DNA of 64,000 bases from contig NC_135767.1 of assembly GCF_052425735.1 (NCBI RefSeq), forward strand, positions 14,632,001 to 14,696,000, written 5' to 3'. This DNA comes from Oculina patagonica. Its lineage: Eukaryota. The notes below the pieces were generated by a model. It made no database searches. It was not told where the DNA came from and saw nothing but the letters and a program-made list of their open reading frames with translations. Positions 1 to 64,000 of this stretch are shown piece by piece. The first letter of the stretch is position 1. Each line of letters starts with the position of its first letter. The translations under genes were made by a program, and so were the position numbers.

Positions 1-911
1 GTCTTAAAATCACGTACTTTTATGACTGAGTGATTAAGATATGGACCAGGCAGGAACTCATCAAGTTTGCTTGTAGCCATCACTACAGGAACTGAGCCAG
101 CGTCCCATGCATGGTGTAGTTGAGCATCAACAAAATAATCACAGTCTTGGTTAAAAAACACCAAGGTGAACTTGTATTGTCTGGCCAGAATAGATTTGAG
201 ATCCCTGAAATCTTTACCATCATCTTTACCATACCTACGAACCAGTCCTTGTTTGTTCCGAAGACAGGCTCCGTAAGAATCAACCTGTACAAATTTCATC
301 AACTGCCTCATGTATTCCGTCCGAACCTTCTCACAATTTGACAATGCTGCCATAATAAGCCCAGTTTTATTCTTAAAAGGAAGTGGTGGTGTTAAATTTG
401 GCAACAAAACTGAAGGATCAGGGAAGTCTGAATCCAAGCGATAACTTTTTAATAAGTTGAACTTCGACATGAACGCAGCATCGTTTAATCTTGGTGTATA
501 CACTGGATTTTCTCGTATTTGCAGAATCCATGGCTTAGATTCTATAGGAGGATATGGCCCTGGAGCCCTAGCATGGAAAACAAAGCCATCTGCCTCTTTT
601 GCTCGGGATATATCACTGGTTAACTCGCATGGTACTGGGCATTCACCTTTTGCCCACTTTTCATGTAGATCTAGTCGTCTTCCAAGATATTTTGACCAGT
701 AAACCACAAGCCAGGTCTTTTCTGTGTGGTTCTCTAGACTTTTGTGATGGCCAACATTTCCTCTCCGTGCTATGTGTACATTCTTTATGGCAGGTTTCTT
801 AAATGAAACAAGTTCATTTGAAACGTAAATTAACTCAAGTTGCCATAATAACACCACCAGGAACATCACGCAAGCCGGTAGACATTTTAGCAAAAGCGAA
901 GCGGCTCCCAT
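1..911 (-). CDS. GT10-family alpha-(1,3/1,4)-fucosyltransferase-like type II membrane protein, 3'-partial (runs off window edge)
   Basis: My translation from ATG at 911 (gaagccATGg) is open to base 1: MGAASLLLKCLPACVMFLVVLLWQ (signal anchor)...CPVPCELTSD..ADGFVFH..PWILQIRENP..FNLLKSYRLDSDFP..SNCEKVRTEYMRQLMKFVQVDSYGACL..YKFTLVFFNQDCDYFVDAQL..AGSVPVV. These are GT10 motifs in the expected order. Absent from the ORF track because no stop lies in the window. Confidence 0.88.
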   Translation of the reverse strand, partial: MGAASLLLKCLPACVMFLVVLLWQLELIYVSNELVSFKKPAIKNVHIARRGNVGHHKSLENHTEKTWLVVYWSKYLGRRLDLHEKWAKGECPVPCELTSDISRAKEADGFVFHARAPGPYPPIESKPWILQIRENPVYTPRLNDAAFMSKFNLLKSYRLDSDFPDPSVLLPNLTPPLPFKNKTGLIMAALSNCEKVRTEYMRQLMKFVQVDSYGACLRNKQGLVRRYGKDDGKDFRDLKSILARQYKFTLVFFNQDCDYFVDAQLHHAWDAGSVPVVMATSKLDEFLPGPYLNHSVIKVRDFK

Positions 912-1024
912 GGCTTCCTTCTCGGGAGTCTTCTGGTGTACCTGTTAAACAATTGCGAAGGCAGATAGTAAAAATATTTTAACAGTTTATTGAACCCTTT
1001 TATAAACTTCCAAGAGACACCAAT

Positions 1025-1140
1025 ACTGATGGGCGCTCTAACCAACTGAGCTACTAGAGACTCGTTGTGAGCTGGGCCATTTTAAAAGGTTGATATGTGA
1101 CACGCGTCCTGCATACTGTTAGGATCAGCAATGTCGAAAT
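1025..1140 (-). repeat. tRNA-derived SINE-like relic
   Basis: Minus strand reads TAGCTCAGTTGGTTAGAGCG (A-box/D-arm-like); no complete cloverleaf. Confidence 0.45.
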
Positions 1141-1220
1141 CATCAAGTTTGTAGTAAATAATAAAGATGGTAAATTTTAAGCTCGGTAATAAAGCTCGGT
1201 AAAAAAATGATATGATTTTC

Positions 1221-1350
1221 GCATGATATCGTGAACTATCAAAACCTCGTGTCTGTGTTATCTGCCTCAGCCTTCGGCTCAGGCAGATAACACAGACCTC
1301 GGTTTTGATAATTCGCGATATCATGCTCAACCTCATCCAATAATTGCTAA
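1221..1350. mobile_element. Long hairpin terminus of a TIR-less element (remnant)
   Basis: GCATGATATCG..AAAACC..GTCTGTGTTATCTGCC pairs with GGCAGATAACACAGAC..GGTTTT..CGATATCATGC around a CTCAGCC-TTC-GGCTCAG apex. Confidence 0.6.
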
Positions 1351-1553
1351 ATATCAGCTCCTTACAATCATAAATACAAACTACGTATTGGCCAAATATG
1401 GCAGATTGAAAAACAAACAATGTCATTTTCAGTAATATGGTAAAACGATTAGTTGAAAGCCGGTAAAATAGTCGGGTGATACTTTCGCAGCCTAGAAACC
1501 TAATTCACGTTTTCGTCAACGTGTGTACTATGATAAATTATCAGCACTGACTA

Positions 1554-1911
1554 TGTGGGAAACGCTAGCAAGGCAGGGTAGCGGGATTCCCCACGAATCT
1601 CACAAAAAGGCAAACAATTCAGTGCAAGAAATGATACTCACAGGTTTACGTCGTTTATTGGCTTGAAGTCGCGGTCACTTTCACAATCACGGAATTCTCA
1701 GTTTAAAAAGGCGTAACTGGTCAAAGACTCAACTCAACTCAACAGGTCAACAGATCAACTAAATTCGAAAAACTAACTGTATTCCTCTTATACAAGCATT
1801 ACGTGCAGACGGGCTAATTATGAATTTCCGGCCTTGACACATTCTGACACATATCTTTATCGGTTCGTCCTACGAAACACTCATTGACATTACATAATCT
1901 GATACCCCACG
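1554..1911 (-). mobile_element. Possible solo LTR
   Basis: Minus strand begins (C)GTGGG and ends CCCACA, with TATAA followed by AATAAA in LTR order; no TSD found. Confidence 0.3.
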
Positions 1912-2876
1912 TGGGATTCCTAAATAAAACATCCACTCAAGTAAAGTCACGCAATCACTATTTGATATCTACGGTATCATCCTGTTTATGGTATTATCCT
2001 GTTTCCGACAACTACGTTGATGTTTTAGATCTACAAATAGACAAACTAAGAATAAAACTAGAAAAATAAGTCGTTAATCTGAAGCAAGAATCGCTTTTCA
2101 AAATGGAACAGTTAATTTCAACCAAATGGTTCCACCAATCAAAGTGGACTTCATTCGAGGGGTGGGATCTTATGCTAGAAATTTTCCAGTGGGACCGAGC
2201 CGTTCTACATGATTTCCAACAACATTTTCTCAGAATTTTTAGATACACAGAACCTATTGAGATAATCCTAATTGTCCTACTGTTCGTGTTCATGATATGC
2301 AATAAATTAAAATAGTGTCAACAATTTTCAGAGTACTTGTGAACATTTGTGATCATTAAAAGAACTCTGAATTACCTTTCGATATATATCTGATGATTAA
2401 GATACCTTGATCCACTACTGGCCACTACGATTCCTGACTTGTACGTGCTGAATCTGCTGAATGCTTGTTGAAAAACTGGCGTACAAACATCGACCTCATG
2501 CACAGCCGGTGTCACAGCGCGTACGCTGAGAACTTAATACAAATCAGGAAAATACAGCTATACAAATCAGTTGATTGGCATTTTGTTCTGTTTACACAGC
2601 TTCTGAGGCTTGTTTTGAATTTTTGCCACGTGTTTAGTGCGACCATAGCCTGCGAACGCAGACGTATTTCCGCCTGTCGTTTCTCTCCACCGAAAAGTAA
2701 CGTCTGCGAACCGGCAAGTCAATAAACGATTTCCGTAACGTCAAAATCTTGAGCCAATCAGAGTTATTATTACGTCCAAATTTGACAAGGCGTTCTCTAA
2801 CTGCACAAGTCGACTGCAGGACTTCAGTTTGTGGGACGCGATACGACTACAGCTTTTCACAGTCCTCGTAAACATA

Positions 2877-4068
2877 CAGTGGAACCCCGTTAATACGGAC
2901 ACCAAGGGGACAGGCCAAATTGTCCGTATTAACGGGGTGTCCGTATTAAGCGGGGTCTCAGAAAAAGTCACGGATACATGTTTAATCGACACAAAGACGA
3001 AGGCAAACGTTTTCACAGCAACATAATGTTGTTTAATTGTACTGTTACCGTAACAGATGCAAACTGTGAACCCTTACAAAAAATGAATAGTTTTTACGAA
3101 AACCTTACGATCTAGTCATACTTCTAACTAAACTTTATTAAACTCAACGATTAAATTATTTGAAAATGTCGCAACTTTACTATATACAAGAAAAAAACGC
3201 ATCAAAGCAACCGAACGTTTTCTATAAAGTTTCCTTTGTAACTTAAACTCTCACCGTAACCGTTATTAAACTGAACAAACTCAAGTCGGTAACGTTACTT
3301 TAAAAGGAAGCTTTTAGCTTGAGGCACAACTAGGCGGACTAAAACCTTTGCAAGTCACACTATTAGGCTACTGTTAGTCTTAAAATCGTTTTAACTCATC
3401 GCATTCTGTCATTTTTTTACCAGGGTAAAGTAAGAAAATAATTGCGACAATGAAAATTGACAGTTCATAGATAAACAGTGTCCGTAAAGCGGGGTTGACA
3501 ATGTATGACAGTTTGTCACTCGGGACACGGAAAAGTGTCCGTTGTCCGTATTAATTAACGGGTGTCCGTATTAAGCGGGTTAATTTAAGAGAAAATGTAT
3601 TAGGTTGTCGTCGGGACCAACGAAACTGTCCGTAATACCGAGGTGTCCGTATTAAAGGGACTATGTCACGGGGATTTCGCAGAGTTTTGGTCTAAGCTGT
3701 ACGGAAATCAGTGGTAGGCAAATTAACCCAACAAAACATTATCTTCGAACATCAAAAGGAATTTATAACCTTAATTTGCGGATAGAAATCAAGCTACGGC
3801 TATAATTATCGATATTTCGAAGACATGCGGAAACAATTTGAAAACGTTTGCCTAACTTTTTCAAATTGCAATCCGTTTCCATCCGAGCCATCCGCAGCCA
3901 AAGAAGCTCGTTAACAGTTTCAGTGCTTTAATATAGTAATTTCTAATAAGAGTGGACTATTAGTTTTAGGTTTCCTGCGACACAAATATAAATTTGGCTG
4001 TTCAAAAATCTGGTAAAATCCGTGACATAGTCCCTTTAAGCGGGTGTCCGTAAAGCGGGGTTCCACTG
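2877..4068. mobile_element. Tc1/mariner-pogo-like MITE
   Basis: TA|CAGTGGAACCCCG...CGGGGTTCCACTG|TA; repeated GTGTCCGTATTAA subterminal motifs. Confidence 0.85.
3656..4035. mobile_element. Kolobok-like MITE nested in the pogo-like MITE
   Basis: TTAA|AGGGACTATGTCACGG...CCGTGACATAGTCCCT|TTAA (TTAA TSD, AG..CT termini). Confidence 0.8.
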
Positions 4069-5345
4069 TACATATTTACTTTCGCTAAACGATTTATCAA
4101 TCAAGGCTTGCCTAAAACAATATAACCGAATAAATAACCTTTTCCTTTGCATCTACAAATGTACATCTTCAAAGAATGTAACTTTCACCGCCGTGAGAAA
4201 CCGTTGGCCTTTGGTGTTTCATTCAACTCCCGCCTGTTTCCGCCAACCTCTGTGTCGCAAGGGAGCCGCGCGGTGTGCACACGCGTTTCATTCTATCGTG
4301 TAGTCTGATTGGCCAAAGAGAACACAAAAGATGCTACGTCACGGAAATCATTTCTTGGCTCGAGTTTGCAGACGTTACTTTTCGGTGAAGAGAAACGACA
4401 GCCGGAAATACGTCTGCGTTTGCAGGCTAAATCCTCGATCGGCGGACGCGAGACGAATGACGAGCACATGGTTTCAATAGTCACGTGACCCCATGCCCGG
4501 TAAGAGGGGGTATGCCGGTAATGGGAATTAACTTAATGCAGAGGAAAGACATAAAAATATTTATGATATGATAAATGCAAGTGTGGCCATACTACTGAGA
4601 AATGTTGAAAAAAATTTCGGGCTCTGAGCGGGATTCGAAACCACGACCTTTACGTTACAGGTGCAATTATATTTGCGAGCAAATATTTTATTTGTGTTAC
4701 GATAAACAGTCCGGACAGTATTTAGCTCCAATCAGATTTGTGCATAAATGACCGAAAGTCCGTGAATCGCGGACTTTCAATTCGGACTTGGCCAGAGTCT
4801 TTGTTGTTGGTGCTGAACGGGCTGTGGAGACAATATGGACAAAAAAGTGTAACTTCTCATAATAAAAAGAAAAAAATCAATATAATGAAAGATTTATTTT
4901 ATCGTTCCTTTTAAACTTTCCTGTACTCATCAATAAAGATCTCTACAGTGATAAGTGTTCAAACGAGATTCGGTCCACATTTGGAACGTATGTTCATGTG
5001 ACAGGCTCGTGGGATACGCAGAGGTTTGTATAATCTGGGCACAGTTCTATGTACTCGCTTGGTTTCCTTTTTATGACACTTTCTTAGCTCTTCTCGCTAT
5101 ACTAAAGTAGGAGTTAGCCGTTTTGGTATTCTGAGAGAGTTTGGTATTCGGAAAATGTGAATAGAAACGGTGAAACTTTCCTGTACAGTTAACTGTTGTC
5201 GATAATTCTACGTATTCGTACGCCGTTACTGAGAGTTTATTTACAGTTTTTGCTCACCGTTACGGTTTAAAACTTAAGTTACGCGAAGTAAATCGCTATC
5301 TACCTTGATGAAAACAAACTTTATACTTATTTAAAGATATTACAG

Positions 5346-6188
5346 TTAGGTTTTTAAGATCACCAAATAGATCATTCTTTGAAACTCCTTCTTAATGTCT
5401 CTCTTGAAGATGGCGTATGCTAAAGGGTTTACGGCGGAGTTCAAAACCAAAATAGGAACCTTGTATTGGAGATCGTAACATTGTTTTTGATCGTTAAAGA
5501 TGAGAACAAAGTTACAACGCAAAAATATACCATAGCAAATAAGAAACAAGCAAACGACAATAGTCATCATTTTAACCGCAGACGTGTCCTGAGTTTTATG
5601 CAAAACCCTATGATTAAAACGTAACTGATTGGCTAATGTACGGGCAGATCTTGCGTGCTTGCAAACCACACGTAACATAACGGTAAAACAGAAGATTACG
5701 ATAGCACATGAAAACACCTCAAAAACGAAATACAGCCAACCAAGAATCTTTAAGATAACTGGTGTTTTCGAGCGATAAATCCACAGCGATGACACAACAA
5801 AAACGATAAAAGCAACTGGGATTGCCCAAGACAGGGAAATCATTTGTAATACTCGGCGGCGCTTCATAAAAGTCAAGTATGACAAAGGTTTCGCAAGTGC
5901 GATGTAGCGATCCAGTACTAAACTCCACAAGTTTGTGGCAGATGCGTAAACGAACAGCCCCCTTACGTAAGTTAATATCCAATGGCAGTGATCTGCCATG
6001 TTGCAAAAGAACAGCGAAGGAACTGCGCTCATCCCCACACAGAAATCAGCCACTGCTAATGAAACGATGAAGGCATTGGTTTTGGTGCGAAGCTGCCGTT
6101 TCCTACAAACAATGAAGATAACAAATCCATTTCCAGCTATCGTTAGGATGGAGAGGGACCAGCCGAGAATCCAGAACCAGACTTCCAT
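5346..6188 (-). CDS. Intronless class A GPCR (g1), intact, 280 aa
   Basis: GN (TM1), LAVAD, DRY, NSAVNPLAY, seven hydrophobic segments; short deletion in ECL1 relative to paralogs. Confidence 0.95.
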   Translation of the reverse strand: MEVWFWILGWSLSILTIAGNGFVIFIVCRKRQLRTKTNAFIVSLAVADFCVGMSAVPSLFFCNMADHCHWILTYVRGLFVYASATNLWSLVLDRYIALAKPLSYLTFMKRRRVLQMISLSWAIPVAFIVFVVSSLWIYRSKTPVILKILGWLYFVFEVFSCAIVIFCFTVMLRVVCKHARSARTLANQLRFNHRVLHKTQDTSAVKMMTIVVCLFLICYGIFLRCNFVLIFNDQKQCYDLQYKVPILVLNSAVNPLAYAIFKRDIKKEFQRMIYLVILKT

Positions 6189-6486
6189 GTTATAGTTAGA
6201 GCATTTTTTCCGTGTTATTGTTGGTGTTGATGACGAAAGGTGTTATTTCGTTGTGTTAATTTAAAGGTTACCTTACACCGTCTGGCATCAGGTTTTGTAT
6301 ACATAGTTCCGACTTTACATATCGAAATGACATCTTATTGCAAGCGAGTTATTACTGTTGTGTAAATTCAGACCATGCTATGTTATTAGTTAGGTCTGCA
6401 AATAGAATTTTCAAATTGTCTTATTTCGGTATAAACAATAGGGCAATTTCTTCACATCAGCATTGATATTTTTTTTTCTTTTATCA

Positions 6487-6845
6487 GGCCATCCCAATAA
6501 AATGTTTCGTTTCCCATCGCCCGACCGACCCATTTTTTTCAAAAAGTAACAAAAAAAAAAATGCAGATTCACTAGTCAAAGAAGCAAGTACTTTAATTTA
6601 CAAGCACACGATCGTGTTTTATCAACAACAATTGACATTATGTGATATCCTTGCCTTTAATTTTGATTAAAGAAAGAATAACGGAAGTAACGAACGAAAT
6701 AGCCACCTTTTCACATTCGTAACCCGAGGCTTTCTTCCTTCAAGCGTTCCATCTTTTTTCTTTTTTTTTCTTTTTTGCCCGACCGACCGACCCACCATCA
6801 CAAGAGACGAGGCGATGGGAAACAAAACATTTTATTGGGATGGCC
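6487..6845. mobile_element. PIF/Harbinger-like MITE
   Basis: TCA|GGCCATCCCAATAAAATGTTT...AAACATTTTATTGGGATGGCC|TCA (3-bp TNA TSD). Confidence 0.8.
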
Positions 6846-6973
6846 TCAGTCGAAATAAAATTTGTGAATTAATTTAAACAATGCTGAAAGGTTAGTCGCT
6901 TTCTTATAAGTTTGATTGACACTTCACATGACGAGTCTAACACTTTATTGGTTTTCGGTTCCTTTTTAATTTG

Positions 6974-7930
6974 TTCGTTTACTTAATTAATTACATTGCA
7001 TTCTCCTTGTTTTCAATTTCTTTTATGCTCAATACTTCTCATTTTAACTTCTGTTTGTTTTTTATCTTGTTACTTCTGCGACTGCGTGGCTTTGGTCGAT
7101 GTCTGAAGAAATGGTAACCGGCAACCGTCGAGTTTCTCCTCGCCCCAGGTTGATTAATTTTTCGCGTAATGACCGAGCAAACGTGCATGGCATTTTGAAT
7201 AGAACGATGACAACGAAGATTGCGTATATTGATCATTCCCGATGACTCAGAAGCAAAGAGTGCTCTGGGAAAGAGGTTTTTTGTCACCAAAAGGTTTTTT
7301 TTGGAATAGTAATCTTGACATTGTGTTTGGACTCGAAGAGTGTTCTTCTCTGTTTTCTAATCGCGTACCTTTCTGTATAATTTTTGCAGTGACATCGAAC
7401 TGTTTTCCTCCACTGTAGACTGTCCACAGCCCTCTATTTTTTTCGTGTTTTTCGTTTACTTAATTAATTGCATTGCATTCTCCTTGTTTTCAATTTCTTT
7501 TATGCTCAATACTTCTCATTTTAACTTCTGTTTGTTTTTTATCTTGTTACTTCTGCGACTGCGTGGCTTTGGTCGATGTCTGAAGAAATGCTAACCGGCA
7601 ACCGTCGAGTTTCTCCTCGCCCCAGGTTGATTAATTTTTCGCGTAATGACCGAGCAAACGTGCATGGCATTTTGAATAGAACGATGACAACGAAGATTGC
7701 GTATATTGATCATTCCCGATGACTCAGAAGCAAAGAGTGCTCTGGGAAAGAGGTTTTTTGTCACCAAAAGGTTTTTTTTTGGAATAGTAATCTTGACATT
7801 GTGTTTGGACTCGAAGAGTGTTCTTCTCTGTTTTCTAATCGCGTACCTTTCTGTATAATTTTTGCAGTGACATCGAACTGTTTTCCTCCACTGTAGACTG
7901 TCCACAGCCCTCTATTTTTTCGTGTTTTTC
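6974..7930. repeat. Near-perfect tandem duplication, period about 477 bp
   Basis: TTCGTTTACTTAATTAATT begins at 6974 and 7451; units differ at only a few bases. Confidence 0.92.
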
Positions 7931-8023
7931 GATCGATGAGCGCGCGGCGAGAACGGCGAGAGAACTGGACGCCAACGCAAAACGGAATTTGCGTTGAAAA
8001 ATCAAGAGGCTGTGGACAGTCTA
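7894..8023. mobile_element. 130-bp MITE with 9-bp TSD (AcademH-like termini)
   Basis: CCTCCACTG|TAGACTGTCCACAGCC...GGCTGTGGACAGTCTA|CCTCCACTG. Confidence 0.85.
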
Positions 8024-8621
8024 CCTCCACTGGCTGTATGTTGACTTTGTACCTTGGTCTTGTTGTATCCAGGCGCTACGGCCGGCTACTTCCACTCCTC
8101 CTGTTTTAAGCACCTTATATTTGAGCAACCAACCCAAGATAATCAGCATGCATATTCGCTCAGAAGAACAAAATAAGAGCATGGAATTGATTTAAGTTTG
8201 TGTTTAAAATACATATGTTTGTTTGAAGATTGGTAGGAAATAAAGAAACATAACATCTAATAATATAAGGTGCATCGAGGCTTTAACGTCGCATGGTGCG
8301 AAAAGAGACAGCCAATTGGTTTTGTTTACTATTGACTCCAGACAAGATAAGATTATTTCCCGTCAGTTGTTTTTAAAATGACTTTTTGCATTTCCTGCTC
8401 GATATGTAGCGTTATTACACTAAAGGTGCTATTATGTCATTTACTTTTCCTGCTCGTAGATTGATTTTAATTCAGTTTACACAGCTGAGGTTTAGGCATT
8501 TTCCAAAGTAAATCGTGAGCTTCCTTGATTAAAATCAACACTTTTAACATAATTTTTAAAAGACTTTTAACATAATTATTAAAACAATTTTAACATAATT
8601 ATTAAAAGAGGATTAAGTAAG

Positions 8622-9483
8622 TTACACGTTTTTCAAACCCCCAAAATAGCACACTGGCCACACTCTTTGAAATTCCTTCCTTATGTCTCTTTTGAAGATG
8701 GCGTAAGCTACCGGGTTACCGGCAGAGTTTAAAAGCAGAATAGGCACCTTGTATTGGAGATCATTGCATGGCTTGTGATCGAAAATCAGCACAAAACTAC
8801 AGCGGAAAAATATTCCGTTGCTCAGAAGAAACAAGCTTACAATTATTCCCATCATTTTTACTGCAGACTTCTCTTGAGTTTTCAGCAAAACTCGATGGTT
8901 AAAACGAAGCTGTTCGTTCAGGATGCGAGTAGACCTTTCGTGCTTATGAACAACAGCTACCATCGTTGTAAAGCAGTAGGTAACAATAGCACATTCGAGG
9001 ATTTCAAGGCACAGGGACAATATACCAGACAATGTAATAATAAGAGGTATTTTAAAACTAAACCAGAGCGATGAGACAAGCATAAGTAAAGCAACTGGGA
9101 TTGCCCAAGATAAGGAAATCATTTTAATGACACGGCGGTGCTTCATAAAAGTCAAGTATTGTAAAGGCTTCACGACAGCGATGTAGCGATCCAGAACTAA
9201 ACTACACAAGCTTCCCATTGATGCGAACACGAACATCCACCTTATATAGTCTATACCGTTGGAAAGCACACCTTTTGAGTTGCACCCTCTCGCCATATCG
9301 CAAAAGAACAGCGTTGGAACAGCGCTCATCCCCACGCAGAAATCAGCCACTGCTAATGAAACGACGAACGCGTTGGTTTTAGTGCGAAGCTGCCGTCTTC
9401 TACAAACAAGAAAAACGATAAACATTTCCAGTCATGGTCAAAATGGAAAGAAACCAGTCGATAATCCAAAACCATGCTTCCAT
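8622..9483 (-). pseudogene. GPCR paralog g2 with 2-bp deletion in TM1
   Basis: Start ATG at 9483 (MEAWFWIIDWFLSILTMTGN); GGA AAT GGA TTT has become GGAAATGTTT. The remaining 267 codons are open from an ATG at 9425. Confidence 0.8.
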
Positions 9484-10400
9484 TTCCCAGCTACGCAGTA
9501 AACCTTTTTTATCGAGTTGTAAACGAAAAAGTGTTACCGCAGGAGTTAATTCAAAGCTTTCTTGGGTCGTCTGTTCTCAACCACTAGACTACCTCAGTCT
9601 TGCTTTTGGTAAAAACCGCTTTACCCATGTAAATGCATTTTACTTGATACAATTGCAAGCTGCTAATATTCTGAAAGGAAGCGATGACAGCTGACTCATT
9701 ATTGGTCTTTGCGGTTCAAATTCGTTCATTTTTCTAATGGTGGCTGATAAGCTAAGGTAAATTTTTCATATTTAGCTTTTTTGCAAAACATTTGTTGTTC
9801 TAAGTTTAAAATATACGAGTGCTAAAATAAAGCTTGCTGCTAAAAATACAGTAGTAGACACTGCATGATAATGAATTTTTTTGTTGACGTTTTGACATGA
9901 CGAGTAGAGTAGGAAGAAAACTTTATGAAAAAGGTTGACAATCCTTTTTTGCCTATTTTTAATTAGGTGTCAGATTCGTACTTTCCTACTATCATTAATC
10001 AAATAACAATCTATATTTTTATTTGTATAAGTGTATATGATAGATTAGCCTGTGAGCCAATCCTCTGCAAAGTACAAATCCAAGATGGTGCTCGCTCAAT
10101 CGAAATGCGTTCGCTCGCTAAATTATCCCACCGGGGAGTTGTGACCCAACTTTTGAAGGGCTTAAATACTATTATTCTTTTTTTTTCATTTTTTACATTT
10201 TAGCCGCTCATTTTAATTTATTTCATGCATCTTTACATTAGGATAGGATATCTGTCATGCATGCTTAATGGCTTAACTTTATTTACCTTGCCTGTTATCT
10301 TATTGGTTGAGGTTTAAGATTCGGATACCGCGATAGCATGACGACTCGTTTTTTGATGATTATCACTTTCTCATTGACTTAAATACAAATTTACTCCATA

Positions 10401-10700
10401 TAGAGCGGTTTTCACTTGAGTTTCGAAAGTATTTTACCTTACGTTTGCCTTAGTTTTGCATTTCTACGCTAAGTCATTGGTTGAAAAAAAAAAAAAACTC
10501 GAGCCACCTTCTCAACCAATTAGAAGTGGAACCAAAGCCATTAATCGTCGCTCACTTACTCACGATTTCCTACGCTTTGCACCGGCTACATGTAATTCTT
10601 TTGAGTTTTGTTGGCTCACTGGATTGTCTGTTCTTTGTGATTACTGCCCAGAGTGATTATTTGGTTTTTGTTTTACGACACTCAATCGAACATCACTCTA
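10401..10700. mobile_element. Degenerate MITE
   Basis: TAGAGCGGTTTTCACTTGAGT imperfectly inverted as ACTCAATCGAACATCACTCTA. Confidence 0.55.
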
Positions 10701-10787
10701 ACTTTACATTGATGGTTTTTCTCCCACGCTTCTAGTTCCACAAAGATTATCCATCTGCCAATTCAGAAAACATTAAGGTTCTTTAAG

Positions 10788-11647
10788 TCAATTACACTTT
10801 TTAAGGATCACAAAGTAAAACTGTCTTTTTAACTCTTTCTTAATGTCTCTCTTGAAGATAGCGTAAGCTAACGGGTTAACGGCGGAGTTCAAAACCAGAA
10901 GCGGCACTTTAAATTGGTTATCATTACATGGTGTGTTATCACTGAGAATATACACAAAACTACAACGCAAAGCAATTCCGTAACTCACAAGAAATATACC
11001 GATGACAACTGCCATCATTTTGACTGCAGCCTTCTCTTGAGTTTTACCCAAAACATGCTGGTTGAATCGTAACTGTTTTGCTAGGGTCCGGGTTGACTGA
11101 TCGTGCTTCCAAGCAACAAATAACATAGATGCAAAGCAGAAGATTATGACAGCAAACGACAGTAACTCAAAGAACATACACACCCAACCAGAAATGGTAT
11201 TTAAAATAGGCTTTTTAAGACTCAGCCAGAGTGATGAAACGGACAGAACAAAAGTAACTGGAATTGCCCAAGATATTGATATCATTTGAACGACACGGCG
11301 GCGCTTCATAAAAGTCAAGTATTGTAAAGGTTTCACAACGGCCAAGTAGCGATCCAGTACCAAACTGCACAAATTTGCCACCGATGCGTACGCGACAGCC
11401 ACCTTATATAGTCAATACCGTCAGCTAGTAGGCCTTGCGAGTTGCATCCACTCGAGATCTCGCAGAAGAACTGTGAAGGGACTGAGCTCATCCCCATACA
11501 GAAATCAGCCACTGCTAATGAAACGACGAACGCGTTGGTTTTGGTGCGAAGCGTCCGTGCTCTGCAAACAAGAAAAACAATAAATCCATTTCCAGTCATC
11601 GTCAGAATAGAAAGAAACCAGCCGAGAGTCTAGAATCAGGCTTCCAT
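10788..11647 (-). pseudogene. GPCR pseudogene g3
   Basis: ATG GAA GCC TGA TTC TAG (both early Trp codons are stops) plus a 1-bp frameshift near 11395 joining ORFs 11333..11599 and 10788..11402. Confidence 0.92.
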
Positions 11648-11699
11648 GTTCTAGTTAAGATTTTTATTTGTTGTTCAAAACAAAATTCGGGTATTTTAA

Positions 11700-12292
11700 C
11701 CCTATTCAGACCGGGCTTTTTTGGACCTTCTCAGACCGGGGGGGGGGGGGGACTTCGGAAGCCCCCCTATGTAACTACCAGGATATTTAAGCAATCACCA
11801 TGAAACTTATAGGATGTATTGTACGTCCGAAACTCTTTCTTTTGGTATACGTCACGTGGGATGGTGACGTCACATCACGTGACAATTACATCATGATGTA
11901 AAAACAGCCGCCATCTTGGATCCGCCATCTTGGATTTCAAAATTTTTCCAAAATGCCAGAAAACCACCCAAAATCATTGCAAAGTACTCAAAATGAATAA
12001 AAATGTACTTTAAACCCGTAAAAATGTAAAAATAATGCCGTTTAAGTTGATTTTTATTAACAGAAACACGCAAAATTACAATTTGGGAAAACATGCCTGT
12101 CAAAATGCCGTTGCCATGGTGATGTCAAGTTCCTGACACATCATCCAACCCTACCAATTTGTTGCCAGATAAATTTTAGGAAAACTCAGAAAGTTTGGTA
12201 GCGTTTGGTAAAATCTTTAAAAAGTTAAAAAAGTTCAAAGTCAACGCGGGCCTCAAAAGCCCCCCCTCCCCCCCCCCCCGGTCTGAATAGGG
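11700..12292. mobile_element. piggyBac-like MITE in the g3 core promoter
   Basis: TTAA|CCCTATTCAGACCGGG...CCCGGTCTGAATAGGG|TTAA. Confidence 0.88.
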
Positions 12293-12347
12293 TTAAAGTA
12301 ACCATTTTGGTGTTTTGAAATACTTTGTGCTTGATCATAATCCACAT

Positions 12348-12590
12348 AGGGGTCATGAATGGTCCCTCAAAATGTCGCAGTGCTCGCAATGCTCGCAAAA
12401 TTTTAGTGGCTGCTCGTTTGCTCGTGCTCGCACATTTTTACAAGTGCTCGCATGCTCGTTTTTCAGTGGTGTAACTTTTTGAAAAGTGCTCGCTGCTCGC
12501 AAGGTTAACTTTTGTCAGTGCTCGTGCTCGCAAAGAAAAACGCTTTGCTCGCATGCTCGCAAATGCTCGCAAAGACCATTTGATACCCCT
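12348..12590. mobile_element. Small TIR element with TGCTCGC subterminal repeats
   Basis: AGGGGTCATGAATGGTC / GACCATTTGATACCCCT imperfect TIRs; about 10 TGCTCG(C) motifs. Confidence 0.55.
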
Positions 12591-12959
12591 CCAAATGAAT
12601 TAGATTTCTCTCTCTCTCTTCGTTGTAGCTGGATGTCAAATCTTCATGGGGCGACAATAATGTTTTTTGGCTATAATATTTTTAGGACACTTATTTGCAA
12701 TCAGTTTCTTTAAATCAGCAACTTGCAACAGAAAGTAATTAAATGATTTGGCATAAGTAAAGTTCTTGACACACAAAAAATAGAGGAGACTGTAGTTAAA
12801 GCAACCTCTAAAAAATCTGAAAAAAAAAACAAAACAAAAATAAAACGCTTTTCCGATCTCTAGAGACATCCGTTTTTGGTCATCATCATCTCCAGAGTGA
12901 AACTGAAAAAAATATCTGATTCTGGATTCTCGGTTTGTCGCTTTCAATCTCTTCCAATG

Positions 12960-13461
12960 GGTTTCTTCAATGCGTCATCACTGTTAGATTGGATAGAAGA
13001 AAAGAAACACATTAAAAGAGTCAAACTCACCATAAGAAAATGTCAATCAAAAATATTTATTAGGTGACTTATATTTTAAGCTTTAAGAGATACTATACCA
13101 TTATTTATCCGACGAAACAATAACAAAACAAATTTGGCCATCACTGCGGCTGTGGAAAATTTGCGTTAGCATTTAAAACGAGATTTAAAAGAAAAGAGTG
13201 AATTTTCCGGCAAGCCCAAATGATTGTATCGACCGACATCACTTCTTTACATAACAGCAGGAACTTATATGAAGCTAACTGCTGTTTGCATAAGTTCGTA
13301 ATCAGTAAAAACTGAACGGTGCATTTAAATTAGATGCTGGCCCAGGTGGTTAAAAGCAACTTTTATTTTAACAGGATAAAACAACGCTTTCTCGGACTTT
13401 TGAAATAGCCGCTCCTGTTTATCATCAAGATATTTTAATCTCTCTTCAGTGTTGCTGGAAA
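12960..13461 (+). promoter_or_regulatory. Conserved GPCR upstream cassette (representative copy)
   Basis: CGTCATCAC..GATTGG..GTCAATCAAAA module, then GCAAGCCCAA..ATCGACCGACATCAC, GCATTTAAATTAG, CCAGGTGG (13343) and an AT-rich box; homologous blocks precede the other plus-strand paralogs. Confidence 0.7.
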
Positions 13462-14307
13462 ATGGAAACCTGGTTTTGGATTCTTGGCTGGTTTCTTTCC
13501 ATCTTGACGATGGCCGGAAATGGATTTGTTATCTTTATCGTAATCAGGAAACGCCAGCTTCGCACCAAAACCAACGCGTTCGTCGTTTCATTAGCAGTAG
13601 CTGATTTTTGTGTGGGGGTGAGTGTTGTTCCTTCACTGTTTTTCTGCGAGATATTGGGTGGATGCAACTCACAAAGTATGTCTTACAAAGTGATAGCCTT
13701 CACATGGGACCTGTTCTTGTACGCATCAGCTGTGAACTTGTGCAGTTTAGTACTGGATCGCTACATGGCGGTTGTGAAACCTTTAAAATACTTGACTTTT
13801 ACGAAGCGCCGCCGTGTCATTCAAATGATTTCCTTATCTTGGACAATTTCATTTACTATCGATGTAATTTTAAGATCACTCTGGTATAGTTCAAAAACAT
13901 CCCTCGTCATAAATATTTACGGATGGTTTTATTTAGTTTTTGAGTTACTCCTGTCCGTTATTGTAATTTTCTGCTTTTCATCCATGTTAATTGTTGTTTA
14001 CAAGCACAGCCGATCTGCCCGCAACCTAGCCAAACAGTTAAATTTCAACCATCGAGTTTTACTTAAAATCCCTGAGACATCTGCGGTTAAAACGATGGCA
14101 CTTGTTGTATGTTTGTTTCTTGTGTGCTACGGAGTTGCTTTGCGTTGTAGCTTTGTTTATGTTTTAAGTGGTCACAAATCTTGTGATGATTTCCATTACA
14201 AGATACCTCTACTAATTTTAAACTCCGCCGTTAACCCGTTAGCTTACGCCATTTTCAAGAGAGACATTAAGAAGGAGTTTAAAAGACTGATCTATTTTGT
14301 GATCTAA
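13462..14307 (+). CDS. Intronless class A GPCR (g4), intact, 281 aa
   Basis: Full 7TM ORF with LAVAD, DRY, CYG, NPLAY. Confidence 0.95.
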   Translation: METWFWILGWFLSILTMAGNGFVIFIVIRKRQLRTKTNAFVVSLAVADFCVGVSVVPSLFFCEILGGCNSQSMSYKVIAFTWDLFLYASAVNLCSLVLDRYMAVVKPLKYLTFTKRRRVIQMISLSWTISFTIDVILRSLWYSSKTSLVINIYGWFYLVFELLLSVIVIFCFSSMLIVVYKHSRSARNLAKQLNFNHRVLLKIPETSAVKTMALVVCLFLVCYGVALRCSFVYVLSGHKSCDDFHYKIPLLILNSAVNPLAYAIFKRDIKKEFKRLIYFVI

Positions 14308-14398
14308 CAAAAGTGTAACTTTCGATCAAAAAATTTGTAAATTGTCGTACTCAAGGTGGTTTTTCTCGGCATTTTAGCGAGGTTGTCTTTAGGACAAT

Positions 14399-14890
14399 AG
14401 CGAGCTTAAGCAATGACGACAGGGACACCGGGAACAACGCCATGTGAAAAATGGATTTATGTTTTTTAGTCGAGAATCTCGCAATTTTTCAGATGTATTC
14501 AGTATATCTATTGGTTTAAGAACTAGCTCTAGCTTAATATGTAAAAAGAGCGTTTAAAGTTAACCTTCGTCGCTCACGTTCTCCAAAATACGGAGAATTT
14601 GGTCATTTCACGTTGTTGTTTTGCAGACAACAACCAAAAGAAATGTACTATAATTTCAAACGCACGTGCAGAATCATTATTATGTCGATAAAACCTTTTT
14701 TGGTAACGTTCTAGTTCACGTTGTCGCCGTAGTTTGCTTAAGCCTGGTTCTCATATGATCGTCCCGATCGCCTCTGTCGCTTCTGCCGCTTCAAAAAGTT
14801 TGCTTGCTCCAATCACCTCAGACTTTGCTAACGACAGAAGCGACAGAGACGATCGGGGCGATCATATGAGAACCAGCCTTTAAGCTCCCT
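14399..14890. mobile_element. MITE carrying a nested Harbinger-like MITE (14741-14879)
   Basis: Outer AGCGAGCTTAAGCAA...TTGCTTA(insert)AGCTCCCT; inner TTA|AGCCTGGTTCTCATATGATCG...CGATCATATGAGAACCAGCCT|TTA. Confidence 0.72.
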
Positions 14891-15092
14891 TATGAAGTTC
14901 AATGTTCCCCAACGCCACCAAAATAGAGAAGAAAAACGACAACAACAGCGATAACTGAATCAAGCAGCGTGTGCAAAATGTCAAAAATGTTTCAATTGAA
15001 TATGCAAGACTAATAAAGCTTTGTTTAGAAAATAAAATGCAAAAACATAAAAAAAAACATATAATGTAATTGAATCGCAGCTTGTTTGAGTG

Positions 15093-15966
15093 AAGCCTGA
15101 ATTTCAGACATCCCTCTGTGCTCGCCTACTCGCCAGACGAGACGTCTGAAAACATCTGGGCCTAATGCCGTCCGGTGACGTCACTACTACACTTTGGTTT
15201 TAATTCATGCGGAAAAGTTTCTGTTGAAGCCATGAAATTGTGAAAGAAAATCGCTTCAATAAAGGATTACAGGGTATAAAATTGTTTTAATAGTAAACTA
15301 TTGAAAACTTGAGACAAATGAATGAGATTTTAATCGACTGCAGGCTATATTCTTTTACGGAACCGACTTTAATAATCTGAACTGATTTGCTTTATCTAGC
15401 GATCAAAATATAATATGTTACCCAGCGGACAAATCGTGAGTACTTAAATGAATCAATTTAGACGGTAACAGAGGCATCAAGAAACGGAATTCAATACAAA
15501 AATATCCTACTTGACCGTGGGCACTGAGTTCAGAAATCACTTGCTCATCGAGGCTGCACTACATAATTAAGCGTCGAGCGGCTTTGTTGACAAAACAAGA
15601 ATACGTAAAATTTGGCAAAACACTGCATGTCGAAGCGACGAATGCCGCCAACTTAAAACCTACCGATTTCCATTACTATTCTTCATCCGTAGGTAATCTA
15701 ATAAAGTAATAAACTCAAGGTAAATGACTAATAAATTCATTTCTGGGAAGGTGAACTCATTCCAAACGTTTTCAAATTACAATCCTCGCGCGGTAAAATT
15801 CAGTCATAATTTCACATAATTATGCAAATAATTTTTAAATCAACCAATCAAAATCACTACCCGGTTTTCGGGTAGTGACGTCACCGGACGGCATTAGGCC
15901 CAGATGTGTTCAGACGTCTCTTCTGGCGAGTAGGCGAGCACAGAGGGATGTCTGAAATTCAGGCTA
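15093..15966. mobile_element. Non-autonomous DNA transposon, about 95-bp TIRs, 9-bp TSD (AcademH- or MuDR-like)
   Basis: GTTTGAGTG|AAGCCTGAATTTCAGACATCCCTCTGTGCTCGCC...GGCGAGCACAGAGGGATGTCTGAAATTCAGGCTA|GTTTGAGTG. Confidence 0.9.
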
Positions 15967-16095
15967 GTTTGAGTGGATAACGCAGCAATTTATGAATGTG
16001 GGAAAGTATCCTTTGCTACAAGCGAAGTCAAAGGAATAAGCGTAACTGCAGCTGTCTGCTGGCCCACCATTAGTGCACAGGTCTACAAAGCCTTA

Positions 16096-16477
16096 GGCCC
16101 CGTCCACACTGACCCGGGTAAATTTGAAAACGCATCTTTTTTTTTCTCCGGTTAGGCCAACCGTCCACACTGAAACGGCGTTTTCGGTCACCGAAAACGG
16201 AGCTTTTCAAAAACGCTCACCAATGAGCGTTTGGACTTGGAGCGTGAAATAGTGTATTTTTATATTTTATTGTAAATAATTTTAGAGGGCCACTGGTTTG
16301 TTAGTATTTTTTATGTTATTTTAGTGCTACCCTCGTTAAATAAAGACTTTACTTTTACTTACTAATGAAGCGTATCGTTTTCAAATTTACCCGGGTTAAT
16401 GTGGACGGAAAACATTTTACGCGGCGTTTTCAAATTTCTCCGTTTTCAAATTTACCCGGGTCAGTGTGGACGGGGCC
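16096..16477. mobile_element. PIF/Harbinger-like MITE containing a possible retrotransposon 3' tail (about 16225-16361)
   Basis: TTA|GGCCCCGTCCACACTGACCCGGGTAAATTTGAAAACG...CGTTTTCAAATTTACCCGGGTCAGTGTGGACGGGGCC|TTA; internal AATAAAGACTTTACTTTTACTTAC. Confidence 0.85.
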
Positions 16478-16957
16478 TTAGTTATCAGTCACCATTCTGG
16501 TAACAGTATCTCCAGTTTCTCTCAAGTCCGTGGTGTATAAGTACTGACATCTGCAGGCCACGCTTAAAAAGCGTCTTTTCTAAACGCCTCGGTCACCAAT
16601 AGTCACCAATAGTAACATGGCTTCAAACGCGGCAATTTTACCCCTGGAGTTTAATATTAAAATCTTGCTCAGCAATCATCGCGGAGAACTTAAAACGATG
16701 CGAAAAATCCCTGTGTGGTTGCTTGTTTGTTTGAGAACTGTAGTAAACGAGTTCTTGTCGTGTGGATTGTTCCAATTTTCTTTTGGCTTTGTGAATGCAA
16801 CTTAAAAGTAATTCTCTACTAATTTTCTCTCTTCCGTTTTCTAACATTGATTATTTCATTTTAAAATTTCGCCGTTTTCGTCCACTTGCTTATGGTTTTT
16901 AAAAAATTTGAAATGAAAGCCTGGTATGATAATGGTCACGTGTGGTTACGTATTCTA

Positions 16958-17157
16958 AGGGCCCAATTATATGGCGAATTTCAGCCCGGGCTGAAATTTT
17001 TATTGTACATGGAGAATTTCAGCCCGGGCTGAACACCTTTAAAATTGAATAATTATCGTGGCCGCCATTTCCTTTTGTTGAAAACCACCAAGGCGCATCC
17101 GCAAGCTCACTTTCAGCCCAGCAAACCGGGCTGAAATTTGCCATGTAATCAGGCCCT
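16958..17157. mobile_element. Harbinger-like MITE
   Basis: AGGGCCCAATTATATGGCGAATTTCAGCCCGG / CCGGGCTGAAATTTGCCATGTAATCAGGCCCT. Confidence 0.7.
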
Positions 17158-17936
17158 TTAAACTACGTCGTGTTTTGAGATAATAAACTTATCGGAAAAT
17201 AATATGAGAGGTAAATACTGTATGTCAAAAGAATTACAAAGAAAGCTTCGATTACCCAACTAGAAAGCAAGATGGTCGATTGGGTCAAGTTAACCCTTGC
17301 CCAGTCAATAAGCTTGAAGAACGAGTTTAAACTAAACAAACGCGCGCAATATGTCATTAAAAATTTGCATTGAAGCGGTCTTTTTTTTCGCATTTTTTGG
17401 TTAAAACAAGGAAACTGTCCCCTTTTGTCGATAAAAAGGATTAACTTCACATTTTACTTTCAATTTCTGTCAGTTTATGGTGTTGATTTTGGCAAACTAG
17501 AACTAAAATAGGAACTTTGGCGACACGTTATCTGACTTGGAGTCCGGCTTCCCGAATTAACGATTCATGATGGCTGCGTTATCAGTTATATATTTAATAG
17601 TTTAGAAACCACTAAAGGGGTCCTACTCGTCGTGCCAAAACGACAAATCTTCATGGGGTGACAATAATGCGTTTTAGTTAAAGATCTTATTTTAGGGCCC
17701 TTCTTTGCAATCAGTTTCATAATAACACAGGCAGACAAGTCGCTGTGTTTGAGGCCTCGCGACGTAAGCGTCACGGTACGCGCTATTTGATCCCATACAT
17801 TCACTGCAATTTGTAACGATTGACTCGCAGCTCGAGTCAACTGATCGTGAGAAATGCTCCATAAAATACTGAATTTCGCATCTTCTGATCCTAAACATTG
17901 ATCTACTGTAAGCCAGATAAATAAATTGTTGTTTCT

Positions 17937-18078
17937 AAGCACGATCGATCTGCCCGCACATGAGACAGTTACGTTTTAACCATCGAGTTTTCTTTAAAAC
18001 TCAGGAGAAGTCTACAGTAAAATTGATGATAGTTGTCGTATGCCTGTTTCTTGTTTGTTACGGAATTCCATTGCGTTT
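17937..18078 (+). pseudogene. GPCR fragment g5 (ICL3-TM6 only)
   Basis: AAGCACGATCGATCTGCCCGCACA..CAGTTACGTTTTAACCATCGAGTTTTC..ACTCAGGAGAAGTCT..TGTTACGGAATT matches paralog KHDRSART..QLRFNHRVF..CYGI with a small deletion; not in the ORF track. Confidence 0.85.
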
Positions 18079-19288
18079 TATAAAATAACTCAGATACTAC
18101 GCGCGCTCTGATTGGTCAAAAACCTATGTACTATTGTACCGGTAAAGTCCCGCTTCTGTCCCAACATGGCCGCACTACGCTCGATTACGCATAAGGACGA
18201 AGAATTAACTTAGTTTAATGTATTCTTTTGGTCTATCTAATGGTTAAAACGGAGGATATATGATTATCGTAAATGATCATTATGAAAATTTACTGAGGGT
18301 GGATCACAAAATTGAATTTTCCCGCCCACAACAGTTGAGCAAAGGCACTAGAGAAAACAAGACAAAACGCTGAGACAAACACTGACTGAGTGAGCAGTAA
18401 CAGAATGAACAGGTCCGCTTTCACTGGATTGGAAAAAAATGGATATGGTTACATTCAACATTAACTCGGAAATGTTATTTAAAAGGAAATAAAACTGATC
18501 GAATTTGTCGCGATGAACTAGAATTATTTTGATGGCAAAACCTCACACTGAGTTCTTGTACGCGCTTAAATTATATCTTCAGTTTTACGAGCTTTCAGTG
18601 CTTTATCTCAAGTCCGTTATTCGGCGAAAACAAAAGAATACGGAATAAATAAATTCAGAACAAATTTCTAAAGAAGTGTTTGTGGAACTAACCTTTATTC
18701 TCAATACCTTCGTCAGTCTGTGAAGTTTGTAAACTTGCAAAGTTTTCGTGCAGTCTTTTACCTGCTTTTACTTTCGCGGTGAATGACTCCGGCCACAATT
18801 TGCTAGATTTCCACGTCAAAGAACTTTAAAATCGTTGAATACATTTTATACCGTGACAGTTTGTCTTTTTCCTTTCCTTTATTATGACTTTCATAGCTTT
18901 AAAGGAACTTTTAAACGTTTTTGTCGCGTCGAATTGTGGATTTTGTGTGTGGAGCTGAACCTGTGATTTATTCTTTCGGCCGCTGTGATTGGTTTACCGC
19001 GTCATTCGATGAACTTGTTGAGAATAAGACATTTGATCACGAAAAATAAAATAGATTCTTATTTCTTTGAAGGACGTTTCCTATAGTTATTTCATAAAAG
19101 CAATAAACCACACTTTCTAGGGCTTTACTGGCGTAATAAAGCCACTTGGGATGTTGGGAGAACACTGAAAAGCTTGTAAATCACTCGCCTGACGGCTCGC
19201 GATTTACAAGCTTTTCTCGTGTTCTCCCAACATCCCGCGTGGCTTTATTACGCCAGTAAAGCCCTAGAAAGTGTGGTCTATTGCTTAA
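18079..19288. mobile_element. TIR-less element with about 190-bp terminal hairpin (possibly Crypton-like)
   Basis: Starts TATAAAATAACTCAGATACTACGCGCGCTCTGATTGG exactly where GPCR homology stops; ends in near-perfect hairpin 19098-19286. Confidence 0.7.
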
Positions 19289-19420
19289 GGAAGCCTCGGG
19301 TGGATTATATCATTAAAGGCGTGAAAAAAGCTGTCGGAGGTATCATGTTAGATGATTTGGCGATAAGTCACTTTAACTACTTTTGTCCGCTGGTCCCTTG
19401 TAACACACACTCAGTTACTC

Positions 19421-19777
19421 TTGAGTGCTATTGTAATCTTTTTCTTCGCATCGATGGTACATGTTGTTTGGAAGCACGCCCGATCTGCCCGCATCCTAGC
19501 CAAACAGTTACGTTTTAATCATCACGTTTTACTTAAAACCCAGGACAAGTCTGCGGTTAAAATGATGGCAATCGTTACAGGTTTGTTTCCCCTGTGTTAC
19601 GGAGTTTTTCTGCGTTGTAACTTTGTCCTGGTTTCTAATGGTGAGAAATCATGTACTGATAATCTCCAGTACAAGGTAACTCTTCAGATTTTGAACTCTG
19701 CCGTTAACCCTTTAGCATACGCTATCTTCGAGAGAGACGTTATAAGAGTTTAAAACACTGATCTTTTTTGTGATCTA
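19421..19777 (+). pseudogene. GPCR fragment g6 (TM5 to C-terminus)
   Basis: AIVIFFFASM..KHARSARILAKQLRF..CYGVFLRCNF..NSAVNPLAY; no TM1-4 upstream; frameshift after FERD. Confidence 0.9.
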
Positions 19778-22058
19778 AAAAAAGCTTAAGTAAGTTAAGA
19801 GTCTTTAAAGAAATATATTTAGTTTAGTTTAATATATTAATATGTTTAATATACACTCAATTGTTTTAATTAAGGTAGCTCGCGATCGTCGTCGAGATGT
19901 GTACATCTAAACTTCAGCGAAAACAAATTCGTTAAGGAGGACGTAGGAGAAGTAAACGACAGAATTGAAGGTAAGGTTACCAATAAAAATTGTAGAAATG
20001 AACAAAAAAATGAAAATGAAAATGTAGAAAATAAAAGCCATGCGACGGATAAGGCCACAATGACTGCGATATCGATTTGCGAAAAGGGTTGTTCTTGGCG
20101 AGATTTGAATTGTAACCAAATATCTTGGCAGATGTTGCATTCACTCGCCGAAGATTATACATGAAAGACATTTTTCTTTCATTTGATCCCCAAGACGTTT
20201 TAAACTTCCATTCTTTTAATCGAAGAGTTCGATATTGAAAACGTGCCTCAATCCAGAATTCAAGTTTTGATTGGGTTAATGACGCTTAGATTAACCAAGC
20301 TGATACTAAAATAACTTGTAAAATATCACACAGTCCACTTTTTTGCATGCAAGTAAAATGGACACTTAATTTACCCCTGTCTTCTCTCAACATTCGCCTT
20401 TATCAACCCTCTCAGAATCCCCAAACAGCCGTAATTATTGTTTTGGTATGGCAAGACAATGTGCATAATCCGTGATATTGATATGGTTAAACCATGATCT
20501 TCCTTTCAAAAATACGAAGACAAGTTATTGGAACTGAATGGGAGGCGTGAAAGTCAAACAAGCCAATCAATGGTTGCGTCATTTCTGTGATTGGTTAGAC
20601 GTTAATAGAAAACTCAGTATGTCAAAACGTCAATCGTTCAAAATCTTTTATCCGTTACTGATGCTTTCAGCTTGTTGATAAGGCTTAAAAAACAATAGAA
20701 CTTGACGTCAAGGCGCATCACGATGATGTTTCCTGATGTAGAATTAATAAATATAATTTAAACTTAAAAAAATAATAGAAAGAGGAAACTTTGCAGTTAT
20801 TGCCGATACGAAGGATTATCTCAGCTTTCAACAATGTGCGATTTTTTATATCGTTTAGTTATCGAGAACGCAGACAAGAATTAAATGCGAAAACAACTAG
20901 TTATTTGAATTGAACTGCAGGTGTGAAATACAAAGAGCCCGGTTTGTGTTTGCGTCATGCATCACTCTCAAGAAGCTTAGAAAACCAATATAAAAATGAT
21001 CATATCGTCATCAAGCTATGACATATGACATGTCATGAAGGCTTAAAGACTATTTTATTCATCCATTGCCTGCGATTAGAAGAATTATTGGCTATCTCTT
21101 GATGGTACGATATCGTTAAATAAACCAGGCATCCAAATATAAATAATGCAATGAATTTGGGGTGTAGATATCAATCAAGAGCTGATTGGTAGTTACGTCA
21201 TAACCTCTTGTTTGGCAAGGAGCTCGAAAAACCCATAAAATACGTCTAACTCGGCGTGTCAAAACTCGTCTCAAATTTTTTATGGAATAACCAGAAGGGT
21301 AAAAAAGAAGCAACGTTTCATGGTAACCATATATATGAGATAAAAAAAGATTACATGTCCAAAATTCCTTTGTCGCAGATTTAAGGCTGATTAATTTTTT
21401 TTATTTTTTTTATTTTTTGGTAACTTTGCTTTCATAGCACATAAACAAGAAAAACTTGCTCCTATTGCTGATATGAAGAATGTTTCCACTTACAATGTTT
21501 GTATCCCAAATAGAAACTTCGGCAGGAAGTCATCTGACTTGGCCTGGAGGTCGGCTTGTCTAATTAATGCTGCAAAGTGTTTGAGTCATCGCTGTTTGAT
21601 TGGTTAGAAAAAAGAAACAACTAAAAAAGTCATACTTGTTATGTCAAAACGTCACTCAAAAATCTTTATTGGGTGTTTAATGTTTTAGCTATAGAATATA
21701 TTTTACCATTTTTAGTTGAACTAATAACAAGAAAAGTTTAGCTATCAATGCGGATGTGGAAAATTTGCCTAAGCTTTTAAAACGTGATTCGAAAAATAAG
21801 CGAATTTTCCTGCAAGCCCAAATGATAGCATCGACCGACACGACTTTACCATGATAACTGAGTAGGAGCTTGTGCGTAGTAAGATGCCATTTGAATTAGC
21901 TAAGTTCTAATTAAAAATTTGAGCAATGAGGAGCCAGATGGTTATAAAAAAATAAACATTAATATAAATACGATAAAACGACGCCTCGTAGCTCTTTTTA
22001 AAAAACGCGTTCCTATTCATCATCAAGATAACTTGAACTCTCTACAGTGTAGCTGGTA

Positions 22059-22919
22059 ATGGAAACCTGGTTCTGGATTCTCGGCTGGTTTCTTTCCATC
22101 CTGACGATGACTGGAAATGGATTTGTTATCTTCACTGTTTGCGGAAAACGGAAGCTTCGAACGAAAACCAACGCGTTCATCGTTTCATTAGCAGTGGCTG
22201 ATTTCTGTGTGGGGATGAGCTTGGTACCGCCAATGTTCATCTGCGATAAAGTGAGTAAGTGCGATTCCCAAGGTGTATCTTCCAAGGTGTTAGTCTCGCT
22301 ATCGGAGCTGTTCTCGATCGCATCAGGCATGAGCCTATGTACTTTAGTACTGGACCGCTACATTGCCATTGTGAAACCTTTAAAATACTTGACTTTTATG
22401 AAGCGTCGCCGTGTCATTCAAACTATTTCCTTATCTTGGACAATTTCAGTTTCTTTCACTCTATTTGTAAGGTCACTGATTTATAGTTACGAAACGTCTC
22501 TAGTCATGCAGTATGTTATTGACTGGTTTTATACAGTTCTTGAGTTATTCACTTGTGCTATTGTAATCTTCTGCTTTGCATCCATGTTAATTGTTGTTTA
22601 CAAGCACGATCGATCTGCACGCATATTAGCCAAACAGTTGCGTTTTAATCAACGAGCTTTCTTCAAAACTCAGGATAAGTCGGCGATTAAAATGATGGCT
22701 ATTGTTGTATGCTTGTTTCTGGTGTGTTACGGAATTGCTTTGCGCTGCAACTTTGTACGTATTTTTAGTGGTCACAAATTATGTTATGATATCCAATATA
22801 AACTGCCTATTGTTGTTTTAAACTCCGCTGTAAACCCTTTGGCTTATGCCATCTTTAAGAGAGACATTCAGAAAGAGTTAACAAGACTAATCTATTCTGT
22901 AATCCATAAAAAAGTGTAA
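22059..22919 (+). CDS. Intronless class A GPCR (g7), intact, 286 aa
   Basis: Full 7TM ORF; recent duplicate of g12. Confidence 0.95.
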   Translation: METWFWILGWFLSILTMTGNGFVIFTVCGKRKLRTKTNAFIVSLAVADFCVGMSLVPPMFICDKVSKCDSQGVSSKVLVSLSELFSIASGMSLCTLVLDRYIAIVKPLKYLTFMKRRRVIQTISLSWTISVSFTLFVRSLIYSYETSLVMQYVIDWFYTVLELFTCAIVIFCFASMLIVVYKHDRSARILAKQLRFNQRAFFKTQDKSAIKMMAIVVCLFLVCYGIALRCNFVRIFSGHKLCYDIQYKLPIVVLNSAVNPLAYAIFKRDIQKELTRLIYSVIHKKV

Positions 22920-22920
22920 G

Positions 22921-23449
22921 TGTACTTATACAAACTCCGGATAATTAAACTAATTTACAGGGTGGTAAACGGTGAAGCACCAACTGCATTGTCACACCTA
23001 GCGAAATAAGCCAGGATTTCTTACAGCCTCAGAAGAAACAATAACATCGTGGTCCCTAGATTTAATTCATACTTTGCAAAAAATTCAATTGAACATAGGG
23101 GGGCCATCCTATGGAATGCTGTTTCGTCGTATAATACAGGATCCCAATTTCCGGTTTTCTATCGAAAAGTGAAAAATGACAATTATATTAAGGAGCTTAA
23201 TTTCAATGCTCAGTCGGTTCAGTCGCTCCCTAGGCATTACAATGACTTTAAATGTTACTGATTGTTATGTAATTAATTATTTTTATAGTAGATACGATCC
23301 AATTTAGTATATAAGCATTTAGTTGTAATTTAGAAATCTATTAGTTTATTAGTATTTTGTAATATTTAGTTTAATACACGACCCCACAAGCATTGTGCTT
23401 TAAACCCTATCGTGTGTAAATAAAGGTTTTGATGATGATGATGATGATG
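22921..23449 (+). mobile_element. 5'-truncated non-LTR retrotransposon (CR1/L2-like 3' end)
   Basis: Encodes YSLRRNNNIVVPRFNSYFAKNSIEHRGAILWN (ORF2 C-terminal-like); ends AATAAAGGTTTT(GAT)6; absent at the same site after g12. Confidence 0.8.
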
Positions 23450-24307
23450 GTATTTTTAGCTGCAATGTCTTGTCTGTTTTAGTAAAGGTAGATAAACTTC
23501 AGATCTAACGTTTATCACAAAGATCAGGAGATAAAATTGTTTACTTCCGTACTTTATATAGGGCGATCTTTGCTGATGTCATTGTTTACATTTTGCCTAA
23601 TTAGCGCGCATACGAATTTGCGTAGAGAAGGCATGCATCATGCTATAAAATTATACAAAGTGACTCCAGTTAATTATCAGCGAAATTGCCAGCTCTTTGT
23701 AATATTTAAGAAGATATAAGCGTTCAAAAACTGCAAAATTTAGGGGTGGCAAAAGCGCTAATGAGCCATTCATTCTTTGTCAAATATCAAGTTTTCAAAC
23801 CTGCGTCACAGAAAATGTATTTAATACATCGGGCTTAAATGTATAGCGAAAGTTAATCGTACCAAGTAGTTTCAATATTCAGAATTGATATTTTTATAGC
23901 TAGCTTTTTCTAGCGCTTAAGCTCATGAGACAAATATTGTAAAGAAAGACTAAAAGCTGCCTACGCAAATATTTTTAACAGTGTACATGTAGCTGAACAA
24001 AACCAGAACATTTATATAACACAATTATCTAGACTGTAATTTAAAAATTCGTATTTTTTTCTAGAGCAAGTTTCGCGCGCCAGGGCACACGCTTTAGGCG
24101 ATCCGCGTCTTGCCGCGTCTTTTCCGCCTGCGTCTTACCAGAAATGATTGTTTAAAGAGAAATAAAGAACGACTGTTTATCGGTCTAAGCGTTATCATGA
24201 TGCTATTTGATGTTCAAGACATGATAAAATCCCTTAAACTCCGCAGTGTCTTTAATAATGCGTAATGCAATGAAGCTTCATAAGACAGATCATTGTGCTA
24301 AAAGGTA

Positions 24308-24726
24308 CCGTATTTATTCGATTGAGCGCCCAACCTCGAATAAGCGCCCACACTGAAGGTAGGAAAAGTTTATAAGCGCTCAGCCTTAAATACGCGCTTA
24401 CCCCCACCCCCCTAAAAGAGGGCACAAGAGGAATTTTGATAATAATTGAAGTTGAGATTGAAATCGACTAAGTACTACCTAAGAGGCTACCCCGAAGGCC
24501 GAGATTGTTTAGTCTTTTTACTGAAAATTTTCATGTATTGAACAGTTAAAATTCAGTTTTGGTGCATTTTCACGTTTAGTTATTATACATTGTTTTCTTG
24601 AAAAATAAACATACTACTTGCTAAAAAATGGTGAAAACTTAATAAGCGCCCACCTCGAATAAGCGCCCACTCTCAAGGTGCCAAAAAAGTAATAAGCTCC
24701 CAGTGCGCTTAATCAAATAAATACGG
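24308..24726. mobile_element. pogo/Tc1-like MITE
   Basis: TA|CCGTATTTATTCGATTGAGCGC...GCGCTTAATCAAATAAATACGG|TA; duplicated at 48381-48816. Confidence 0.85.
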
Positions 24727-26522
24727 TAAACCGAGAACTCCAATAAAAACTTCGACGACAAGTTATCTGACAAGGAAACTTGGGAGGGCGGGGAAGGATC
24801 GAATTAGCGCCGTTTGATTGGTTAAGAAGTTTGGAAAATCAATTTAAGGATGACAAAATAGATACGCATGTTAAAACATTAAATAAAACTTTTATGATGA
24901 AGTCATTGATGTTTACAGCTGTATGTAAATGATCAAATGTATAATTCAAACTTTTAAAACGAAATTTTTGCAGTCATTGCTTGCGACATAAAGGATTTGC
25001 CTTTGTTTCTAACATTGTGCATTAAATCGTGATACTATTGATATGGTTTAACTTAAACTCGGACAGTACAAAACACAATTATTCGAACTGAATGGGAAGC
25101 GTGAAAGTCAACCAAGCCAATTGATGGTTGCATCATCGCTGGGATTGTTGGAAGCTAAGCAAACCCATAAAAATTGTCAAACTAAGCCTGTCGTAAATAA
25201 TGTTTTCAGCTTTTTTATATTTAGGTTTAAAACAAAAATAACTTGACGTCATTGCGCATCCCGATATGTTGTTCGTTGCAGAAATAATAATTTTTATCGG
25301 TATATAGTTTTTTTTTAAGAAAACCGAATAGACTTTGCTGCCATTGCCGATATAAAGGATTGTCCTTGTTATAACAATGCAATTTTTTTATATTGTTAAA
25401 TAAGAACTTAGACAAGAAATGCGAGGACATATAGTTCCCCGAATTGAGTGGCAATCATGATAGTCAAAGAGGCCGATTTGAGTTTGTGTCATGCATCACT
25501 CTTTAATTGGCCAAGAAGCTTGGAAAAGCAATAAAAAAATGATCATGCGGTGATCAAACTATGACATATGACATGTCATGAAGCCATGTAGACTATTTTT
25601 ATTCATTTATTGTCGGCTATTGGAAGAATCATGGGCTATCTCTTGATGGTATCGATATGGTTGAATAAAACAGACCTCCAATTAAAAATATCGCAATGAA
25701 TGGGAATTGTAGAAGTCAATAAAGAGCTTATTTGTACCTACGTCATAACTTCTTGATTGGTTAAAAGTTCGGAAAACAAGTAAAATATGTCTATGTCTTT
25801 TATGAATTGACCAGAAGGGTGAAAAAGAAGCAACATTTCATGATAACCATATGCGAAAAGAAAAGATTGTTCAAATTGCCTTTAACCGGTTGTCGCAGAT
25901 TTTATAGTCAAAAACAAGAAAACTTGCTCTTATTGCTGATATGAAGGATCAGTGCCTCAAATTAATTAACAATGTTTGTAATCCAAATAGAAACTTTGGC
26001 AGGAAGTCATCTGCCTTGGCCTGGAGGACGACTTGTCTAATCAATGCTGCAATGTGTTTCCGTCATTGCTCTTTGATTGGTTAGAAGGAAAGAAACGACT
26101 ATATCAAAACGTCACTCAAAAATCTTTATTGGGTGTCTAATGCTTTAGCTATAGAAAATATTTTAACATTTTTTGAACTTATAACAAGAAAAGTTTAGCT
26201 ATCAATGCGGATGTGGAAAATTTGCCTTAGCTTTTAAAACGAGTTTCGAAAAATGAGCAAATTTCCCTGCGAGACTAACAGATGGCATCGCTTGACATCC
26301 CTTCTTTACATAACAGTAGTAGCTTGTGCGTAGTTAGATGTCATTTGAATAAGTAAAGTTCCTAATTAAAATGGAACGATGCATTATAATTAGTTGAGAC
26401 CAGATGGCTATAAAACAACCATTATATAAATATAAGCTAAGACAACGCGTTTTCGGTCTTTTGAAGTACTCGCTTCTATTCATCATCAAGATAATTTGAA
26501 CTCTCCACAGTGTTGCTGGAAT

Positions 26523-27371
26523 ATGGAAACCTGGTTCTGGATTCTCAGTTGGTCCCTTTCCATCCTGACGATGACTGGAAATGGATTTGTTATCTTCATT
26601 GTTTGCCGGAAACGGCAGCTTCGAACCAAAACCAACGCGTTCGTCGTTTCATTAGCATTAGCTGACTTTTGTGTGGGGATGAGCGTGGTCCTGTCACTGT
26701 TCTTCTGCGAGAGAAGTGGGTGCGACTCCCAAGTTGTGCTTTACAACCTGATAACTTTCATATGGGAATTATTTTCGTACGCATCCGCCTTGAACTTGTG
26801 CAGTTTAGTACTGGATCGCTACATGGCCGTTGTGAAACCTTTAAAATACTTGACTTTTATGAAGCGCCGCCGTGTTATACAAATGGTTTCCTTTTCTTGG
26901 GCAACTTCTATTACTTTTACTGTGTTTGTTAAGTCACTCGAGTATAGTTCAGAAAAGTTTCCTATCATTAATATTGTAAACTGGTTTTATGTGGTTTTTG
27001 AGTTATTTTTATGTTTTATTGTTACCTCCTGCTTCGCATCCATGTTAATCATTGTTTGCAATCACGATCGATCTGCCCGAACTTTAGCCAAACAGTTACG
27101 TTTTAATCATCACGTTTTGCTTAAAACTCAGGAGAAGTCTGCAGTCAAAATGATGGCGGTTGTTGTATGCTTGTTTCTTGTGTGTTATGGCATCTTCTTG
27201 CGTTGTAGTTTTGTTTATATTTTTAGTGACCACAAATCATGCAATGATCTCCAATACAAGCTACCTATTCAGGTTTTGAACTCCGCCTGTAACCCGTTAG
27301 CTTACGCCGTGTTCAAGAGAGACATTAAGAAGGAGTTTAAAAGACTGATCTATCATAAAAAATGTAAATAA
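26523..27371 (+). CDS. Intronless class A GPCR (g8), intact, 282 aa
   Basis: ATG at 26523 (METWFW) by paralog alignment; the ORF-track start is an upstream TTG. Confidence 0.95.
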   Translation: METWFWILSWSLSILTMTGNGFVIFIVCRKRQLRTKTNAFVVSLALADFCVGMSVVLSLFFCERSGCDSQVVLYNLITFIWELFSYASALNLCSLVLDRYMAVVKPLKYLTFMKRRRVIQMVSFSWATSITFTVFVKSLEYSSEKFPIINIVNWFYVVFELFLCFIVTSCFASMLIIVCNHDRSARTLAKQLRFNHHVLLKTQEKSAVKMMAVVVCLFLVCYGIFLRCSFVYIFSDHKSCNDLQYKLPIQVLNSACNPLAYAVFKRDIKKEFKRLIYHKKCK

Positions 27372-28610
27372 ATCAGTCGCTTTCATAAAGATATAATGTT
27401 AATTTGTCAATATGGCATGTTCGATTCGAATCTAAGGCGGCTCCCTTAAACTGGAAATGGAAAATAAAGGAACTGGCAACAGAAAATAAGTGAGAAAAAG
27501 ATAAAGAAAACTAATGTAATTTAATTTTACTTGTGTTCGAGGCAATAGACATAGCAAGCGTATCTCTAAATGGTGACGAAGATTTGTTATCTACCAGATA
27601 AATCCATTTGTACTTCTAAATAAACGACATACATGAAACAAACGTTGTAATTATTCCTTGTGTTTATGGAACATACAGTTTTTCCTTCTCCCCCCCCCCC
27701 CTCCCCCCCCCCCCAACCAACCCTCTTCAAAAAGCTACAAACGTTAACACCATACTTTTAATGCACGACGCATATTCTCTTGTCTATGTATTATCATAGC
27801 CCTCTTAGATTTTCTAGAGAAAAAAAAAATTATAACATACCCTACAGTGTACCTTCATTATCGAACGATAAATATGGCAGATCATGATGATTTAACGTCA
27901 ATACCATGAAATTAAAAATAAATAGAAATTTAAAATTCAAAAATGGAAAATCTGGAACTCCAATAAAATCTTCGATGACATGTTATCTGACGAAGAGACG
28001 GGGAAGAAAGGGAAAGGATCGAATTAATACTTGTACTGTTTGTTCGAAGTCATATTGGGCGCGTAATTTAAAACATCACTTTTAAATTTTTTAGATGAAA
28101 TCACTAATGTTTACAGATGTATGTTTATAAGATGGGAACGTTTGTTTGCGCACCCCACCACCTCCCCTTTTCATGCCCGCTGTGTCTCTTGTGGACGTCC
28201 TGTTCCCGTTTTATTGGTTTTAGTTTTTTTTCCCGTTTTTGTGCCCTCACCTTTACTGGGCTAATTACAATTTTTGTGATAAATGTTTTTGTAATAGGTG
28301 AGTGAAATTAATTTTTGATTAAATCGGCTGGGGGTCTTTAACTGCCCCTAGCTAGTTTTACTCCATATAGCAGTGTTCTTAGTGTTGTTTGTGCGCAGTA
28401 AACAAGCGCGGAGAATGTAGCTCATTATTAAATTATTTTTCGCCGAAAGGGAGAAGGCAAAAATAATTATACCTTCATCAGGCTATGACATAATTATGAC
28501 ATGGCACGAAGGCATGAACACTATTTTATTCATTCACTAACGTCGATAAGAAAAATCAGTGCCTATCTCTTGATGGTATTGATATGGTTCAAACAGACTT
28601 CTAAATATAA

Positions 28611-29376
28611 ATTTAACAAATTGACATCAATTTTTTATGCGTCTGTCCTGTTATTGATGATACATTGCGTCATAACATTGTCAAAGTGTTGTAGATCCAC
28701 GAGCCGCTAGGCGAGTGGATCTTCAACAAACTTTGACAATGTTATGACGAAATTTATCATCAATAACAGGATAGACGCATAAAAAAACTGATGTCAATTT
28801 GTTTTTTAAAATAACAAAAAGCCAAAACTGTTTTTAAAACGAAGGAAAGAAATCTACGGTGGAGATGTGATTGCCGTACGCCTGCAGAATCTAAATTTTG
28901 TCGCTGTAATTCGGAGAATCACACTCACAGGTTCGTAAATTAAAAGTTTGGTAAGAATACCGCCAGAAATACAAGAGAAAATTCGAATTGTTCAACTAAC
29001 CTTTAATCCACTGAAAAGTGTTCACAAAATAATCCGCTAAAACGCGGTTTAGCTTCCTAATTTCATTGAGAGCACACATTTCCGCTCACCGCCGATTTTC
29101 GGTCTGAATCCTCGATAAACATCCTGATCTCTTCGCTGTCAGGTTGCACTGGTTTCTTAAGTTTTTACCGATAAATTTTAGATGATTTCCTCATTGAAGA
29201 CTTCTAGTTTTGTGGAATAATTCTCGCCTTATCAAGAATACAGCGCTAAATCAGTGCTGAAAAGATTGACAAAGCCTTCGCTGATTGCGTCAGCTACGAG
29301 TTTCATGCGTCTGCACTCTTATTGACAATGAAAATTAGCCAATCAGCGCGCGAGAATTTGCTCAGTTATTGTAAAA
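28611..29376. mobile_element. TIR-less element with about 190-bp terminal hairpin, inserted in the upstream cassette
   Basis: Hairpin 28614-28803; other end CCAATCAGCGCGCG..TTATTGTAAAA; flanks rejoin to the cassette sequence seen at about 25670-25710. Confidence 0.7.
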
Positions 29377-30005
29377 ATCGAAATGAATGGTAGGTTTATA
29401 TATCAATCAAGAGCTGATTGGAAGTTACGTCATCACTCCTTGATTGGTTAGAAGCTCAATAACCCATAAAATATGTCAGACTTGGTGCATCAAAACGTCA
29501 ATCAAAATCTTTATGGACTAATTGATGTTCTCAGTTTGCTTTAATTTAAATTTAAAACAAGAACATGCGAATAATAAGCAGCCTTTGAGATCCTAGATTA
29601 AATAAACATCTGCCACAAGAAAAGACCGTTAAAATGTTAACCATTTATGCTTTAACTATTAACAACGAACGTTTTGCTGATGAATGTGGGTGTGGACAAT
29701 TTGCCTTATCTTTCAAAACAAGATTAAAAAAATGAGCGAAGTTTTCTGCAAGCCTAGCTGATGGTATCGGCCGACATCTTTTCTTTACATAACAGATTTT
29801 GCTGGTGCGTAGTTAGATGTCATTTGAATAAGATAAGATCGTGATAAACTAAATGGAACGATGCATTGTAATTAGTGGAGACCGGATGATTTATAAAACA
29901 ACCTTGATATGAACACGATAAAACAATGCGACGCTTTTTCGGTTGTTTGAAATACCACTCCCGATGCGATAATCATCAATATAAATCTCTACCGTAAGCT
30001 GGAAA

Positions 30006-31022
30006 ATGGAAACATGTCTCTCGATTCTTGGCTGGTTTCTTTCCATCCTGACGATGACTGGAAATGGATTTGTTATTTTCATTGTTTGCAGGAAACGGCA
30101 GCTTCGAACGAAAACCAGCGCGTTTATCATTTCATTAGCAGTGGCTGATTTCTGTGTGGGGATGAGCGTATTGCCGTCATTGTTTTTCTGCGAGATATTG
30201 AGTGAATGCAACTCACAAGGTTTGTTTTACAAAGTGAAAGCCTTCATATCGGAGCTGTTCCTGTACGCATTGGCCGTTAACTTGTGCAGTTTAGTACTGG
30301 ATCGCCACATGGCCGTCGTTAAACCTCTAAAAGATTTGACTTTTATGAAACAACGTTGTGTCGTTGAAATGATTTCCTTCTCTTGGACAATTTCAGTTAC
30401 TTTAACTGTGTTTATAAGATCACTCTTCTGTATTTCAAAAATACTTCTTATTAATAGTTTTTGAGTTATTCCTGTGTGTTATTGTAATCTTCTGCTTTGC
30501 ATCCATGTTACGCATTGTTTTAAAACACGATCGATCTGCCCGCACATTAGCCAAACAGTTACATTTTAACCATTGAGTTTTCTTCAAAACTCAGGGGATG
30601 TCTGCAGTTAAAATGATGGCAGTTGTTGTATATATGCTTGTTTTTTTGTGTTACGGAATTCTTCTGCGTTGTAGTTTGTATATATGTTCGGTGATCACAA
30701 AACATGTTATAATCATACACTCTTTTTTTTTTTTATAAGAATACAGTTTTTCCGACCCAGGCTGAATATTCTTATTTTTCTGCCGATTTATGCTTAAATA
30801 TTCTTATGAACATTCTTAGAAAATACCGTTTCACATTTCCGTTTTAACAAGTATTGGGTAATCAATTACAAGTGTTTGGTGTCCAGATCTGTATTGTGTT
30901 ACATTGTGCACATGAACGATTGCTTTTCGTTGCAGCCTGGTGGTTTTGGCTTTAAACATAGCATTCCTCACAGAGATAAAGTGACGGAAACGATAATACC
31001 TGATTTTGTTTCAACTAAAAAC

Positions 31023-31055
<33 letters not shown>

Positions 31056-31269
31056 TTCTTAAAATATTCTTAAAAATTCGCAAATTTCAGCCTCGATATT
31101 CTTATAAACTAGATTCTTAAAAAATAAAAAGAGTGTATCCAATACAAAGTGCCCCTTCTGCTTTTGAACTCCGCCGTTAACCCTTTAGATTACGCCGTCT
31201 TCAAGAGAGATATTAAGAAGGAGTTTAAAAGACTGAACTATTCTGTGATCCGTAACAAAGTGTCAGTAA
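30006..31269 (+). pseudogene. GPCR pseudogene g9
   Basis: DRY changed to DRH, deletion/frameshift at about 30455, CGA to TGA at about 30574, MITE in ECL3; TM7 and C-terminus resume at 31138. Confidence 0.92.
30718..31135. mobile_element. Tc1/mariner-like MITE inside g9
   Basis: TA|CACTCTTTTT..AAGAAT...ATTCTT..AAAAAGAGTG|TA; removal restores AAT CAT ATC CAA TAC AAA GTG (NHIQYKV). Confidence 0.88.
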
Positions 31270-32113
31270 TTTAAGCTGCAATATTTTTTTAAGTAGCTTA
31301 ACTTCGAATTCAAATCTAACAAAGCTCTTCAAGAATGTCCTCGAACCAGTTATGGTACGTCAAACACGCTCCATGGACATGGAACAGGAAGGAAGAAAGA
31401 AAACTGATGTAAAATAATTTTGTTTTAATCTGAGTCAATAACATAACAAGGGTAGCTTAAAAGGCGAAAACAGTCTTTCTTGACGAGAATTTGTAATCTA
31501 CGAGACTGTAAATCTATATGTTCTTGGTAATCATTCTTCGCGTTTTCACGACAGTTTTACTTCTCCTTTTACCCTTACAAAGCTTCAAACTTATATAACT
31601 ATACGTATTCATAAGAAACACGGACATGAATGATGAATTAAGATTAAAATAACAGTTTTCAAGAACTAAATATAGCTCGGTCCTTCCGCACTTTCAGAAA
31701 TTATTCGTTTTCCACTGAAAGCTAATCCGCCGACTTGAGAGTGAAAAAATGAAAATCGAAATTCCGTGCAGATGATGAATTACGAAAGCTTCGGGTTAAT
31801 CAAATCATTAACAGCGCGCAAAATGCTTTCTAGGCCTGAAGTCAGTCTTGGTCAGTCTTGTACGATTATATATAAGAAATTCAATTCAGCTGCTTTTGTC
31901 CGCTAATCTGTGATAAATGTCCAGTCCGTCATCATGTTTAATACATCCGCATCAAGGCAAGCCACTATTTCAATGATACACATGAAGTCGATTCGCGAGA
32001 GACTTGGCCGAAACACAACAAGGTTTTTTGGGAGGGTAGAAAACGCTGACAAAACGATTCGAGTCGTCACGACTCGTGTTACTAAAATTCGACTTTGGTT
32101 TCGATTTCTTTTC

Positions 32114-32406
32114 GAGGCGCGGTGGCCTAATGGTTAGTGCGCTGGACTCCGGGTCGAACGGTCCGGGTTCGAGACCTGGCCGGGGCACTGTGTTGTGTTG
32201 GGAAACACGTTACTCTCACAGTGCCCTCTCCACTCAGGTTTATAAATGGATACCGTCGAACTTACTTCTGGGGTTAACCCTGTGATGGACCAACATCCAA
32301 ACCAAGAGGGAGAAGAAACACAACTAGATGCTTCATGCTATAGAAAACGGGATAAGCTCCAGCCGGATAGGCCATTAGGCTCGAATGCAGACCTCACCTT
32401 TTTACC
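32114..32406 (+). mobile_element. tRNA-derived SINE
   Basis: A box TGGCCTAATGG, B box GGTTCGAGACC, central GGGGTTAACCCTGTGATGGAC, ACCTTTTTACC tail; second copy at 44020. Confidence 0.85.
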
Positions 32407-33554
32407 CCTTCGACTCGAGATGGCTGATAACTTTATTTTGTAACAAAAAGCGAAAAATACGGAAGAACTGTTAGAACTTCTTTGCGTTACAGCGTGCTAA
32501 GCCTTATGGACCTGAATGCAACGGCATTTTGACAGACATGTTTCCCCAAATTTGCAATTTTTGTGTTCCTATTAATGAAACCTAACTTTAAGGCAATTAA
32601 TTTCAACCTCCAATTAGAAATTATATCGAAACAAATTGAATGGGTTCGAGGCGTAGAAGTCGATCAAGCGCTGATTGGTAATTACCTCATCACTCCTTGA
32701 TTGGTTGAAAGCTCAGAAAACCCATAAAATATGTCAAACTCTGCAAGCCAAAACGTCAATAAAACTCTTTATGGTTTGGTCGATGTTTTTAGCTTGAATA
32801 TACGAAGTTAAGACACTGAATTAAGTATAAACATCTGCGCCAAGAGAAAAAAAAAACGTTTAAAATGATTCTTAGAGGTCTTTTGTCTGTCGCAAATTTT
32901 ATACAATGAAGCTAAAAACAAGAAAAGTTATAATTCGTGTTGCTTTCATGAAGGATTTTCCTTCGATTCAACTAAAAATGTGCGTATCCTAAATAGAAAC
33001 TTCGGCAGCAAGTTATCTGAATTGGAGGCCGGCATGTATAATTAATGCTGACAGTGTTTGCGTCATATCACTGTTTGATTGGTTAGAAGAAAAGAAAACC
33101 ACTAAAAAGTCATACTCGTCATGTCAAAACGTAAAAAGTCTTCATGAGGTGACTATTGTTTCTAGCTGTAGACGATAAATTATTGCACCATTTTATTTGA
33201 ACTAATAACAACAAAAGTTTTGCTGATCAATGCGGATGTGGAAATTTGCCTCAGCTTATAAAACGAGATTCGAAAAATAAGCAAATTTCCCTGAAAGACT
33301 AACAGATGGCATCGGCCAATATCACTTATTTACATACCAGTGGGAACTTGTGCGGTGTTAGATGTCATTTGAATAAGTTAAGTTCGTAATAAAAATTGAA
33401 CGATGCATTATAATTAGTCGAGACCAGATGGTTTATAAAACATCCTTTATATAAACAAGATAAAACAACACGTTTTCGGTCTTTTGCATTTGAAATACCT
33501 GCTTCTGCGAAAATCATCAACATTACTTGCATCTCTCTACAGTGTTGCTGGAAA

Positions 33555-34415
33555 ATGAAAACCTGGTTCTGGATTCTTGGCTGGCTTCTTTCTATCCTGA
33601 CGATGACTGGAAATGGATTTGTTGTCTTCATTGTTTGCAGAAAACGGCAGCTTCGCACCAAAACGAACGCGTTCGTCGTTTCATTAGCAGTGGCTGATTT
33701 CTGTGTGGGTATGAGCGTAGTGCCTCCGATGTTCTTTTGCGATATAGCTAGTAGATGCGATTACCTAGGTTTGGTTTACAAAGTGATTGCGTCCATAAGG
33801 GAGCTGGTTTTGTACGCATCAGCGGTGAACTTGTGCTGTTTAGTACTGGATCGATACATGGCCGTGGTGAAGCCTTTAAAGTACTTGACTTTTATGAAGC
33901 GCCGCCGTGTCATTCAAATGATTTCCTGTTCTTGGACAATTTTAGTCATTTTCACTGTTCTTGTAAGATCACTCAAGTACAGTTCAAAGATAAATCTTAT
34001 CAATAATATTGCCGGCTGGCTTTATACAGTTTTCGAGTTATTGTCGTGTGCCATTGTAATCTTCTGTTTCGCATCGATGTTAGTTGTTGTTTGTAAGCAC
34101 GACCAATCCGCCCGCACATTAGCCAAACAGTTACGTTTTAATCATCGGGTTTTCTTTAAAGCTAAGGAAAAGTCTGCAGTTAAAATGATGGCTGTTGTTA
34201 TATGCTTGTTTCTTGTGTGTTACGCAGTTGCTTTACGCTGTACCTTTGTGCATTTTTTTAATGATCGCAAATCATGTAATGATGCCGAATATAAAGTGCC
34301 TATTGTTGTTTTAAACTCCGCTGTAAACCCTTTAGCTTATGCTGTCTTTAAGAGAGACATTAAGAAGGAGTTTAAAAGACTGTTCTGTCCTGTGATTTTA
34401 ACAAAGTGTAAGTAA
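33555..34415 (+). CDS. Intronless class A GPCR (g10), intact, 286 aa
   Basis: Full 7TM ORF with all family motifs. Confidence 0.95.
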   Translation: MKTWFWILGWLLSILTMTGNGFVVFIVCRKRQLRTKTNAFVVSLAVADFCVGMSVVPPMFFCDIASRCDYLGLVYKVIASIRELVLYASAVNLCCLVLDRYMAVVKPLKYLTFMKRRRVIQMISCSWTILVIFTVLVRSLKYSSKINLINNIAGWLYTVFELLSCAIVIFCFASMLVVVCKHDQSARTLAKQLRFNHRVFFKAKEKSAVKMMAVVICLFLVCYAVALRCTFVHFFNDRKSCNDAEYKVPIVVLNSAVNPLAYAVFKRDIKKEFKRLFCPVILTKCK

Positions 34416-35351
34416 ATTTAAGCAGCGGCATCTTTTTCAAGGTAGCTTAACTTCGAATTTACCGAAGCGGAGCTAATCGTCCTTAAACCAGTCATGATAT
34501 GATAAATTCGTTATTAATAAAAAAAAGAAAGAAAACCGATGTAAAATAACTTTGTTCGAATTCGTTCTTTATGAGGCTTGTATCAACTAGCTAAATCTAT
34601 TTGTAATTCAAAATAACCCAGTTAAGAAATGTTGTAGTCATTCCTTCAGTTTAAACGATGATTTTTGTTCTTATTTCACTATTAAACTTAAATAATTATA
34701 CTTCTTTATTTGAAACACAGATATGAATTAATAGTAATGTAATAACATTTTTTAAGACAAATAAACGTGGTTCGGTCCTTTCGCACTTTGAAAATTGTGC
34801 ATTTTCCGCTTATGAAGCTAGTGCTACATGTATGTCTTGAGATTCTGAAAGTAAGAATCGAAATGAAGGTTGTAACACAATTCCTTGTAGATTTATATGA
34901 ATCATGGAAACGTGGCTTAGATCATAACATTAAGGGCGCCGAAAAAGCTGTCTAGGGCGGAAGTATCTGAGGTAAGATGGTATGGCAAGACTTATGGTTT
35001 AAGCTTTAAAATATGTTTTACCATCTACATTTGAAATACAAATAACATAATTTTTCTGATCAATGCGGATGTGGAAATTTGCCTTACATGTAGCTTTTAA
35101 AACGAGATTAAAAAATTGAGCGAATTTTTCTGCAAGCCAAACTGATGGCATCGGCCGACATCATTTCTTTCATAAAAAATGGGAGTTTGTTCTTAGTTAT
35201 ATGTCATTTGAAGTAATCTAACTCTTTAACCCTAGGACGTACAAGGGGGGGGGGGGGATGCGCCCCCCCCCCCCCAGCTAAAGATATGTAACGTTTTGTC
35301 ATTCTTCGTTCAAATGGATCAGTCGCTTCAGGTTTTCAAACACTTAAATTG

Positions 35352-35392
<41 letters not shown>
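35352..35392 (+). repeat. Poly(A) tract, 41 nt
   Basis: Direct; lies after a truncated piggyBac-like end (TTAACCCTAGGACGTAC, about 35227). Confidence 0.9.
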
Positions 35393-35394
<2 letters not shown>

Positions 35395-36274
35395 AACAAA
35401 ATTTGACCAGCAATGCACAGACAATTAATGGCTATGTTAACTATCCTTTGTCAAATTCGGTCATTGGAATACAAACAGGAACAAGTACTAGAGACCAGGT
35501 GCTGTTTAAAGCAATCCTCATATGCATATATTAGGACAAAGCTCTGGCCTCTAATAGAAAATTGAAACCCGGCTTTGAACTTTCATTCGTTTCTTCTTAC
35601 CTAAAAAAAGGTTAAAAAAAAAGGTTGTTTATAGTGGTCATGCACTTAGCTTCATATCTCTTCGAGATAGCTAGTTCACAGGAATGCCACTGAAACAGAG
35701 GAAACAGAAAATTAAATGAAAATTATCGGCGATGACCAAAGAAGTAGTGGTTTGTTTGCTAAATATCATTTACATATACGGTGCATCAGACAGGCAAATT
35801 ATAGTTAATATTAATAAAGCGTTTTAGCTGTAGACGTTACCTCACTATTTTTAATTAAACTAATAGCGAGAAGGAAGTTTCGCTAACGTTTGTTGTGATA
35901 TGAAAAAAATGCCTCAGTTTCTCAACCACGACTGGAATAATAACCGAACTTTACCAGCAATGCCCAACTGACGAAAACGTAGTAGGGTGAGTAAATCGGA
36001 AATACGTTCATCAGACGACTAGATATCTTAAAATTAGCCTTAATAAAAGCACGGTAAAATCTCTCGTCAGTGCAGCTTGACGTAAAATCTTTAAGAGGTG
36101 ACAATGATGCTTTTTAGCTGTATATTGTTTTGGACCCTTATTTGCAATCAGTCTCATAATAGCGGCAACTTGCAATTGAACGTCGTTAAATGCATTTGCA
36201 TAAGTAAAGTTCTTAACAAAAAGGGGAAGAGGTGTCCAATAGATGTGACCAGATGGTTTGAAGCAACTGTTAAA

Positions 36275-37079
36275 CTAGTGGTAACCACAGGTCAGAAAGT
36301 GCGGGCCTTGACGCACTTAGAAAAGGTACTGGTACGAGAGTGCGTAATTTTAGATGGCAGTGTCGATGAATAAATGATTAAATGGACAAAAGACAATTAT
36401 CCCGAGTAACGCGTCACGCAAGGAATGCATGTTTTTATCGTTTTGGGAAGTGTAATCGAGCACGCGGTGTGAATTGAGATGTGATTTTTCTCAGTCGGTA
36501 AACTCGCTATGTTGTGCTCGCCTTTTATTAACGTGGCGCGATTAATGATAAATCACGCTTAATTGCCGTTAACCGGCCGCGAACCAGTCAGAGTTGTTTT
36601 TTGTCGGATTGACAGTTTAGTGAAGTGTAGTCGAGCACGCGGTGTGAATTGAGATGTGATTTTCCTCGGTCGATAAACTCGCTATGTTGTCAGTGTTATA
36701 ACGAATTTCTCGAGAATAACCGTTGTTGGAATCATTCGCTTTGCCGTGGTTTATGCGTGATACAATCAGAGCAAATTTTCGCAAAAGCAACACCCGTAAA
36801 ACAAGTCTGCAAATTGTAATGTTTGCAATCTTACATGTGACAGAAGCCTAGATCTTATGTGACAATCGTTCTTGGAGAACAGATTTTCTCTTCCGGTGTT
36901 ACGACAAACTGTCGTGATTGACACATTTTTCGCATTTCGATCGTTCTTAGTGGAAGAACAAAATTTTCAACTTCCGTTTTCTGTTCGCCTTTTATTAACG
37001 TGGCGCGCACGCGTAAAACGCAATCCGCTGGTCACTGTCAAGATTAGGGTTGCGGGCCTCTCTTGGGCCCGCAATAAGT
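36275..37079 (-). mobile_element. Insertion in the g11 promoter, possibly Helitron-like
   Basis: Separates the E-box (36250) from the proximal promoter (37080). Minus strand ends hairpin AAGTGCG..CGCACTT then CTAG|T; internal 70-bp direct repeat (about 36448 and 36622). No 5' TC seen. Confidence 0.4.
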
Positions 37080-37155
37080 ACGATTAAATACCGCTTTTTC
37101 GATCTTTAGGGATACCCATATTTGTTGGTCGTCATATCTCCAGTGTAGCTGAAAA

Positions 37156-37261
37156 ATGGAAACCTGGTTCTGGATTCTCGGCTGGTTTCTTTCCATCCTG
37201 ACGATGACTTGAAACGGAATTATCATCTTCATTGTTTGCAGAAAACGGCAGCTTCGCACCA
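37156..37261 (+). pseudogene. GPCR 5' fragment g11
   Basis: METWFWILGWFLSILTMT*NGIIIFIVCRKRQLRT, then homology ends at foreign sequence. Confidence 0.9.
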
Positions 37262-37754
37262 CAGGCTTCCCATGCTCAAAAGTCGTCTTTTTGATGTGTT
37301 TTTGAGAGCCCTTCGGGCGGCCGACTCTACATACGTGGTGTATGCGACAGCTTGTGTATATAGAGAAATGTATGGGAAAATTACGGATTCTCTAAAATCG
37401 GGTAAATAACTATCTATTTTGAAATAAAGTTTGCTTACCTCAAATGTGTCGCTTACTTGTGTCTTGTGCCGAATTCGAAGCCATTTCGACGCCATTTAGC
37501 GAAGTTATTCGAAGTCGTTGTCTCCCCTTCTAAAAAGAAGGAAAGGCAGACCCTCCATCGATAGCTGGCCAGAGCTCACTCCACAAATCGCTCTCTCCTC
37601 AAAAGGAAAAGTCCCGAATCGCAATAAAACCAACAGTTCCATAAAGCCCAATAAATTTCACTCCACATACGTGTGCTTCGGCGGTCGAATGACTCGTAAA
37701 GAACGAGAAATTTTGCTTTAAATTCGCCTATTCGGCTTTCCAGATGTGTGACCG

Positions 37755-38138
37755 ACCTCGCGCCAACGGTCAAGTTTCACGCTAGGGCTCCCAAGGGATG
37801 TTTTCTGAAAGCTGTATTGTTCGCCAATCACAGCCATGTTTACATATGTCAGGGAAAAGCCGCGTAAAGATAAATCTGACACCTCCACGTGCAGAATAAA
37901 GCAAGATATTCGCGAGCATTCAAGACAAGAGAATATCCCAAAGTCGCAGGAAATTTTGTTCGATCACCGGATCGCGTCGATCAAAAACTACATTTTGTAC
38001 GATTGCGGCTTCAGGGCTTCAGCCCTAGCGTGAAACTTGTTGTCGTCTTGTCAGAGCGTGACTTGGTTCTAATGGACCAAACAGAGTTGAGGATGAAACC
38101 AGATACTTGTCGTTGAGTAACGACCGTTGGCGCGAGGT
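37755..38138. mobile_element. TIR element abutting the g11 deletion
   Basis: ACCTCGCGCCAACGGTC...GACCGTTGGCGCGAGGT (17-bp perfect TIR); no matching TSD. Confidence 0.7.
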
Positions 38139-38387
38139 AATATAAATATCGAAATGAATGGGGGGGTGTAGAAGTCAATCAAGAGCTTATTTGTAGTTAC
38201 GTCATAACCTCTTGATTGCTAAGGAGCTCGGAAAACCCATAAAATATGTCCAATTTGGCATGTTAAAACGTATCCCAAAATTTTTATGGATTAACCAGAA
38301 GGGTGGAAAAGAAGCAGCCTTTCATGATAACCACATGCGGCAAGAAAAGATTGTTCAAAATTCCTTGAACCGGTTTGTCGCAGATTT

Positions 38388-38422
<35 letters not shown>

Positions 38423-39195
38423 AGGCGTTTACAATGGCGAGCCGATAGGCGAGCCATTGTAAACGGCCATACAGATCGGACGCGAATATTTTATTCTACT
38501 TGTGAAATGAAAACAATAAATTGAATGCAATGTCTTGTTATGCGAATCAGTAGAGCTCTGTATCAAAAGTTAATGAATACTAATTAGCTGAGCAGGAGTC
38601 TGTATCAAAAGTTAATTCTATTGTTTGATTTGTATTGGGGTTTATAGCGGAGCTCCACGCGCCGAAGGCGCGTAGCGTAGCTCCATTGGTAACATGCGGG
38701 TACAAGGGAACAGACAGGGCAAATGGTATCCTATCGAACCGAGAAATTTTGGTTGTCGCGTACGTACGTACGTCCGTCCGTACGCACGGATTAGGCCTGG
38801 GAACGAGCTAGGCTCCGGTGGCAACCCGCGTCTTTTGGCGGGAAAAATCATTACTATCAAGGCCTTAGCAAAAAAGTTTTTTAAAAACGATTTCTACTCA
38901 GCTAAGCTTTATATAGTAGGAAGTTTTAAACGCGAGGAAAAAAAAATCATTCTTAGCTCTTGTTGACAATGTTAGAATTACATGAAGGGGAGACTAACTT
39001 GAGGAAGTCCGCTGTGTGAAAAGTCAGGAAACAATCTCACAGCATGCCGATTTACCAAGCGTACGCATGAGTTCACTACTAACAGCTACTAAAAGCATGA
39101 AGACTCCTCGATTAAAAAGCACACGAAGAACTCAGTTTTAAAGACAGTTTATTACAGATACTTTATTTCTGGATATATTCCTCGTTTCACCCGCG

Positions 39196-42100
39196 ATGAC
39201 AACCATAGTTAGTAGAGGAGTAAAGATTGTGGCCGATCGAAATGGAAAATCTTTCAAGCTTCTTGGTGAGTTTGAAGTAAAGACGGTCAAGGACAACATT
39301 CCTTTACGAAAACAAGGTGAGCTATTGATGTTCATTTTTTTAACAGATTAGAAAAGTCTTTGGTATTTAGATTAACCAGCATTCAACCTAATACACTGTA
39401 CATCATTTTTAAGCGATGGCTTGACATCGCTTTTATGCCATCGCACGATCGGTTCGTTTTGTCTGTTTGGCCCGATCGAACAGAAATCAAGTTTAACTTA
39501 ACAAGAAATCGCGGCGTAAAACACAAAAGCAAAATACTTCTGTGCAGTTAGAATGGAAAACTACAATGTATGAACGAAAGAGACTTATTATATATGATGG
39601 AATCTATTAGATTGAGTCACACTGATTGAGTAGAAGAAATTTCTAATTCTTAAAATACAAAGGGCCGCTGTGAGCAAGAGACCGTTTGACCTTAAAAGCT
39701 TGCTCGCGCGTATCGTATGTCGTTTATCCGTGATATCACACTGCAGTATAACGCAATCTTTGTTGAGACAACATAGGGAAATCTAAATAAATAATAAAAA
39801 TATAAAATAAAGTATTACTGTTGTTCAATTGAGCAAATCTACGAAGAAAATGTATTATTTGCATCCTTGGTCTGTGAATTCATAACAACTGCATTTATTT
39901 GAATTCCATCAGATCCTCGAACTATACTATTTACACAATCACTAACATTGCTTCTTATGTTAAAAAAAATGTAAGATGCAGTTGGATAACAGTCTTTTCG
40001 ACACACAAGGTGTCAGCTACTATTATTTACTTTAAGTTTTCCTCAAAATTATGTAAGACCCATTGTGAAACGCGTGCCAGTTATTAAACGAAGCTGGGTT
40101 CTAGCTCTCAGTCGTGTACCGGTATGTCAAACAAGGACATAGACTTAATGAACTGAAATTCGTTTTGTCTTAAACACGAGTTGTATTCAAAGCATACCTT
40201 ACTTCTGGTTTTTCCTATCCGCGTTAATTTGTTTATTCTGTAGTTAAATCACCGAAGTAGGAAGAACACACCACTTTTAAACGTTGGAAAGAGTACAGAA
40301 CAAGTAGAGAACTTTACATGAAAATTTGTAAGAATGTGGTCGAGTCAGATGCAATACAGTATGGGGCCCAGTTCTCGGCCACTATAGACGTAAACTAGTA
40401 TTTCTTTTCTCAGAATAACCAAAGAAACTTGAAATTTCTCCCAGAGCTTTCTACATTATTCAGCTTTTTGGTGTAAAGCTATCGACCGGTTAATAATTAA
40501 TTATCCCGAACAATAATAAAAATAAAATCTCCTTTTGTGGGCCCAGTTCTCGGCCACCAAAAAGCTTATGCGTAATTTCCGTATAAAAAGGCTCAATTAA
40601 TTTTCACAGTCATAAAATCACTCTGTAAACTTATTTATGTTATATCGATCGCAAATTATTTTTATGAGGCTTTTTGCAGGTTCTTGCAAAACCGCAGAAT
40701 TGTGTTGTGTGACCAATGCATTTAGGTGGTTTACTTTGCAGTGGAAGGGTCTTGAAAGAGTTAGGTGTTGTAGAAATAATAAACAAGACAAGAGTTAGCT
40801 CAAAACTTAGAGATGTAATTGAACTTTATTTTTAAAACATTTCTTTCTTTTATTCTGGCTGCAGTAGATGAAATTATATTAAAAACCAAGCGCTAAGCTG
40901 TGATAGCGAGCAGGGTGGCCGAGAACTGGCAAATACGCAAAAGTCGCACGGAAAAATTCTGAAGTAAATTAAGACCAACAAAATATAAAGGAATTAACGA
41001 AAAGTTAACTTAAGCAGAAAGCTGAATTATTTTACGTTTCACATGCAAAAAATTAGCTCTTTTGGTTGGGGCTTTCGGATAAAATACGAATTTAACTGCA
41101 TCCAAGAATTTTAAGGTGCCTTAAGAATCAGTCTATCGCAAATGTAAATCTATCGCTGGATGTAAATAACTTTTTGTTTTAATTCAACTGAGGCGTGAAA
41201 AAACGCATTGAACACAAAGTGGCCGAGAACTGGACCCGGCCGAGAACTGGGCCCCATACTGTATAGGGGACATTGCTAGCTGAGAGTCTTAGCGAAATAT
41301 AGTTTCTCCATGACCTCTGTTATTTTTCACTGAGAACTTTGCGTAGTCTTCCTTATTTTAGTTTTTATATTTTTATCATATGAATGTTATGAGTGAAAAC
41401 GTTTTGTGAAAGTTTTGTATTTCTTATTTGATTTTACAGCCTTTCTCAGAATAAATTGATTAGTTTTTTCATATTTTTATAACTTACCGTATTTAATCGA
41501 TTAAACGCCTCCCTCGAATAAGCGCTACATGTTAGAACAGAAATATTAATAAACGTCGCCCTCAAATAAACGCCGCATCATGATGATGCAGCATTCATTC
41601 GAATAACAGACTTGGAAAGCAAAAGCAGTAATAATCAAGCTTGGAGTAGGCCAAAAAAAAATATTTTTCTTGATTGTAACAAGGTTTTAAGGTATTGAAA
41701 TTGACTTTTCAGGCATGCACTAAAACATGTTTCTGTTTTTTTTTTTAAATTTAAATGTTCAGTTACCATACTATTGGAATTTTAAATGAACGCCGCCCTC
41801 GTATAAACGCTTTCCTCTAATAAACACCGCACTCGAATCACGAAAAATTAAATAAACGCCGTGGCGTTTAATCGAATAAATATGGTACATAAAAGAATAT
41901 AGCACAGATTCTAAAATGTTATGCAAAAGATCATGAAATTTTCTTAAGTTATAACAACCAAGCTGATCCTGAAGTTATAATGTAGGATAAGGGCTTGGAA
42001 AAAAATAAATTCCAGATTGCCCTGTGGTTAACAAGCAGCTCTCAAATTTTGCTTGCCTAGGACTGTGCATGATTATGTTTCTTAGTAAACTTGTGACTGT

Positions 42101-43823
42101 ATAATTTACATGTAGACGACTTGCCTGGGCCTTTTAACCTAAATTACGCAAACAGGCACGAAAAATTAATTGCTTGACAGAAAAATCTACTTGCCCCAGA
42201 TAATCAGAGGGTACTTTTTTAGCCCTGTGGCTATGAGCATTGCTTTCTGGAAGGTTGCACATGACTCATACAATTCTTTAAGCCTTTCAAAGTTTTCCAA
42301 CTTAAAGCAGTGACTAAATCAAATATTTTTGCCAATTTTTTTTCTGCAAGAGAAGTAGGATTAGTTTTTGATCGTGAAAAAAATAAGTTCAAAATGGGCC
42401 TGTCTGCGATGACTTGAGGATTATATAATTAAAAGTAAATAATACAAACATGTATTATTTATTTAAACATGTACAACAAGTTTTTTGAGGTCAATTTCAG
42501 TGAGAAGTATTTATGGAGGGTGTAAGATGCAGTTTGAAGTTATCATTTATTTTGGTAAATCTGTTGTCTTTCTAAAACTTGCTGTTAGGATTTCCATACT
42601 TTTTGCCAGGATGCAAGTTAAGAATTTTACAGGTTTTTGATATGTATAAATTTTGTTTTCAGTGCAGGGAAAACAGTCAAGGGGTGCAGTTAGTGAAATT
42701 GGTGATGCAGGTAATCATTACATAAGTGTCAGCTTATACCTTTCTTTAGCTAGATATTAAAGAAGCTCCATGACACATTAGTGCATGAAACTTGTTTTTC
42801 AAGTGTAAAACTTTTGGGTGTGAAAAATGGTACTGTATGCGTTTTAACCCCTTGGTAAGTTAACATTGTATATTTCCCTAAAATCCTCGTTCAATTGAGG
42901 AATTTAATATACACAATTTATATGTAACAGCACATGTACATAAAATGTTTTCGTTGTTCATACAATGCACCCTTCCCCCACCGTGGAGGAGGGGTATGAG
43001 GGCAAAGAACCAACAAGATCTGCTACCTGACCCGACAAAATACCGGAATACTTGTAATGATTTTGTGGGAGAAGTGCAAATTGACCTGTTGTGTTTGAAT
43101 TCCTTTTGTTAATACCTTAATTAAACCTTAATAGCTAATAAGCTCAAGCCCTAACTTAACATAAATTGTCTTGTTGTGGTACCAGGCAAATGTAGAAATA
43201 GAACTTAAACTCAGCTGAAATTTTACGTGAACACAAAGACTTAGTAAAATTTTAGAGCTGTTTAGGCCAGAAAAGCCAGCTGGGCTTGTTGATGAACCGG
43301 CTAAGTGTTTTCTTAGCTACATCCCTGATAAAAGGTTTAGGGAGAATATGTAAGCTTTCCTGGACTTAATCACAGTACTTTCAACAGCACCTGTCAGAGA
43401 TAAATAATTATAAGAGTCTCAAAAGACACATCATTTTGTAGGGAACTCTTGAATTAAGCCGGGGTTTCACACCCCAAAACATTCATCAAAGCCTTGCCAT
43501 GTGCCGGGTCTTTTTGATAGCACTATTAGTGTCTTCAGTAGGTAAAAAAAGGTTTTGCTGACACACTCACTCTGAAAGGACTTTTTGGTTCTAAACATAC
43601 ATGTATCCCCCAACACATTCCCTGGCCCATGCAAAAATTGGAAAAATAACTCTCTTTTTTATGTATCTGTATAATGTTCTGAATAAATTCAATTAAAATT
43701 ATAAATATTCATTTGATGTCAATGATCATCAACAAAATGGTATCTGTTATTTTCCCTTTTTCAGGGTTAACACGAGTAGCAGAATTTCCACAGAGAGTTG
43801 CAGACACAGAGAGAGAGAGATAA
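39196..43823 (+). CDS. Putative 3-exon, 75-aa gene inside the Helentron-like element (39196-39316, 42663-42710, 43765-43823)
   Basis: ATG..CAAG|GTGAG; TTTTGTTTTCAG|48 nt|GTAATC; TTTCCCTTTTTCAG|..TAA. Both introns are phase 1 and the joined frame is open. No recognisable domain. Confidence 0.35.
39400..39868 (-). repeat. Dispersed repeat; second copy at about 51575-52005 (+)
   Basis: TTTCCCTATGTTGTCTCAACAAAGATT and AAGTTAAACTTGATTTCTGTTCGATCGGG occur in opposite orientation at the two sites. Confidence 0.75.
40357..41261. mobile_element. Tc1/mariner-pogo-like MITE
   Basis: TA|CAGTATGGGGCCCAGTTCTCGGCC...GGCCGAGAACTGGGCCCCATACTG|TA, with internal CCAGTTCTCGGCC repeats. Confidence 0.9.
41487..41885. 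mobile_element. pogo-like MITE
   Basis: TA|CCGTATTTAATCGATTAAACGCC...GGCGTTTAATCGAATAAATATGG|TA. Confidence 0.82.
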
Positions 43824-44019
43824 ATGAACAATCAGAATATATTATTTCTTCATTGCATGTACAACTAATACTTATGTACTCTGTGTGAAATACAATTTAT
43901 GTGGTCAGGTGTAATTTTAAAGTTAATGAAATAGAGCCAGATAAGGCTCATCCATGTACGTATTTCTTAAGGGATCTCTGACAACACAATATAAAAATCA
44001 TCCGGCTACCCAAACATTT

Positions 44020-45248
44020 GTGGGAGGTTTGGTGACGTAATGGTTATTGTGCTGGACTCCGGATCGAGCGGTCCGGGTTCGAGACCTGGCCCGGGCACTA
44101 CGTTGCGTTCTTAGGGACTGGTCAATAAGTACAGGGGGGGGGGGGGGGTGGGCCGGAGCAGAAAGGGGGGTGGGTCATCAGTTTTTGAACCCTCGAAAAG
44201 GGGTGGGTTATGTAGTTTTGATCTACACGTAGGGGGTGGGTCATCTTATTTATTCACTAACTTTTAACTGTTAGAGTTCCAAGAAAAGTTGTATTCATCA
44301 GTATATAAAATTGATAAATTTCTCCATTTAAGCAGTTTTAAATGAATTTCTAGTGATTTCAAAAAGCCCAAATATAAAAATTTCCCGGGGGAGCATACCC
44401 CCTAAAAATTTCACCCCCTAGATGGCTTGTAATAATATTATTAGTTTTACCTGACTCTCAACCTGCATAGATTCACGCTGGGCTTTAGGCCTTTTAATAC
44501 CAGTAAACTCTTTTCTCAAACGATTTGCAAATATGAATGATGGACAGTGGTTGTATTTTAAGTTATTAATTTCTGTATAAAAATATGAACTCTTCAATAA
44601 TTGATTATGAATTAATATCATACATGTATACCGATTAAGCTTTTTGCATATGTTTGTGTCTAAATTTCCCCATGGACTTTACACACAAATATGTGGAAAA
44701 CTTACAAAAGGCTAGTATGAGAAGTGATAAATTCATCCTTTTTTCACTTTTAAGAAATGGAAAAAGACATACACGGGGAATTTCAATTTAAAAGCTGAAG
44801 TCAAATTAAAAAAATCTCCAACCCCTAACAGATGATAAAGAAATGATAGGTCCCTTGATTTTTTTTAGCAAAAGGGGTGGGTCATGTAATTTTCAACCCC
44901 CTGTCAGGGGTGGGTTAGTCAGTTTTAAGCCAGACGGAAGGGGTGGGTCACAAATTTTCGAGCCACCACTTTTCCAATTGCTCCGGCCCACCCCCCCCCC
45001 CCCCCCCCCTGATACTTATTGACCAGTCCCTTAGGCAAGACACTTTACTCTCATAGTCCTTCTCTTCACCCAGGTGTATAAATGGGCACCGGCTTATTTA
45101 CTGCTGGGGGAGGGGGGGGGGGTTAACCCTGCGATGGACTAGCATCCCATCCAGGGGGAGTAGAAATACTCCTAGCCGCTTAATAATGCTGCAGAAACCT
45201 GGTTACGTTCCAGCCTGATGAGCCACTTGGCTCAACAGCAGGCTTTAC
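44020..45248 (+). mobile_element. tRNA-derived SINE with 14-bp TSD, interrupted by a MITE
   Basis: TSD CTACCCAAACATTT at 44006-44019 and 45249-45262; homologous to the SINE at 32114. Confidence 0.9.
44114..45030. mobile_element. PIF/Harbinger-like MITE inside the SINE
   Basis: TTA|GGGACTGGTCAATAAGTA...TACTTATTGACCAGTCCC|TTA. Confidence 0.88.
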
Positions 45249-46645
45249 CTACCCAAACATTTAATTGCCAGTGCCCACACTGTGAAGAACAGTAATCATG
45301 ATAATGAGATACATGTACACAGTTCATCAATCTCTAAATTAATCTCACATGTTGCAATACAATAATAACTGATAAAATATATGTTGTTCATAGGCAAATT
45401 TTTACTTCACCAAAACCGAACTCAGTCATTAAATAATAAAACATTAAACACAGCTGTTTTGTTTTGTGGGTGTGTCTCACAGATTAGTTATTTGTTGTTA
45501 TTTATAGTATCGGGAAAAAATACTGTCACTGTTCCAATAGGGCCCCCGTTTGAGGGGGGGGGGGGGACAAGCTACATGCAAAACTTTCCAGTTGTATGCT
45601 ATGTACAGCTATAACATACCAGTTATGGTGGGTGTATGGATATTTTCTAGAGCAACGCTTTCTTTGTTCTAGTTTCTCTTTGAGAGTTTATATATCTTTG
45701 GGAGGTTATGCACAAACTGCTAGATGATCATCCTCTTTTGATTGATCAACTATTTTTACTTTTATTTGGTGCTGTTGTTCATGGTGAAAAACAATCCATA
45801 ATATATATAAAGAAAATAACACGAATAAAAAATCATTCTAAAAAAAATGTAAAGGGCATATAACCGGGGAGCTCCGCTTTTAGGCTTGCCTAAATCTATA
45901 TATTAGTTGTGTACATGTGATCTGAATACAGTGCTGGGATTGGTTTGCAACCTCATGAATACTTAATGAATTTTACAAGGCTGTTTTATTTTTTTTTTTT
46001 TTTGGTAACTTTGCTTTCATACTGCACATAAACAAGAAAAACTTGCTCCTATTGCTGATATGAAGAAAATGTTTCCCCTAAAATTAACTTACAATGTTTG
46101 TATCCCAAATAGAAACTTCGGCAGGAAGTTATCTGACTTGGCCTGTCGGCTTGTCTAATTAATGCTGCAAAGTGTTTGAGTCATCGCTGTTTGATAAGTT
46201 AGATAAAAAGGAACGACTAAAAAAGTCATACTCGTTATGTCAAAACGTCACTCAAAAATCTTTATTGGGTGTTTAATGTTTTAGCTATAGAAGATATTTT
46301 ACCATTTTTATTTGAACTAATAACAGGAAAAGTTCAGCTATCAATGCGAATGTGGAAAATTTGCCTTAGCTTTTAAAACGTGATTAAAAAAATGAGCAAA
46401 TTTCCCTGCGAGACTAACAGATGGCATTGCCCGACATCACTTATTTACATACACGTAACAGTAGGAGCTTGTGCCATTTGAATTAGCTAAGTTTTAATTA
46501 AACATTTGAGCAATGAGCAACCAGATGGTTATAAAAAAATAAACATTTATATAAACACGATAAAACGACGCCTCGTCGCTCTTTTGAAATACGCGTTCCT
46601 GTTCATCATCAAGATAACTTGAAATCTTTACAGTGTAGCTGGAAA

Positions 46646-47506
46646 ATGGAAACCTGGTTCTGGATTCTTGGTTGGTCTCTTTCCATCCTGACAATGACTG
46701 GAAATGGATTTGTTATCTTCACTGTTTGCATAAAACGGAAGCTTCAAACGAAAACCAACGCGTTCGTCGTTTCATTAGCAGTAGCTGATTTCTGTGTTGG
46801 GATGAGCTTGGTACCGCCAATATTCATCTGCGATAAAGTGAGTAGGTGCGATTACCAAGGTGTGCCTTTCAAGGTGTTAGTCTCGATATCGGAGCTGTTC
46901 TTGATCTCATCAGCCATGAGCCTATGTACTTTAGTACTGGACCGCTACATTGCCATTGTGAAACCTTTAAAATACTTAACTTTTATGAAGTATCGCCGTG
47001 TCATTCAAATTATTTCCTTATCTTGGACAATTTCAGTTTCTTTCACTCTATTTGTAAGGTCACTGATGTATAGTTACGAAACGTCTCTCGTCATGCAGTA
47101 TATTATTGACTGGTTTTATACAGTCCTTGAGTTATTCACTTGTGCTGTTGTAATCTTCTGCTTTGCATCCATGTTAATTGTTGTTTACAAGCACGATCGA
47201 TCGGCACGCACATTAGCCAAACAGTTGCGTTTTAATCACCGAGTTTTCTTCAAAACTCAGGATAAGTCGGCGATTAAAATGATGGCTATTGTTGTATGCT
47301 TGTTTCTTGTGTGTTACGGAATTGCTTTGCGCTGCAACTTTGTACGTATTTTTAGTGGTCACAAATTATGTAATGATATCCAATATAAACTGCCTATTGT
47401 TGTTTTAAACTCCGCTGTAAACCCTTTGGCTTATGCCATCTTTAAGAGAGACATTCAGAAAGAGTTAACAAGACTAATCTATTCTGTAATCCATAAAAAA
47501 GTGTAA
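46646..47506 (+). CDS. Intronless class A GPCR (g12), intact, 286 aa
   Basis: ATG at 46646 by paralog alignment; about 22 aa differences from g7. Confidence 0.95.
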   Translation: METWFWILGWSLSILTMTGNGFVIFTVCIKRKLQTKTNAFVVSLAVADFCVGMSLVPPIFICDKVSRCDYQGVPFKVLVSISELFLISSAMSLCTLVLDRYIAIVKPLKYLTFMKYRRVIQIISLSWTISVSFTLFVRSLMYSYETSLVMQYIIDWFYTVLELFTCAVVIFCFASMLIVVYKHDRSARTLAKQLRFNHRVFFKTQDKSAIKMMAIVVCLFLVCYGIALRCNFVRIFSGHKLCNDIQYKLPIVVLNSAVNPLAYAIFKRDIQKELTRLIYSVIHKKV

Positions 47507-48380
47507 ATATTTTAAGCTGCAATATCTTGTCTGTTTTTGTAAAGGTAGATCAACTTAAATCTAACGAAGCTTTTCGAGCAGACGTTTATCACAAAGATTA
47601 GGAGATAAAATTGTTTACTTCCGTACTTTATATAGGGCGATCTTTGCTGATGTCATTGTTTACATTTTGCCTCATTAGCATACGAATTTGCGTAGAGAAG
47701 GCATCATGCTATATACAAAGTGACTCCAGTTATTTAAAGGGCTTGTGAAACTTAATTATCAGCGAAATTGCCAGCTCTTTGTTATATTTAAGAAGATATA
47801 AGCGTTCAAAAACTGCAAAATTTAGGGGTGGCAAAAGAGTTAATAAGCCATACATTCTTTGTAAAATATCAAATTTTTAAACCTACGTCACAGAAAAAGT
47901 TTTTTATATATCGGGCTCAAATGTATAGCGAAAGTAGTACCAAGTAGTTTCAATATTCAGAATTGATATTTTTATAGCAAGCTTTTTAAAGCGCTTATGC
48001 TAATGAGACAAATATTGCAAAGAAAGATAAAAAGCCGCTACGAGAGTATTTTTAACAGTGTACATGTAGCTGAACAAAACCAAAAAATTTATATAACACA
48101 AGTGAAACCTAGAATTATCTAGACTGTAATTTAAAAATTCGTATTTTTTTTCTAGAGCAAGTTTCGCGCGCCAGGACACACGCTTTAGGCGATCCGCGTC
48201 TTGCCGCGTCTTTTCCTCCTGCGTCTTACCAGAAATGATTGTTTAAAGAGAAATAAAGAACGACTGTTTATCGGTCTAAGCGTTACGATGTTCTAGATAA
48301 AATCCCTTAAACTCCGCAGTGTCTTAAATAATGCGTAATGCAATGTAGCTTCATAAGACAGATCATTGTGTTAAAAGGTA

Positions 48381-48816
48381 CCGTATTTATTCGATTGAGC
48401 GCCCAACCTCGATTAAGCGCCCACCTCGAACAAGCGCCCACACTGAAGGTAGGAAAAGTTTATAAGCGCTCAGCCTTGAATAAGCGCTTACCCCCACCCC
48501 CCTAAAAGAGGGCACAAGAGGAATTTTGATAATAATTGAAGTTGAGATTGAAATCGACTAAGTACTACCTAAGAAGCTACCCCGAAGGCCGAGTTTGTTT
48601 AGTCTTTTTACTGAAACTTTTCATGTATTGAACAGTTAAAATTCAGTTTTGGTGCATTTTCACGTTTAGTTATTATACATTGTTTTCTTGAAAAATAAAC
48701 ATACTACTTGCTAAAAAATGGTGAAAATTTAATAAGCGCCCACCTCGAATAAGCGCCCACTCTCAAGGTGCCAAAAAAGTAATAAGCTCCCAGTGCGCTT
48801 AATCAAATAAATACGG
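48381..48816. mobile_element. pogo/Tc1-like MITE (duplicate of 24308-24726)
   Basis: Same TIRs, TA TSD and flanks. Confidence 0.85.
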
Positions 48817-50596
48817 TAAACCGAGAACTCCAATAAAAACTTCGACGACAAGTTATCTGACAAGGAAACTGGGGAGGGCGGGGAAGGATCGAATTAGCGC
48901 CGTTTGATTGGTTAAGAAGTTTGGAAAATCAATTTAAGGATGACAAAATAGATACGCATGTTAAAACATTAAATAAAACTTTTTTGATGAAGTCATTGAT
49001 TTTTACAGCTATATGTAAATGATCAAATGTATAATTCAAACTTTTAAAACGAAATTTTGCAGTCATTGCTTGCGACATAAAGGATTTGCCTTTGTTTCTA
49101 ACATTGTGCATTAAATCGTGATACTATTGATATGGTTTAACTTAAACTCGGACAGTACAAAACACAGTTATTCGAACTGAATGGGAAGCGTGAAAGTCAA
49201 CCAAGCCAGTTGATGGTTGCATCATCGCTGGGATTGGTTGGAAGCTAAGGAAAAATTGTCAAACTAAGCCTGTCGTAAATAATGTTTTCAGCTTTTTTAT
49301 ATTTAGGTTTAAAACAAAAATAACTTGACGTCATTGCGCATCCCGATGTGTTGTTCGTTGTAGGAATAATAATTATCAGTATATAGTTTTTTTAAAAAAA
49401 GAAAACCGAATAGACAATGCAGTCATTGCCGATATAAAGGGTTGTCTTTGCTATAACAATGTGATTTTTTTTATATTGCTAAACAAGAACTCAGACAATA
49501 AATGCGAGGATAACTAGTTCCCCGAATTGCATGGCAATCATGATAGTTAAAGAGACCGATTTGAGTTTTGCGTGATGCATCACCTCTTTAATTGGCCAAG
49601 AAGCTTAGAAAACCAATATAAAAATGATCATACGGTCATCAAGCTATGACACATGACATGTCATAAAGGCATGACCACTATTTTATTGATTCATTGCCGG
49701 CGATTAGAAAAAAAAAAATGTTTAACTAAAATATATTTAATTAGAAGAATCATTGCCTATCTCTTGATGGTGTTGCCATGGTTTGAAAAGACCTCCAATT
49801 AGAAAAATCAAGATGAAGGGGGCGGAGGAGTCAATCAAGCACCAATCGGTAATTACGTCATCACTCCTTAATTGGTTAGAAGCTCAGAAAACCTATAAAA
49901 TATGTCAAACTCTGCACGTCAAAACCTCAATCAAAATCTTCTTGGAGTGACTGATGTTCTCAGTTTACTTTTATTTCAATTAAAAATGAGAAGATACGAA
50001 TGAGAAGCAACTTTTTAAGACACTTAACTATAATCATCTGCGGCAAATTTTATAGTGGCAGACTTTATAGTTAAAAACAAGGAAAATTGATGGCATCGTT
50101 CGACATCACTTATTTACATAACAGTAGGAACTTGGTGCGTTGTTAGATGTCATTTGAATAAGTTAAGTTCGTAACGTCAATCAAACATTTTCATGAAACG
50201 ACTAATGTTTTTAGCAGTAGAAGACACTTAACCATTTTTATATGAACTAACAACAAAAACGTTTTGGCGATCAATGTGGATGTCGAAGATTTACCTTAGT
50301 TTTTAAAACAAGATTAGGAAAGCGAGCGAATTTTCCTGCAAGCCCAACTGATAGCATCGGTCGACGTCACTTCTTTTTATGACAGTGGGAGCTTGTGCGT
50401 AGTTACATGACATTTCAATAAGTTAAGTTCCAAATAAAAATGGAACGATGCATTGTAATTAGTTGAGACCAGATGGTTACAAAACAACCTTAATATAAAC
50501 AAGATAAAACAACGCTTTTTCGTTCTTTTGAAATGCTACTCCTGATGTGAAAAACATCTAGATAAATTTGAAATCTCTACAGTAGAGAGCTGAAAA

Positions 50597-51442
50597 ATGG
50601 AAACCTGGTTCTGGATTCTCGGTTGGTTTCTTTCCATTCTAACGATGACTGGAAATGGATTTGTTATCTCCATTGTTTGCAGAAAACGACAGCTTCGCAC
50701 CAAAACCAACGCGTTCGTCGTTTCATTAGCAGTGGCTGATTTCTTTGTGGGGATGACCGCAGTGCCTTCGCTGTTCTTTTGCGAGATGGCGAGTAGTTGC
50801 AACACGCGAGGCCTGCATGCTGACGGTATTGACTTTATAAGGTGGCTGTTCATGTACCCATCCGCCGCGAACTTGTGCAGTTTAGTACTTGATCGCTACA
50901 TCGCCGTTGTGAAACCGTTACGATACCTGACTTTTATGAAACGTCGTCGTGTCATTCAAATGATTTCCTTATCTTGGGCAATCCCAGTTGCCTTTATAGT
51001 GTTGGAATCCTCTCTGTGGCTTAGTTTAAAAATACCTCTTATTAATCATATTATCGGTTGGTTGTGTATGCTTTTAGAGCTACTCTTATGTGTTATTTTA
51101 ATATTTTTCTTTGCCTCAATGTTGCATGTTATCTACAAGCACGCCCTATCTGTCCGTACCCTAGCTAAGCAGTTACGTTTTAACCATATAGTTTTCGTTA
51201 AAGCTCAAGAGACGTCTGCAGTTAAAATGATGGCAGTTGTTATAGGTTTGTTTCTGCTGTGCTACGGATTGCTTTTGCGTTGTAGTTTTGTAATGATTCT
51301 TAGTGATTACAAGCCTTGCAATGATCTCCAATATAAAGTACCTATTCTGCTTTTAAACTCTGCCGTTAACCCGATAGCTTACGCCGTCTTCAAGAGAGAC
51401 ATAAAGATGGAGTTTAAAAGACTGATCAATTTTGTGAAATAA
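50597..51442 (+). CDS. Intronless class A GPCR (g13), intact, 281 aa
   Basis: Full 7TM ORF; GIDFIRW subtype. Confidence 0.95.
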   Translation: METWFWILGWFLSILTMTGNGFVISIVCRKRQLRTKTNAFVVSLAVADFFVGMTAVPSLFFCEMASSCNTRGLHADGIDFIRWLFMYPSAANLCSLVLDRYIAVVKPLRYLTFMKRRRVIQMISLSWAIPVAFIVLESSLWLSLKIPLINHIIGWLCMLLELLLCVILIFFFASMLHVIYKHALSVRTLAKQLRFNHIVFVKAQETSAVKMMAVVIGLFLLCYGLLLRCSFVMILSDYKPCNDLQYKVPILLLNSAVNPIAYAVFKRDIKMEFKRLINFVK

Positions 51443-52467
51443 AAAAAGTGTAACTTATAAGAAACAGTCATACAACCTGTAAATTGTTTTACTGAAGGAG
51501 ACAATCGAGTATTCCAACATCACCAATAAAAATAAACGGCATGCAATACATGCTGAAAAGATGACGTTTCACAAGGGGTTAAAAATACATTTTCTTCGTA
51601 GATTTGCTCAATTGTACAACTGCAGTAATATTTTATTTTATATATATATATTTTTTTTGATTTCCCTATGTTGTCTCAACAAAGATTACGTTATATTATA
51701 GCGTGACTTGCGACAAACGACATACGATACGCGGGAGCTAGCTTTTAAGCTGCGAGAAAGGTCAAACGGTCTCTCAGTCCAAGAACTAGAAATCTCTGTC
51801 TACTAAATCTAATAGATCCCATCACATAAAATTTAGTCTCTTTCGTTTATACATTGTAGGGTCCCATTCTTACTGCACGGGAGTATTTTGCTTTTGCTAC
51901 GCGGCGATTTCTTGTTATTAAGTTAAACTTGATTTCTGTTCGATCGGGTGCCTGCATTAAAGCGATGACGTCATCAGTTCACGTCATCGCTTAAAAATGG
52001 TATCAAGCAACTTTAATAGTGAATGGCATCGAACAAATTTAAAAAGCAATAGATTGTTAGTCAAATTACTGACACTACATATGGAACAGGAGCCGTTGAA
52101 TAAGAGGTTAAAAATTTATATTGTTTTATTCAAAATTTGCACGTTTGTCCGGTCAGACACAGGAAATTCAACAAAGTGACCCACTCAGGTAAACTGAGAC
52201 GACGAGAAACTCGAAGGTTGCCGGTTGGCATTTCTTCAGAAACCGACAATTCAGGACTCAAACTTGTTATTAGTCTCATAACAGCAGCAACATGCAATTG
52301 AACGTCGTTAAATGCATTTGCACAAGTTAAGTTCTTAACAAAAAGGGAAAATAGAAGTTGTGTAATAACTGAGACTAGATGGCCTAAAGCAAGCGCAATG
52401 AAATAGCGCTATTTAGATAAATACCCATATTTGTTCATCATCATGACCTATACAGTGTAGCTGGAAA

Positions 52468-52510
52468 ATGGACTAACCTGGCTCTGGAGTCTAGTCAAGT
52501 CTCTTTTAAT
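52468..52510 (+). pseudogene. Decayed GPCR 5' relic g14
   Basis: TACAGTGTAGCTGGAAAATGGACTAACCTGGCTCTGGAGTCT matches the paralog start context ..GAAAATGGAAACCTGGTTCTGGATTCT with indels. Confidence 0.7.
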
Positions 52511-53008
52511 CTCTTTCAATTCCTGTCTTTCAATACGCCATCCCTGTTTGCTTGGTTGTATCGAAGAAAAAAAAAAACATGTCAAAACATCAATCACAAA
52601 TCTTTATTGGGTGACTATATTTTAACTTTAGAAATAACTTAATCATTTTTAGTTGAACGAAAAACAAAAAAAAAGGTTCTAAGAGAGTGTGAAAAATTTG
52701 CCTTAGTTAGCTTTAAAACAAGATATATTTTTTTTTTTAAAAAAAGTGTATTTACCTGCAAGCCCAACTGATTGTATCGAGCGTTATTACTTCTCTTTAC
52801 TTATTAACTGTGGGAGCTTGTGTGTAGTTTATTTGAATTAGTCAAGTTTGTAATCAGTAAAAACTGAGCCATGCATTATAATCAGTTGAGCCCATATGGT
52901 TATAAAACAAGCTTTGAAACAAACACGATAAACGACACATTTCGTTCTTTTGGAATACCTGCAGTGGTCTTCATTAAGATAACTTGAAATCTCTACTTAA
53001 GCTTGAAA

Positions 53009-53878
53009 ATGGATACCTGGTTCTGGTTTCTCGGCTGGCTTCTTTCCATCCTGACGATGGCTGGAAATGGAATTGCTATCTTCATTATTTGCACGAAACG
53101 ACATCTCCGAACGAAATCCAACGCGTTCGTCGTTTCATTAGCAGTGGCTGACTTTTGTGTGGGGATGAGCTTTGTTCCCTTGCAGTTCTTCTGCGATAAA
53201 GTGAGTAGGTGCGATTCCCAAGGAGCGTCTTTCAAGGTAGTAATCTTGTTGACGGAGCTGTTCTTGTACGCGTCAGCCGTGAGCTTGTGCAGTTTAGTAC
53301 TGGATCGCTACATGGCTGTTGTGAAACCTTTAAAATACTTGACTTTTATGAAGCGACGCCGTGTTATTCAAATGATTTCCTTATCTTGGACAATATCAGT
53401 TTCTTTTGTTGTATTTGTTAGAACATTCAAGGATAGTTCAAAAATACCTAAACCTTATATTATAAACATCATCGGCTGGTGTTATGTAGTTTTTGAGTTT
53501 CTCTTGTGTGCCATTTTAATGTTTTGTTTCGCAGCCATGTTAATTGTTGTTTGTAAACACGGCCGATCTGCCCGCACATTAGCCAAGCAGTTACGTTTTA
53601 ATCACCGAGTTCTCTTTAAAACTCAGGAAACGTTTGCAGTTAAAATGATGGCAGTTGTTGTGTGCTTGTTTCTTGTGTCCTACGGCCTTTTTTTGCGTTG
53701 TAGTTTAATGCATATTTTTGGTGATCGCATTGTGTGTAACAGTGATATTCAATACAAAGTGCCTATTGTTGTTTTAAACTCAGCTGTAAACCCTTTTGCT
53801 TACGCCGTCTTCAAGGGAGACATTAAGAAGGAGTTTAAAAAACTGATCCATTCTGTGGCCTTAACATTTTGTAAGTAA
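53009..53878 (+). CDS. Intronless class A GPCR (g15), intact, 289 aa
   Basis: ATG at 53009 (MDTWFW); full 7TM ORF, NPFAY. Confidence 0.95.
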   Translation: MDTWFWFLGWLLSILTMAGNGIAIFIICTKRHLRTKSNAFVVSLAVADFCVGMSFVPLQFFCDKVSRCDSQGASFKVVILLTELFLYASAVSLCSLVLDRYMAVVKPLKYLTFMKRRRVIQMISLSWTISVSFVVFVRTFKDSSKIPKPYIINIIGWCYVVFEFLLCAILMFCFAAMLIVVCKHGRSARTLAKQLRFNHRVLFKTQETFAVKMMAVVVCLFLVSYGLFLRCSLMHIFGDRIVCNSDIQYKVPIVVLNSAVNPFAYAVFKGDIKKEFKKLIHSVALTFCK

Positions 53879-56800
53879 TTTAAGCTGAAATATTCTAGCT
53901 TGTCAAGAGGAAATCATCTTCAAATCTAACACAGTTCTTTGAGTGAATCTTTTTTCCTTGAATCAGTTATGGTATACGGCACTACATGGGCATTGCCACG
54001 AAAGATATATTATAAAACGAAAGGAAACTAATGGATCTAATAGAAAATATTTTTACCTGTGTTCGAGTCGATAACATAACAGAAGTCAGAAACAATCGGT
54101 CCTTGCTTCATAAAGATTTGTAATCTACTAGATTAATCTGTTTGTACTTAAAATAAACGACTTAAACCTTGTAGTTTTGCCTTGTAATTAGTTTCATTTG
54201 AGTACTTCTCTTAAACCACTCCATGTGACGAAAGCCTTCTCTCGAAAAATAATTTATTTATTTTTCTGTTGTTGTTTTCTTCCATTATTTTCACAACTTA
54301 CATCTTTTTCTTTATGCGTTTTTGTTCAAAACACATACTTTCTTGTCTATTAATTATCATGCACCATGCTCTTAGATGTTCTTGAAAAAATCGATATCCT
54401 TGGAACTTTGTAGCGTCGCAGTGTCTTTAACAGTACGCAGTGCAGTGTACCTCTATGACTGAAAGAAATTGTTCCAGACTGGTATTAAATGGTAAGGCTT
54501 GAACTCAAGTATAAACTTTGATAAAAAATTATCTGACGAAGAGGCGGAGATGGATGTGAGATGATCAAATTAGGGCTGTTTGATTAGAAAAGAATTTTAG
54601 AAAATCAATTTATGGAAGTCGAACTCAGGCAAGAAATACGAAAACAGGTTTTTCGAATTGAGTGAAGTGAAGGTCAAGAAGCCAATCTAATAGTTACATC
54701 ATTACTACGATTGATTGGAAGCCACGTAAACCCCAAAAGTGTCAAACTCGGTTTGTCAAAACTTCAATCAAACTCTATCCCGTCAACAAGTTGGCATTGG
54801 CTGTATTGAAATTTCAAAACCTGACGTCATTATCCATCCTGCTATGATGTTTTCGGTTGTATTAATATCAATTAAATTTTCTTGCTTCTACTTGTCCCCG
54901 CTACACGTCCTCTCAGTGTGAACAACGCATTATTTTGTCGTTGTTACATGTTGCTGCGACGTGTCCCTCCGACATGTCCCACGTGTGCGGAGTCCTTTAT
55001 TGCGTTGTTCTGTAGGACGTGAGATCTGTAGTTTAAAAACCAACTAACTACATCTAGCATAATATTATTATGGCGACAAACAACGAACCCTGATAAACAG
55101 AAACAAAGAAAATTGATCGAAATCTATCAATCACAATCGAGAGACATGACCTTTTGAACCGGTTCAAGCGAACTTCTCGCTTAGATGTTTGAAGGCAGCG
55201 ACACGAACTGTTAACCATGGAAACCCGTTGATTGAACGGAGTTCGTATGTTACTGAAAGGGGAAGTAATATGGTTAAACCAGACCTTCAATTAGAAATAT
55301 CGCAAAGTAAATATAAATAGAGGCGTAGGAAATCGTTCAAGTGCTAATTGATAGTTACGTCCGGATCACCTCTTGATTGATTATAAGCCAAGAAAAGCCT
55401 TTTAAAGTCAAACTCCCAATGTCAAAAATCTTTTAAACTCTCAGGAGACTAACCGATGCTCACAGCTTCCTTTTAAGGCACTTTACTAAAACTTTCGACA
55501 AAATGGACCGTTTAAAATGACCTTTGTTCGCAGATTTTGTAGTTGAAAAACAAGAAATTCTCCTTTTATTACTGTTATGAAGAATTTACCTCAGATTTAA
55601 CTAACAATGTGTGTAACCCAACCAGCAAGTCATCTGACCGGGCCTGATGACAAGCATGTCGAATTTACGCTACATATAGTGTTTGCATCATCACTGTTTG
55701 ATTGGTTAGAAAGTAACAAAAAAAAAAAACACTAAAAAGTCATATACATCAGTTCACAACAACCTGCAAGCCCATTTGAACGATGCATTAAAATTAGAGG
55801 AGACCAGATGGTTTATAATACAGCCTTTATACATAAACACAATAAGACATCGCTTTTTCGGTGTTTTGAAATACCCGTTCCTGATCTAAGTAATGATTAC
55901 GATAACTGACTATTAGCTGGTGGCTACTCTTGAGAAATATGTCATGACGTGAGTAAAATGCGTAACAATAATAGAAGGACGCCTATAGGAAAACCAGATG
56001 GCTCAAAACAGCCTTTATAAACACGATGACATGACGAATTTTCAGTCTTTCTAAATACCTGTTTTTGGTCATCGTCTAGAATTTGGACTGCAATCCTTTA
56101 GAGTTTCTACTAAAGGAACAAGACAACTAGCCCTCATTTCCTAGCTTTGGGCGATATTCATCTCGGCTGCGCCTCGTTGACTATGCACTCATAGAAAACT
56201 CGTGATCATTTTCTAATTGCCAATTAGTTGTGTATTTTGTTTTTGGATCTTATTTGCAATTAGTTTCATAATAGTAGCAACTTGCAATTGAATGTAGTTA
56301 GATGTATTGGAATAAGTTGAGTTCTTAACAGAGAACTTATGTTTAGGATTGAACGCAAGTATTTACTTCGTGTCTGACTGGGTTATTTAGATTACTTCAT
56401 ATTTGACAGAATTTGGTTTGTTTTGGTAAACTTTTATTTATGAGGACACTTTGTGATGCTTGTCATAAAAAAAACGTGCATCTACTTAGCGTTCAAACTG
56501 GACATATCTGTAACAGAAAGGGAAAGAGTGTTCTAATATATGTAGTAAGAAGCATATCACCTAGATGCGTCTAACTTCCCTTTATGACCTAGCTTGGAAC
56601 AATGCTGGGGATTATTAGCTAACCAATAAGAAACGCGGATTTTTTTTTGTCCTTGTATGGAATTACGTGCTGCTTCCAAAAAATGGCGGCTGCTATGGGA
56701 AACCCACAAAGAAGTCAAAGAGGATGGTCTCAAAAAAGCAACGATTTAGGCGATTCTTACGGTTAGCCAAGCTGGAGAGACTAAGGCAGAAGAGGATATG

Positions 56801-57447
56801 TTTGTAATGGTCTGCAGGGAGGTCACGGACGCGTTTGAGGTTTAATTTGGAGCATTATCTTTTTTACTTATTTTTCGAGAAGGTGAAGGGAAACTCTGAC
56901 AGGTATTCAAGGTTGCAGGTAAGGTTTAACGAGTTTGAGCAGCAGTGATGTAGGTCGTCTTCGAGCTGAAACGTTTGAAGTCGTTCATGTTTTGTTACCT
57001 GCATGAAGAGCTTGTTCAGTGTTAGTTGAGGCACATCAACATGTACGTTGATGAGGACCATGCTTCTTTTCTAAAACTAGGTTTTGTCGCCGTGCGTATT
57101 AAAATAAATGAGAGGAATGGGAGGCGACAGGAGAAAATCAAGAGCTGTTTTGGTAGTTACATCATCACTTCTTGATTGGTTGAAAGCTCAAAGAACCATT
57201 AAATGTCAAATTTGGAATGTCAAAACGTCCCGCACTCAAGTTTGTTCAGTTTACATGAATTTCAATTAAAAACAAGGAGCGAAATGTCTGCGACAAAATA
57301 GACGGTTTTAAGTGGTTTTTGATCGCCGATTGTAGTTGATAATTATTGTTATTGATAGTTATTGCTGATTCGAAGGATTTACGACAGCAAAGTATCTGAT
57401 TTAGGGGCCATTATATGTACCTAATGCTGCACACTGTTGGCGTCGTC

Positions 57448-58041
57448 TAGGGCTTTCCACAAGTTGCTCGAGATTTTCCAAAAGGTTGCCAGCAATTTCT
57501 CAAAACGTTGCTCAAAAGTTGCTTCAAAAATCCAAAAAGCTGCTTTTGTTACTAAAAGTTGCTCGAACGTTGCTCCGAAAAATCCAAAACCCTGCTTCTT
57601 ATCAAATTTCTCTAAATATATGCTCATTTTTCCTACGAGGGTAAGATTTCTAAGCAGTTTTATGCAATTTTACAACATAAGAAGTATCTAAATAACATAT
57701 TAAGTGGAAAGTTGTTAAATAACAAGGATTTCTTTAACTGAGAAAAATCGTGAAGATATCGCTGACGTCATGTTTGCTTACGAGGTTTGTAATGTTTTAA
57801 TACAGAATGAGCCGAGGGTCTTCAGATGTTCTCGACAATTTTCGACAAACCTCGCCAATCTTCGGAAACGTTCGTATGGCCTTTGAACAACACTCAGATA
57901 ATCTTCGGAGATCTTCGGTCTGGAAATTGCTCAAAATTCAACAAGTTGCTCGAGAGGAAAAAAAATTGCTCAAAGTGGAAAAAGTTGCTCGAAATACGAA
58001 AAGTTGCCAAAAAGTTGCCGAGCAACTTGTGGAAAGCCCTA
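57448..58041. mobile_element. hAT-like MITE inserted in an orphan promoter module
   Basis: GCGTCGTC|TAGGGCTTTCCACAAGTTGCTCG...CGAGCAACTTGTGGAAAGCCCTA|GCGTCATC (8-bp TSD, 1 mismatch); many GTTGCTC repeats. Confidence 0.85.
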
Positions 58042-59924
58042 GCGTCATCACTGATTGATTGGTTAGAAAAACACCAAATAATTCATACTTGTCATGTCAA
58101 AAACGTCAATCAAATATTTAACCATTTCATTTAAATTAATAAGAATTTTTTGCTGAACAATGTTGATGTGGAAATTTGACTATTAAAGCGAGATTCGAAA
58201 AATAAGTGAGTTTTCCTGCAATATGAACTGATCGCATCGACAGACATCACTTGTTTACTTAACAGTAAGTGCTTGTGCGTAGTAACATGCCATTTGAAAA
58301 ACGATACATTATAATTAGTCGATACCAGATGGTTTATGACAAATTTGAACCGAATTCCATCCTGAGCACTTGTTGGAATCTTTATTGAAAGGGTACAGTG
58401 AAGCGTAAAACTCAAAACTAAATTAAACTTGCACTTTAGTGCTTTTTTTGTTTGTTTGTTTGTCTTTTCATTTTAATTATGAGAAGTTACAATTGACCAT
58501 CATCGTTCTTTTGTCAATGTCGACCCGGACTCTGGCCAAGTCTAACTTGTAAGACTGCTATTTACGGACTTCCGGGCGCTTATCCTCAAATCCAATTGGC
58601 TGATAATTGAAAAGGAACACTGTGCACATGCTCAAAATACGTACTTTTCCAAAGTCCTCGTTCTTGGTAATGACAAAAAAAGCGGGCTTTGTTGACAAGA
58701 TTGATTTTTTGTAAGTCAACAGTATCGATCGATCCTTTGCACTTCGGCTTCGTTATCCGTTTTCCATGTGATAGTGCTCAATCTTCGAAGTTCACATTTA
58801 CACGGATGTGCCAGTTGTATCTGAGGATTTTCATACTAACAACGAGTTAACTTCTATCCAGGCGGTTTAAAGTACCGGCCCAAACGGGAAATTTATTGAT
58901 GCAAACGACACATTTATATCCTGAAAATCTTTTTGCTCGCAGTCCTAGCATTGCGTGTTCATCCGAAAGGACAATCATTACAACATTTATTTCAATGAAA
59001 TCCTGTGTGAAAACGAGACATTTTTTTTTCTTTCCAGACAAAACAAGACGTGGCCAATCTCCTCACCTTTTTCGTATAACGGCCCGGGTTGTAAATAACG
59101 ACTGACATTGACGTTAATTTGTTAAAATCACCAAAAACGTCTATGAAGCGTCTTCAATAACAGGTTTTCCGACGGGTTGAGACATAAAGAAGAAGCAATC
59201 AATCATGTTTACGTCATCACTGCTGTTTGGCCAAGAAGTTAAGAAAGATGTCAAACGTTAATTAACTCTGTATCTTAAAACGTCAGTCAATGTATTTTGT
59301 GAAGTGAGTGATGTTTTCATCTAAATATACCATTTAGTTATTTTCACTAAAGATATTTAAAGCTTTGCTATTTTTCTGGTACTTTTGGATAATTCTGTTT
59401 TGGTTTTCAACCATTTTCATTACAAAATTTGACCAGCAATGCAAAAACAATTAAATGAAATTATTAGTCAATGAGAGAAGAAAAAATTGTTTGTTATCTT
59501 AATGTGACTTAATTATATATTAAGTACATGGTGCATAAATTAGGCTAGGTTATAATATTAAACGTCATCTTTCTATTTTTAAATTTAATAGATAGCAAGA
59601 AAAACTTTTTGCAAGCCTCAACTGGAAAAATAAACGATTTGTTTAGTTTTGTCCAACTAACGGGAACGTACAATCAGAAGTATCGTTTCCTGCTCTAGGA
59701 TCATTTTTTAAAAACATAAAATTGAAAAACTACAGGTACGAAGTTTGATGTTATAACGTGAGTAACGTTTGTAATAAAAACGGAAAGATGTCAAAAGGAC
59801 AACCAGGTGGTTTAAAACAGCCTTTATTAAAACACGATGAAATACTCCTTTTCGGTCTTTAAAATACCTGTTTTTGCTCATGATCAAAATAAAAAGTTCT
59901 TTCTTTTTGCAGTGTCGCTGGAAT

Positions 59925-60785
59925 ATGGAAACCTGGTTCTGGATTCTCGGCTGGTTTCTTTCCATCCTGACGATCACTGGAAATGGATTCATCATCTTCA
60001 TGGTATGCAGAAAACGCCAGCTTCGCACTAAAACCAACGCGTTCGTCGTTTCATTAGCAGTGGCTGATTTCTTTATGGGGACGAGCGCGGTTCCTTCACT
60101 GTTCTTTTGTGGGATGGCGAATGGTTGCAACACGCAACGTCTGCTAGCTGACGGTATAGACTATATAAGGTGGCTGTTCATGTACGCATCCACCGCGAAC
60201 TTGTGTAGTTTAGTATTAGATCGCTTTATGGCTGTTGTGAAACCTTTACAGTACTTAACTTTTATGAAACGCCGCCGTGTCATTGAAATGATCTCTTTAT
60301 CTTGGGCAATCCCAGTTACCTTTGTCGTGTTCGTGTCATCACTCTGGCTTAGTTCAAAAGTGCCTATTATAAATACCATTTCTGGTTGGGTGTGTATGTT
60401 CTTTGAGTTACTGTCGTTTGGTGTCATAATCTTCTGCTTTGCATCTATGTTATTTGTTGTTTGCAAGCACGATCGATCCACCCGTACTCTAGCCAAACAG
60501 CTACGCTTTAACCATCATGTTTTGATAAAAACTCAGGATAAGTCTGCAGCTAAAATGATGGCAGCTGTTATTGGTCTATTTCTTGTGAGCTACGGAATTG
60601 CTTTGCGTTGTAGTTTTGTTTATATCCTCAGTGATAACACACCATGTAATGATAACCGATTTAAAGTGCCGCTTCTGGTTTTTAACTCCGCTGTAAACCC
60701 TTTAGCTTATGCTGTCTTTAAGAGAGACATTAAGAAGGAGTCTAATAGACTGATCTATTCTGTGATCTTTAAAAAGTGTAATTGA
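59925..60785 (+). CDS. Intronless class A GPCR (g16), intact, 286 aa
   Basis: ATG at 59925 (METWFW); closest relative is pseudogene g3. Confidence 0.95.
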   Translation: METWFWILGWFLSILTITGNGFIIFMVCRKRQLRTKTNAFVVSLAVADFFMGTSAVPSLFFCGMANGCNTQRLLADGIDYIRWLFMYASTANLCSLVLDRFMAVVKPLQYLTFMKRRRVIEMISLSWAIPVTFVVFVSSLWLSSKVPIINTISGWVCMFFELLSFGVIIFCFASMLFVVCKHDRSTRTLAKQLRFNHHVLIKTQDKSAAKMMAAVIGLFLVSYGIALRCSFVYILSDNTPCNDNRFKVPLLVFNSAVNPLAYAVFKRDIKKESNRLIYSVIFKKCN

Positions 60786-61452
60786 CTTGAACAACGTTAA
60801 ATGTAATACAAATTCGATCTTGTAGCAGAATTGTACGTCAGATTACTAATCAATTGGAACACCAAATGTAGAAAAAAAAACAGTTTACGTAAACTATATC
60901 GAACATTATAGTTTATATTTGGGTCACTGTCTTTCGTGCGCCATGCGACGCTTAAGTCGCTAATTTAAACATAACATGCAAGAAGTTTAATATTAAAAAA
61001 GAGATAGCAAGTAAGAATCTGACAAATTTTTTTCTTTGCATGGGAATCAAAGTGATTAACAACAGATGCCACTGTCTTTCTTCACTATTTCCTTTTTCAA
61101 CCCTCTCAAAGTACTTAAACGCATTATTCCTGTGTTAGAATTGTGTGAGAAGTTATGAAAGAGTGGCTAGTTGTTTTCCACATTATGTCACGAAACTTTT
61201 AGTTCACATGCATTAGGCGCAAGCTGCATATCAGAATTTTCATACGAGCAATTTTTTTGCTGCCATTCGACGCTTTTCTTGTTGATAACAAGAAAGTATA
61301 AAAAAGATAAGAAGCTTTATTAACGTGTCAATACCACATAGCTTGGGAAAATCCCATACACAAAATAAATAGATCCAAAAAAAACATAGTTAATAGAGGG
61401 AAATGGTTATGAAGCCCGGCAAAGTTCTTTGTTATAGGTTTTGTTCGTTATT

Positions 61453-61748
61453 AGCCGTTTTTATACTATAGACGAGTTACCCGTCTGGACGAACTTCGGC
61501 AATTTTTTTTTGCTCGTCTGGTTATGCGTCTCTAGTATAAAGACGGACACAAGACGAGTTACCCATGTAGACGAGCTACTTTTCGAAATACGTCTTGAAA
61601 GACGGATAACGAAAGAAAGCTCGTCTAGACGGGTACAGTAAGTCGTCTTGTGCCCGTCTATATACTAGAGACGCATAACCAGACGAGCAACAAAATGTTT
61701 GCCGAATCTCGTCTAGACGGGTAACTCGTCTCTAGTATAAAAACGGCC
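61453..61748. mobile_element. Palindromic MITE
   Basis: GCCGTTTTTATACTATAGACGAGTTACCCGTCT / AGACGGGTAACTCGTCTCTAGTATAAAAACGGC, plus internal inverted repeats. Confidence 0.8.
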
Positions 61749-62954
61749 ATTTTAGGGATTGATAGTGCACAAAACCTGACAGAATACAACAGGTGGCTAC
61801 GTTTGTTTATGCAGCTAACCAATAAAAACATTGCGATGACATAACTAATGCATAGTGTATAATATGAGCGCAAAACGGAAGATATTCACCGTCATGGACC
61901 TTCAAAATTAAACCTTGGCTTATTTGTTTGCTTTTTTGATGTTTACCGGGCTTCCTAACCATTTCCTTCTATTAACTATGTTTAAAAGACTATTAAAAAA
62001 TATTGAAACTGTGTAAAATATCAAATAATAATATAAAAAAAAAATAAAACAAATCTTACTAACAACAAGGTCTTTGCAAGTGATTGGTGGCCCGCCATTA
62101 CTGCACATGAACACCAAATTCTGTTAAGCGTACATCCGGCGGATCAGTAATAATAAAATAATTTCAAAATCGACTAATGTGAAATTATCTTAGCTTTTTT
62201 TTGAGTTAACAACATCAAACATCGGCCCTTTTGCCTCGATGACTAATGGCTTGTTTGAAATTCGAATTGATATTTATAAAAAAGGTGTTCTTTGACAATA
62301 GTCTGTAGTGTACGCCAAAGATGAAATAGAAAGATTTGATGTAATGTTGTATTCATTCGACGAGTTCACATGGCAGATGTTTTTCCCAAGTCTTTACAAC
62401 GCCTCAAATCAATCCAAGTACTTTACGAACTAAAAGTCAAATTTTGATTCAATGCCTAGTTTGACATTTCAGTGACGTGCGAACCCAAGAGATTCCCAAT
62501 ATTTGCATGGTAATACGTAAAATGATCGACAGCAGTTTTATTTACACAGGTAGGTTTTGCCGTTTCCAATCATCTTTTTCTTCGTCTTTTTCAACTCTCT
62601 TAGAACACCACAAAGCCCAACTCCAGCTGTAGTTTAGCGAGAGAAGATAAGGAAGTGTTGCAAAATAAGAACAATTGAGTAACAAGTATTGTGCTGCGAT
62701 TGTGCAAACGTTCTTTTTAATACATCGGTCCTTGTTAGCAATATAATGCCTCATGGCATTGTCTCAGAGCTGCTGTTTAGACAGGCACACGGGAGGCATT
62801 ATCGTGTTAATGTTGCCATATCTTGTATTGATCACTTAGTGCGAGATTCAGTGAAAACAGTAGGGCTGGAGCAGAAATCTTTGCCTTGATTCCATCTGCT
62901 ATGGTGAAGCACAAGTCTTTGTAATTTAGCAGAAAAAGTACAATTTTAGAAACA

Positions 62955-63185
62955 GCGGTTCGTTTATCAAAGTCGCGAAAAGATTTCGCACCGGAAAAGT
63001 CATAGCAAAATCTCAAATTTAAGATTGCAGGTGACTTTTATTCACATATTTTTAATATGAACAGAAGCTCTCATCGTACAGAGTTTTAGGTTTTGTATAC
63101 TTCTCTTCATTTTAAAGATAAAGATAACTAAGAAAACGGCTTCGCGAGTACGAAAAGTGTCAGAGGCTTTCGATAAACGGGACTC
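62955..63185. mobile_element. Degenerate MITE
   Basis: GGTTCGTTTATCAAAGTC / GGCTTTCGATAAACGGGAC imperfect TIRs. Confidence 0.45.
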
Positions 63186-63531
63186 AAGACTTGTTCCTTC
63201 TTTCCGAGTTACAACAATTGTAACACTTTTGACAGGGGTGAACTTCAAATTCCCTGCAACCGAAAATACAAGCTTTACTTATAATTGGGTGCACACCCCC
63301 TGCTAGTTCTGCTATTGCTGGACATTCATTCTCCGGCTTGCGAAAAATCAAGTCATATCTGATTTGCACTTGTGCACTTGCATCATGATCTCATACTGAT
63401 GACATCTGTTTAACCTTTGTTACAAACACAAAAGGAGGATGTTCCAAGGGTGCATCCTTGAATACCAGAATCAATGAACACGGTAAGAGGCCAATAAAAC
63501 TGAGGTTAAAAATCGGGTCAAGCTAAATGAC

Positions 63532-63595
63532 GTGGGTGGGTGGGTCGTGGGTCGTGGGTCGTGGGTCGTGGGTCGTGGGTCGTGGGTCGTGCGTC
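63532..63595 (+). repeat. (GTGGGTC)n heptamer array
   Basis: 7 perfect units (63540-63588) plus one degenerate unit. Confidence 0.9.
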
Positions 63596-64000
63596 GTGGC
63601 ACGTTCGCCCACTATGCCAAGGAGCATTCTCACCGTTTCTTTTAATTAACAAAAAACATATATGTTTTTCATGTCTGGCGCACCGTTTCGCTTTTTTCCC
63701 TTCATGTCTGCCGGACAGTATTACGGAAGCGGCCCGAAAATTGCAAATATTTGATCGACCTTGGTGTGTATGCTGCTTACCGAGAATTTTCTGATCGGCA
63801 GCGTTTTGGTAGCAATCAATTTATTGAACGATTTTATGTACGTAGGCTTTGGTGGTTCTTCATTCCGTGTCGAGTAAATGATCATGTCATTCATTTATTT
63901 GTTTTTCCAATTTTATCAGGGAAGTCACGCTAGCCAATATAGTCTATAATTTATAAAAATTCGTGGATTTTCTTGGTCTTTTCAAGTGAAAAAATTACAA

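Follow-up and report, generated by a model that had tools for sequence, protein, structure and literature searches.

The window analysed here is a stretch of 64,000 nucleotides from the stony coral Oculina patagonica (NC_135767.1), and it contains a tandem cluster of intronless genes for rhodopsin-class orphan GPCRs of about 285 aa. Upstream of the window genes lies a region of about 430 bp, which is conserved and alignable over its full length. Among the seven core genes the identity of this region is 0.70-0.88, which is at or above the 0.55-0.74 found at fourfold sites, and the 3' flanks of these genes give no alignment (0.41).

Within the upstream region we found a short E-box motif, CCANNTGG, which occurs 20 times in the window against 8.1 expected, a number reached by none of 100 shuffles. 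Twelve of the 20 sites belong to promoters of the receptor family; the remaining eight equal the chance expectation. An earlier note on this DNA had placed the motif 116-130 bp upstream of the ATG in every intact plus-strand gene, and the distances of the individual genes, measured between the ATG and the C of CA, confirmed it for 8 of 8. The E-box CCAGATGG is followed by TTATAAAA at 21934..21949 (motif at 21935, -124 of gene 22059-22919) and at 46521..46536 (46522, -124 of gene 46646-47506), by CTATAAAA at 26400..26415 (26401, -122 of gene 26523-27371), by TTTATAAAA at 33424..33440 (33425, -130 of gene 33555-34415) and by TTACAAAA at 50469..50484 (50470, -127 of gene 50597-51442). The form CCAGGTGG, with CAGGTG, stands before TTAAAAGC at 13342..13357 (13343, -119 of gene 13462-14307) and before TTTAAAAC at 59803..59818 (59804, -121 of gene 59925-60785), while CCATATGG, with CATATG, is followed by TTATAAAA at 52892..52907 (52893, -116 of gene 53009-53878). 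In all eight genes CA and TG are invariant and the variation is confined to the two central bases. The AT-rich box, which is TTATAAAA or a one-base variant, lies 0-1 nt 3' of the E-box in the window genes and is TATA-like, in agreement with a TATAWAWR-like pattern. By eye, the window promoters also show on the 5' side of the E-box, some 10 nt away, an element ATGCAT..TAATTAG, which we take to be POU/homeodomain-like by its resemblance to POU4 sites, and an A-rich AAAACAA stretch on the 3' side. The motif is not a stand-alone site but one block of a conserved cassette, made up of a homeodomain-like TAATTA, the E-box and the AT-rich box.

Inspection of each site also bore out the decayed and displaced copies listed before. 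The motif is decayed to CCGGATGA at 29882..29889 (plus strand) before a pseudogene, g9, with its ATG at 30006 and an ORF stopping after 152 aa, and to CTAGATGG at 52375..52382 (plus strand) before g14, a dead start-codon remnant. On the minus strand, g2 (ATG at 9483) carries ACAGACGA; the promoter of g3 is replaced and not alignable. The g11 promoter remnant keeps a perfect CCAGATGG at 36249..36256 (plus strand), now followed by about 880 bp of unrelated, foreign sequence before a gene fragment with its ATG at 37156. Perfect copies of CCAGATGG stand as well in gene-less promoter remnants on the plus strand, at 55804..55811 (followed by TTTATAAT), at 55994..56001, which is 190 bp beyond, and at 58325..58332, where the homology is limited to -366 to -115. 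These copies at 55804, 55994 and 58325 were not seen in the earlier note, nor were the TATA-like box beside the motif and the roughly 430 bp of alignable upstream sequence.

The motif is associated with intact ORFs. In the window it is present before 8 of 9 intact ORFs against 0 of 4 broken ones (p=0.007), and in the pooled data before 35 of 45 against 9 of 23 (p=0.003). The statement that the motif tracks gene integrity stands in so far as it is more frequent before intact ORFs, but it describes a tendency only, as four gene-less promoter remnants in the window retain a perfect CCAGATGG and 10 of 45 intact genes are without the motif. The exception claimed for the intact gene g1 was found as well: this gene (5346-6188, minus strand) has CAGACG, with the core T changed to C, in CCAGACGG at 6278..6285, 96 bp upstream. 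CAGACG as in g1 also occurs at 9567-9574 for the pseudogene neighbouring g1.

Comparing the motif with its flanks had been proposed as a check, and the outcome depends on the promoters used. Of all 8-column windows in the alignment of the eight genes, that of the E-box ranks first, with 6 of 8 columns invariant, and the best 16-mer is the E-box plus TATA. When the columns were shuffled, an equally invariant 8-column window appeared somewhere in 19% of trials (P about 0.19), therefore the window alone does not prove any special conservation. Four further promoter clusters were ranked for conservation, and there the E-box counts as one of the conserved blocks but not always as the first, with ranks of only 3rd or 4th or lower. 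Special conservation is shown by the external promoters, which are decisive here.

Two samples were used. One has 26 promoters of the family taken from further coral assemblies, with Desmophyllum and another Oculina chromosome among them; the other, an unbiased one, has 33 non-redundant promoters, which were found through the coding start alone. In both, CANNTG piles up at about -135 to -76, also where the flanks no longer align. For 35 promoters (the window and the 26 external ones), 22 of 31 matches to CAGATG, CATCTG or CATATG fall at -135 to -91, against a background of 0.02 per 30 nt. The top three 8-mers common to flank-independent promoter clusters are ACCAGATG, CCAGATGG and GACCAGAT, with an interquartile range of -125 to -107, and the remaining top k-mers shared between clusters are A/T-rich and positionally diffuse. 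The unbiased sample peaks at -120 to -76 with empty adjacent bins, mostly as GAACAGGTG(G/T)C plus TTTAAA. Altogether, a CANNTG between -140 and -78 is present in 49 of the 66 promoters of the family, where we estimate an expectation of about 22% from the off-peak rate. The orientation is fixed (CAGATG 14 vs CATCTG 2), the 5' flank is GA(C/A) (GAC in 15 of 24 instances), CA and TG are again invariant in 24 external instances, and 14 of 24 have a TATA-like box no more than 14 nt away, against a background of 7%. Thus the conservation of the E-box at a fixed place in the promoter exceeds the neutral expectation in two independent samples, and the selection on the motif proposed before is supported by the distance and orientation kept in other corals with unalignable flanks. 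Since the motif stayed while the surrounding DNA changed, the site about 90-130 bp before most genes of this large, coral-specific receptor family probably serves the family as a genuine, common on-switch.

The centre of the motif, which had been described as free, is instead lineage-specific, being CAGGTG, CAGATG or CATATG. Among 18 counted in the unbiased metagenome sample, CAGGTG accounts for 11, CAGATG for 3 and CATATG for 1, while CAGATG and CATATG predominate outside it; in the window, CADATG makes up 6 of 8 and CAGGTG 2 of 8.

Our preferred explanation, which we hold with somewhat better than even confidence, is that the motif forms the core of a proximal promoter cassette, inherited with each duplication and kept under purifying selection in a coral-expanded orphan class-A GPCR family. 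The putative cassette reads GA(C/A)-CA(G/T)(G/A)TG-(G/T)(C/T), then an AT-rich TATA-like box after 0-2 nt, often with a TAAT-type site 7-15 nt upstream of the E-box, and would lie about 90-130 bp before the start codon. We infer the binding protein, the cell type, activation and the TSS as follows. A bHLH dimer would occupy the E-box, with GACCAGATGG, GAACAGGTGG and GACCATATGT as putative target forms; in the simplest case an E-protein would contact the 5' half-site CAG, which is invariant, while the variable 3' half-site (CAT or CAC) would be read by a group-A partner that is restricted to certain tissues. Through this binding the whole family may share one cell-type-specific expression, presumably by activation rather than repression, and the AT-rich box would probably set the TSS about 30 bp downstream. 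As a counterpoint, an E-box adjoining a TATA box would sit where TFIIB makes its contact, an unusual arrangement for an activator. The TFIIB element BREu (SSRCGCC) was rejected as a candidate, since the 7 nt that precede the TATA box have no likeness to it. Besides, cell-type-specific promoters of Nematostella are reported to be without TATA motifs (10.1101/2025.07.01.662323).

Binding by a bHLH dimer is plausible from the half-site pattern, so this part of the proneural driver suggested before can be kept, while its assignment to a specific Atonal, NeuroD or Neurogenin factor is not established, with CAGGTG as the commonest form in the unbiased sample. Because the centre is lineage-specific, a reading restricted to NeuroD and Atonal is too narrow. 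The preference for CAGATG and CATATG that the note ascribed to this whole class is documented for Neurogenin/NeuroD-class factors (CADATG), but for ATOH1 and ASCL1 the favoured site is reported to be CAGCTG (PMC6126921); for such E-boxes the names CAT-CAG and CAT-CAT are in use (10.64898/2026.02.10.705010). The hexamers preferred by Neurogenin/NeuroD are found in 6 of 8 window promoters, whereas the commonest centre of the coral family as a whole is CAGGTG, an E-protein-type CAGSTG box, and in vertebrates the sites mostly belong to distal enhancers rather than standing beside a TATA-like box. Cnidarians possess Atonal-related and Twist-related group-A bHLHs (PMC5064789), and orthology to NeuroD/Neurogenin is not one-to-one.

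The site might instead be read by something other than a bHLH protein, which we consider unlikely: either a zinc-finger repressor of the Snail/Scratch type, or a core-promoter factor that takes the E-box and the AT-rich box as one element. Snail/Scratch factors recognise the core ACAGGTG. The commonest form in the unbiased sample, GAACAGGTG(G/T)C, fits such sites, and the CAGGTG core prevails in the metagenome cluster; in the window only 2 of 8 genes have it, and the CAGATG or CATATG of the other 6 and of many external promoters suit Snail-type proteins poorly, though they are ordinary sites for bHLH factors. The fixed orientation and the fixed spacing of 0-2 nt to the AT-rich box suggest a composite element beside the basal machinery, against which the conserved CA..TG pattern of two half-sites is the signature of a dimer.

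Pure shared ancestry, in which the motif would merely be part of a recently duplicated or gene-conversion-homogenised promoter and under no selection, is disfavoured by the sequence comparison, and we regard it as very unlikely. All 430 bp upstream align, the shuffles equal the invariant 8-mer at the rate given above, and the four dead remnants still carry a perfect motif, as this reading expects. But the same distance and orientation are found in clusters of different coral assemblies without detectable flank similarity, where 55-65% protein identity of the external loci argues against recent transfer of one promoter; the motif is lost more often before broken ORFs, and the promoter is less diverged than the fourfold sites.

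Least probable is an element acting in RNA, either an upstream ATG/uORF start or some other signal within the 5' UTR of a transcript whose start is farther upstream. Contigs from public RNA libraries, unstranded and of depth 2-8, give it some ground: mismatch-free ones span 21731-21953 across the motif of the gene at 22059, while silent stretches nearby have zero coverage, and within CAGATGG and CATATGG there is an ATG with a G after it. However, these spanning contigs are unstranded with a depth of 4-5, and CAGGTG, which has no ATG, is the majority form in the unbiased sample and occurs in two window genes, so that an upstream start codon or uORF is unlikely. Besides, there are several more conserved ATGs on the upstream side of -80, and ATG depletion relative to CAT starts near -80 and is restricted to the sequence downstream of it. 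A TATA box 25-35 bp upstream of the TSS fits this depletion; the RNA contigs across the motif do not fit it, nor do two mRNA-like contigs of another family member, which begin 19 nt before the ATG. Two further candidates were rejected: a 3' splice site of a 5'-UTR intron (CCAG|ATGG), as the CATATG copies (52892, L001 and the L009/L010 group) have no AG, and a YY1-like AGATGG, as the copies ending in ATGT (L001, L006, L009/L010) and the GTGG copies preserve the CA..TG frame only.

Returning to the preferred promoter cassette, its mechanism is not of a new kind, and there is a precedent in nematode smell-receptor genes. The E-boxes of C. elegans chemoreceptor genes cluster between -200 and -20, and the ADL motif CACCTG is bound by HLH-4/HLH-2, a bHLH terminal selector, and is needed for expression in this one sensory neuron type (PMC2576165, PMC5908064, PMC4972359). 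In both systems, many genes of expanded and clustered families of chemoreceptor-type GPCRs have an E-box no more than about 200 bp from the start codon, which is kept across paralogues and species, and the CAGGTG of many coral copies is the same hexamer as CACCTG. The worm motif has neither orientation preference nor conserved flanks (PMC5908064), whereas that of corals shows a strong preference for one orientation, carries a GA(C/A) flank, adjoins an AT-rich box and has GG, GA or TA as its centre according to lineage. There is a small chance that corals work like nematodes, with one proximal E-box through which a group-A bHLH terminal selector, perhaps with a POU/homeodomain partner at TAATTA, would switch on a whole battery of chemoreceptor-type GPCRs. 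If so, bHLH control of sensory receptor batteries would be ancestral eumetazoan logic, and sequence alone would have revealed which receptors make up the repertoire of a single coral cell type, either sensory or associated with cnidocytes. Such ancestral use of bHLH terminal selectors has been proposed (PMC5908064), and the coral signature offers a non-bilaterian test of it.

The family-wide promoter signature, which can be predicted from sequence, in turn predicts co-expression, which can be checked in coral and anemone single-cell atlases, gives a short list of candidate regulators (group-A bHLHs and an E-protein), and offers a minimal promoter for cell-type-specific transgenes. Shared proximal elements are also a feature of clustered receptor genes in vertebrates, such as the homeodomain plus O/E sites of odorant receptors and the CSE of protocadherins. 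There too, every gene of a tandem receptor array comes with a separate copy of a short conserved element near its start, inherited by duplication; the motifs and factors are different, and the choice of one receptor per cell is a feature of those arrays of which the coral cluster gives no sign. The cis-regulatory grammar of Nematostella cnidocytes combines Pou4, E-box bHLH and Fox motifs (bioRxiv 10.1101/2025.07.01.662323). The coral promoters differ from it in their TATA-like box and resemble it, by eye only, in the ATGCAT..TAATTAG near the E-box and the AAAACAA on its 3' side. For instance, the promoter of the gene at 26523-27371 contains a POU/homeodomain-like ATGCATTATAATTAG at 26379-26393.

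The receptor genes in the window (GC ~0.37) are single-exon ORFs of 280-289 aa arranged in tandem, each of which matched Pfam 7tm_1 (rhodopsin family; E 1e-27 to 1e-31), and matches to Srsx and olfactory-type families were weak. Database searches found relatives in Oculina patagonica, Desmophyllum pertusum, Porites lobata and many other coral assemblies, all with automatic names only ("octopamine/histamine/adenosine receptor-like"), and the neighbours in the ESM Atlas are clusters of cnidarian GPCRs. By tblastn, 9 genes are intact, eight on the plus strand (ATG at 13462, 22059, 26523, 33555, 46646, 50597, 53009 and 59925) and one, g1, on the minus strand (ATG 6188). Pseudogenes or fragments lie at 30006, 37156, 17868 and 19403 on the plus strand and at 9483 and 11647 on the minus strand. 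Between gene units, homology ends at most ~20 bp from the stop codon. Four bases past the stop codon of the 22059 gene starts a sequence that equals the 3' end of an RNA contig derived from elsewhere (1348 nt, depth ~100), and RNA contig depth reaches 1400-2900 over 24200-24800; the RNA-covered stretches 22923-23600 and 24200-24800 are probably expressed repeats.

The motif CCANNTGG occurs 20 times in the window (8.1 expected), and receptor promoters account for 12 of the 20 sites. As the earlier note had described, an E-box lies 116-130 bp before the ATG in all eight intact plus-strand genes, with the centre GG in two, GA in five and TA in one. The decayed copies that it listed all agree: the motif reads CCGGATGA at 29882, CTAGATGG at 52375 and ACAGACGA before the gene copy g2, the promoter of copy g3 cannot be aligned to its paralogues, and ~880 bp separates the motif of copy g11 (36249) from its ATG. 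The intact g1 is indeed an exception, with CCAGACGG at the motif site; its T-to-C change is shared with g2, which probably reflects one loss of the motif in the minus-strand subgroup. Overlooked there were perfect copies of CCAGATGG at 55804, 55994 and 58325 in gene-less promoter remnants, which together with 36249 make four dead promoters keeping the motif; a TATA-like, AT-rich box (TTATAAAA or a close variant) 0-1 nt 3' of the motif; and ~430 bp of upstream sequence that is alignable throughout among the paralogues.

For seven core genes, upstream identity (0.70-0.88) equals or exceeds that of fourfold-degenerate sites (0.55-0.74), while 3' flank identity (0.41) is at the level of random alignment, so the promoter as a whole looks constrained. 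In the alignment of 8 genes, the top 8-column window is the E-box (6 invariant columns; 1.83 bits per column) and the top 16-column window is the E-box plus the TATA-like box, with other blocks reaching 5 invariant columns. The earlier note would have given up its reading if the motif were no better conserved than its flanks; the E-box ranks first, yet this cannot be rejected with confidence from the window alone, as 19% of column shuffles gave some window that had 6 or more invariant columns.

We fetched 12 loci around family proteins on other chromosomes and in other coral assemblies, which yielded 26 further promoters, most of them with GACCA(G/T)ATG(G/T) at -96 to -129. A Desmophyllum promoter contains GACCATATGT and TTTTATAAAA, one on another Oculina chromosome GAACAGATGT and TTTAAAATA, and that of locus L008, whose flanks have nothing in common with the window, GACCAGATGGC without TATA. 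Over 35 promoters, 22 of the 31 CAGATG/CATCTG/CATATG matches within -300 to -1 fall at -135 to -91 (background 0.02 per 30 nt). After the motif had been masked and the promoters sorted into groups by the likeness of their flanks, the three 8-mers shared by the largest number of groups were ACCAGATG, CCAGATGG and GACCAGAT (interquartile positions -125 to -107), and all other top k-mers were A/T-rich and diffuse in position. Metagenome contigs were searched with the conserved coding start alone, which avoids ascertainment through the motif, and 47 loci gave 33 non-redundant promoters. Here CANNTG peaks at -120 to -76 (23 of 56 matches) with adjacent bins empty; the most frequent form is GAACAGGTG(G/T)C with TTTAAA or TTTGAA two bases further on, and CAGATG, CATATG and a TCAAGTGG subgroup are present too. 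Over the whole set the motif has a fixed orientation (14 CAGATG vs 2 CATCTG), and 15 of 24 instances carry GAC as the 5' flank. Within other promoter clusters the E-box belongs to the conserved blocks but does not rank first in every cluster; between clusters it is the sole block that survives.

The claim that the motif tracks gene integrity holds as an association. Among copies retaining an ATG-anchored start, CANNTG at -140 to -78 was found in 8/9 intact and 0/4 broken copies of the window (p=0.007), 16/19 and 4/11 of the metagenome sample (p=0.015), 11/17 and 5/8 of the fetched loci (not significant), and 35/45 and 9/23 when pooled (p=0.003), P values that are optimistic because the copies are related. 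The direction is the one expected if live genes are under selection and dead ones decay. The relation is not strict: the motif is perfect in four gene-less remnants and missing from 10 intact genes.

The upstream E-box is real as an observation. Its recurrence at the same position in external coral promoters makes it very probable that it is under selection and functions in cis, within a promoter cassette common to the family. Two half-sites, CA..TG, are conserved, the 5' CAG being invariant and the 3' half CAT or CAC by lineage, a pattern that follows the logic of a bHLH dimer; we consider a bHLH protein the somewhat favoured binder. Atonal-related and Twist-related group-A bHLHs exist in cnidarians, Acropora included (PMC5064789). 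CADATG is favoured by Neurogenin/NeuroD and CAGSTG by E-protein/ASCL1/ATOH1 (PMC6126921); centres of both kinds occur, so the family spans both preference classes and the Atonal/NeuroD/Neurogenin label proposed before is too specific, a specifically proneural Atonal/NeuroD factor being possible, though less likely than not. A Snail/Scratch-type zinc finger could bind the CAGGTG copies but is not eligible for those with CAGATG or CATATG. Readings as a splice acceptor, a uORF or a YY1 site fail on particular variants.

Transcription may start ~30 bp 3' of the AT-rich box. In favour are the box itself and a depletion of ATG relative to its complement CAT that is limited to ~-80 to -1 (59/89 vs 182/177 upstream; p=0.03). 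Against this count zero-mismatch RNA contigs from two runs (21806-21951 and 21731-21953), which cross the motif of the gene at 22059 and both terminate in the A-run of the AT-rich box; they could stem from a longer sense RNA primed internally by oligo-dT, or from antisense transcription of the promoter. In the same RNA-library contig mapping, coverage was absent over 24800-26599. Also against it, L013 and L014, near-identical Logan contigs of ~1.49 kb from two runs for another member (protein P0030), start 19 nt before the ATG and stop ~20 nt past AATAAA (3' UTR ~617 nt), and resemble complete mRNAs whose 5' UTR is very short; moreover, cell-type-specific promoters of Nematostella are reported without TATA motifs (10.1101/2025.07.01.662323).

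About 10 nt 5' of the E-box, window promoters have ATGCAT..TAATTAG, which by eye resembles part of the commonest motif grammar of Nematostella cnidocytes, Pou4 + E-box + Fox (10.1101/2025.07.01.662323). ATGCAT(T/G)(A/T)TAATTAG, or at least TAATTA, stands 7-15 nt 5' of the E-box (for example 26379-26393), likewise in the promoters of 33555, 50597, 53009, 13462 and 30006, the remnants 55804 and 58325, and the external loci L012, L008 and L001. TAATTA lies within 30 nt of the E-box in 9 of 24 instances vs 3.5% background; the element resembles a POU/homeodomain site that makes up a composite with the E-box. In C. elegans, a concentration of CACCTG marks the -200 to -20 region of sre/srh/sri/srz chemoreceptor genes (PMC2576165), the ADL E-box is required for expression (PMC4972359), and HLH-4/HLH-2 is the terminal selector that reads it in a large GPCR battery (PMC5908064). 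This is the closest known system, and the coral case, known here from sequence, is alike in kind but differs in its fixed orientation, conserved flank, adjoining AT-rich box and lineage-specific centre. The putative coral E-box cassette adds a member to an already known kind of arrangement.

Several other elements were seen. Another motif with a preferred orientation and position is (A/G)TACGTCAAG (half CRE-like ACGTCA; L015-L061, L002, L004). It was found in 20 of 66 promoters of the family, peaks at -160 to -101 from the ATG and has a strand bias (ACGTCA in 20 promoters vs TGACGT in 3). In one subgroup (L017, L019, L038, L049, L055, L059, L060), CAGRTG is replaced at ~-80 to -86 by (C/A)TCAAGTG(G/A), formally an E-box, which also fits the classical NK2-homeodomain core, TCAAGTG. 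Two more blocks are conserved at -45 to -15 of each window ATG and in L001, L002 and L006: ATCATCAAGAT, whose L001 version is the full palindrome CTTGATGATCATCAAG, and CTACAGTGT, a possible initiator or splice acceptor. Upstream of the minus-strand pseudogene ATG 11647, the usual promoter is replaced (~11850-11947, minus strand) by two tandem CCAAGATGGCGG (YY1-like), CACGTG, TGACGTCA and then a C14 run, as if a promoter of housekeeping type or from a transposon had been inserted.
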